Assembly (NCBI RefSeq): GCF_000429665.1
Contig: NZ_AUCH01000009.1
Location: 157,031 to 189,030, forward strand
DNA length: 32,000 bases
Reading direction: 5' to 3'
Origin: Azovibrio restrictus DSM 23866
GTDB taxonomy: Bacteria > Pseudomonadota > Gammaproteobacteria > Burkholderiales > Rhodocyclaceae
Shown here: positions 1 to 32,000 of the stretch, piece by piece
Numbering within the stretch: the stretch's first letter is position 1
Layout of the letters: each line of letters opens with the position of its first letter
Notes under the pieces: model-generated
The model's database searches: none
The model's input: only the letters and a program-made list of their open reading frames with translations
Told to the model about the DNA's origin: nothing
Program-made: the position numbers and the translations under genes

Positions 1-1
1 C

Positions 2-1501
2 AGCCGGGGCCTGTGCACCGGCTTTCTCATCACCACCCTGGTGCAGTCCTCCACGGCCGTCACCATCGCCACCATCGGCTTCGTCAACTCGGGCCTGCTC
101 ACCCTGCGCAATTCCCTCTGGGTGATCTTCGGCTCCAACCTGGGCTCCACCATGAATGCCTGGCTGGTGGCCGCCCTGGGCTTCAACTTCAAGATCGACG
201 CCTTCGCCCTGCCCTTCGTGGGCGTCGGGGCAGTGCTGATGCTGGTGGCCCGGGGCGCCCGCCCCAAGGCCCTGGGCCAGGCCCTGGCGGGCTTCGGCAT
301 CCTGTTCCTGGGCATCGACGTGCTGAAGGACGTGTTTTCCGGCCTGGGGGGGCATGCCTCCCTGGAGGAATTCACCCGGCCCGGCATGGCCGGCTATCTG
401 ATCCTGGTCGGCATAGGCACCGTGCTCACGGTGCTGATGCAGACCTCGGGGGCGGTGATTGCCCTGATCATCACCGCCGCCCAGGGAGGACTGATGAGCA
501 TCGAGGCGGCCTGCGCCATGGTCATCGGCACCAACATCGGCACCACTTCCACGGCCATCCTCGCCGCCCTGGGCGCCACCGCCAACGCCAAGCGGGTGGC
601 CGCCTCCCACGTGGTATTCAATGTCATCACCGGCCTGGCGGCCCTGGCCCTGCTGCCCCTGTTGATCAATTTCCTCGAGGAAATCCAGGAGTTCCTGGCC
701 CAGCCGGCCTCCCCGGCAGTGATGGTGGCCATGTTCCATTCCACCTTCAACCTGCTCGGGGTGGCCCTGATGGTGCCCCTGGACCCCTGGCTCATCCGCA
801 GCCTGAGCCAGCGCTTTCGCAGCCGCCAGGAGGAAGCCGCTCAACCCCGTTACCTGGATCACAACGTGGTCAGCGTCCCCGACCTGGCCCTGCGTGCCCT
901 GCGCCTGGAACTGGCCCACACCCAGGCCCTGGCCTGCGAGGGCCTGCGCCTGGCTGCGGCACCGGTTCCCGACGAGGCCCGCATCGCCCGCCGCCGGGAC
1001 ACCCTGGAAACCCTGGCCCTGGCCATCAGCGACTACATCCGCCGGATCAGCGCCGCCGCCCTGCCCGCCACCCTGGTGGAAGCCCTGGCCCGGGGCCTGC
1101 GGGTATTGCGCTACCAGCAGGCCACCAGCGACCTGAGCCAGCACGGCGCCGCCCTGCACGGCCATGCCACCGCCTGCGGCCTGGAACAGGTGCTGTTCCA
1201 GCAGGCCCTGGGCGCCCTGGCCGAAGCCTGCGACGGCAGCAAGCCCGAGTTCAGCCCGGCCGCCATGGAGCTGGCCCTGGAAAACACCGAGACGGCCTAC
1301 GCCACCTTGAAGGAAGCCCTGCTGGTGGCCGGCGCCGCCGGCCACCTGGACATCCGCGACATGGAAAACCGGCTGCGCCAGGGCAGCCTGTACCGGCGCG
1401 CCGCCGAACAACTGGTCAAGGCCCAGCGCCACCTGCTCTCCCTGGAAGCCCCGGACGCCCACCCCCTGCCGGACGACCGCCTGGAAGCCATCCCCGGCTG
1501 A
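2..1501 (+). CDS. Na/Pi cotransporter family protein with C-terminal PhoU-like region (5' end outside window)
   Basis: The frame is open from the window edge (SRGLCTGFLITTLVQSSTAVTIATIGFV...), so the GTG at 41 is not the true start. Two QSS/QTS repeat motifs (LVQSSTAVTIA and LMQTSGAVIALI) in a polytopic hydrophobic N-half are typical of NptA-type Na/Pi cotransporters. The C-half is helical. Confidence 0.8.
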   Translation, partial: SRGLCTGFLITTLVQSSTAVTIATIGFVNSGLLTLRNSLWVIFGSNLGSTMNAWLVAALGFNFKIDAFALPFVGVGAVLMLVARGARPKALGQALAGFGILFLGIDVLKDVFSGLGGHASLEEFTRPGMAGYLILVGIGTVLTVLMQTSGAVIALIITAAQGGLMSIEAACAMVIGTNIGTTSTAILAALGATANAKRVAASHVVFNVITGLAALALLPLLINFLEEIQEFLAQPASPAVMVAMFHSTFNLLGVALMVPLDPWLIRSLSQRFRSRQEEAAQPRYLDHNVVSVPDLALRALRLELAHTQALACEGLRLAAAPVPDEARIARRRDTLETLALAISDYIRRISAAALPATLVEALARGLRVLRYQQATSDLSQHGAALHGHATACGLEQVLFQQALGALAEACDGSKPEFSPAAMELALENTETAYATLKEALLVAGAAGHLDIRDMENRLRQGSLYRRAAEQLVKAQRHLLSLEAPDAHPLPDDRLEAIPG

Positions 1502-1510
1502 GCCCCGGAG

Positions 1511-4129
1511 CTACTCGCCGAGGAACACCACCTCAGTGCGGTTGCGCCCCGCCTCCTTGGCCCGGTACAGGGCCTGGTCGGCCCGGGCCAGGGCCATGCT
1601 GGCGCTGTCACCGGGGTGGGCCAGCAGGGTGATGCCGATGCTGGCGGTGATGTGTATCCCCCCCTTGCTGGTTTCCAGGGCCTTCTCCGCCAGCGTCTGG
1701 CGCAGACGCTCGGCCAGTTCCACGGCGCCCCCCACCCCGGTGCCCGGCAGCAGGGCCGCGAATTCCTCGCCCCCCACCCGGCCGGCCAGGTCGGTACGGC
1801 GCAGCAGGGACTGGAGCAGCAGCCCGAAACCCTGCAGCACCTCGTCCCCGACCCCGTGGCCATACTGGTCGTTCACCCGCTTGAAATGGTCCAGGTCCAG
1901 CATCAGCAAGGCCGTTTCCCCCTGTTCGTAACGGCTGATGCGGGCCATTTCCAGGTCCAGGCGCTCCAGGAAGATGCGCCGATTGGGCAGGCCGGTGAGG
2001 CTGTCCACGCTGGCCAGCCGCTGCAGCTCCCGCTCCTGGAGCTTCTGGGTGGTCACGTCCCAGAACACCCAGAGCCGTCCCAGCAGGCGCCCGTCCGCGG
2101 CGATGGGCTGGTAGTCCCGCTCCAGAACCCGTCCGTCGGCCAGCCCCAGTTCCCGGCCCAGCACCGGCTCCAGCCCTTCCCCCAGCTCCCGCAACTGCCA
2201 CTCGAAATGCTCCGGGTGGCTGAAACGGCTGCGCACCCGGGCGATGCAGTTGCTGAAATTCTCGCCCACCACCCCTTCCGGGTGCTCCTCCAGGCCGAAC
2301 AGGCGGCAGAAGGTGTGGTTCACCAGCACGATGCGGCGCTGGTCGTCCTCCACCAGCAGGCCCCCGGGGAAATGGTCGATGATGGCTTCCAGACGGGTGC
2401 GGGAGGCCTGCAGGGCTTCCCGCATCTGGTGCTGATGGGTGACGTCGAGCATGGTCCAGATCACGGCTTCGCCGCCGGGTTCCAGCCAGGTGCCGTATAC
2501 GGAAATCCAGCGCTGACTGCCGTCCTTGCGGCGCAGGGGATATTCCTCCTGAACCCAGCCTTCGCGCCGCAAACGGGCGTAGGCCGGACGAAACTGCTCG
2601 TAGCTCTGGGCATCCACGTGCAGGCGGCTGAAACTCTGGCCCAGCAGCTCTTCCGGCCGGTAGCCGAACATTTCCGCCCCCCGGGCGCTGACTTCCAGGA
2701 TGACCCGCTCCGGGGAAGCCACGAACACCCCGGCGGCAATATGGTCCAGCAACGCCGTCCGGTGCCGGGCCGCGGCGACCACGGCCTCCTCGGCCGCCAC
2801 CCGGGCGCTGATGTCGGTCTGGGTCCCCACCACCCGCAGGGGCTCCGGCCCCGCAAACGCCACGGTCTTGCCCCGGGACTCCACCCATAGCCAGCTGCCG
2901 TTCGCCCGGCGCTGCCGGTAGGCCACCGAGAACCCCCGTTCGGAACCCAGGCTGTCCCGGACCTGCTGCCAGACCCGGTCCCTATCCTCGGGATGCAGCA
3001 TCTCCAGCCATTTATCCTGGCTCACCGGGAAGGCCTGGTCCCCGTGGCCCAGCATCTCGAACCAGTGGGCATCGCAATTGATGCGGCCGCTCGGCACATC
3101 CCAGTCCCAGAGGCCATCCCGCACGGCGGCGAAGGTCAGGCGGTAACGGGCCTCGCTGGCAGCCAGGGCCGCCGCAGCCTGGGCCTGCAGCCCCAGGGCC
3201 CGTTTCTCACGCAGGAACAGCAGCGTGGTGGGCAGCAGCACGAACAGCAGGCCCGCCCCCAGGAACAGGGTCAGTTTGCGCACCTCCCGCTCCCACTCGC
3301 CCAGAACCTTGCCCCGCTCCAGGTGTATGGAGAGCAACAGGGGAAAAGCCCGCACGCTGCGCCAGGCGGACAGGGCCGGCACCCCGTCATGGCGGGCCCC
3401 CTCCAGGGTTCCCGCGCCGGTTTCGGCAAAGTCCGCCAGCCCCAGGTCCCGGGGGTGAGGCTGGCCAGGCACCTGGCTCTCCTGGCTCGAAAAGAGCAGC
3501 CGGCCATCGGCCAGGAGCACATCCACGCTGCCCTCTTCCGGGGTCAGGTGGGCTTCGATGTGATTCAGGAAATACCCCGGGTTGAGCGCTGCCACCAGGT
3601 AGGTGGAGGCGCTCACCGGCAGCGCCACGGGCAGCAGCCCCGAACCGCGCAGCGGCTCGTGGTCATGGAAATCCCGGCCTTCCAGGGGCGGCCCGAAACG
3701 CAGGGTGTCAGCGCCCCCCTCGCCGGGGTAAAAGCCCTCCAAGGAGAGTTTCTGCCCCAGGTTGCGGGAATCGCTGCTGGCGATGACTTCGCCATCCACC
3801 CCCACCAGGGACAGGGAGCGTAAGAATGGGGCATTGCGCAGGGCCCCCTGCAGGTGCTCCCCCAGATGTGCCTGGCCCTCGCCCCGGCGGGGCACCTGGT
3901 CGCGCAGGGTTTCCAGCATCAGCTGCACCGTCGTCAGGGTCTGGGCCAGACGATCCTCGAACAAACGGGCATGGGCAGCCGCCTGCTGCAGGCGCCCCTG
4001 GATGATTTCCCGCTGGATGCGCTGGGTGGTGTAGGTCAGCACCCCCAGCACCACGGCCAGCAGGAACAGGACGAACAGGATGTAGGCCCGGTCAGGGCTC
4101 AGGCGGGGCAAGGGAAGACGCCGCAGCAT
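1511..4129 (-). CDS. membrane sensor diguanylate cyclase (TM, ~260-aa periplasmic domain, TM, 3x PAS-like, GGDEF)
   Basis: 872-aa ORF. It has an N-terminal TM (AYILFVLFLLAVVLGVL), a second TM (LTLFLGAGLLFVLLPTTLLFL) and repeated PAS-like segments. The C-terminal GGDEF domain carries an intact RVGGEEFAALL signature and LDLDHFKRVND. Confidence 0.9.
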   Translation of the reverse strand: MLRRLPLPRLSPDRAYILFVLFLLAVVLGVLTYTTQRIQREIIQGRLQQAAAHARLFEDRLAQTLTTVQLMLETLRDQVPRRGEGQAHLGEHLQGALRNAPFLRSLSLVGVDGEVIASSDSRNLGQKLSLEGFYPGEGGADTLRFGPPLEGRDFHDHEPLRGSGLLPVALPVSASTYLVAALNPGYFLNHIEAHLTPEEGSVDVLLADGRLLFSSQESQVPGQPHPRDLGLADFAETGAGTLEGARHDGVPALSAWRSVRAFPLLLSIHLERGKVLGEWEREVRKLTLFLGAGLLFVLLPTTLLFLREKRALGLQAQAAAALAASEARYRLTFAAVRDGLWDWDVPSGRINCDAHWFEMLGHGDQAFPVSQDKWLEMLHPEDRDRVWQQVRDSLGSERGFSVAYRQRRANGSWLWVESRGKTVAFAGPEPLRVVGTQTDISARVAAEEAVVAAARHRTALLDHIAAGVFVASPERVILEVSARGAEMFGYRPEELLGQSFSRLHVDAQSYEQFRPAYARLRREGWVQEEYPLRRKDGSQRWISVYGTWLEPGGEAVIWTMLDVTHQHQMREALQASRTRLEAIIDHFPGGLLVEDDQRRIVLVNHTFCRLFGLEEHPEGVVGENFSNCIARVRSRFSHPEHFEWQLRELGEGLEPVLGRELGLADGRVLERDYQPIAADGRLLGRLWVFWDVTTQKLQERELQRLASVDSLTGLPNRRIFLERLDLEMARISRYEQGETALLMLDLDHFKRVNDQYGHGVGDEVLQGFGLLLQSLLRRTDLAGRVGGEEFAALLPGTGVGGAVELAERLRQTLAEKALETSKGGIHITASIGITLLAHPGDSASMALARADQALYRAKEAGRNRTEVVFLGE

Positions 4130-4132
4130 GGG

Positions 4133-4912
4133 CTAGTCCCGGACCAGGATGGCATCGAGCTGGTAGCGCCGGGCTGCCGCCTCCAGCCGGCCATCCCGCT
4201 TGATGGAGGTCACGAAGGCATCCAGCCGCAGCCGCCAGGGCTCGTCCCCCTGGGCCACGGCCCAGGCGTAGGAGGTCAGGTGATAGGGAGCCGGGGGCGC
4301 CACCAGCCGGGCCCAGTCCGTGAGCCCCAGCATGCGGCGGCTGAAGGGGTAATCGGTCATGAACACATCGGCCCGGCCGGATTCCACCTCCTGCTCCCGC
4401 CCGGCCGGGGTATCGGTCACCAGCAGGGTGGCCTGGCGCAGGCGCTCCCGCATCACCAGCTCATGCAGGGTGCCCCGGGCCACGGCCACCACCACCCCGG
4501 GCTGGTCGATGTCGCTCCAGTGACGGATGCGCCGGTTGCTGCGGGTGGTGATGGCGTAGATGTCGCTTTTCAGATAGGGCTGGGTGAAGGCCAGGCGCTC
4601 GGCCCGCTGGGGCAGGATGCCGATGGCGAACATGGCCACATCGCAGCGGTCCTGGTTCAGGTCATCCACCAGCCGGGCAAAGGAACTGTCCACAAAGCGG
4701 GGCTTTGCCCCCAGTTCCCGAGCCAGCTCCCGGGCCAGGTCCACATCCAGGCCGGAAAGGAGCTGGGTGCGGGGGTCGCGCCAGGAAATGCCGAAATAAT
4801 CGGGCCAGATGCAGATGCGCAGCTCACCGCTCCGCCCCACCCGTTCCAGATGTCCCGCAGCCAGCAGGGGAGTGCTCAGGAAGAGGGCAAAAAGAATCAA
4901 CAGCTTGCGCAT
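4133..4912 (-). CDS. periplasmic solute-binding protein (family 3, amino-acid-ABC-type SBP fold)
   Basis: 259 aa with a signal peptide (MRKLLILFALFLSTPLLAA). Conserved SBP_bac_3-like blocks are present (LRICIWPDYFGISW, CDVAMFAIG, FTQPYL). The stop lies 3 nt before the ATG of the downstream diguanylate cyclase. No ABC permease or ATPase gene is adjacent. Confidence 0.8.
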   Translation of the reverse strand: MRKLLILFALFLSTPLLAAGHLERVGRSGELRICIWPDYFGISWRDPRTQLLSGLDVDLARELARELGAKPRFVDSSFARLVDDLNQDRCDVAMFAIGILPQRAERLAFTQPYLKSDIYAITTRSNRRIRHWSDIDQPGVVVAVARGTLHELVMRERLRQATLLVTDTPAGREQEVESGRADVFMTDYPFSRRMLGLTDWARLVAPPAPYHLTSYAWAVAQGDEPWRLRLDAFVTSIKRDGRLEAAARRYQLDAILVRD

Positions 4913-4965
4913 ACAGGAAATCCCGGCAGGGCCCCCATGACTTTAGTCGTAAAACTTGATTGTAC

Positions 4966-7929
4966 TCAATGCTGCCAGGGAAGCGCGGCCCCGTCACCCA
5001 GGCCTTGCAGCAGCTGTTCCAGCGCTTCGGCCGGCAGGGGGCGGCTGAACAGGTAGCCCTGCAACTGGTCGCAGCCCAGGCGGGTGAGATAGCGCTGCTG
5101 GGTCTGGGTCTCCACCCCCTCCGCCACCACCGACAGGCCCAGGGCATGGGCCAGGGCGATGGTGGCCGAACAGATCACCGCGTCGTCCTCCCCCTGCTCG
5201 ATGTCCTTCACGAAGGAACGGTCCAGTTTCAGGGTGTCGATGGGCAGCAGCTTCAGGTAGGCCAAGGAGGAATAGCCGGTGCCAAAATCGTCGATGGCCA
5301 CCGGAACTCCCATGGCCTTGATTTCCTTCAGGACATTGATGGTGGCCATGGGATTGTCCATGGCCACACTCTCGGTGATTTCCAGCTCCAGGTCCCCGGG
5401 CCCCAGGCCATGGGCCGCCAGCAGCGCCCGGACCCGCTCCACGAAACCGGGCTCCAGAAGCTGCAGGGAAGACAGGTTCACCGCCACCCGGAAGGCCGGC
5501 AGGCCCGCGCTGTACCAGGCCCGCCGCTGCCGGCAGGCTTCCTCCAGCACCCAGGCGCCGAGGGGCAGGATCAAGCCGGTTTCCTCGGCAATGGGGATGA
5601 AACGGTCCGGCGGCACCAGGCCCCGCTCCGGGTCCAGCCAGCGCACCAGGGCCTCCACCCCCACCAGCCGGCCGCTTTCCGCGTCGATCTGGGGCTGGTA
5701 ATGGAGCAGGAACTGTCCCTGCTCCAGGGCCTTGGGCAGGTTGTTTTCCAGGATCAGCCGTTCGCTGGCAGCGGCATTCAGGGCCGGCTCGTAGCACTGG
5801 ATGTTGTTCCGCCCCCGGGACTTGGCGTGGTACATGGCCACGTCGGCATTACGCATCAGGGCGCCGCCATCCTCCCCATCCCGGGGAAAAAGGCTGATCC
5901 CCAGGCTGGGGGTGGTGTGCAGCACCCGGCCGTCGAGCTCGTAGGGCTGACGCAGGGCTTCCAGGACCTTCGCCGCCACCGCCTCCACCGGCTCCGGCGA
6001 CTGGACTCCGGTCACCACCACCACGAACTCGTCCCCCCCCAGGCGGGCCACCACGTCGCTGCTGCGCACGCAGGCCAGGAGCCGCTCGGCCAGCTGGATC
6101 AGGAGGGCATCGCCGGTGTGGTGCCCCAGGGTGTCATTGATCAGCTTGAAGCGGTCCAGGTCCACGAAGATCACCCCGAGCATTTCCTGGCGCCGCCGGG
6201 CACCCAGCAGGGCCTGCTCCAAGCGCTCCTGCAGGCTGAGCCGGTTGGGCAGCCCGGTCAGGGCATCGTGCAGGGCCAGATAGCGGATGCGGTTTTCCGC
6301 CTCCTTGTGCTCGCTGATGTCGGTGAAACTGGCAATGTGATGGGTGATCTGCCCAGCCGCGTCACGCAGCACGGAAATGGACAGGAGCTTGGGATAGACC
6401 GCCCCATCCTTGCGCCGGTCCCACACCTCGCCCTGCCAGTGCCCCCGCTCCCGGATGCCGGCCCACATGCGCTGGTAATCCTCGGCCGGTGTGGCCCCCG
6501 CCGACAGCAGCCGGGGGTTGCGCCCCCGCACTTCCTCGAAGGAATAACCAGTGAGGGCCGTGAAGGCCTGATTCACCATGACGATGCGGTTCTCGTGATC
6601 GCTCACCAGGATGGCTTCGCCGGCATGGCGGAAGACCTCGCCCATCAGGTGCAGACGGGCCTGGTCCGCCTTGCGGGCGGAAATATCATGGACCACGCCG
6701 ATCAGATGCAGGGGCCGCCCCTTCTCGTCCCGCAGGCACCCCACGGACAGCTCCACCCAGACCTCCCGCCCATCCCGGGTCAGGTAGCGTTTTTCCATCT
6801 GGTAGCTGTCCTGGTCGCCCCGGGCAATGGCTTCCAGATAGCGGACCTCCGTCGCCACATCATCCCCGTGGGAGAACTCGGCGATGGACAGGCCCACCAT
6901 CTGGGCCGGGCTATAGCCCAGCAGGCGGGCATAGGCATCGTTGACCTCCAGCAGGCGCCCCTGGAAATCCGCCAGGGCGATGCCGGCGCTGGCCGTCTCG
7001 AAGATGCTGCGCTGCCTGGCCTCGCTGCGGGCCAGGGAGGCCAGGGCGGTCAACCGTTCCGCCGAAATGGCGGAAATCAGCAGGCAGGTCACGGCCAAGC
7101 TCAGGGCCAGCAAGCCCACGGTGAGCAAGGGGCGGGCATTACCCGCATGCACGAAGGGTCCCAGCTCATCCAGGGTACCCCAGGCAGCAACCCCCATCGT
7201 CAGGGGCAACAACAGGGCCACGGCCCGGGGCGGAAAACGCAGCGCCACCCAGGCCAGAGGCAGGATCAGCAGGAAATGCAGACCTGCCACCCGCTGCACC
7301 GGCGCATGGATGCCGAAGAACACCGCCAGGCAGAGCAGCAGGGCCAGGCCGGCCACCAGCAGCAGCTCCCCCCGGCGCCGGGGGGGCAACAGACGCCGGT
7401 CCTGCCACACGGAAAGGAACAGGGGAGCCAGCAGCAGCACGGCCGTGGCATGGGCCACCCAGCAGCGGATCCACAGCTCCCCCAGCTCATCCGGCTGCGC
7501 CAGCCCCCAGGCCAGCAGGCTCCAGCTGCCCCACAGACCGATCAGCGCCGGCGCCAGCAGGGCCCCGAAACCGATGAAGCAGACCACATCCCCGAGCCGG
7601 CACAGGGGCACGGGGGTGCCACAGCGGCGGCGGATTTCCCCGGCCGCCCAGAATGGCACCAGCGCACTGGCCAAAGACAGGGTCAAAGCTGGCAGCAAGG
7701 GCTGGCCCAGCACCAGTCCATGGGCAAGCAGCACCCCCAGGGCAACGCCCGGCAGGCAGCGCCAGCCGCCCAGCAGGGCGGCGGCCAGGGCCAAGGCCGC
7801 CCCCGGCCAGAAGGGCAAGGGCAGGAGACCATGACCATGGGTGAGCAGGACTACCCCTTGGGTCAGCCCCCAATAGCCCAGGGCCAGGGCCCCGTTCGCC
7901 AGCACCATGGTCGCGCCCCGTATCGCCAA
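4966..7929 (-). CDS. polytopic-membrane (MASE1-like) PAS-PAS-GGDEF-EAL c-di-GMP signalling protein
   Basis: 987 aa. The first ~300 aa form a multi-TM N-terminus, followed by two PAS-like segments. Signatures seen: GGDEF (ARLGGDEFVVVV), EAL (VGVEALVRW, ELEITES, DDFGTGYSSLAYL, EGVET). Confidence 0.9.
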   Translation of the reverse strand: MAIRGATMVLANGALALGYWGLTQGVVLLTHGHGLLPLPFWPGAALALAAALLGGWRCLPGVALGVLLAHGLVLGQPLLPALTLSLASALVPFWAAGEIRRRCGTPVPLCRLGDVVCFIGFGALLAPALIGLWGSWSLLAWGLAQPDELGELWIRCWVAHATAVLLLAPLFLSVWQDRRLLPPRRRGELLLVAGLALLLCLAVFFGIHAPVQRVAGLHFLLILPLAWVALRFPPRAVALLLPLTMGVAAWGTLDELGPFVHAGNARPLLTVGLLALSLAVTCLLISAISAERLTALASLARSEARQRSIFETASAGIALADFQGRLLEVNDAYARLLGYSPAQMVGLSIAEFSHGDDVATEVRYLEAIARGDQDSYQMEKRYLTRDGREVWVELSVGCLRDEKGRPLHLIGVVHDISARKADQARLHLMGEVFRHAGEAILVSDHENRIVMVNQAFTALTGYSFEEVRGRNPRLLSAGATPAEDYQRMWAGIRERGHWQGEVWDRRKDGAVYPKLLSISVLRDAAGQITHHIASFTDISEHKEAENRIRYLALHDALTGLPNRLSLQERLEQALLGARRRQEMLGVIFVDLDRFKLINDTLGHHTGDALLIQLAERLLACVRSSDVVARLGGDEFVVVVTGVQSPEPVEAVAAKVLEALRQPYELDGRVLHTTPSLGISLFPRDGEDGGALMRNADVAMYHAKSRGRNNIQCYEPALNAAASERLILENNLPKALEQGQFLLHYQPQIDAESGRLVGVEALVRWLDPERGLVPPDRFIPIAEETGLILPLGAWVLEEACRQRRAWYSAGLPAFRVAVNLSSLQLLEPGFVERVRALLAAHGLGPGDLELEITESVAMDNPMATINVLKEIKAMGVPVAIDDFGTGYSSLAYLKLLPIDTLKLDRSFVKDIEQGEDDAVICSATIALAHALGLSVVAEGVETQTQQRYLTRLGCDQLQGYLFSRPLPAEALEQLLQGLGDGAALPWQH

Positions 7930-8020
7930 ACCGATGCCTCCTACTTAAGGGATAATCGAATCATTGCCGGATTCTACTGTCTTTGAGTAACAATAACGGT
8001 TTTCGTCCCGGGAGTAGCCC

Positions 8021-8629
8021 ATGTCCGGTCAGCTGTTCATCGTCGCCGCCGCCTCCGGCGCCGGCAAAACCACCCTGGTGCGCCAGTTGCTGGCCCGGGA
8101 GCCGGACATCCGCCTGTCCATCTCCTACACCACCCGCGCCCCCCGACCCGGGGAGGAAAACGGACGGGAATACCATTTCGTCTCCGAGCCCCAGTTCCAG
8201 GCCATGATCGCCGCCGACGATTTTCTCGAATGGGCCCAGGTGCACGGCAACTACTACGGCACCTCGAAACGCTGGATCGTCACCGAACGGGCTGCAGGCC
8301 GGGACGTGCTGCTGGAAATCGACTGGCAGGGGGCCCAGCAGGTGCGCCGGGTGTTCCCGGACGCCATCGGCGTGTTCATCCTGCCCCCCTCCATGGAGGA
8401 ACTCACCCGGCGCCTCACCGGCCGGGGCACCGATAGCGCCGAGGTGATCGCCCGGCGTCTGGCCGCGGCCAGAGAGGAGATGAGCCATGTGGGGGAGTTC
8501 GGCTATGTTATTATTAACGACGACCTGCAAACAGCGCTGTCGGATTTCGTTGCCGTCGTGCGGGCTACCCGTCTCCAGCTGGAAACCCAGCGCCTGCGCC
8601 ATCCCGAGCTGTTTGCCCGACTCACCTGA
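8021..8629 (+). CDS. gmk: guanylate kinase
   Basis: 202 aa with a P-loop ([11 protein letters not shown]) and YHFVS/YYGT blocks. It sits in the conserved position upstream of rpoZ-spoT. Confidence 0.95.
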
Positions 8630-8649
8630 TCCTTCCTGGAAGCAAGAAC

Positions 8650-8856
8650 ATGGCTCGCATCACCGTCGAAGACTGCCTGAAGCACATCCCCAACCGCTTT
8701 GAAATGACCCTGACCGCCGCCCACCGGGCCCGGCAGCTGGCCTCCGGCTCCACCCCCATGGTGGAAGACGAGAAGGACAAACCCACGGTCATGGCTCTGC
8801 GTGAGATCGCCGTGGGCAAGGTGGGCAAGGAAGTCCTCAACCGCGGCCAGGCCTGA
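8650..8856 (+). CDS. rpoZ: DNA-directed RNA polymerase subunit omega
   Basis: 68 aa with the canonical N-terminus [10 protein letters not shown]...[16 protein letters not shown]. Gene order is gmk-rpoZ-spoT. Confidence 0.95.
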
Positions 8857-8878
8857 GTCTTGCGGCGAGCGGTGACCC

Positions 8879-11104
8879 ATGGCCAGATCCAGTGTCCAGC
8901 CCTCGCCCCCTTCCAGCACGGCAAGCCCTGCCGCTGCATTGCGTTATGAATACCCGGAGGGCGACTTCTGCGCCCTCCGCCCCGATGACCCGGCTTACCG
9001 GGTCTTCATCGACAGCCTGGACTACCTGAGCCCCGAGGAGATCATCCGGGTCAAGGATGCCGTCTGTTTCTCGGACAAGGCCCACGAGCACCAGGTGCGC
9101 CTGTCCGGCGAACCCTACATCACCCACCCCCTTTCCGTAGCTGGCGCCGTGGTCGAATGGCGCATGGATGCAGACGCGGTCTGCGCCGCCCTGCTCCACG
9201 ACGTGCTGGAGGATACCGGGGTCACCAAGGCCGAGCTGGCCCAGCGCTTCGGTACCGGCGTGGCCGACCTGGTGGACGGGCTCTCCAAGCTGGACAAGAT
9301 CGAGTTCGCCTCGCACCAGGAAGCCCAGGCGGAAAACTTCCGCAAGATGCTCCTGGCCATGGCCCGGGACCTGCGGGTGGTGCTGATCAAGCTGGCCGAC
9401 CGGCACCACAACCTGCAGACCATGTCCGCCGTGCGCCCCGACAAGCGCCGCCGCATCGCCCGGGAAACCCTGGAAATCTACGCCCCCATCGCCAACCGGC
9501 TGGGGCTGAACAAGATGTTCCGGGACCTGCAGGACACCTCCTTCAAGCTCATCCACCCCATGCGGGCCCGGGTCCTGGGCAAGGCAGTGCAGGCTGCCCG
9601 GGGCCACCGCAAGGAACTGCTGCAGCGGATTCTCGACAGCATCCGCGCCAAGATGAACGAGGTGGGCATACTGGCCCAGGTGTTCGGCCGGGAAAAGAGC
9701 CTGTTTTCCATCTACACCAAGATGGAGGAGAAGCACCTGTCCTTCTCCCAGGTGCTGGACATCTACGGCTTCCGGGTCGTGGTCAAGGACATTCCCACCT
9801 GTTACCTGGCCCTGGGGGCTCTGCACGCCCTGTTCAAGCCGGTGCCGGGCAAGTTCAAGGACTACATCGCCATTCCCAAGGCGAACGGCTACCAGTCCCT
9901 GCACACCACCCTGATCGGCCCCTTCGGCACCCCGGTGGAAGTGCAGATCCGCACCGAGGAAATGCACCACGTGGCCCAGGAGGGCGTGGCCTCCCACTGG
10001 CTTTACAAGGATGCGGAACACAGCGGCGCCGACCTGCAGATCCGCACCCACAAGTGGCTCCAGTCCCTGCTGGAGATGCAGAGCGGTGACTCCTCGGAGT
10101 TCTTCGAGAACGTCAAGATCGACCTGTTCCCGGACGAGGTCTATGTGTTCACCCCCAAGGGCCGCATCATGGCCCTGCCCCAGGGGGCCACGCCGGTAGA
10201 CATGGCCTATGCCATCCACACGGACGTGGGCAACTGCTGCATCGCTGCCCGCATCAACCACGAGCTGGTGCCCCTGCGCACCGAGCTGAAGAACGGCGAC
10301 GTGGTGGAGATCGTCACCGCCGCCCACGCCAATCCCAACCCGGCCTGGCTCAGCTACGTGAAGACCGGCCGGGCCCGAAGCAAGATCCGCCACTTCCTGC
10401 GCACGGTTCATAACGAGGAGTCCGCCGCCCTGGGCGAACGTCTCCTCAACCAGGAACTCAAGACCCTGGGGGTCGAGCCGCCGGAAATCCCCTCCGCCGC
10501 CTGGGAGCGGCTGGTCAAGGCATCCGGCAACCGCTCCATCAAGGAAGTGTTCACCGACATCGGCCTGGGCAAGCGCCTGGCGGCCGTGGCGGCCCGCCGG
10601 TTGCTGCTGGCGGAAGACGCGATTCCGGTCTCCGCCGCTCCCGACACCCTGGTGATCCGCGGCACCGAAGGCATTGCCATCCAGCTGGCAAAGTGCTGCC
10701 AGCCCATCCCCGGCGACCCCATCATCGGCTCCATCAAGAAGGGCCAGGGCCTGGTGGTGCACACCCACGACTGCCCGGTGATCCGCAAGTCCCGTTCCCA
10801 CGAGCCGCAGAAGTGGATAGACGTGGAATGGGAACCCTCCCCGGGCAGCCTGTTCGAGGTGCGCATCGACGTGGAAGTGAAGAATGCCCGGGGGGTCCTG
10901 GCCCAGGTGGCCTCGGCCATCGCCGACTCGGGCTCCAACATCGAGAACGTCTCCATGGAAGGGGACCCGGAAAAACTATTCACCCGCCTGCATTTCAGCA
11001 TTCAGGTGGGCAGCCGGGTGCATCTGGCCCATGTCATGCGCAATCTGCGCCTGATCCCCAACGTGGTGCGCATCGGCCGCCAGCGCTCGGAGGTGGAAGC
11101 ATGA
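8879..11104 (+). CDS. spoT: bifunctional (p)ppGpp synthetase/hydrolase (RelA/SpoT family)
   Basis: 741 aa. It has an HD hydrolase motif (ALLHDVLEDT), a RelA/SpoT synthetase block (YIAIPKANGYQSLHT, VEVQIRT), a TGS region (VFTPKG...LP.GATPVDMAYAIHTDVG) and a C-terminal ACT-like region. Confidence 0.93.
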   Translation: MARSSVQPSPPSSTASPAAALRYEYPEGDFCALRPDDPAYRVFIDSLDYLSPEEIIRVKDAVCFSDKAHEHQVRLSGEPYITHPLSVAGAVVEWRMDADAVCAALLHDVLEDTGVTKAELAQRFGTGVADLVDGLSKLDKIEFASHQEAQAENFRKMLLAMARDLRVVLIKLADRHHNLQTMSAVRPDKRRRIARETLEIYAPIANRLGLNKMFRDLQDTSFKLIHPMRARVLGKAVQAARGHRKELLQRILDSIRAKMNEVGILAQVFGREKSLFSIYTKMEEKHLSFSQVLDIYGFRVVVKDIPTCYLALGALHALFKPVPGKFKDYIAIPKANGYQSLHTTLIGPFGTPVEVQIRTEEMHHVAQEGVASHWLYKDAEHSGADLQIRTHKWLQSLLEMQSGDSSEFFENVKIDLFPDEVYVFTPKGRIMALPQGATPVDMAYAIHTDVGNCCIAARINHELVPLRTELKNGDVVEIVTAAHANPNPAWLSYVKTGRARSKIRHFLRTVHNEESAALGERLLNQELKTLGVEPPEIPSAAWERLVKASGNRSIKEVFTDIGLGKRLAAVAARRLLLAEDAIPVSAAPDTLVIRGTEGIAIQLAKCCQPIPGDPIIGSIKKGQGLVVHTHDCPVIRKSRSHEPQKWIDVEWEPSPGSLFEVRIDVEVKNARGVLAQVASAIADSGSNIENVSMEGDPEKLFTRLHFSIQVGSRVHLAHVMRNLRLIPNVVRIGRQRSEVEA

Positions 11105-12351
11105 AGGTCCTGGTGCTGGGAGCCGGGGTGGTCGGCACGGCCAGCGCCTGGTACCTGAGGCAGGCCGGCTGCGACGTCACGGTCCTGGAGCGCCAGGGCA
11201 GCGCCGGCATGGAAACCAGCTTCGCCAACGGCGGCCAGATTTCCGTTTCCCATGCCGAACCCTGGGCCAATCCCCATGCCATTCCCCAGGCCCTGGCCTG
11301 GCTGGGCAAGGAGGACGCGCCCCTGCTGTTCCGCCCCCGTCTGGACCCGGAACTGCTGCGCTGGGGCCTCTCTTTCCTGGGCCACTGCCTGCCCGGACGG
11401 ACCCGGGAAAACATCCGCGCCATCGTCAAGCTGGCCCTTTACAGCCGGGAGCGGCTCCAGGCCCTGCGCCAGGAGCTGGGCCCGGCATTCGGCGAGGCCT
11501 ATGACTGCCTGGAAAAGGGCATCCTGCACATCTACACGGACCGGCAGGAGTTCGCCCGGGCCGTGGAGGCCGCCCGCCTGATGGGGGAATTCGGCCTGGA
11601 GCGCCGCCCCCTGGACGTGGACGGCTGCATCGCCATCGAACCCAGCCTGGCCGATGCCCGGCACCTGCTCGTGGGGGGCGACTACACGGCCTCGGACGAA
11701 TCCGGCGATGCCCACCGCTTCACCCAGGCCCTGGCTGCCCGGACCGCAGCCGCCGGGGTGGAATTCCGCTACGGCTGCCCGGTGGCCAGCCTGGAGCTGG
11801 CGGACGGACGGGTGCGCGGCGCCCGGCTCCAGGACGGCAGCCTGGAGCGAGCCGACGCCTGCGTCCTGGCCCTGGGCAGCTACTCCGCCCCCTTCCTGCG
11901 CCCCCACGGGGTCCGCCTGCCCATCTACCCGGCCAAGGGCTATTCTGCCACCCTGGCCCTGGAAGCAGACAGCATCGCCCCCACGGTGAGCCTCACCGAC
12001 GACGGCCACAAGATCGTCTTCTCCCGCCTGGGCCAGCGCCTGCGCATCGCCGGCACGGCGGAGTTCAACGGCTACAACCTGGAACTCAACCCGGTACGCT
12101 GCAAAGCCCTGGTGAGCCGCGCCCACAGCCTCTTTCCCGGTCTGCGCTATCAGGGGGAACCCCAGTTCTGGTGCGGCCTACGGCCCGCCACCCCGTCCAA
12201 CGTGCCGCTCATCGGCGCCAGCCCCCTGCCCGGCCTCTGGCTCAACACCGGGCACGGCACCCTGGGCTGGACCTTGGCCTGCGGCTCCGGCGCCGCCCTG
12301 GCGGACCTGATCCTGGGCCGGCCCCCGGAACCCGACTTCCCCTTTTCCTGA
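11101..12351 (+). CDS. FAD-dependent oxidoreductase, D-amino-acid dehydrogenase-like
   Basis: The ATG at 11101 overlaps the spoT stop (ATGA). The N-terminal Rossmann dinucleotide motif is MKVLVLGAGVVGTASAWYL...V.VLER, and DAO-family blocks run throughout. The upstream part of track ORF 10693..12351 overlaps spoT and is rejected. Confidence 0.85.
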   Translation: MKVLVLGAGVVGTASAWYLRQAGCDVTVLERQGSAGMETSFANGGQISVSHAEPWANPHAIPQALAWLGKEDAPLLFRPRLDPELLRWGLSFLGHCLPGRTRENIRAIVKLALYSRERLQALRQELGPAFGEAYDCLEKGILHIYTDRQEFARAVEAARLMGEFGLERRPLDVDGCIAIEPSLADARHLLVGGDYTASDESGDAHRFTQALAARTAAAGVEFRYGCPVASLELADGRVRGARLQDGSLERADACVLALGSYSAPFLRPHGVRLPIYPAKGYSATLALEADSIAPTVSLTDDGHKIVFSRLGQRLRIAGTAEFNGYNLELNPVRCKALVSRAHSLFPGLRYQGEPQFWCGLRPATPSNVPLIGASPLPGLWLNTGHGTLGWTLACGSGAALADLILGRPPEPDFPFS

Positions 12352-12361
12352 AGCCCTTCCC

Positions 12362-13150
12362 ATGTGGATGGACAGCCACTGCCACCTGGACGCCCCGGAA
12401 TTCACACCCGACCGGGACCAGGTCTGGCTGGCCGCCCAGGCCGCCGGGGTGAGCCGAGCCCTGGTGCCGGGCGTGGAGGCCCGCAACTGGGAGGCGGTGG
12501 ATGCCTGCTGCCATCGCTATCCGGGCTGCGCCCCCGCCTACGGCATCCATCCCCTCTATGTCATGGCCGCCTGCGAATCGGATCTGGAGCTGCTGGCCCG
12601 GCGTCTGGCGACCCATCCTCCGGTGGCGGTGGGCGAAATCGGGCTGGACGGTTTTGTGGATTCGGTGGATCCAGCCCGACAGGAATTCTTCTTCGTCCGC
12701 CAGCTGCAGCTGGCCCGGGATTTCGACCTGCCGGTGGTCCTGCACGTACGCCGGGCGGTGGATCAGGTCCTGAAGCAGCTGCGCCGCATCCGGGTGATGG
12801 GAGGCATCGCCCACGCCTTCAACGGCAGCCGCCAGCAGGCCGACGAATTCATCAAGCTGGGTTTCAAGCTGGGCTTTGGCGGCACCCTCACCTACCCGGG
12901 CAGTCAGCGCATCCGCCGCCTGGCGACAGAACTGCCGGCCGAAACCCTGGTGCTGGAGACCGACGCTCCGGACATCCCTCCCAGCTGGCGCCCGGGGGGC
13001 CGCAACGATCCGGCCCAGCTGCCGGCCATAGGCCGGGTCCTGGCAGAATTAAGAGAACAGGAAGAAAGCGTCCTGGCGGCGCAGCTGCGGGATAACACCC
13101 TGGCGGCCCTGCCTGGCCTGACCCGCTGGCAGCCTCTCAGTTCCTCATGA
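12362..13150 (+). CDS. TatD-family metal-dependent hydrolase/DNase
   Basis: 262 aa. Features seen: the N-terminal DSHCHLD motif, GEIGLD, an HxR/HAF block and ETDAP, all typical of the TatD/YjjV family. Confidence 0.88.
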   Translation: MWMDSHCHLDAPEFTPDRDQVWLAAQAAGVSRALVPGVEARNWEAVDACCHRYPGCAPAYGIHPLYVMAACESDLELLARRLATHPPVAVGEIGLDGFVDSVDPARQEFFFVRQLQLARDFDLPVVLHVRRAVDQVLKQLRRIRVMGGIAHAFNGSRQQADEFIKLGFKLGFGGTLTYPGSQRIRRLATELPAETLVLETDAPDIPPSWRPGGRNDPAQLPAIGRVLAELREQEESVLAAQLRDNTLAALPGLTRWQPLSSS

Positions 13151-14170
13151 GGTGAGGGCTGCGCCGCCCTGACCTTCGAGGAACTGGGGCCCTTCGAACA
13201 GGGAGCGGATCAGCACCTTGTTCACCCCGGGGCGGTCCGGCACCGCGTACAGCACCGGGTTCAGCAGCTCCTCGAAAATCCCCCGCAGGCTGCGGGCCCC
13301 GGTCTTGTACTCATGGGCGATGTCGGCGATCTGCTGAAACACCGCCGGGGCCACGGAAAGCTCCACCCCTTCCTGGGCCAGGATGTCCCGGAACTGCCGG
13401 TACAAGGCGTTCTTCGGCTCCACCATGATGCGCACCAGCATCTCCTTGGAGAGCTCCTGGAGCCGGGCTACCACGGGCAGGCGGCCGGTGAATTCCGGAA
13501 TCAGCCCGAACTCGAACAGGTCCGTAGGCTTCACCCGGCTGTTCAGGCGTTCCAGGATGTTCTCGTCGTCCCCGGCGGTGGTGGAGATGTAGCCGAAGCT
13601 GTGGCTGCGGGCCATGATCTGCTCCAGCCCCACGAAGGCTCCGCCGCAGATGAACAGGATGCCGCCGGTATCCATCACCCGCCCGTCCCGAAGGCGCACG
13701 GGAAAGCCCTCCATGATCTTGAGCAGGGCGTGCTGGACGCTTTCTCCCGACACCTGGCGGCCGCTCTCGCCGTGACCAGCCTTGAGCTTGTCCACCTCGT
13801 CGATGAAGACGATGCCCCGGGCGGCCCGCTCCAGGTCGCCCCCGGCCCGCTCCAGCAGCCGCTCCATGATCGCCTCGATTTCCTCCCCCACGTAGCGGGT
13901 CTGGGCCAGGGAGGTGGCATCGGCCGTGACGAAGGGCACTTCCAGCTGCCGGGCCAGGGTTTCGCAGAGCAGGGTCTTGCCGCAGCCCGAAGGCCCGATG
14001 ATGAGCACATTGCTCTTGTCCATGGCCAACTGGCCGCTCCTGGCCATTTCCAGCTTGCGGTAGTGGGTGTAGACGGCCACGGCCAGGACCCGTTTGGCCT
14101 GCTCCTGGCCGATCACGTACTGGTCCAGGTACTGGACGATCTGACTGGGTTTGACGCGGGCGGGATCCAT
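13145..14170 (-). CDS. ClpX-like AAA+ ATPase lacking the N-terminal zinc-binding domain
   Basis: 341 aa and collinear with the ClpX AAA+ core. Matching blocks: YVIGQEQAKRVLAVAVY.HY, Walker A GPSGCGKTLL, pore loop RYVGEE, Walker B IVFIDEVDK, LIPEF.GRLPV, and sensor GARSLR. There is no C4 zinc ribbon at the N-terminus. Confidence 0.85.
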   Translation of the reverse strand: MDPARVKPSQIVQYLDQYVIGQEQAKRVLAVAVYTHYRKLEMARSGQLAMDKSNVLIIGPSGCGKTLLCETLARQLEVPFVTADATSLAQTRYVGEEIEAIMERLLERAGGDLERAARGIVFIDEVDKLKAGHGESGRQVSGESVQHALLKIMEGFPVRLRDGRVMDTGGILFICGGAFVGLEQIMARSHSFGYISTTAGDDENILERLNSRVKPTDLFEFGLIPEFTGRLPVVARLQELSKEMLVRIMVEPKNALYRQFRDILAQEGVELSVAPAVFQQIADIAHEYKTGARSLRGIFEELLNPVLYAVPDRPGVNKVLIRSLFEGPQFLEGQGGAALTS

Positions 14171-14182
14171 GAAACTCCTTTT

Positions 14183-17074
14183 TCAGTCCAGGTCTTCATC
14201 CGCCACGCAGGGCAGATCGATGAGTTGGTCCGGCAGGCAGGGCCGGGCATAGAGGAAGCCTTGCAGTTGATCGCAATCCAGTTCCGCCAGGCGCTTGCGC
14301 TGGATTTCCGTCTCCACCCCTTCGGCCACGGTTTCCATGGACAGGGCGTGGGCCAGCAGGATCACCGCCTGCACCACCGAGCGGCTCTCGGCTTCGCTGC
14401 CCAGGCTCTGGACGAAACTCTTGTCGATCTTGACCACGTCCACCGGGAAACGGGACAGATAGGAGAGAGAGGAGTAGCCGGTGCCAAAGTCGTCGATGGC
14501 GATACGGATGCCCTTGCGGCGCAACTGGGCGAAGATGCTGAAGGTCCGCTCCGGATCGTCGGCCAGGGAGGATTCGGTCAGCTCCAGCTCCAGGCAGCGG
14601 GGAGGGATGCCGGTTTCCTTGAGAATGTCGAACACCATCTCGGTGAAACCCGGGTTGCGCAGCTGCCGGGCCGAAACATTGACCGCCACCCGCTGGATGG
14701 GCAGTCCCGCCTGCTGCCAGGCCACCAACTGCCGGCAGGCTGTCTGCAGGCACCAGCGCCCGAGGATGTCGATGTAGCCGGTGGTCTCGGCCAGGGGAAT
14801 GAAGCGGTCCGGCAGCAGCAAGCCCCGGGCCGGATGCTGCCAGCGCACCAGGGCCTCCACCCCCAGGATCAAGCCATTGCGGGTATCCACCTGGGGCTGG
14901 TAGTACAGGCGCAGCTCGTCCCGGGCCACCGCGTGGCGCAGGGCCGTTTCCAGCTCCAGACGCTCGAGGGAGTTCTCGCTGTCGCTTTCCAGGAAGAAAC
15001 GGAAGGCGGAGCGCCCTGCGTCCTTGGCGTTGTAGAGGGCCACGTCGGCATTCTTGAGCAGGATTTCCGGACTTTCTCCGTCGGAGGGATAGACGGCGAT
15101 GCCGATGCTGGTGGAGGTGAACACCTCCCGTCCATCCAGGTCGAAGGGAGTGTCGAACTCGCTCAGCATGCGGCTGGCCAGGCTGGCGGCATCCGCATGG
15201 GAAGAGATCTCCGGCAGCAGCAGGGCGAATTCGTCGCCCCCCAGGCGGGCCAGGGTATCCCCCTCCCGCAGCAGGTGGCTCAGACGCTGGCTGACGGACT
15301 TGAGCAGCACGTCCCCCGCCGCATGGCCCAGGGAGTCGTTGATGGATTTGAAGCGGTCCAGATCGAGCAGCATGATGGCCATGGGACGCCGGGTCCGGTG
15401 GGCCTGGTGCATGGCGTTGTCGAGCCGGTCATGGAACAGCAGCCGGTTGGCGAGCCCGGTGAGGGGATCGTGATAGGCCAGGTGGTGAATGTAGGCCTCA
15501 GCCTGCTTGCGCTCGGAAATGTCGGAGAACAGGGCGATGTACTGCAGCACCTGGCCGCACTCATCGCGCACCGCGGTGATGGACAGCCATTCCGGATAGG
15601 TCTCGCCGCCCTTCCTGCGATTGATGATCTCCCCCTGCCACTTGCCCTCGCTCTGCAGGGTGGCCCACATGCCCTGGTAGAACGCCCGGTCATGCAGGCC
15701 GGAACCGAGCAGGGAGCCCGGAGTATGCCCCCGGGCCTCGGCCTCCGTGTAGCCGGTGATGGCGGTGAAGGCCGGGTTCACCGACTGGATCAGGCCGTCG
15801 GGCCCGGTGATGGTCATGGCCTCGGAGAGGTTGTCGAACACCCGGGCCGCCAGCCGCAGCCGGGCTTCCGCCTGACGCTGGGCGCTCACGTCCCGGAACG
15901 AGGTGACGTAGCCGGCAGGGCCGCCGCTGTTGTCCAGGCGTGGCAGGGGGCCGCCCAGGAAGGCCACGGGAAGCAGTTCCCCATCCGGGCGCTGCAGCCA
16001 TTCCTCTCCCTCGAAGGGCCGCCCGGCCGCCAAGGCGGCCCGGAAGGAGGAATCCTCGGCCCCGGCCTCGGGCAGGATGATGGCCACCCCCTGGCCCAGC
16101 AGCTCCCGCTCGGAACGCCCGAGCAGGGTCTCGGCCCGGCGGTTCACGAAATTGAGCACCCCCCGACCGTCAAAGCTGAGGATGCCCTCCCCCAGGTGGT
16201 CGGCCACGTTGTCCAGCAGGTTGTGGCTCCTGGTCAGCTCCCGGGCCGTGTGGCGCAGGCGCAGCATGATCAGCACCACGGCGGCGATCATGAACAGGGC
16301 AAAGATGGCCATCAGCCGCCGGTAATGCTCGGCCTCCGCCGCCGCCCGGGCATAGACCCGGGAATATTCAGCGTAGGCCTGCTCCATGTCCTGGGGAAAG
16401 CTGCTGCGGGAAATGCTGTGCATCAGGTTCTGCACCGGCAGGTGGTTGTTCACGATCACCTTGCCGTGGGCCGCCAGCAGGCGCCCCTGGGTGGCCGCCG
16501 GCTCGGGCCAGCGGCGGCTCTCGACTTCCAGCCGGTTGAGGCCGGCCAGGGTGAGGAAGATGTCCTTGGTCTGCTGCTCGTTTACGAAAATCAGCACATC
16601 CCGGGTCACCGAGTTCAGCAGGGCCACGGGGACCCTGGCCCCCGCGTCCCAGTCGGAATGGAGTTGGGTGGTGAGATTGACGAAGTGGTAAAGGGAATTC
16701 ACCAGCACCGCATTCTGGCGGCGGAAATCATCCAGGGCCAGCTGTTTCCGGCCCCATTCCTCCCGGGCCGGATGCAGGGCTTCGGGCAAGCCCAGGCGCT
16801 CGAAATCCACCTGCAACTGGGCCAGCAATTCCTCCACCTGGTTGGCGGACAGGGACAGGCTGTCGTAGTCCAGCAACTGCCGGTGGCGCAGCCGCAGCAC
16901 GTCCAGATTGATGCGGGTGTCCAGGGTCAGAGCCTGGCGCACATTGAGCTCCACCTGCACCCGGTCGTTGTCGCTGATGCGGGTGCTCAGGGCATAGAGG
17001 GAGATCAGCACCCCGGCCAGCACGGCCAGCAGCAGCCAGGGCACCAGGGAGCGCAGGGAGGACGGCAGTTTCAT
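14183..17074 (-). CDS. membrane sensor PAS-PAS-GGDEF-EAL protein with ~220-aa periplasmic domain
   Basis: 963 aa. TM1 (LVPWLLLAVLAGVLISLYAL) and TM2 (LMAIFALFMIAAVVLIML) flank the periplasmic domain, followed by two PAS-like segments. Signatures seen: GGDEF (ARLGGDEFALLL), EAL (LGVEALVRW, ELELTES, DDFGTGYSSLSYL, EGVET). Its ATG overlaps the stop of the upstream peroxidase gene (ATGA at 17071-17074). Confidence 0.9.
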   Translation of the reverse strand: MKLPSSLRSLVPWLLLAVLAGVLISLYALSTRISDNDRVQVELNVRQALTLDTRINLDVLRLRHRQLLDYDSLSLSANQVEELLAQLQVDFERLGLPEALHPAREEWGRKQLALDDFRRQNAVLVNSLYHFVNLTTQLHSDWDAGARVPVALLNSVTRDVLIFVNEQQTKDIFLTLAGLNRLEVESRRWPEPAATQGRLLAAHGKVIVNNHLPVQNLMHSISRSSFPQDMEQAYAEYSRVYARAAAEAEHYRRLMAIFALFMIAAVVLIMLRLRHTARELTRSHNLLDNVADHLGEGILSFDGRGVLNFVNRRAETLLGRSERELLGQGVAIILPEAGAEDSSFRAALAAGRPFEGEEWLQRPDGELLPVAFLGGPLPRLDNSGGPAGYVTSFRDVSAQRQAEARLRLAARVFDNLSEAMTITGPDGLIQSVNPAFTAITGYTEAEARGHTPGSLLGSGLHDRAFYQGMWATLQSEGKWQGEIINRRKGGETYPEWLSITAVRDECGQVLQYIALFSDISERKQAEAYIHHLAYHDPLTGLANRLLFHDRLDNAMHQAHRTRRPMAIMLLDLDRFKSINDSLGHAAGDVLLKSVSQRLSHLLREGDTLARLGGDEFALLLPEISSHADAASLASRMLSEFDTPFDLDGREVFTSTSIGIAVYPSDGESPEILLKNADVALYNAKDAGRSAFRFFLESDSENSLERLELETALRHAVARDELRLYYQPQVDTRNGLILGVEALVRWQHPARGLLLPDRFIPLAETTGYIDILGRWCLQTACRQLVAWQQAGLPIQRVAVNVSARQLRNPGFTEMVFDILKETGIPPRCLELELTESSLADDPERTFSIFAQLRRKGIRIAIDDFGTGYSSLSYLSRFPVDVVKIDKSFVQSLGSEAESRSVVQAVILLAHALSMETVAEGVETEIQRKRLAELDCDQLQGFLYARPCLPDQLIDLPCVADEDLD

Positions 17075-18123
17075 GGCAGTCTCTCTCCACTCAAGGTATG
17101 CAGGAACAGGACAATGGCCTTGACGTCCTCGGGAGGCAGCTCGACTCCCAGCTGGTAACGCCCCATCTGGGCCACGGCCTCATCCAGGGTGGCCGCGGAG
17201 GCATCGTGAAAATACGGCGCGGTCAGGGCCACGTTGCGCAGGCTGGGCACCTTGAACACATGCCGGTCCTCCTCCCGGCCGGTGACGTTGAAACGCCCCA
17301 GGTCCGCCGGAGAAATCTTCTGCTTGTCGGCGAAGTAATCCTGCATCACCCCGAAACGCTGGAACAGGTTGCCGCCCACATTGGCTCCCTGGTGACAGGC
17401 GACGCAGCCATGCCGCTTGAACAGCCGGTAGCCGGCCAGCTCCCGGGCATTCAGGGCGCTCGCCTCACCCAGCAGCCAGCGGTCCATGGGCGATGGCGTG
17501 ACCAGGGAACGCTCGAACTCGGCTATGGCATCCTGGACCGCTGCCGCCGAAGGCGGGGCCTTGTAGAGGGCCACGAACTGGGCCTCCAGCTGGGCATCCG
17601 CCCGCAGCTTGGGCAATACCTCGGCCCAGGAGGAAGCCATTTCCACCGGGTTGTGGATGGGGCCAGCCACCTGGTCCACCAGGTTGGGGGAACGGCCGTC
17701 CCAGAACTGCCGGAAATTCAGGGCCGCGTTGAACACCGTGGGGGCATTGATGCTCCCTTCCCGCCCCCCCACGCCCAGGGAACGGGGGCGGTGGTCTATC
17801 CCCCCCCGGGACAGGTCATGGCAGGAGGCACAGCTGATGCTGTTGTCCCGGGACAGGCGGGGATCATGGAACAGGGTCCGCCCCAGGGCCACCTTCTGGG
17901 CATTCAGGTCCCGGGGCACCTGGATGGGCAGCAGCGGCTCGTCCAGGCGCACCGGCACCGCCCGGAAGGGCAGACTGGACTGGGCACTAGCCCGCTGGAA
18001 CAGGTGGGGAGAGGGGAAGAGCAGCAGGGCCAGGCCCGTGAGCAAGGCGATCAGAAGCCCAACGCCCAACAACTTCTTGAGTATTGAGGCCTGGACCGAA
18101 GGGATCGCCTTGTCGTCAACCAT
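17071..18123 (-). CDS. di-haem cytochrome c peroxidase (CCP/MauG family)
   Basis: 350 aa with an N-terminal TM or signal segment and two CxxCH haem sites (CASCH, CVACH). Conserved CCP blocks are present (FWDGR, FKVPSLRNVALTAPYFHDG-like). Confidence 0.9.
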   Translation of the reverse strand: MVDDKAIPSVQASILKKLLGVGLLIALLTGLALLLFPSPHLFQRASAQSSLPFRAVPVRLDEPLLPIQVPRDLNAQKVALGRTLFHDPRLSRDNSISCASCHDLSRGGIDHRPRSLGVGGREGSINAPTVFNAALNFRQFWDGRSPNLVDQVAGPIHNPVEMASSWAEVLPKLRADAQLEAQFVALYKAPPSAAAVQDAIAEFERSLVTPSPMDRWLLGEASALNARELAGYRLFKRHGCVACHQGANVGGNLFQRFGVMQDYFADKQKISPADLGRFNVTGREEDRHVFKVPSLRNVALTAPYFHDASAATLDEAVAQMGRYQLGVELPPEDVKAIVLFLHTLSGERLP

Positions 18124-18214
18124 GAGCGCCTGCGCCTACCGCGGGGATGATCTGCTCCCCATTTTAAGGGGAGGTCGGGATTTGATGAAAAATTACTGCC
18201 CGGAAGCAGGCAGC

Positions 18215-18249
18215 AAAAAGCCGCCGGGCTACAGGCCGGGCGGCTTTTT
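18215..18249 (-). terminator. intrinsic terminator downstream of the cytochrome c gene (symmetrical, A-tract/T-tract on both sides)
   Basis: The sequence is AAAAAGCCGCCGGGC-TACA-GGCCGGGCGGCTTTTT: a GC-rich hairpin flanked by A5 and T5. It lies 18 nt beyond the stop at 18267. Confidence 0.7.
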
Positions 18250-18266
18250 GCTGTGGTACGGGAAGC

Positions 18267-18716
18267 TTACTTGGCCTGGCCGACCAGGTAATCCACGGCG
18301 CCCTTGACCTCCTCATCGGAAAGGTTGGCCGCACCGCCCTTGGCAGGCATGGCCAGCTTGCCGCCGATCGCGGAAGCATAGAGGGCATCATTGCCGGTGG
18401 CGATACGGGGAGCCCAGGCGGCCTTGTCACCCTTCTTGGGGGCACCGGCAGCACCGGTATCGTGGCAGGCGCTGCAGACGGAAGCATAGACGGTGGGACC
18501 ATCCTTGGGCCCGCTGGCGGCGGCATCGGCAGCACCGGCAACCTTCAGCTCGAACTTGGCCACGGGCTGGACACGGACCTCGGCATCCTCGCTGCTGCCG
18601 GCCACAGGCGCCATGTCACCCTTGATGGTGAAGGGAACAATGGCCACCATGAGCAGGATCGCTACGGCGACAGTCGCGTACATGATGGACTTGGACGAAT
18701 TCTGCTGGTCGGCCAT
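18267..18716 (-). CDS. membrane-anchored mono-haem class I c-type cytochrome (c5-like)
   Basis: The start is taken at the ATG at 18716 (MADQQNSSKSIMYATVAVAILLMVAIV...). There is a single CSACH haem site and a distal-Met region (GGKLAMPAKGG). The longer track ORF (to 19010) runs antisense through the tRNA and is rejected. Confidence 0.85.
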   Translation of the reverse strand: MADQQNSSKSIMYATVAVAILLMVAIVPFTIKGDMAPVAGSSEDAEVRVQPVAKFELKVAGAADAAASGPKDGPTVYASVCSACHDTGAAGAPKKGDKAAWAPRIATGNDALYASAIGGKLAMPAKGGAANLSDEEVKGAVDYLVGQAK

Positions 18717-18829
18717 GCTGACTTCCTCGAGACGAAATTGACAAACCGCAATTATAGCCGCTCGCAACCCGCCGATGGATGAAATAATGGACTCGTTCCC
18801 ATAAACCCAGTATGATTTCGCCTCCCCAC

Positions 18830-18906
18830 GCGCCCGTAGCTCAGTTGGATAGAGTACTGCCCTCCGAAGGCAGGGGTCGGACGTTCGAATCGTCTCGGGC
18901 GCGCCA
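18830..18906 (+). tRNA. tRNA-Arg (anticodon CCG)
   Basis: 77-nt cloverleaf read by eye. Acceptor stem GCGCCCG/CGGGCGC, D-arm GCTC AGTTGGATA GAGT, anticodon arm CTGCC-CTCCGAA-GGCAG (anticodon CCG), T-arm GGACG-TTCGAAT-CGTCT, discriminator G and encoded CCA. Confidence 0.93.
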
Positions 18907-19197
18907 AAATTCAAGCGGTCTGCCAGATCTCTGGCGGGCCGCTTCTGCTTTGTGCTGCCAGTATGCGCGGCGGACTTCATCCCGCTCCCGCTCGGCGTTG
19001 GCCTGGGCAATCACTTCCAGCTCGTCAATCTCCAGCAGTTCCGCCACCCGAGCTGCCATGTAGTCGTCCATTACCCGTTTCTTGGTCCTGTACTGGCTGA
19101 TCTGAGCCGTTGAACAGTCCAGCACGTTTGCCAGCTGGGCATCTGTTGCCAACTGGCAACGGGTCTTGATTTCATCCAGGAAAAGCAAGGTGTTCAT
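18841..19197 (-). CDS. HTH (Cro/CI/XRE-like) putative prophage repressor; the C-terminal ~45 codons run antisense through the tRNA terminator and the tRNA 3' half
   Basis: 118-aa ORF. The N-terminal ~70 aa look like a phage HTH regulator (QLATDAQLANVLDCSTAQISQYRTKKRVM). The AGAGG RBS lies ~8 nt before the ATG at 19197. The first in-frame stop is inside the tRNA gene at 18841. Confidence 0.65.
   Translation of the reverse strand: MNTLLFLDEIKTRCQLATDAQLANVLDCSTAQISQYRTKKRVMDDYMAARVAELLEIDELEVIAQANAERERDEVRRAYWQHKAEAARQRSGRPLEFWRARDDSNVRPLPSEGSTLSN
18914..18953 (+). terminator. intrinsic terminator of the tRNA-Arg gene
   Basis: 13-bp stem AGCGGTCTGCCAG / CTGGCGGGCCGCT with loop ATCT. The two G-U pairs exist only in the + strand transcript. 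It is followed by TCTGCTTTGT. Confidence 0.6.
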
Positions 19198-19219
19198 TTG
19201 TGCGCCTCTGTCTCCATGA

Positions 19220-19234
19220 GGTCATTTAATGACC
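19220..19234. promoter_or_regulatory. perfect palindrome GGTCAT-TTA-ATGACC upstream of the repressor gene (candidate operator)
   Basis: 6-bp arms with a 3-nt spacer, 23-37 nt upstream of the repressor ATG. Confidence 0.35.
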
Positions 19235-19258
19235 AGACGGGCCTATTCTCCCCACCTT

Positions 19259-19319
19259 GCTAACACTTGACAACTCACAGCCGTTAGTTATACCGTTCGC
19301 AAAACTAACGTGCGTTAGC
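19259..19319 (+). promoter_or_regulatory. candidate rightward promoter (TTGACA-N16-TATACC, 19267-19294) embedded in four CTAAC/GTTAG half-sites
   Basis: Half-sites: GCTAAC 19259-19264; CGTTAGTT 19282-19289 and AACTAACG 19303-19310 (perfect 8-bp inverted repeat, 13-nt spacer); GTTAGC 19314-19319. A consensus -35 hexamer is present and the -10 hexamer overlaps one half-site. Confidence 0.35.
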
Positions 19320-19354
19320 CACTGCGGACAAACATGGCGCCCTCCCTCACCTCT

Positions 19355-20461
19355 TCAAGCCCTTCCCAGCCGAGCATTCCGCTCTTGCTCGTGTCGCTTG
19401 CGGGCAACCATGGCGCGGGCGACGTCGTGTCGAATGGTCTTGATGTAGGGCATGTCGCTTGTCTCGTAGACGATCAAGGGAATCCCCGCTTCTTCCAAAG
19501 CCGCCCGCTTAACCTCATCGGCCCGCTTTCGTTCCTCCAGTTCGTGGACGGCCCCGTTGAGTTCGATAGCGGCAACGATGGCGAAGTTATCCCCTTCCTT
19601 CCTGCAGACCAGGAAATCAACGCTCTTTCGCCCTATCTCGTTCAGCTGTGCATTCGCATCCCATCCCCTGATGTGGAGCATTTGGGAAACGCTCACCTGA
19701 GAGAAGACAACCAGCTGGGGCAAGGCGGCAACAAGTTCGTGATAGAGGGTGGCCTCTGTGTCGTTGAACAACAGGAATTTGTCCCTGTATTTCCCGCGTC
19801 GGCTCTTTTTGGCTGCGGGAGCAGCTGCCGGGGCTGTCCCCTGCATGAAGAATTTCAACTCTTCTTCCGGAACGGGAATCGGGGCCTGGCTATTCGAGCC
19901 GCTCTTCTGCTCTACCGGATCAGGCGTTTTCCTGGGTTCCACCCTCTGCTGATAAGTGGGGGCTCTTCCCCATTCCGTCCTCTTCGGCTTGAAAAACCAG
20001 CCAGCTGCGCCCGCCGACAAAGAAAACAGAAGCAGAGGCGGAACAATGTCCCCGTACCCGGGATATTTGAGGGTGATTCCCCGCTGCTCCAGAACTTCCT
20101 TCACCTCGCCGCTCTTCCACATGAGCTCGAAAATTTCCCGCTGTCGAGTCATGTTCCGCCGGCAGGTTCCTTTCAGTTCACGGTCTGTAATCGTTCCCTG
20201 GCAGGCCGGAGGCGCCTTGTAGATCGCTGCCCAAGCCCGCTCCTTCAAGGGTCGGAACGCTCCTGTTTTGGCAAAGCTGTTGTAGGTGACCAGGAGCAGA
20301 ACAACCAGCAACCCCACTCCAAGCTTCAAAAACCTGCCCAGGGCTTTTCCGCTTGCCCCCTCCTCCTTCAACCAGAACCACACGGCAAGGCCAATTACAG
20401 CCATGACGACCCCCAGCATAAACAGGAGGTCGGACGGATTCGTCGGATTTTCCATGGGCAA
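19355..20461 (-). CDS. membrane-anchored DUF2726-domain protein (PD-(D/E)xK nuclease-like fold)
   Basis: 368 aa with hydrophobic segments near the N-terminus (LLFMLGVVMAVIGLAVWFWL, LKLGVGLLVVLLLVTY, VPPLLLFSLSAGAAGWFF). The C-terminal block matches my recollection of DUF2726 (TEATLYHELV...VFSQVSV...RKSVDFLVC...AAIELNG..H...R.ADEV...LEEAGIPLIVY). It is oriented opposite to the phage structural genes and has visibly lower G+C. Confidence 0.7.
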   Translation of the reverse strand: MPMENPTNPSDLLFMLGVVMAVIGLAVWFWLKEEGASGKALGRFLKLGVGLLVVLLLVTYNSFAKTGAFRPLKERAWAAIYKAPPACQGTITDRELKGTCRRNMTRQREIFELMWKSGEVKEVLEQRGITLKYPGYGDIVPPLLLFSLSAGAAGWFFKPKRTEWGRAPTYQQRVEPRKTPDPVEQKSGSNSQAPIPVPEEELKFFMQGTAPAAAPAAKKSRRGKYRDKFLLFNDTEATLYHELVAALPQLVVFSQVSVSQMLHIRGWDANAQLNEIGRKSVDFLVCRKEGDNFAIVAAIELNGAVHELEERKRADEVKRAALEEAGIPLIVYETSDMPYIKTIRHDVARAMVARKRHEQERNARLGRA

Positions 20462-20562
20462 GCTTCCTTGAAGTCTTTGGGCTTAGTTGAGAGTCACTAT
20501 CAATGACGATTCTAACCCAACAGCATTCCACGTTCGCCGCCTTGCAGCCCTGGAGCCAGTAA

Positions 20563-20922
20563 ATGCCGACCCCAAACTTCTCCCTGCTCCTGGGCGTCAT
20601 CGACTTTTCCAAGGTCGTTATTGCCCTGTTGTCCATTTTCGCGGCCCTGGTAGCGGTTGCCTTTATCCAGAACGGCGCCGGAAAGCTGGTGGCCTTCGTC
20701 AGCTCAGAATATGAACGCAAGCACCCGGAGCGGGATTTCCAGCGACGCTTCGCACGTGAAGAACGCGCCCGCGTTGCAAAGCGGGAGCGCAGTAAAAAAG
20801 ACCAGGACTACAAGAACTGGAAAGCGGCCCAGATGGGCCCCAGGATGCCCCGGGGGCGTAAGCCGACCAACACCGGCTTTGGCACCATGCCCAAAGGCCG
20901 CTGGAGAGGGCTGGACTGGTGA
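20563..20922 (+). CDS. small membrane protein with highly basic C-terminal tail (hypothetical, phage)
   Basis: 119 aa: one TM (VVIALLSIFAALVAVAFI) followed by an Arg/Lys-rich tail. It is the first gene in a chain of start/stop-overlapped + strand genes that leads into the replication gene. Confidence 0.5.
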   Translation: MPTPNFSLLLGVIDFSKVVIALLSIFAALVAVAFIQNGAGKLVAFVSSEYERKHPERDFQRRFAREERARVAKRERSKKDQDYKNWKAAQMGPRMPRGRKPTNTGFGTMPKGRWRGLDW

Positions 20923-21206
20923 CCTACGCCCACATCCCCCTATCTCGCCTCCGATCTGCCGTCGCCTTCTGTGCGGCGGTTTCCCGTCTGGCCTGGCAAT
21001 TCCCTGGTGATGCCCTGCGCCCCTTCAACTGGCGCCGCCTCCAGTCCGGCCAGACCCAGGCCGACTTCCGCCGCTATGCCTTCGCCCTGCGCGAAGCACG
21101 GCCGGCGCCAGCTGGCGCCCTGACGCCGCCAACGGACCGCGGCACCGCCCGCAGCGCAGCGAGGACGGAGCCCCGGACCGGCTGGCGCTCGGAGGGGCGC
21201 CCATGA
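20919..21206 (+). CDS. hypothetical small phage protein (paralogue of 21397..21666)
   Basis: The GTG start overlaps the upstream stop (GTGA), and its own stop overlaps the next ATG (ATGA). It shares a PFN(x)WRLQ..Q...AFA.RE block with the ORF at 21397. Confidence 0.45.
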   Translation: MTYAHIPLSRLRSAVAFCAAVSRLAWQFPGDALRPFNWRRLQSGQTQADFRRYAFALREARPAPAGALTPPTDRGTARSAARTEPRTGWRSEGRP

Positions 21207-21400
21207 CGCGCTGCTGTGCCCGCTGCTGCGCCTTCTGCACCTCGGCCCGAGCCATCCCGGCCAAGGACCCCTTGCCCCACGAGCTCCCCATGCTGGTGGG
21301 CTGCGTCATGAAGGGCCACAAGGTGCCCCCGGCGTCCTCCTGCCCCTGGCACTCCGTCGGCCCCCTGATCCACCCCTGCTTTACAGAGGTCCTCGGATGA
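21203..21400 (+). CDS. hypothetical Cys-rich small phage protein
   Basis: 65 aa with N-terminus MTRCCARCCAFC plus three further Cys. ATGA overlaps occur at both ends. Confidence 0.4.
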   Translation: MTRCCARCCAFCTSARAIPAKDPLPHELPMLVGCVMKGHKVPPASSCPWHSVGPLIHPCFTEVLG

Positions 21401-21666
21401 TCGTCGCCCAGATTCCCTATCACCACGTCCAGGCCGCATGCCGCAACAGCCGCGTCCTGGCCCATCGCCACCAGCTCCAGCCCTTCAACACCTGGCGCCT
21501 CCAGGCCCAAGGCACCTCCATTGCCTGGCTCTTCGAGCGGGCCCGTTTCGCCTTTGCCCGGGAGCCTTTCAAAGGCTTTTTGGGCAGGGCCTCCGGCACT
21601 GGTTTTTTTGATCAGCGGCGCAGTAGCACCGCTGATAAGTCTCGTTTAAGAGACTCTGCCCTTTAA
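21397..21666 (+). CDS. hypothetical small phage protein (paralogue of 20919..21206)
   Basis: The ATGA overlap with the upstream gene supports coupling, and the ORF ends 5 nt before the replication gene. The DNA block CCCTTCAAC..TGGCGCC..CTCCAG is shared with 21018-21050. Confidence 0.45.
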   Translation: MIVAQIPYHHVQAACRNSRVLAHRHQLQPFNTWRLQAQGTSIAWLFERARFAFAREPFKGFLGRASGTGFFDQRRSSTADKSRLRDSAL

Positions 21667-21671
21667 TCGCC

Positions 21672-22925
21672 ATGGCCATCGACACCGTGAAACTCCGTTC
21701 CCCCGCCATCGATGAAGGCACGGCCTCATTCCTGGAGCGCCAGTGCATCCTGCGCCAGGGGGTGCAGATCCTGACCGGCGAAATCCTCTACGAAATCACC
21801 ACCGGCACCCTGGAGGGCTCCTACGATGCCCGGATCATGTTCAAGGTCTGCCGGGAGGACTGGATCACCATAGGGGGCAAACCCCAGCAAGTCCCCTGTA
21901 AGCCCTATGTCCTGGTGGAATGCTCCCTGCACAAGTTCTTCCACGGGCAGAACGTCTACGGCAACCCCTGCAACTTCCCCCAGCTCTGCCGGCGCTTCAT
22001 CGACGCCCTCGGCGAGATCATGGGCTCGGATCACGGCATGTTCCACGAGGCCGATAAATGGGAAGTCCGGCGGGTGGACTGGGCAGAAATGTTCCACCTC
22101 TCCCCAGCCGCCCAGCGGGAATTCTTCTGGTCCATGCGGGACGTGCACTTTCCCAGGCGGGCCAAGAAAGAAGCCCGCTATGACTCGGCCATTCACTTCC
22201 CCGGCAAGTTCACCACCGTCCGCATCTACTCCAAGGGACCGGAATTCAAGCTGCACGGTGAACCCGTCCTGCGCCGGGGCCTGGTCAAGTACCAACAGCT
22301 CCAGGACGGCCAGAACCCGGGGAAGGGGATAGACGGCCCCGTGCCTAAAAAAGTGGTGGCCGGCATGCCCCGCTATGCCTGGATAGAAACGAAGCTCCAG
22401 GCCCTCCAGCGCCTGGCCAACTGGCGCCTGCGCGCTGAAGTGCAAATCAATGCAGACAAGCTGCATCACGACTTCGGGGGACGTTACCCCCTCGTATCCG
22501 AAATCACCGACGCCTATCTGATCCAGATCTTCGAAGCCCAGATCTTCAAGCTCCTCAAAGAAGGAAAGACCGCCATGGAAACCGTCCGAACCTTTCACCA
22601 GGTCAAAGCCCGCCTTGATGCGGTCTACGGCGGGCGCTCCGCCAACAATCTCTTCTCGTTCTGGGTCCAGCTCGCCGAACTCGGCGAAGAACCCACCAAG
22701 CTCAATTTCTCCAAATCCCAGTTCTACAAGAACAGGGCCAAGCTCGTGGATGCCGGCGTCTCCTGGCACGCCACCGACGTCTTCATCCTGCCCCAGGACA
22801 CCGCCCTGCCCAGGGACTTCCGTCCCCTCTCCGCCGACAGCCGGCGCTGTATCGGCCAAGTCTCGGCCAACTCGATCTTCAACTTCTGCCCGGTTCAACA
22901 ACACGGCCTGATGAAGGCCGCTTAA
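21672..22925 (+). CDS. rolling-circle replication initiation protein (filamentous-phage gene II/CRI-type)
   Basis: 417 aa, sitting immediately upstream of the ssDNA-binding and coat genes. The N-terminal region (IDTVKLRSP ... VECSLHKFFHGQNVYG) resembles the conserved 'SLPK..xGxN' block of phage/plasmid replication initiators. Confidence 0.75.
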   Translation: MAIDTVKLRSPAIDEGTASFLERQCILRQGVQILTGEILYEITTGTLEGSYDARIMFKVCREDWITIGGKPQQVPCKPYVLVECSLHKFFHGQNVYGNPCNFPQLCRRFIDALGEIMGSDHGMFHEADKWEVRRVDWAEMFHLSPAAQREFFWSMRDVHFPRRAKKEARYDSAIHFPGKFTTVRIYSKGPEFKLHGEPVLRRGLVKYQQLQDGQNPGKGIDGPVPKKVVAGMPRYAWIETKLQALQRLANWRLRAEVQINADKLHHDFGGRYPLVSEITDAYLIQIFEAQIFKLLKEGKTAMETVRTFHQVKARLDAVYGGRSANNLFSFWVQLAELGEEPTKLNFSKSQFYKNRAKLVDAGVSWHATDVFILPQDTALPRDFRPLSADSRRCIGQVSANSIFNFCPVQQHGLMKAA

Positions 22926-22944
22926 TCCCTGAAAGGAAGCCCCC

Positions 22945-23292
22945 ATGGAAGCCGTCGCCTCACACCCCACCCAGAAGAAACCCACCACCCCTGCCGTGCA
23001 AATGGGGCAGGTCTACCTGGAAGGCCGGATTGCCTTCCGCCGTCGCATGCGCGGCCAGGAAGGCCCGTATTTCCTCTCTGTCCTCAAGATTCCCGCACAA
23101 GATCAGTTCTCCCACCCGGGCACCGTGGAAGTGCTCAGCCATGACTCCCTGGGCCAGCCCGGGGACGACTGGAAAGGCATCTGTGAAGTCACCGGCTACC
23201 CCCGCTCCTACGACAGCAAGCCGGACAAGGAAACCGGCGAAGTCACGCGGATTCATACCGCCGAAGTCCGCCTTCGGGTCCTGGAGCAATAA
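22945..23292 (+). CDS. putative ssDNA-binding protein (pV-like)
   Basis: 115 aa with a good RBS (AAGGAAG, 5 nt before the ATG). The call rests on size and on position directly after the replication gene and before the coat genes. It is positional, not motif-based. Confidence 0.5.
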   Translation: MEAVASHPTQKKPTTPAVQMGQVYLEGRIAFRRRMRGQEGPYFLSVLKIPAQDQFSHPGTVEVLSHDSLGQPGDDWKGICEVTGYPRSYDSKPDKETGEVTRIHTAEVRLRVLEQ

Positions 23293-23294
23293 GC

Positions 23295-23537
23295 ATGGCC
23301 ACCTGTATTCAGTTCGACGCCAGCGGCTTTGCCGTCCTGGCTGCCGGAGAACCCAGCACGTGCACCGCCGTGCTGCTCTCCGGCACTGAATACGCCCAGA
23401 TTCAAGCGGCCCAGTCGGCAGACATCAGCTATCCCCAGGCCGGCGCCGTCTTCTCCTTCTTCTTCGGATTCACCTTGGCGGCCTGGTACGTCGCCAAGAA
23501 CGTTGGACTGCTCCTGGAAGCCGTCCGGCGGTTTTAG
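23295..23537 (+). CDS. small phage protein with C-terminal TM helix (hypothetical)
   Basis: 80 aa with a C-terminal hydrophobic helix (AVFSFFFGFTLAAWYVA) followed by basic residues. It lies between the pV-like gene and the major coat gene. Confidence 0.5.
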   Translation: MATCIQFDASGFAVLAAGEPSTCTAVLLSGTEYAQIQAAQSADISYPQAGAVFSFFFGFTLAAWYVAKNVGLLLEAVRRF

Positions 23538-23596
23538 CTTTCGGCATCGCTGAAAGGGTCCAGGCCCCTTGCCTGGTTTGTATGGAGGAATCACCC

Positions 23597-23869
23597 ATGA
23601 AACACGTAATGCTTCTTCTTCAATCCCTGGCGGCCCTGCCAGCCAAGATGGCCCGGTCCGCCCTGGCCCTCCTGACTGCGGGCCTTGCCCTGCTCGGGAT
23701 CGCCGGCCCGGCCCTGGCCGCTGACCCGGTGGACTTCAGCGGCCTGACCAACTCCGTGGACTTCTCCTCGGTCATCGTGGCCCTGATGGCAGTCGCTGCC
23801 GCCCTGATGCTGGTCTACATCGCCTGGAAGGGCGCCAAGATGATCTTGGCCGCTGTCCGGGGCGGTTAA
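23597..23869 (+). CDS. inovirus major coat protein precursor (pVIII-like)
   Basis: GGAGGA lies 7 nt before the ATG at 23597. A long signal peptide ends in ...GPALA. The predicted 49-aa mature peptide is ADPVDFSGLTNSVDFSSVIVALMAVAAALMLVYIAWKGAKMILAAVRGG, with an acidic N-terminus, a hydrophobic core and a basic C-terminus. Confidence 0.85.
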   Translation: MKHVMLLLQSLAALPAKMARSALALLTAGLALLGIAGPALAADPVDFSGLTNSVDFSSVIVALMAVAAALMLVYIAWKGAKMILAAVRGG

Positions 23870-23888
23870 TCGGTCGCGTCACGTTGCC

Positions 23889-23905
23889 CACTTTCGCATG
23901 CGAAA
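23889..23905. repeat. 17-bp motif CACTTTCGCATGCGAAA (contains the perfect 14-bp palindrome TTTCGCATGCGAAA), copy 1
   Basis: Identical 17-mer to 28829-28845. This copy lies 20 nt after the major coat stop codon. Confidence 0.9.
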
Positions 23906-23913
23906 CCCCGGCC

Positions 23914-23994
23914 ATGGTTACTGAGCTCTGGTATCTCCTCTTTGCCTTCTGGGGAATCGTCTGCGGGTGGGCTGTCATTGAAGGGCTGAAATAA
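23914..23994 (+). CDS. 26-aa hydrophobic peptide (candidate pVII/pIX-like minor coat protein); not in the ORF track
   Basis: ATG at 23914, TAA at 23992-23994, translation MVTELWYLLFAFWGIVCGWAVIEGLK. Size, hydrophobicity and position between the major coat and pIII-like genes fit inovirus tip proteins. No clear RBS was seen. Confidence 0.35.
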   Translation: MVTELWYLLFAFWGIVCGWAVIEGLK

Positions 23995-24094
23995 CCCGGA
24001 ATCTGGACAATTCCGGATCAACCCTCCAGATCCTTGCGGAAGGATAGGCCGGTGTTCCTGCGGGTGGAAACCGGCCCCTATAAGGGGTTACCAG

Positions 24095-25594
24095 GTGAGC
24101 TTCCACACCCTCCTACTCGCGCTCTTGCTGCTCCTCTCAGGCGCCAGCCATGCAGCGACTTACATCCTCAACGGCACCGGCAGCCGGGTCTGCTGCGGTA
24201 CGAACTGCACGACAGCGGTCGCCCGTACCCTGCTGGGCTACCAGGCGGGGGACTGCACGGAAAGCAGTTCCGGCACGACTCGCTATTACTCGACCAATGC
24301 CAATTCCACTTCCAAATGCTCGGGCACCTATCTTGGCTTGCATGGCCAATCCACCGCCCCTTGCGGCACCTGCACCACCCTTGAACTCAAAGACGGCACC
24401 TGCGTTGCCGACCAGGCCGGCGCCGCTGCCGTGGGTAGCACCCCCTCGGCCCCCGGAGACATTCCCGGTACGGACGATAACGGCGAAGAAACGCCCCCGG
24501 TCTGCTCCCCAGGCGCTGGCCTGGGCAAACTGATCTGTAAAAACGGCTGGGTCTTCCAGTGTCAATCGGCGTCTTCCGTCGGCGCCACAGAACACAGTGC
24601 CGGGGAAACCTGCGCCTACGGCCCCTGCACCCGCACCACCAATCAATGCAACCCCTACACCCCCACAGGAGGCTGCCGCGAGAATGAACAGGCCATCGGC
24701 GCCGGCTGCCTCTGCGCCCCGGGTGCAACCCGGGTCAATGGCGTCTGCAAATACTCGGACCCCCCAAACGACGATAGCGGCAACACGGGAGGCACCGGCG
24801 GAACCGGCGGCAACGGCAATACGGGCGGCGATACCGGCGGCGATACCGGCGGCGACACCGGGGGAGATACGGGCGGCACGGGTGGCGACACCGGGGGCGG
24901 AGATAGCGGCGGCGGCAACTCGGGGGGCAGCAACTCGGGGGGCAGTAACTCCGGCGGCAGCAACAGCGGGGGCGGAAACTCCGGCGGCAACGGGGACGGG
25001 GAAGGCGAAGGGGAAGGAGACAGCGAAACCCCCACCCCGGAATGCCAGGAGGGCGAGGAGTGCAACGGCAATGGCATCTGTGAAGCCGGAGAAACCTGCA
25101 ACGGCCTCCCGGGAGATACCAACGGCGACGGGGTCTGCCAGACCAATGAACCCTGCGGGGGCGGTAGCGGCAACCCCGTGGAATGCGAAGCCGGCCAGGA
25201 ATGCAACGGTAACGGCATCTGCGAAACCGGGGAGGACTGCACGGTCCCTTCCGAAGATGACTCCGGCAATGGCAACGGCACCGGAAATGGGAACGGCAAC
25301 GGGACCGGCACCGGCTCGGACTGGTGGAACAAGACCACCGGCCAGGGAGACCCCACGGTCCCCGATGGGGATGGCTTCGCCTCGGCCTTCTTCCCCGGCA
25401 CCTTTGACAGCCTCCTGAACTGGGACCTGCCGGCCCATAGCTCTGTCTGCCCCGTGGGCCAGTTCGACGCCTTCGGCCAGAGCTTCCAGGTGGATTCCCA
25501 CTGCACCCTGGTGCAAAGCCACTTTCCCACCCTCCGGGCTGCCTTCATCGTCTTCTGGCTGCTGGTGGCCGTGATGCTCGTCATGAAAGCCTGA
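24095..25594 (+). CDS. adsorption/minor coat protein (pIII-like) with Gly-rich linkers and C-terminal membrane anchor
   Basis: 499 aa with signal peptide MSFHTLLLALLLLLSGASHA and a Cys-rich N-domain. A ~78-aa G/T/D/S/N linker follows (GGTGGTGGNGNTGGDTGGDTGG...GGSNSGGSNSGG...GEGEGEG). It also has duplicated ECxxGxECNGNGICExGExC modules, a second GNGNGTGNGNGNGTGTG linker and a C-terminal TM (AAFIVFWLLVAVMLVM). Confidence 0.8.
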   Translation: MSFHTLLLALLLLLSGASHAATYILNGTGSRVCCGTNCTTAVARTLLGYQAGDCTESSSGTTRYYSTNANSTSKCSGTYLGLHGQSTAPCGTCTTLELKDGTCVADQAGAAAVGSTPSAPGDIPGTDDNGEETPPVCSPGAGLGKLICKNGWVFQCQSASSVGATEHSAGETCAYGPCTRTTNQCNPYTPTGGCRENEQAIGAGCLCAPGATRVNGVCKYSDPPNDDSGNTGGTGGTGGNGNTGGDTGGDTGGDTGGDTGGTGGDTGGGDSGGGNSGGSNSGGSNSGGSNSGGGNSGGNGDGEGEGEGDSETPTPECQEGEECNGNGICEAGETCNGLPGDTNGDGVCQTNEPCGGGSGNPVECEAGQECNGNGICETGEDCTVPSEDDSGNGNGTGNGNGNGTGTGSDWWNKTTGQGDPTVPDGDGFASAFFPGTFDSLLNWDLPAHSSVCPVGQFDAFGQSFQVDSHCTLVQSHFPTLRAAFIVFWLLVAVMLVMKA

Positions 25595-25596
25595 CC

Positions 25597-25890
25597 ATGA
25601 TTCCTGTCCTTACCATCTTCTCCCCCCTCCTGACCTACTTCCTCCGGGCCGTGGTGGTGAAGTTCCTTGTGTTCACCGCCGTCATCGCCCTGGTCACCTT
25701 CCTGGTCCCCTTCGCCGTGAAGTGGGTGGCCGGCTTCATTTCTCCCCAGGCCTTGAATGGTGCCTTCAGCGGCATTCCGGATGGGGTCTGGTACTTCGCG
25801 GACTTCTTCGCCCTGGACTACGGCTTGCCCCTGGTGTTCTCGGCCCTGGTGTCCCGCTTCCTGATCCGGCGCCTGCCGGTCATTGGCTAA
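25597..25890 (+). CDS. pVI-like minor coat/membrane protein
   Basis: 97 aa and strongly hydrophobic, with multiple TM segments. It directly follows the pIII-like gene, as in inoviruses. Confidence 0.6.
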   Translation: MIPVLTIFSPLLTYFLRAVVVKFLVFTAVIALVTFLVPFAVKWVAGFISPQALNGAFSGIPDGVWYFADFFALDYGLPLVFSALVSRFLIRRLPVIG

Positions 25891-25900
25891 GGAGTCCCCC

Positions 25901-26116
25901 ATGACGAATCCCGTCCTCGATCTGGACAAGCACAACCGGACCTTCATCGACCACGCCCGGGATGCTGCCCGATGGTTTGGCGAAGGCTTCGTGGTGTTTG
26001 TTTCTAACGTCGCGGTGCTCGGCACCCATGACAAGGGCAGCGCCCAGGCTGAGGCCCGGGCCTGGTCGGAGAAGAACGGCCGGGAGAATGTCCGGATTCG
26101 TAGGATCAAAGTCTAA
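25901..26116 (+). CDS. hypothetical small phage protein
   Basis: AAGGAG lies 6 nt before the ATG at 25901. 71 aa. Its stop overlaps the next ATG (TAATG). The C-terminus ...VRIRRIKV is repeated at the end of the next ORF. Confidence 0.5.
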   Translation: MTNPVLDLDKHNRTFIDHARDAARWFGEGFVVFVSNVAVLGTHDKGSAQAEARAWSEKNGRENVRIRRIKV

Positions 26117-26307
26117 TGTCCATCAAGCTTTATACGGGCCGGATGGGGAGCGGAACAACCTATGAAGTTGTTTCCGTCTTGATTCTGGGAACTGGTTTCC
26201 GAGCCGAAAGCGCTTACAAGGATCTTTGGTTGGCCAAACAGGTAGCCCGGGAGCATGTGGGCAGCACCCCTCGGGTTTTCGTCAAAATTCGTAGGATCAA
26301 AGTCTAA
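26116..26307 (+). pseudogene. 'ghost' unit created by a 191-bp tandem duplication: zot 5' end with a mutated Walker A fused to divergent sequence ending in IRRIKV
   Basis: The translation MSIKLYTGRMGSGTTYEVVSVLILG matches the zot N-terminus MSIKLYTGRMGSGKTYEVVSVVILG at 23 of 25 residues, with the P-loop Lys changed to Thr. The 25-nt perfect repeat ATTCGTAGGATCAAAGTCTAATGTC occurs at 26096-26120 and 26287-26311. Confidence 0.75.
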
Positions 26308-27383
26308 TGTCGATCAAGCTCTATACGGGCCGCATGGGGAGCGGCAAGACCTACGAGGTGGTTTCCGTGGTGATCCTGGGCGCCCTGGCCCGGGGCCGGC
26401 GGGTGGTGTCCAATATCGCCGGGCTGAACTATGAAGCCATGCAGGCCGTCCTGGTGGAGTCCGGCGTTCCTGCGGACCAGGTGGGCCAGCTGGTGCAGGT
26501 CACCCATGCCCAGGTAGAAGAACCCCAATTCTGGCGCACAGATAAGGATGAAGCCGAAGGGGTGGATTCATTCATCCAGCCCGGGGACCTGGTCTGCCTG
26601 GATGAAATATGGCGCTTCTGGGAGGGCTTCGCCGGCCGCAAGATGCCCGAGCGGGTGATGAACTTCTACCGCATGCACCGGCACTTTGCCCACCCGGAAA
26701 CCGGGGTGACTTGTGATGTGGCCCTGATCACCCAGGACCCCGGGGACCTGTCCCGCCGGGTCCGGGCGGTGGTGGAGGAAACCTACCGCATGGAGAAGCT
26801 AACCGCGGTTGGCATGTCCAGGCGGTACCGGGTGGATATCTTCTCCGGCTGCAGCAGCCGGCCCCAGTTCCTGCGCTCCTTGCAGCGCACCTATGAGAAG
26901 AAATACTTCCCCCTCTACAAGAGCCATTCCCAGGCCAAGGACGATAGCGCCGGCCCCCGGGAAGAGAACATCGACCAGCGGGGCAACATCCTGCGCGGGG
27001 CGCTCTTCAAGGTGGTCCTGCCCGTCATGGCCCTGGTGGGCATGGCCTCGGTCTATTTCGTCTGGTCCTTCCTGCATCCGGAGCCGCCCCCCAAGGCCAA
27101 GACCGCCCAGGCCGGGGCGGGCAAGCCTGCCGGCGCCACTACCCCGGCCCCGGCCGGCGCCGCGCCATTACCTGGGATGAACAGCCGTTTCCGGGTGGTG
27201 GGCTATGTGGCCCAGGGGAGCAATCCCCGGGTCTACCTGGCCTACGACGAAACCGACCGGGCCCGCATCTTCTACAAGCGCCAGGTGGTGGAGTCCCATA
27301 ACTGGAAGATGACTCTTAAGGCGCCGGATGGGCAGATCACGGAATGGAGCGGCAGCAAGGGGAAGGGAGAGAAGACCCCATGA
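26307..27383 (+). CDS. Zot/pI-like inovirus assembly ATPase
   Basis: 358 aa. Features: N-terminal Walker A GRMGSGKTYE, Walker B-like LVCLDEIW, an internal TM (VVLPVMALVGMASVYFVWSFL) and a Pro/Ala-rich linker. This matches Zot-family architecture and sits in the canonical position before the secretin. Confidence 0.85.
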   Translation: MSIKLYTGRMGSGKTYEVVSVVILGALARGRRVVSNIAGLNYEAMQAVLVESGVPADQVGQLVQVTHAQVEEPQFWRTDKDEAEGVDSFIQPGDLVCLDEIWRFWEGFAGRKMPERVMNFYRMHRHFAHPETGVTCDVALITQDPGDLSRRVRAVVEETYRMEKLTAVGMSRRYRVDIFSGCSSRPQFLRSLQRTYEKKYFPLYKSHSQAKDDSAGPREENIDQRGNILRGALFKVVLPVMALVGMASVYFVWSFLHPEPPPKAKTAQAGAGKPAGATTPAPAGAAPLPGMNSRFRVVGYVAQGSNPRVYLAYDETDRARIFYKRQVVESHNWKMTLKAPDGQITEWSGSKGKGEKTP

Positions 27384-28633
27384 AGATCCGCGCCTTCTGC
27401 CTGGTGCTCTGCTTCCTCGCTGGCCAGGCCCTGGCCCAGGAGGGCCGGGACATCAGCATGCAGTTCTCGGAGATCCGCTTACCTGACCTGGTGCGCCTGC
27501 TCTTTACCGATATCCTCGGAAAGAACTACGTGCTGGACAAGGAGGTCCTGGAGTCTCCGGAAATCCTGACCATCAATATCAAGTACATGAGCCCGGCCCA
27601 GCTGGAAACCCACCTGCTGGAGATCATCCAGCGCCGGGGCTTCAAGGTGGATTGCCGGCAAGGGTTCTGCCATGTGGCCAAGCGTCCCGAGGCGGCCCAG
27701 GAAGCCCCCCGGGCTTTCTATGTCTATCGCCCCCGGCATCGTTCGGTGCCCTATCTCCTGGCCCTGGTGGGGCCTCTGTATCCGCCCCAGTCCTTCACCA
27801 CCCAACGCCAGATTGACAACCCCGGCCCGGAAACCCAGAAGTCCGGCAGCACCGGCCACGAAACCGGGACCAATGCCACTTCCTTAATCGACAAGGGCAA
27901 CCTGGATACCCTGGTCTATCAAGGCAGCCCCCAGGAGATCACCCGACTGGAAAGCCTGCTGCAGCAGCTCGACCAGGCGGCGGCGGAAGTGATCGTGAAA
28001 GCCTCTGTCTTTGAAGTCCGCCAGACCCGCCAGGAGAGTTCCGCCGTGTCCCTGGCCCTGGGACTGCTCAAGTCCGCCTCGGGCCTGGGCATCACCATCA
28101 CCCAGGACACCAGCAACGGGAACGCGGTCAAGATCAAGGCCGGGGACGTGTCCGCCGTCTGGTCGGCCCTGAGCTCGGACAGCCGCTTCCGGCTCTTCAG
28201 TGCCCCCACCATCCGGATCAGGAGCGGCAACACGGCCAAGTTCATGGCCGGCTCGGAAGTGCCGGTGCTGGCCAGCACCACCACCACGACCACCGGCACG
28301 GTGCAAAGCGTGGAATACAAAAGCTCCGGGGTCATCCTGGAACTTACCCCCCAGGTCCGCCCCGGGGGGACGGAACTCCAGATCGCCCAGGAAGTGAGCA
28401 GCTTTACCGCCACCACCAACGGGGTGAACAACTCCCCGACCCTCTTGAAGCGAGAGCTGACCACCCAGATTACCGCCCACGATGAAGAAATCATTCTCCT
28501 GGGCGGCCTGGAAGAAACCACCCGCACCGACGGACAGTCCGGCCTCTCCTTCCTCCCCGCCTGGATGAAAGGCAGCTCAGAGGGGGAGGACCGGACCGAA
28601 ATCATGATGATTCTTAACGTTCAGAGGATTTGA
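27380..28633 (+). CDS. pIV-like secretin (phage export channel)
   Basis: The ATG at 27380 overlaps the zot stop (ATGA). Signal peptide MKIRAFCLVLCFLAGQALA. The C-terminal secretin domain shows these blocks: VIVKASVFEV, FRLFSAPTIRIRSGNTAKFMAGSEVPV, YKSSGVILELTPQV and TQITAHDEEIILLGGL. Confidence 0.85.
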   Translation: MKIRAFCLVLCFLAGQALAQEGRDISMQFSEIRLPDLVRLLFTDILGKNYVLDKEVLESPEILTINIKYMSPAQLETHLLEIIQRRGFKVDCRQGFCHVAKRPEAAQEAPRAFYVYRPRHRSVPYLLALVGPLYPPQSFTTQRQIDNPGPETQKSGSTGHETGTNATSLIDKGNLDTLVYQGSPQEITRLESLLQQLDQAAAEVIVKASVFEVRQTRQESSAVSLALGLLKSASGLGITITQDTSNGNAVKIKAGDVSAVWSALSSDSRFRLFSAPTIRIRSGNTAKFMAGSEVPVLASTTTTTTGTVQSVEYKSSGVILELTPQVRPGGTELQIAQEVSSFTATTNGVNNSPTLLKRELTTQITAHDEEIILLGGLEETTRTDGQSGLSFLPAWMKGSSEGEDRTEIMMILNVQRI

Positions 28634-28635
28634 AT

Positions 28636-29091
28636 ATGGATACCTGCACGCTCCCCCCTGACTTCGTTCCCCAGGCCCTGGCGTTCCTGGAGACCTTCAC
28701 CTGGTCAATATTTGGGTTGGGGGTTATTACCGCCGTTTTTGCGTTCCTGGTCTTCCATTCCCTGGATGCCTTCTTGTCCGCGTTCATCCGGCCCCGACTG
28801 ATCCAAGCCCTGCGCCGTCGCCGTCGTGCACTTTCGCATGCGAAAACGGCGAAGCAGGGAACCCGGTTTAGGAACCGGCAACCGTTCCCGACAAACCACC
28901 AGCAGGCACCAGCCCCGCCTTTCCCCTGGCATGCTGACACCGACCATATGGTAATGGTATGGTGCCGCATATGGTCGCCGTCTACGCTCTCGCATATCTT
29001 CAAGCATTTGCCGAAGCCCTGCATTGGCTTATCTTCCGGCGTGATAGGTTGTCCAGGATATACGGCGCCCAGCCAGCTTATACGGCGATAA
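28636..29091 (+). CDS. hypothetical; only the N-terminal ~70 codons (TM plus basic stretch) look protein-like, and the remainder overlaps a hairpin-rich probable non-coding region
   Basis: ATG at 28636, TM segment WSIFGLGVITAVFAFLVF, then RRRRR. The ORF then runs through palindromes at 28829-28845, 28855-28888 and 28941-28977. Confidence 0.3.
   Translation: MDTCTLPPDFVPQALAFLETFTWSIFGLGVITAVFAFLVFHSLDAFLSAFIRPRLIQALRRRRRALSHAKTAKQGTRFRNRQPFPTNHQQAPAPPFPWHADTDHMVMVWCRIWSPSTLSHIFKHLPKPCIGLSSGVIGCPGYTAPSQLIRR
28829..28845. repeat. 17-bp motif CACTTTCGCATGCGAAA, copy 2
   Basis: Identical to 23889-23905. It lies ~195 nt after the secretin stop. Confidence 0.9.
28941..28977. repeat. 10-bp perfect inverted repeat CGACCATATG-N17-CATATGGTCG (candidate phage packaging signal or origin hairpin)
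   Basis: The arms are at 28941-28950 and 28968-28977. The loop contains GGTAATGGTATGGTG. It sits in the post-secretin region where inoviruses carry their intergenic hairpins. Confidence 0.4.
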
Positions 29092-29113
29092 CGCCGTCTA
29101 CTTCACGTTAGGG
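29059..29113 (+). other. left boundary recombination site of the cassette array: attI-like or attC lacking R''
   Basis: The direct repeat TATACGGCG occurs at 29059-29067 and 29079-29087. A hairpin TATACGGCG-ATAA-CGCCGTCTA follows, then the spacer CTTCAC and the core GTTAGGG at 29107-29113. No RYYYAAC inverse core lies upstream. Confidence 0.45.
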
Positions 29114-29142
29114 GTCTCAATTCATCACAAGGAGAATTGTCC

Positions 29143-29874
29143 ATGAAGGAAGACAAAGCGCAGTTTCCCGTTCGCATGTTCATTCGGCCGGCAGAGAGTT
29201 TCGGCGACCCCGAATGGTCACCTTTAAGCGAATCAGCGTCCCCTTCGTTTCATTACGAAATGGACTACGCGAATGTTCTTATCGCACTATTGACCTCGTT
29301 TGCCACAGTTGCACGCAAGGAACTTCACACAACACACAAATTGCGCTCCGTTCTCTGTGAACAATGGAAGGCTCAAGAGGCAGGTACCCCGTTTGATCTT
29401 AGAGTTCTGACAGAAGACAACAATGTTGCCCTGATCGTTTCCAAGCTGTGGCACGAACAGAATCGGCAGCAAGAGGTAGGGTTCATCTTTGGCTCCGAGG
29501 AACCCGCTGATGTTTTGGTGCGCCATGTCGGTGGGGCTTGGAACATCGTTGAAGTCAAGCCCCGTCCGAACATCCTTGTGTCGTCTCAGTCAATGCCTGC
29601 TGGATATCTCAGAGATACTGCCAAGACGATCTCTCATCGCTTTGCTGCTTTGACTGAAACACAGGATTATGTCCGCCACTTGTTCCAGGAAATTGAACGC
29701 GAGATTATTGTCCCGGAATCATCTCTTCGAGATATGAGCAGTTGGTTAAGAGCTAGTGCCCGTCGCGTTTCCCGTGAAGCAGATGCCTTTGACGAGCGTG
29801 CGAGAACACACCAGACGGAATTCCAACGCCGCATCCTTGCACTGGGTCGCAGTAGGGAAGGAGCGCCATCGTGA
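29143..29874 (+). CDS. hypothetical protein (cassette 1, gene A)
   Basis: AAGGAGA lies 7 nt before the ATG at 29143. 243 aa. I recognise no motif. The stop overlaps the GTG of the next ORF (GTGA). Confidence 0.55.
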   Translation: MKEDKAQFPVRMFIRPAESFGDPEWSPLSESASPSFHYEMDYANVLIALLTSFATVARKELHTTHKLRSVLCEQWKAQEAGTPFDLRVLTEDNNVALIVSKLWHEQNRQQEVGFIFGSEEPADVLVRHVGGAWNIVEVKPRPNILVSSQSMPAGYLRDTAKTISHRFAALTETQDYVRHLFQEIEREIIVPESSLRDMSSWLRASARRVSREADAFDERARTHQTEFQRRILALGRSREGAPS

Positions 29875-30170
29875 CCAACCCAAAAGAGGCAGTGGGATGG
29901 CTAAATTTTGCGCTCAACCTGCGAGAGTCAATAACCTCCATTGAACAGTCGCTGTCTAAGTCCAAATCCGATGTTGACGGCATCCGAACGGAAATCATGC
30001 TTCTCGTTGAACGCCTTGAACATTTTGACGACCTGCTGTTGAGACTTGAGAGGCGAATAGACAGAATCGAGGATCGCACGCCGAATGTCGCGGTTGTTGC
30101 CGTCTCCCCATATCCAAGCACGAAAGAAGTCCCGAGGCTCACGAGCGATGACAAGTCGGTCGACCCCTAA
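29871..30170 (+). CDS. hypothetical coiled-coil protein (cassette 1, gene B)
   Basis: 99 aa with heptad-like content (LRESITSIEQSLSKSKSDVDGIRTEIMLLVERLEHFDDLLLRLERRIDRIEDR). The TAA stop (30168-30170) is part of the attC inverse core CCTAAC. Confidence 0.5.
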   Translation: MTNPKEAVGWLNFALNLRESITSIEQSLSKSKSDVDGIRTEIMLLVERLEHFDDLLLRLERRIDRIEDRTPNVAVVAVSPYPSTKEVPRLTSDDKSVDP

Positions 30171-30231
30171 CCCTGCGTTCGAGGCGACCTGCGCGAAAAG
30201 CCGCGCAGGCGCCTCAACTCCACGTTAGAAG
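30165..30231 (+). other. integron attC site A
   Basis: Boxes: R'' CCTAAC (30166-30171), spacer CCTGC, L'' GTT[C]GAGGCG with one extrahelical C. The central perfect 8-bp stem is CCTGCGCG-AAAAGC-CGCGCAGG. Then L' CGCCTCAAC, spacer TCCAC and R' GTTAGAA (30224-30230). Confidence 0.8.
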
Positions 30232-30233
30232 GC

Positions 30234-30509
30234 ATGCGATCCATCGTCATTGATTGCGGCTCAGTTCAGTCGGAAGCTGATTTTTGGTCCGCATACGTTC
30301 GCACCGCCGAGCCAGAAGGTGCCGGCCACTTTGGCCGGAACCTTGATGCATTTTGGGACGGGCTAAACGGCGGTCCAGGTTGGCCCGGCGAGTGCCGGCT
30401 CCTGTTCATTAATACTTCGCCGCTCCACGCGTTTCGCGGCGGGAAATTTCTTGAGGTGTTGCGTGATATCGCCAGCCGATCTAAGGCCGTGGAGGTCAAA
30501 TTTGAGTAA
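30234..30509 (+). CDS. barstar-family ribonuclease inhibitor / immunity protein (cassette 2)
   Basis: 91 aa. The segment FWSAY....GAGHFGRNLDAFWDGLNG is collinear with the barstar helix-2 region (YYGENLDALWDCLTG). The size fits the family. The ATG lies 4 nt after the attC core. Confidence 0.65.
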   Translation: MRSIVIDCGSVQSEADFWSAYVRTAEPEGAGHFGRNLDAFWDGLNGGPGWPGECRLLFINTSPLHAFRGGKFLEVLRDIASRSKAVEVKFE

Positions 30510-30511
30510 GC

Positions 30512-30570
30512 CTTCTAACCTTTCGCTGCAGCGGACGGCTTCGCCGCCCGCTGAGCTTGCACGTTAGGTC
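30512..30570 (+). other. integron attC site B
   Basis: Boxes: R'' TCTAAC (30514-30519), spacer CTTTC, L'' GCT[G]CAGCGG with one extrahelical G, short central loop, L' CCGCTGAGC, spacer TTGCAC and R' GTTAGGT (30563-30569). Confidence 0.8.
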
Positions 30571-30575
30571 TCAAT

Positions 30576-31241
30576 ATGGCACCTCCTCCCCGCGTCACCA
30601 AAGCTGTTGTTCAAACCGAAGTGACAAGCTTCGTGGCAAACATAAATCGCGCTCGCGATCTCTATAGAAAGATAGCTCTTCACGGCTACACGGGCACTTC
30701 TGCTGCAACGTCAACCCGACTATCCAACCCGGATACGCGTGATGCCGCGCAATTCATCTTCTTTGAAATTGCTGCAAAGTTTGAAGACCACGCCAAATTC
30801 ATGTTCCAGGTCGAAGTTCGGTCGCGACTTCAAGTTACTGCTACGCGAAGCGCCTTCGTAATGGGCGACCTTGATAATGGCTTGAACAACAAGCTTGGCT
30901 GGGGCAGCCCACAGCGGCTGAAAGAACGTGGACACAATCTGTTCGGTGCTAACTCGTTCTTCGGTGACCTCGTCAACAAACTTGGAAACCAAACCTACAA
31001 GACATTGGTTTCTGCTCACACGGTACGAAACCGTGTCGCTCATGACGGTGGGGCTGCGCAAACCAAGTTCGTGAAGCTTCTTGATGGAGATGGAATCCAA
31101 GCTGCTGAACGACAAGGTATGAGTATCGGCAGGTACCTTCGCGATTACCCAACGGCTGCAACTGCCGCAAATCGCAACTTCTTTTTGTACTTGGCGGCAT
31201 ATGAAGACTTTGCAACCAAGGCAGGTGCAGCATTGCCATGA
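30576..31241 (+). CDS. HEPN-like protein with Rx4H motif (cassette 3), putative RNase/abortive-infection-type effector
   Basis: 221 aa and predicted to be all-alpha by composition. The motif SAHTVRNRVAHDG (R-N-R-V-A-H = Rx4H) sits in the C-terminal third, as in HEPN families (Abi_2 / RiboL-PSP-like 'RNxxAH'). Confidence 0.45.
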   Translation: MAPPPRVTKAVVQTEVTSFVANINRARDLYRKIALHGYTGTSAATSTRLSNPDTRDAAQFIFFEIAAKFEDHAKFMFQVEVRSRLQVTATRSAFVMGDLDNGLNNKLGWGSPQRLKERGHNLFGANSFFGDLVNKLGNQTYKTLVSAHTVRNRVAHDGGAAQTKFVKLLDGDGIQAAERQGMSIGRYLRDYPTAATAANRNFFLYLAAYEDFATKAGAALP

Positions 31242-31248
31242 GCCTGAG

Positions 31249-31321
31249 ACCTAACATCACAATCCACCGGACCGTCAAAAAGCTGCGCATTTTGCCGTCC
31301 GGTGATTTTCAACGTTAGATT
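31249..31321 (+). other. integron attC site C
   Basis: Boxes: R'' CCTAAC (31250-31255), spacer ATCAC, L'' AATC[C]ACCGGAC with one extrahelical C, central CAAAAAGC-TGC-GCATTTTG stem, L' GTCCGGTGATT, spacer TTCAAC and R' GTTAGAT (31314-31320). Confidence 0.8.
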
Positions 31322-31343
31322 TTTAAACTAAAAGAGCAATTCA

Positions 31344-32000
31344 ATGGAAAAGTTATTAGAAGTGCTTAACCCTCTAATACAATTTGTATTGGTATGTGTA
31401 GGGCTTTGGTACACGGTAGAAACTAGAAAATTAAGGCAGCAGTCCGAAAGACAATCGAAAGCAGCTTTGGGTCAAAAGCGGTTGTCAATAGCTCCCTATT
31501 TAGTAAGCGGACTAGTAAATCCGCTATCTGAAGATGAGGATGCAAGTGAATCAGGCGATAGCGCTGAGAGAGCCGAGCTGAAAAAAGCTATTGAAGATGC
31601 AAGGAAAAATGATGAATTGCTATATTTTGTCGGTGTTAGCAATCCAACTGACAAAGTTGCTATTCAGGTGGATATATATCTCTACGATAAAAATAAGAAA
31701 AGCTACTTATTAGGTGATACCGGACATCAAGTCTTGAGCAGTAAGGACCATGAAATCATCTCGGTATCTAGGCCATATATGACAGAGAGCGAAGTCACAG
31801 CGGAGATAAAAGCTGATCATGGCCTTCATGCCGAGTTTGCTCGTGCGGTCTCACAAAGAAAAGAAACCCATTCTGAAATTTATGTTCTTTACAAAGACAT
31901 CGAAGGGTTCTCATATTTGGCGGCTCGTCAATTTAAAGAAGAAGATGACGGAGACATAGTGTATAGGCAGCAAAATTTCTTTTTTAGTGGGTTGGAGTGA
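31344..32000 (+). CDS. hypothetical membrane-anchored protein (cassette 4), very AT-rich
   Basis: 218 aa with an N-terminal TM (LIQFVLVCVGLWYTV), an acidic linker and a beta-rich C-domain. The TGA stop falls on the last three bases of the window. The composition is completely different from the host. Confidence 0.55.
   Translation: MEKLLEVLNPLIQFVLVCVGLWYTVETRKLRQQSERQSKAALGQKRLSIAPYLVSGLVNPLSEDEDASESGDSAERAELKKAIEDARKNDELLYFVGVSNPTDKVAIQVDIYLYDKNKKSYLLGDTGHQVLSSKDHEIISVSRPYMTESEVTAEIKADHGLHAEFARAVSQRKETHSEIYVLYKDIEGFSYLAARQFKEEDDGDIVYRQQNFFFSGLE

Follow-up and report, generated by a model that had tools for sequence, protein, structure and literature searches.

The 32,000-nt stretch of the Azovibrio restrictus DSM 23866 genome analysed here (the window) raises the question of how a filamentous prophage and an array of integron-type cassettes came to adjoin each other beside a tRNA-Arg gene, and which recombinase serves them. 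No tyrosine recombinase below E = 1 was detected in the window by tblastn with a phage integrase and IntI1 as queries. We consider it probable that the region that starts at position 18907 and extends beyond 32000 represents the left and central portions of a single inovirus-type element, with an attC cargo that is loaded by a trans-acting IntI. The element would integrate in the 3' half of tRNA-Arg(CCG) by means of its own phage-type tyrosine integrase, and this integrase, a ParB-like module and attR would be situated a short way beyond position 32000, on the far side of a gap that the repeated attC sites left in the assembly. The cargo slot would lie between a putatively promoter-bearing non-coding segment behind the secretin gene and the ParB/integrase module, each cassette entering by a G|TT crossover at a single phage-borne site, CTTCACG|TT.

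Phage genes and the left end of the element

Downstream of the tRNA-Arg gene, inovirus genes were recognised with Pfam (DUF2726, pII RCR initiator, DUF2523/pVI, Zot/pI and secretin/pIV) and with PHROGs (HTH repressor, ssDNA-binding protein, virion structural protein), in agreement with the preliminary description of an inovirus prophage at this place. The features are as follows.

18830-18906, plus strand: tRNA-Arg(CCG) (ARAGORN)
18841-19197, minus strand: phage HTH repressor-like gene, 118-aa ORF (phrog_4441, phrog_638)
19260-19320: CTAAC/GTTAG palindromes separating the repressor gene from the DUF2726 gene, probable operators
19355-20461, minus strand: membrane protein with a DUF2726 domain (Pfam PF10881, 6e-22)
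20563-21666, plus strand: four small phage ORFs (119, 95, 65 and 89 aa) ahead of pII, called in the JGI, NCBI and ENA assemblies of this phage
21672-22925, plus strand: rolling-circle replication initiator, pII, gene II/X family (PF05144, 3e-10)
22945-23292, plus strand: pV-like ssDNA-binding protein (phrog_8473, 2e-18)
23295-23869, plus strand: small virion proteins, an 80-aa ORF and a major coat-like protein of 95 aa at 23582-23869 (phrog_969, phrog_2186, 'virion structural protein')
24095-25594, plus strand: pIII-like minor coat/adsorption protein with Gly/Asp/Ser-rich repeats (gene order, repeats D1 and D2, C-terminal phrog matches)
25597-25890, plus strand: pVI-like protein, DUF2523 (PF10734, 1e-8)
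25883-26116 and 26116-26307: two short ORFs ahead of zot
26307-27383, plus strand: Zot/pI assembly ATPase (PF05707, 1e-29)
27344-28633, plus strand: pIV-type secretin (PF00263, 3e-24)
28630-29091, plus strand: small membrane protein, 153-aa ORF (stop lost, read-through)

The Zot/pI ATPase, the gene II/X RCR initiator and the canonical gene order mark the prophage, by its gene content, as an inovirus. The genes for the small coat proteins, the ssDNA-binding protein, pVI and the pIII-like protein keep this order on one strand between 22945 and 25890, and at least 200 homologues of pII are named as II/X family. The nearest GenBank record by pII is the filamentous phage WC36-1 (45% amino acid identity), and the phage has no close sequence kin among deposited phages. 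Scans of the 119-, 95- and 89-aa ORFs upstream of pII gave no family matches. The DUF2726 gene occurs at the same position in four related prophages (L085, L089, L090 and L094) and is a conserved accessory gene of this lineage.

At the left, the attL copy of a 48-nt att repeat (18859-18906) forms the 3' part of the tRNA-Arg(CCG) gene, and the phage end carrying the repressor gene meets this att core exactly. The reading frame of the repressor-like ORF crosses attL into the tRNA, and the C-terminal half of its product is similar, as judged by eye, to the genes that take the repressor position in two related prophages, L084 and L085.

A point against the main reading is that the prophage may be defective, since the zot 5' end is duplicated and the small gene behind the secretin has lost its stop. 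The duplication lies in the second of the two ORFs ahead of zot (repeat D3, 26096-26189 vs 26287-26380, 87%). The small membrane protein measures 77-79 aa in relatives and 153 aa here after the stop loss; its homologues in L085, L086 and L090 stop after ...SHAKTA, and its 90% cluster comprises 77-78-aa members plus one 151-aa member, that of the window.

The cassette array and its junction with phage DNA

Behind the secretin gene, a conserved non-coding segment leads to the cassettes.

28933-29100, plus strand: conserved non-coding phage segment (sequence conservation, promoter scan)
29100-29113, plus strand: cargo junction and putative docking site CTTCACG|TTAGGG (left half phage, right half start of cassette 1)
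29108-30224, plus strand: cassette 1, overlapping ORFs 29137-29874 and 29871-30170, attC1 30165-30230
30225-30563, plus strand: cassette 2, barstar-family protein 30234-30509 (PF01337, 2e-10), attC2 30513-30569
30564-31314, plus strand: cassette 3, 221-aa protein 30576-31241, attC3 31249-31320
31315-32000, plus strand: cassette 4, 218-aa protein 31344-32000, its attC beginning shortly after position 32000 (AATCTAAC...)

The cassettes are genuine. The three complete attC sites (57-72 nt, with R''/R' inverted boxes) fold as bottom-strand hairpins in which CTAAC pairs with GTTAG around internal bulges (z = -4.4, -2.9 and -4.6 for sites 1-3). In each of the first three cassettes, the initial G|TTxxxx and the R'' box of the cassette's own attC are reverse complements at every position (7/7), and the start of the fourth, read by eye, also agrees at 7/7 (ATCTAAC from about 32002). 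The rule is obeyed at 7/7 by three of the four cassettes of the sister locus L090 as well, the fourth box having a one-base insertion. GTTAG occurs only 7 times in the 32 kb, always at or after 19283, and [CA]ACGTT[AC]G only 5 times. An Rfam scan of the window gave 0 matches, Rfam being without an attC family. The ORFs of cassette 1 matched nothing in Pfam or PADLOC. The 90% cluster of the cassette 3 protein comprises 22 sequences, drawn from metagenomes and a small number of genomes. The GC content is 43-55% in the cassette region, 60-67% in the phage structural genes and 64-72% in the host flank.

The array is a CALIN inside a prophage, a class that begins at two attC sites with no intI within about 4 kb: at least four attC are consecutive here, with no intI within 10 kb leftward or in the 21-kb L090 locus. 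IntI was located in none of the Azovibrio genomes examined, which counts against the main reading.

As the preliminary description stated, the first core site GTTAGGG (29107-29113) follows the phage sequence with no gene in between; it matches the complement of CCCTAAC, the R'' box of attC1, exactly. The non-coding segment in front of it is conserved, being 90% identical to L085 and L090 and partially present in L086 and L094. A promoter scan identified a promoter-like CTGACA-N18-TATGGT at 28934-28963, oriented into the cargo and with both hexamers invariant in all five phages, which may drive cassette expression. Both this sequence and the fixed left junction CTTCACG|TT sit in phage DNA and not next to an intI, and the junction seems to behave as an attI- or attG-like site; CTTCACGTT is the proposed docking site for IntI-dependent recombination. 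The equivalent junctions are CTTCAGG|TTGGGC in L090, CTTCCACG|TAGGGG in L094 and CACTTTATG|TCATAC in L085. Those of L094 and L085 are imperfect GTT sites and some attC of these two phages are degenerate, which counts against this proposal. The stretch 28800-29125 folds as ssDNA better than shuffled sequence (z = -3.1). The prophage was originally thought to end in this hairpin-rich region at 28.8-29.1 kb; the predicted folding agrees with the hairpins, but only the phage-homologous DNA stops there and the element continues.

The right end of the element and the origin of its cargo

L090 is a 21-kb sister genome locus with the same gene order in the independent assemblies L092 and L093. It is 98.5% identical to the window over the flank and the phage left end (repressor, DUF2726) and 96.8% over the remaining phage. 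Its order is tRNA-Arg, repressor, DUF2726, phage, four attC cassettes, ParB_N (minus strand), 126-aa and 106-aa genes (both minus), a 287-aa integrase (plus) and a tRNA repeat; beyond the repeat lies a gene for a DUF4214 protein, likewise annotated in A. restrictus RefSeq. The 48-nt att repeat is exact at 1255-1302 and at 17276-17323 of L090, and the latter copy, beside the integrase, is 100% identical to the attL of the window. Since L090 contains only these two copies, the about 16 kb between them form one integrated unit. The integrase (16402-17265, PF00589, 1e-36) shares 42-43% identity, across 97% of its length, with integrases annotated in temperate Pseudomonas phages and falls far under the IntI, XerC and XerD cut-offs (TIGR02249: 49.6 bits vs a cut-off of 265). 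Aligned to an IntI1 sequence, it is without the IntI-specific insertion of ~30 aa. Judged by its sequence, it is a phage-type integrase and not an IntI.

The same module is present in the strain of the window. From run SRR1797197, contig L001 is 100% identical to window positions 25881-32000, and contig L097 (97.7% identical to L090) carries ParB', the genes for the 126-aa and 106-aa proteins and that for the integrase, and ends in the initial 30 nt of the att repeat. The proteins of the window have WP_ accessions of A. restrictus, and RefSeq A. restrictus also has proteins at least 90% identical to the integrase, 126-aa and 106-aa proteins of L090, and an identical DUF4214 protein. Among the matches listed, the contigs with the integrase, 126-aa and 106-aa genes are at most 29,373 nt long, that with DUF4214 is 187,137 nt and that with the window cassette proteins 189,134 nt; this split between the cassette proteins and the integrase module fits an assembly break inside the array. 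That array and integrase of the window's own strain lie on separate contigs, with the gap between them, counts against reading them as one unit.

The sequence facts of the preliminary description hold, but neither an element end at 29.1 kb nor the term 'integrase-less' as a property of the element does: the latter applies to the window, which stops before the integrase found in L090 and L097. The window contains no second copy of the tRNA 3' end and, as noted earlier, no dif-like site, the best match having 8-9 mismatches in 28 inside a cassette ORF. The search for an integrase and a tRNA-Arg repeat to the right, which had been suggested as a check, led to the phage-type integrase and tRNA-Arg 3'-half repeat in L090 and to the integrase and 30 nt of repeat in L097. 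This bears out the simpler alternative mentioned at the time, a larger tRNA-Arg element with its integrase beyond 32000; that the larger element is the phage itself, with the array as cargo inside, had not been foreseen.

It is unlikely that two elements share the tRNA-Arg gene, namely an older island with array, ParB module and integrase, and an integrase-less inovirus that landed inside or beside it. The GC contents of phage core (60-67%) and cassettes (43-55%) would suit such an arrangement, and dif-like sequences at the junctions of the distant relatives L084 and L089 suggest that the wider family can use host XerCD. However, L090 has no internal hybrid att site besides its two att copies, and it is the repressor-side phage end that abuts the tRNA att core. 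Moreover, in L084 and L086, which represent two further chromosomal loci, the ParB module is joined directly to a related phage and there is no array, and in L085 an array occupies the same phage junction at a different chromosomal locus.

The main reading is further supported by the arrays of the sister prophages. Those of the window, L090, L094 and L085 are wholly different, but each of them begins at one and the same junction with the phage; the four prophages occupy two chromosomal loci, L085 lying at another locus than the window. Because the element is without intI, loading and exchange of cassettes would have to occur in trans by an IntI encoded elsewhere in a host, and most likely a host IntI loads them at the phage-borne attI/attG-like site. 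We found no published description of trans IntI loading cassettes into such a phage-borne site. The differences could instead come from homologous recombination in flanking phage DNA.

Improbable, and more so than the two-element explanation, is a single acquisition in which a chromosomal integron fragment joined the phage by illegitimate recombination inside an attC. In that case a dead half-attC would mark the junction, the phage would have no functional docking site, and only subsequent attC x attC exchange or homologous recombination would have made the arrays different. An attC 3' half is indeed what the hairpin ACGGCG-ATAA-CGCCGT, followed by CTACTTCAC-GTT, looks like, L090 is without 21 nt of the segment and L094 has a deletion between two CGCCGTCT repeats. 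On the other hand, the first cassette is different in every prophage examined while its start always complies with the complementarity rule at the same junction, which calls for recombination at that very site, and the cargo of L085, at another locus, also begins at this point.

That the phage was captured as folded ssDNA by IntI at an attI or attC site, or that its insertion displaced or deleted the intI of a chromosomal integron, as first proposed, is now hardly credible: the sequence CGCCGTCTACTTCACGTT at the phage end is similar to the L'-R' arm (CGCCTCAACTCCACGTT) of attC1 and the crossover falls exactly at G|TT, but the arm is intrinsic to the phage since L085 has one too, the phage end (29040-29120) lacks an R''/L'' partner and does not fold in the manner of an attC (z = -1.5), the left phage end is a tRNA with no attI-left half or intI remnant there or anywhere in the window, the array lies between attL and attR of a tRNA-integrated element with its own integrase (both integrase and attR being found beyond the array in L090), and more distant relatives at this locus, a comparison proposed with the original idea, have no integron.

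With cassettes loaded in trans, this lineage of tRNA-integrating filamentous phages might, more tentatively, be an intI-less mobile integron platform with a conserved outward promoter, a reusable docking site, cassette swapping by host IntI and cassette transfer in virions. Among more distant relatives, 13 from IMG/VR carry no such arrays, which counts against the main reading. If the platform idea is correct, the phage would excise by its own integrase and could carry the array, packaged with it, between cells. If the packaged strand is coding-sense, as in Ff phages, the virion would hold non-recombinogenic attC top strands and the array would therefore be stable as ssDNA.

Comparison with known systems

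Inoviruses of the Pf1/Pf4 type of Pseudomonas aeruginosa encode a tyrosine integrase of their own at the end opposite the repressor, integrate at a tRNA 3' end and contain moron genes. The Azovibrio phage resembles them in having repressor and integrase at opposite ends, the tRNA 3'-end integration, the accessory genes and the core order of ssDNA-binding protein, coat proteins, pIII, pVI and Zot. It differs in having its own secretin, a ParB-like module and attC cassettes, in an RCR initiator that precedes the structural genes and in its target, tRNA-Arg(CCG). CTXphi and VGJphi are likewise integrated filamentous phages, and the dif-like junctions of L084 and L089 recall them. Unlike these XerCD-dif phages, the Azovibrio lineage integrates at a tRNA att site with an integrase of its own, and the window is without a dif-like site.

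Clusters of attC without an integron integrase were reportedly described by Cury and colleagues in 2016 as CALIN/SALIN. The Azovibrio array shares with them at least four consecutive attC cassettes and no intI nearby, but it is located inside a filamentous prophage, behind a promoter-like segment that is conserved in the phage. Loot et al. (10.1101/2022.09.11.507474) document both arrays without intI and the insertion of cassettes by IntI at non-att sites, termed 'attG', with GWT at the crossover. As in attC x attG insertion, the site that bounds the array on the left is not an attC and is cut at G|TT; in contrast to a one-off attG insertion, the Azovibrio site holds different arrays in sister phages and seems to behave as a reusable attI. 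The cassettes themselves are similar to those of sedentary chromosomal integrons of soil and freshwater Proteobacteria, with R''/R' boxes, attC of 57-72 nt, G|TT recombination, mostly one ORF per cassette and low-GC uncharacterised cargo. Whereas complete integrons possess intI and an attI recognisable by IntI-binding direct repeats beside the integrase gene, the Azovibrio array has no intI and no recognisable attI of this kind, and its platform is a mobile phage instead of the chromosome.

Gene content of the prophage and its surroundings

The element at tRNA-Arg is an integrated inovirus that has its own integrase and carries integron cassettes at the G/TT (slash, crossover) of one phage-borne site, without an intI gene. 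Core chromosome from a betaproteobacterium of high GC content makes up the left 18.8 kb of the window, with SpoT, TatD, a MauG-like di-haem enzyme and cytochrome c, and the window proteins have Azovibrio restrictus accessions in RefSeq, where their contig measures 189,134 nt. From the tRNA onwards the phage genes encode an HTH repressor, a DUF2726 membrane protein, small ORFs, the pII rolling-circle initiator, an ssDNA-binding protein, coat proteins, a Gly-rich pIII-like protein, DUF2523/pVI, Zot/pI and the pIV secretin. The reading frame of the repressor gene, on the minus strand, runs into tRNA-Arg. The GC content is 64-72% in the host flank, about 56-58% in the repressor and DUF2726 genes, 60-67% in the structural genes and 43-55% after 28.7 kb.

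Features of the locus (window positions)
18830-18906, tRNA-Arg(CCG), with the inovirus gene set directly after it
19260-19320 and 20512-20536, GTTAG/CTAAC motifs to both sides of the DUF2726 gene
23893-23906 and 28832-28845, 14-nt palindrome TTTCGCATGCGAAA, one copy following the major coat gene and the other the small post-secretin gene
24780-25310, pIII-like gene
25883-26116 and 26116-26307, ORFs at the zot duplication
26096-26189 and 26287-26380, the two copies of the zot duplication
28630-29091, small membrane protein gene after the secretin
28933-29100, conserved non-coding segment
29107, GTTAGGG, first of four cassette units
30234-30509, cassette 2

Related prophages are found at two further chromosomal loci, next to a GGDEF response-regulator gene (L085 and L086) and next to a TatD/ankyrin locus (L084). 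The palindrome TTTCGCATGCGAAA, a putative terminator or regulator-binding site, is also present where modules meet in all related prophages (L084, 16726-16739 and 16761-16774; L085, ~17304 and ~17754; L086, ~16642 and ~17557). The tandem duplication of the zot 5′ end and adjacent upstream sequence (87% identity) gives a 63-aa ORF with a Zot-like start (MSIKLYTGRMGSG..); the arrangement also occurs in the sister genome L090, while L085 and the related prophage L094 have a 172-aa ORF at that position. The pIII-like gene contains long nucleotide repeats of the GGxGG/GNS type, within which the JGI contig Ga0248167_1001218 breaks. Relatives have a small membrane protein of 77-79 aa behind the secretin; here, with the stop codon gone, its ORF has 153 aa and extends into the conserved non-coding segment, perhaps a mark of decay in this copy of the prophage. 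In L084 a left-end 125-aa ORF includes a 70-nt stretch, in 8806-8885, that is 87% identical to the pII interior (window 22094-22163, …SPAAQREFF..RDVHFPRRA…), a recombination scar between phage modules.

Searches by tblastn with approximate phage integrase and IntI1 queries gave no tyrosine recombinase in the window (none better than E = 1), the best dif-like match had 8-9 mismatches in 28, and the tRNA-Arg 3′ end has no second copy within the window. The lack of a recombinase and of a dif-like site reported in the preliminary description is correct for the 32 kb seen, and dif/XerCD integration of this phage was rejected on the mismatches of the dif-like site. Distant members of the phage family at other loci have dif-like sequences at their junctions: in L084 at 8296-8325 (ATTGCGCATAA-TTTTTA-…) and in L089 at 1-40 and 9110-9150 (GTTTACATAATATAAA at one end, GTTAACATAATATAAATTATAG at the other). 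Integration in this family may therefore alternate between the XerCD/dif route and a phage-encoded integrase at a tRNA site.

Integrase and attachment repeats

The sister genome L090 (GCA_023397935.1, a 187-kb contig) has the same locus, with 98.5% identity to the window over the flank and the left end of the phage and 96.8% over the remaining phage. Its order is MauG-like gene, cytochrome c, tRNA-Arg, repressor, DUF2726, phage and secretin, followed by the small membrane protein, the conserved non-coding segment and four attC cassettes, none as in the window. After the cassettes come ParB_N, 126-aa and 106-aa genes, all on the minus strand, and a 287-aa tyrosine recombinase on the plus strand. 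The 48 nt that begin 11 bases past the recombinase stop codon repeat the tRNA-Arg 3′ half exactly (anticodon arm through CCA), and the gene that follows codes for a DUF4214 protein, one also present in the A. restrictus RefSeq annotation. The 48-nt repeat has only two copies in the 21-kb locus; therefore the roughly 16 kb are a single attL-attR unit. The same order was found in two independent assemblies, L092 (ENA) and L093 (Logan). The recombinase is of the conventional phage type: annotated integrases from temperate Pseudomonas phages share 42-43% identity with it across 97% of its length, its score against the integron-integrase model is 49.6 bits (cut-off 265), and it lacks the IntI-specific insertion when aligned to an approximate IntI1 query.

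Parts of the same arrangement are present in reads from the window's own strain (run SRR1797197). The 6.2-kb Logan contig L001 is 100% identical to window 25881-32000, begins shortly before the zot duplication and ends 39 nt past the window; it was the only extension obtained from exact-protein look-ups, in which the TatD and barstar proteins had no entry. A 2.9-kb contig, L097, is 97.7% identical to L090. On it are ParB′, the genes of the 126-aa and 106-aa proteins and the integrase, and its end lies 30 nt inside the tRNA repeat, a point at which a k-mer assembler has to break. For A. restrictus proteins with at least 90% identity to the L090 integrase, 126-aa and 106-aa proteins, RefSeq lists a 29,373-nt contig, and for the window's cassette proteins the 189,134-nt contig, consistent with an assembly break within the attC array. 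The possibility raised earlier that the integrase lies beyond 32000 is thus supported by the integrase and 48-nt attR in L090 and by the integrase and repeat start in L097. The integrase-less appearance is explained as an effect of the window edge.

Cassette array and proposed docking site

Each of the four cassette units starts with G/TTAGxx and ends in a 57-72-nt imperfect hairpin between xxCTAAC and GTTAGxx. The attC bottom strands of the first three fold as attC hairpins (z = -4.4, -2.9 and -4.6), and in these three the computed match between the first 7 nt of the cassette and the reverse complement of its own attC's R″ box is exact (7/7). The R″ box of the fourth (ATCTAAC), just beyond the window end, was read in L001 and matches 7/7 by eye. 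This complementarity is the signature of circular cassettes inserted singly at G/TT. Since the units obey this rule, GTTAGGG at 29107 is the recombination junction of cassette 1 and not an isolated core site, and …CTTCACG to its left is recipient-site sequence. GTTAG occurs only seven times in the 32 kb, with none before 19283. Cassette 2 encodes a barstar-family inhibitor, which may be an orphan immunity gene, the array having no barnase gene; a PADLOC search of the window's cassette proteins for defence functions gave 0 matches.

Outside the array, GTTAG/CTAAC motifs are found only around the DUF2726 gene: CTAAC-N18-GTTAG, the palindrome CTAACGTGCGTTAG, and CTAAC-N15-CACGTTCG, which has a CACGTT motif in common with attC 3′ ends. 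They are loosely cassette-boundary-like on the minus strand, failed the complementarity rule (5/7), and may represent operators for the repressor or what is left of a former cassette insertion. Taking the last motif (20512-20536) and 29090-29113 as attL and attR, with repressor and DUF2726 outside the phage, was rejected because related prophages elsewhere in the chromosome have both genes as conserved parts and because it is the tRNA halves that form the true att repeats.

Behind the secretin region, L085 and L090 share the conserved segment (about 170 nt) with the window at 90% identity, and L086 and L094 have part of it. Within the segment a promoter-like element, CTGACA-N18-TATGGT, is directed into the cargo, both hexamers being invariant in 5/5 phages, and the cargo begins where the segment ends.

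Cargo junctions (slash, start of cargo)
Window, CTTCACG/TTAGGG
L090, CTTCAGG/TTGGGC
L094, CTTCCACG/TAGGGG
L085 (different locus), CACTTTATG/TCATAC

The arrays of the window, L090, L094 and L085 have no cassette in common. Past the L085 junction the attC sites of the cassettes seem, by eye, to be of the same sequence family and are partly degenerate. L094 has two diverged copies of the promoter-bearing segment (11870-12000 and 13195-13260), the first followed by non-cassette cargo and the second, in which the stretch between two CGCCGTCT direct repeats is deleted, by a three-cassette array.

Neither the conserved segment nor attC arrays were found in 13 distant IMG/VR inovirus contigs (pII 41-65% identical); attC clusters were searched with our own hairpin-based script, which is unspecific in DNA of 65-70% GC and was used for clusters only. 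A 17-nt degenerate pattern of the segment gave only chance matches in viral and metagenome contigs, 0 of them homologous by BLAST. Secretin-based searches of genome, metagenome and viral collections gave no relative, and pII comparison found no close relative among deposited phages, the best GenBank match being 45% identical.

Origin of the arrays and comparison with known systems

An integron integrase encoded elsewhere would catalyse recombination between attC and the phage site, analogous to the attC × attI or attC × attG reaction, the latter having GWT at the crossover (Loot et al., 10.1101/2022.09.11.507474). The conserved promoter-like element would then take the role of Pc. In Ff phages the packaged strand is the coding-sense one, and the attC strand that IntI recombines is the bottom one. 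As cassettes and phage genes in the window have the same orientation, virion ssDNA would hold the attC top strands, and the array should thus be protected against excision as ssDNA. The phage end has a hairpin, ACGGCG-ATAA-CGCCGT, followed by CTACTTCAC-GTT; from its likeness to an attC 3′ half, the docking site may descend from a truncated attC.

Instead of IntI acting at the junction, homologous recombination in the flanking phage DNA could have exchanged the arrays. Two elements carried in tandem at tRNA-Arg are disfavoured, since no more than two att copies are present and phage and ParB are linked at other loci too: in L084 and L086 the ParB module comes straight after the phage or after a PLD gene, so the ParB/integrase side travels with the phage. 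Also disfavoured is IntI-mediated capture of the phage as ssDNA at attI/attC, as suggested in the preliminary description: the phage end has neither an attC fold nor an R″ partner, the left end has nothing integron-like, and an integrase and matching attR lie past the array, their contiguity coming from the sister genome and not from this strain. A decayed chromosomal integron is a disfavoured source, as the array lies within attL-attR and the relatives compared have no integron at this locus (L003, UvrD-like helicase; L008, ppk and tRNA-Val); an IntI1-like match in the relative contig L004 proved to be XerD.

Integron cassettes are thought to move between cells mainly via plasmids and transposons with complete mobile integrons. 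Intact arrays within a temperate filamentous phage, at a fixed docking site and with differing content among sister prophages, would open a further, viral route, with this phage as a possible vehicle. The site would be a natural attI/attG-like site, evolved or persisting without a linked integrase, and bears on the origins of attC arrays without intI (CALIN) and of attI sites. Calling elements integrase-less by a window or contig edge is unsafe, above all where attC or att-core repeats break assemblies. No description of attC arrays in inoviruses was found in the searchable literature. The integrating inovirus, the CALIN and attG-type insertion are each known; their combination, a filamentous prophage whose fixed promoter-proximal slot holds an attC array that differs among sister phages, was not found in that literature.

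Follow-up and report, generated by a model that had tools for sequence, protein, structure and literature searches.

An integron cassette array with an attI site and without an integrase, adjoining an inovirus prophage in Azovibrio restrictus DSM 23866

The window analyzed here, a stretch of 32,000 nt from contig NZ_AUCH01000009.1 of Azovibrio restrictus DSM 23866, ends in a run of open reading frames separated by short inverted repeats and standing just beyond the genes of an inovirus prophage. The locus raises the question of whether these repeats are the attC sites of an integron and, if so, what kind of integron can be present with no integrase gene (intI) beside it. The original prediction had proposed three attC sites in a CALIN, that is, a cluster of attC sites without an integron integrase (Cury et al. 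2016, PMC4889954). We conclude, with a probability of roughly 0.88, that 29059-32000 is the attI-proximal end of an integron, in which an attI site precedes four or more promoterless cassettes that face one way and carry attC sites, with intI absent from the window (CALIN).

Candidate attC sites were scored with a covariance model of our own build (R2), made from 16 attC sites in intI-linked arrays of other genomes with the window excluded. Significant matches were obtained on the + strand for attC-A (30165-30230; 66.9 bits, E 5.2e-15), attC-B (30513-30569; 56.8 bits, E 1.9e-12) and attC-C (31249-31320; 54.3 bits, E 8e-12), each to within 1 nt of where the original prediction, which had proposed covariance-model scoring and bottom-strand folding as checks, had placed it. 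The − strand scored 18, 14 and 10 bits at the same sites, against 54-67 bits on the + strand, and with filters off nothing else in the window fell under E 2. The model also recovered many attC sites outside its training set in integrase-linked arrays, every one on the expected strand. No match to the sites was given by Rfam at gathering thresholds. A geometric scan of the window returned exactly attC-A, -B and -C on the + strand, together with their mirror images, and 0 sites in 200 block shuffles.

The three sites share a layout of R'' (C/T)CTAAC, a 5-nt spacer, an L''/L' stem, a 5-6-nt spacer and R' GTTAG(A/G). Their R''/R' pairs (CCCTAAC/GTTAGAA in attC-A, TTCTAAC/GTTAGGT in attC-B and ACCTAAC/GTTAGAT in attC-C) fit the pattern RYYYAAC / GTTRRRY. 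DNA folds of the bottom strands gave z-scores of -4.6 (attC-A), -3.6 (attC-B) and -4.95 (attC-C), and none of 200 shuffles folded as well. The folds showed the R/L box geometry, with the R box paired over 5 bp, the central spacers unpaired and an L-box bulge on the L'' arm (the 5' arm of the top strand), this being a bottom-strand G in attC-A, C in attC-B and G in attC-C. One bulge on the L'' arm of each site was thus present as described, but the claim of exactly one unpaired base failed for attC-A, which also has a T bulge. That second position, the top-strand A after L'' (GA-C; T on the bottom strand), shows conservation of at least 90% across this attC family, and in the attC-B fold the T forms a G-T wobble pair.

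The 58-nt core of attC-A is that of a site (10674-10739) in the complete integron of metagenome-assembled genome GCA_040754195.1 (L023), the recombinase of which, with 490 bits to TIGR02249 (cut-off 265), is an integron integrase. attC-A is also nearly identical to one attC in a Halothiobacillus metagenome-assembled genome (L027). Over 54 nt attC-B is 88.9% identical, L-box geometry included, to the attC of the dfrB2 cassette in In3, the class 1 integron of plasmid R388, which differs from the present locus in cassette content, attI and integrase class. attC-C is 85.7% identical to a site on a plasmid of Azoarcus sp. KH32C. Judged by sequence and predicted structure, attC-A, -B and -C are genuine integron attC sites, for which recombination activity is predicted on the same grounds. 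Inverted repeats 3' of ORFs can be terminators, but the idea that terminators, REP-like repeats or chance palindromes account for the three sites, or that the region is an assembly chimera, is refuted by the shuffles, the strand-specific scores, the near-identities to attC sites of complete and clinical integrons, the lack of T tracts after the stems and of terminator calls on the sites, and two Logan contigs from sample SRR1797197 (L018, 18877-24628; L001, 25881-32039) whose 100% identity to the window across both junctions means that the junctions are not assembly artefacts.

An attI site (29059-29113, + strand) lies directly 5' of the first cassette. It comprises direct repeats DR2 (TATACGGCG, 29059-29067) and DR1 (29079-29087), an inverted repeat (ACGGCG, 29082-29087; CGCCGT, 29092-29097), CTACTTCAC (29098-29106) and GTTAGGG (29107-29113), with the crossover G|TT at 29107/29108. 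A second model of our own build (R3), made from 20 intI-adjacent attI sites with the window excluded, gave 29071-29115 as its sole significant match in the window (38.2 bits, E 3e-7). Position 29107, which had been taken for a bare core, is thus the crossover point of a complete attI site. The bases that had been compared after the cores, GTTAGGGGTCTCAAT at 29107 and GTTAGGTCTCAAT at 30563, were both found. In the family form, direct and inverted repeats plus CTACTTNAC-GTTRGG, this layout is shared with intI-adjacent sites. Pairing in the inverted repeat reaches 86.5% over 21 sites, and A-T pairs are replaced by G-C pairs in a compensatory manner, the window being among the cases. Of 80 intI loci, 8 contain the 17-mer GTCTACTTNACGTTRGG, which in each of them stands on the cassette strand, some 80-250 nt upstream of where the intI match begins. 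The direct repeats are spaced by 20 nt here and by 22-24 (or 33-34) nt in intI-linked sites.

By these features the array keeps a complete attI, which makes it an integron without an integrase, more than a cluster of attC sites. It could be supposed instead that an IntI inserted the cassettes at a secondary genomic GTT site ('attG') and that the CALIN never had a platform of its own. Cassette insertion by IntI outside att sites has been reported (bioRxiv 10.1101/2022.09.11.507474), CALINs may arise by such insertion (PMC4889954), and upstream of 29107 both R'' and an L-box partner are absent. Against this, the 55 nt up to and including the crossover fit the family-specific attI at the score given above, and the inverted repeat carries a compensatory change; insertion at such a secondary site is accordingly held to be highly improbable.

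Every cassette ORF lies on the + strand, in agreement with the one-way array first described. Cassette 1 (29108-30224) holds two overlapping ORFs, of 243 aa (29143-29874) and 99 aa (29871-30170), with no attC between them (model R2, filters off) and no match for either in Pfam, PADLOC, NCBIfam or PDB; a TAA stop at 30168-30170 is embedded in R'' of attC-A, as had been noticed. Cassette 2 (30225-30563) encodes a barstar-like protein of 91 aa (30234-30509; Pfam Barstar PF01337, E 1.6e-10). Cassette 3 (30564-31314) encodes a protein of 221 aa (30576-31241). Its family, with 113 homologues, is widespread and shares an invariant Rx4H motif (R151...H156), and the protein's 86% homologue in L023 is an attC-bounded cassette of a complete integron with the same 5' boundary. 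Cassette 4 (31315-32000), which is cut by the window end, contains an AT-rich ORF of 218 aa (31344-32000); a 29% homologue of its protein lies between two attC sites in an intI-linked array (L038). The fourth attC, which closes this cassette, begins 2 nt past the window end, where contig L001 continues as AATCTAACCTTTCGTATATGG... with the R'' and spacer of attC-B. The G+C content is 0.672 in the host, 0.631 in the phage and 0.522, 0.578, 0.510 and 0.395 in cassettes 1-4, so that the stepwise fall originally described is not monotonic, cassette 2 lying above cassette 1. No resistance genes are present in the cassettes. The promoter search gave as its sole candidate 28934-28963, a 9/12 consensus match that is at chance level.

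The search for the integrase bore out the claim that none lies nearby. No intI was found in the large ORFs of the window using Pfam. Neither in the array nor in the 29 kb before it did tblastn reveal intI or a remnant of it, and when the six frames were searched with a profile of 25 IntI proteins, filters off, the best E was 0.15, to an unrelated sequence. In the 21 intI-linked loci with identified attI that were examined in detail, attI lies directly upstream of intI, which is on the opposite strand. Here attI has no neighboring, divergently transcribed intI, and the inovirus prophage takes up the place where the gene would be expected, on the opposite strand some 100-170 nt upstream of attI. 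Could the integron be complete, with intI beyond the end of the array or split off by insertion of the prophage, and in either case outside the window? The window stops at 32000, and the phage could have separated intI from attI. The constant position of attI next to intI in the 21 loci argues against this, as do the content left of the phage (only the DUF2726 gene, the HTH gene and the tRNA gene, the whole 29 kb upstream being free of intI and of remnants) and the lack of an integron at this locus in conspecific genomes, and we consider such an arrangement very unlikely.

Since no intI lies within 29 kb upstream or in the array, the operational label CALIN (Cury et al. 2016) applies, with three attC sites in the window and a fourth just outside. 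A complete integron has intI in cis, for which Pfam, tblastn and the IntI profile were negative within the window, and a sedentary chromosomal integron is conserved at one locus within its species, whereas contigs L002-L007 of the same species have an empty site. Like published CALINs (PMC4889954), the array has at least two one-way attC sites with cassette ORFs and neither intI nor an intI pseudogene nearby, a recognizable pseudogene being absent from most published CALINs as well. It differs from them in the recognizable attI directly 5' of the first cassette and in its position in a tRNA-linked island adjoining an inovirus prophage. The complete chromosomal integrons compared (L023, L027, L032 of Nitrosomonas eutropha, and L058) share with it the attC type (one core being identical), the attI repeats with CTACTTNAC-GTTRGG, and the family of the 221-aa cassette protein (86% identical), but have intI about 100-170 nt upstream of attI where the window has none. 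In their attC/attI type the sites of the window are those of chromosomal integrons, mainly from Betaproteobacteria with some from Gammaproteobacteria.

The island that contains the array is strain-specific and measures at least 13.1 kb. Its left boundary is the 3' end of a tRNA-Arg gene (anticodon CCG; 18830-18906, + strand; ARAGORN). Contigs L002-L007 (98.5-99.4% identity) match the window only up to 18906, past which they carry a terminator and a flavodoxin-like gene where the island would be. The chromosomal setting that had been proposed holds and is refined to an island that conspecific genomes lack. The first island gene (18907-19197, − strand) encodes a phage-type HTH regulator (phrog_4441, HTH DNA-binding protein, E 1.3e-21; no match in Pfam), the reading frame of which extends into the tRNA gene. 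Nested inverted repeats, GCTAAC...GTTAGT-15 nt-ACTAAC-gtgc-GTTAGC (19258-19320; DNA fold z = -2.8), are probably operator sites of this regulator; as attC they were rejected, model R2 giving just 7.8-9.3 bits (E 2-6). A DUF2726 (nuclease-related) gene follows (19355-20455, − strand; Pfam PF10881, E 6e-22), with a low G+C of 0.56, and in the relative L016 a NERD nuclease gene occupies the matching position.

The inovirus prophage genes (20563-28880, all on the + strand) were recognized by Pfam, PHROGs and IMG/VR homology. They begin with small ORFs (20563-21666) and a hairpin-rich intergenic region (21525-21671), followed by replication protein gII (21672-22925), ssDNA-binding protein (22945-23292), coat protein (23582-23869), g3-like (24095-25594), g6 (25597-25890), duplicated Zot N-terminal fragments (25883-26307), Zot (26307-27383), secretin (27380-28633) and a small membrane ORF (from 28636). 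Pfam matches were to Phage_CRI, DUF2523, Zot and Secretin, and PHROGs matches to ssDNA-binding and virion proteins, while homology to IMG/VR inoviruses covers 21600-28636; gII, ssDNA-binding protein, coat proteins and a Zot-type assembly ATPase, by which an inovirus prophage is recognized, are thus all present. An Azovibrio phage contig (L106), 98% identical, matches as far as 28870-28880 and then diverges. A junction segment of 178 nt (28881-29058), which contains CATATGGT twice and a second copy of CGCCGTCTAC, separates the last phage-homologous base from the attI repeats. It had no match in any fetched locus, no significant fold (z = -1.2) and no IntI-like coding remnant (tblastn, IntI profile).

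Integrative inoviruses include the Pf4 type, with a tyrosine integrase acting at a tRNA gene, and the CTXphi type, which uses XerCD at dif. The prophage resembles them in its gII, ssDNA-binding protein, coat, Zot and secretin genes and in its integration adjacent to a tRNA gene, and its relatives include L016, with a tyrosine integrase, and L107, with a dif-like half-site at the left junction. It differs in that no integrase, att repeats or dif-like site was identified for it within the window.

In the most likely history, phage and array were joined by a rearrangement in which an integron, complete until then, lost its intI. The retention of attI directly 5' of cassette 1 points to such a loss from a once-complete platform; no intI remnant, IS element or flanking repeat marks the event. 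A different history would make the array the cargo of an integrative inovirus prophage, attI being a landing pad onto which cassettes were loaded via host IntI in trans. The whole island would then be one prophage, running from attL at tRNA-Arg through the HTH, DUF2726 and phage genes to attI and the cassettes, with integrase and attR past the window. The island does begin exactly at the tRNA gene with a phage-type regulator, all genes between tRNA and attI are phage-like or accessory, and the phage genes, which form the left flank of the array (the window ends inside cassette 4), are co-oriented with the cassettes with no second att-like repeat in between. In L016 the tyrosine integrase and NERD nuclease genes stand at the contig end opposite the secretin gene; if that contig is circular, the integrase follows the secretin, and its counterpart here would lie to the right of the array.

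Arrays of attI and cassettes without intI are also found in other phage contigs, in 15 of 21 IMG/VR loci examined, and directly 3' of endolysin genes in all three tested. Among phage-borne CALINs, that of Shewanella prophage M16-3 has its own attI before the array (PMC9892861), and the present array is likewise integrase-less and physically linked to a prophage. Those phages are tailed, whereas here an inovirus adjoins the array and membership of the array in the phage genome is putative. The 80 related inovirus contigs (794 kb) yielded 0 attC and 0 attI matches, which makes the link to the phage probably a local rearrangement. Further, no attI is present in the 179 nt after the point where the 98% identical phage of L106 diverges, inovirus genes occur in 0 of 80 intI loci, and the integrase and attR to the right of the array are hypothetical. 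Carriage of the array as phage cargo is on balance unlikely.

The locus is an integrase-less integron with attI, an element of a known kind whose setting is slightly unusual. Following established integron biology, the array would be unable to move its own cassettes and would serve as a passive store and landing pad. Should another integron, resident in the cell or newly arrived, provide IntI in trans, the attC bottom strands would fold into bulged hairpins, after which recombination of attC with attC would excise cassettes and that of attC with attI, at the G|TT crossover, would insert them. With no intI-internal promoter, cassette expression would have its source in the junction region or in read-through from the co-oriented phage genes upstream.

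Were the array phage cargo after all, a filamentous phage would acquire and transport cassettes with an IntI borrowed from each host that it infects. Since filament length sets no limit to the size of the cargo, the phage could serve as an efficient cassette vehicle. The same logic of a borrowed IntI may also hold for the tailed-phage contigs that carry attI and cassettes after their lysis genes without intI.

The attC layout claimed in the original prediction for three sites was borne out at 30165–30230 (attC-A), 30513–30569 (attC-B) and 31249–31320 (attC-C). In each, R'' ((C/T)CTAAC) is separated from L'' by 5 nt, and beyond a variable centre L' is separated by 5–6 nt from R' (GTTAG(A/G)). 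A geometric scanner was set to find AAC...GTT pairs 40–150 nt apart with at least five contiguous R-box pairs, near-symmetric spacers of 4–7 nt, and an L stem of 8 bp or more carrying one bulge. Across the 32-kb window it detected the three sites, their mirror images and no others, and 200 block shuffles yielded 0 sites; relaxed settings added only matches that were obvious noise. Bottom strands were folded as single-stranded DNA, giving z-scores of −4.6 (attC-A), −3.6 (attC-B) and −4.95 (attC-C), with 0 of 200 shuffles folding as well. The expected geometry was present in these folds, with the R box paired, the spacers unpaired, and the L box carrying a bulged G, C and G, respectively. The top strands of attC-B and attC-C folded more weakly than their bottom strands.

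Rfam gave no match at gathering thresholds, an uninformative outcome, and attC sites from outside the window were therefore needed for a covariance model. A homologue of the third cassette protein led to the integrase of a complete integron (locus L023, in the MAG GCA_040754195.1), which passed the integron-integrase model TIGR02249 with 490 bits against a cut-off of 265. A genome scan with this IntI provided 80 intI loci, and these supplied the 16 attC sites used to build the model R2. With filters off, R2 scored attC-A, attC-B and attC-C at 66.9, 56.8 and 54.3 bits on the forward strand (E 5e-15 to 8e-12), compared with 18, 14 and 10 bits on their reverse strands, and found nothing else in the window below an E-value of 2. 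Many attC sites on which it had not been trained were picked up in integrase-linked arrays, all on the expected strand. The three sites thus also passed the covariance-model check, using a model of our own construction.

The prediction had further placed a core at 29107. A crossover point is present there (29107/29108), belonging to an attI site at 29059–29113 rather than standing as a bare core. A common architecture was found between intI and the first cassette of the intI loci: (T)TATACACC occurs once or twice, its inverted copy GGTGT stands across a short loop, and CTACTT(A/C)AC-GTTRGG comes next. The corresponding stretch of the window reads TATACGGCG - 11 nt - TATACGGCG - ATAA - CGCCGT - CTACTTCAC - GTTAGGGG, in which the ACACC/GGTGT pair is replaced by the compensatory change ACGGCG/CGCCGT, a variant also found at another intI locus (L058). 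Across 21 sites the inverted repeat was 86.5% paired, as against 29–57% when the partner was slid by 1–3 columns. The window has a single copy of the 17-mer GTCTACTTNACGTTRGG, which was also present in 8 of the 80 intI loci; in each of these eight it lay roughly 80–250 nt upstream of where the intI match starts. A second model, R3, was trained on 20 intI-adjacent sites, excluding that of the window, and its only significant match in the window was at 29071–29115 (38.2 bits, E 3e-7). From the architecture, the covariation, the 17-mer and the R3 match, it is concluded that the array starts at a genuine attI.

Two further observations were made around this site. Part of its inverted repeat and spacer, CGCCGTCTAC (29091–29100), recurs 115 nt upstream at 28976–28985, where it adjoins a twofold repeat of CATATGGT; the second copy may be the scar of a rearrangement that removed intI. 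The motif GTT(A/G)G(G/A)GGTCT(C/T), or a close variant, follows the crossover at 29107–29121 and, after attC-B, at 30563–30575, as well as at several attI/first-cassette junctions elsewhere (loci L038, L053 and L111), and the conserved R' region may be longer than 7 nt in this family.

No integrase domain was detected with Pfam in the large ORFs of the window that were tested, and tblastn with the L023 IntI gave no match. Likewise, no remnant of intI in the window emerged from an unfiltered six-frame search with a profile of 25 IntI proteins, whose best match (E 0.15) fell at an unrelated place. The result is mostly confirmatory, the array being a clean and well-bounded integron that lacks an integrase and has kept its attI. 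Cury et al. (2016) introduced the definition of such integrase-less clusters (CALINs) and demonstrated that they are common; most have no recognisable intI pseudogene (PMC4889954).

Relatives of the attC sites were located in known integrons. The L023 integron shares a 58-nt core with attC-A at 10674–10739, and a Halothiobacillus MAG (L027), whose intI is 80% identical to that of L023, has one site nearly identical to attC-A. A Citrobacter GES-5 plasmid carries a class 1 array with an attC that also matches attC-A, the dfrB2 cassette in the class 1 integron on plasmid R388 is closed by a site 88.9% identical to attC-B over 54 nt, and attC-C is matched by a site on a plasmid of Azoarcus sp. KH32C. 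A Logan contig (L001) that is 100% identical to the window extends 39 nt further, and a fourth attC begins on it 2 nt past the window.

Cassette 1 contains two overlapping ORFs to which no family was assigned by Pfam, PADLOC, NCBIfam or PDB searches. Cassette 2 encodes a barstar-like protein (Pfam), and cassette 4 an AT-rich ORF (G+C 0.395) whose product has a 29% identical homologue lying between two attC sites in the integron of Candidatus Contendobacter (L038). PADLOC, NCBIfam and PDB sequence searches of the cassette proteins gave no match, and PADLOC found no known defence system among the cassettes. The 221-aa product of cassette 3 (30576–31241) belongs to a widespread family with 113 homologues; one of these, 86% identical, is in the complete integron L023, where it is bounded by attC sites and has the same 5' boundary, GTTAGGT...ATG. 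Its AlphaFold model is all-alpha and confident (pLDDT 90.8), and Foldseek returned only weak matches to HEPN toxins, with E-values above 0.5. It is the family's invariant R-N-R-x-A-H motif (Rx4H, HEPN-like) that suggests the idea of a HEPN-type function. Outside integrons (among loci L020–L024) the family was seen in Achromobacter and Comamonas, where it sits in islands and prophages; the Achromobacter gene is followed some 180 nt downstream by a lone attC (47.8 bits) on the other strand.

Positions 1–18829 are ordinary chromosome (67% G+C) with genes for a Na/Pi cotransporter, GGDEF/EAL proteins, guanylate kinase, SpoT, TatD and cytochrome c peroxidase. Conspecific contigs, 98.5–99.4% identical, match the window only as far as 18906, the 3' end of tRNA-Arg(CCG), and past the tRNA carry a flavodoxin-like gene instead; by this comparison all DNA from 18907 onward is a strain-specific island measuring 13.1 kb or more. 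In order, the island holds a phage-type HTH regulator, a DUF2726 gene, and a complete inovirus set (gII, ssDNA-binding protein, coat, g3, g6, Zot and secretin; Pfam and PHROGs). The nearest secretin (99%) is on a contig annotated as Azovibrio sp. (L106), which is 98% identical to the window until 28870–28880 and then diverges, so that phage homology stops 178 nt before the attI repeats. After the secretin, a small membrane ORF of 151 aa (28636–29091) is a 77-aa gene of L106 lengthened by a small indel (28862–28880); it runs across the junction into attI, and no family or relatives were found for it. The window contained no direct repeats of 10 nt or more flanking the prophage, no duplicate of the tRNA 3' end of that length, and no dif-like XerCD site within 3 mismatches of the pattern used.

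Two CTAAC/GTTAG motifs in the island were considered as degenerate attC or attI sites and rejected. That at 19258–19320, between the HTH regulator and DUF2726, scored only a non-significant 7.8–9.3 bits with R2 and had no R3 match; its nested inverted repeats (GCTAAC...GTTAGT-15 nt-ACTAAC-gtgc-GTTAGC, DNA fold z = −2.8) have GTTAG/CTAAC in common with integron R boxes and are probably operator sites. The other (20510–20538) gave 7 bits with R2 (E 8) and no R3 match; its TCTAAC-15 nt-CACGTTCGCC (20511–20537), on the left margin of the block of phage genes, resembles an attC without a centre and may be due to chance. Within the phage, 26096–26189 and 26287–26380 form an 87% identical direct repeat, a duplication of the beginning of the Zot gene that yields two short ORFs (25883–26116 and 26116–26307) before the full gene, as also in L106 and in L107, an A. 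restrictus prophage. The left junction of L107 (2855–2880) has a dif-like half-site, TTGCGCATAA, with no tRNA nearby, and a tyrosine integrase is encoded by another relative (L016); integration routes seem to differ among the close relatives of this phage.

The preferred reading is that of a composite island holding a once-complete integron that lost intI. That the array was instead carried by the inovirus, as part of its prophage, is considered unlikely. The island does begin at a tRNA with a phage regulator, the cassettes are co-oriented with all phage genes, and L016 has its integrase and a NERD nuclease at the contig end opposite the secretin, which they would follow if the genome were circular. 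However, 80 related inovirus contigs (794 kb) contained no attC and no attI match, none of the 80 intI loci had inovirus genes, and L106 has no attI in the 179 nt after its divergence point. The right end of the island lay beyond the reach of the searches: exact-protein look-ups gave two short Logan contigs from one sample and nothing else, scanning genomes and metagenomes with the protein of the last cassette gave one distant relative only, a look-up of the flavodoxin neighbour led to an unrelated context, and viral scans with the junction 27-mer and the HTH protein found no match. The idea that the phage is itself a giant cassette inserted at G|TT was rejected because there is no attC-like fold directly upstream of 29107 (29040–29115, z = −1.8, no R'' partner) and no R2 match at 29040–29115.

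A further point in favour of phage carriage came from other viral contigs. The attI 17-mer was present in 21 IMG/VR contigs (L111–L131; for example, L111 at 715–731(+) and 11284–11300(−), L114 at 3858–3874(−) and L119 at 1471–1487(+)), and 15 of the 21 have attC arrays in the correct orientation after an attI-type site and no IntI homologue. These sites have the inverted repeat and GTCTACTTNACGTTRGG and score 24–39 bits with R3, and IntI was absent from the fetched stretch. In all three phage contigs tested (L111, L114 and L123) the gene directly upstream of the site encodes a phage endolysin (GH19 or GH108). Tailed-phage genomes may recurrently carry attI landing pads that lack an integrase. 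Phage-borne CALINs are already on record, as is a CALIN with its own attI in a Shewanella prophage (PMC9892861); no report linking integron sites to inoviruses was found in the searchable literature. The junction with a filamentous prophage in a mobile island is the unusual point of an otherwise known kind of element.

Under the preferred reading of an integron that lost intI, the retention of attI supports the view that some CALINs are decayed integrons and not insertions at secondary sites. The Azovibrio attC sites are close kin of clinical class 1 ones (those of R388 dfrB2 and the GES-5 plasmid array), which fits an origin of such cassettes in environmental Betaproteobacteria. If it is true that phages carry attI landing pads, cassettes would be able to spread without the integrase travelling along.
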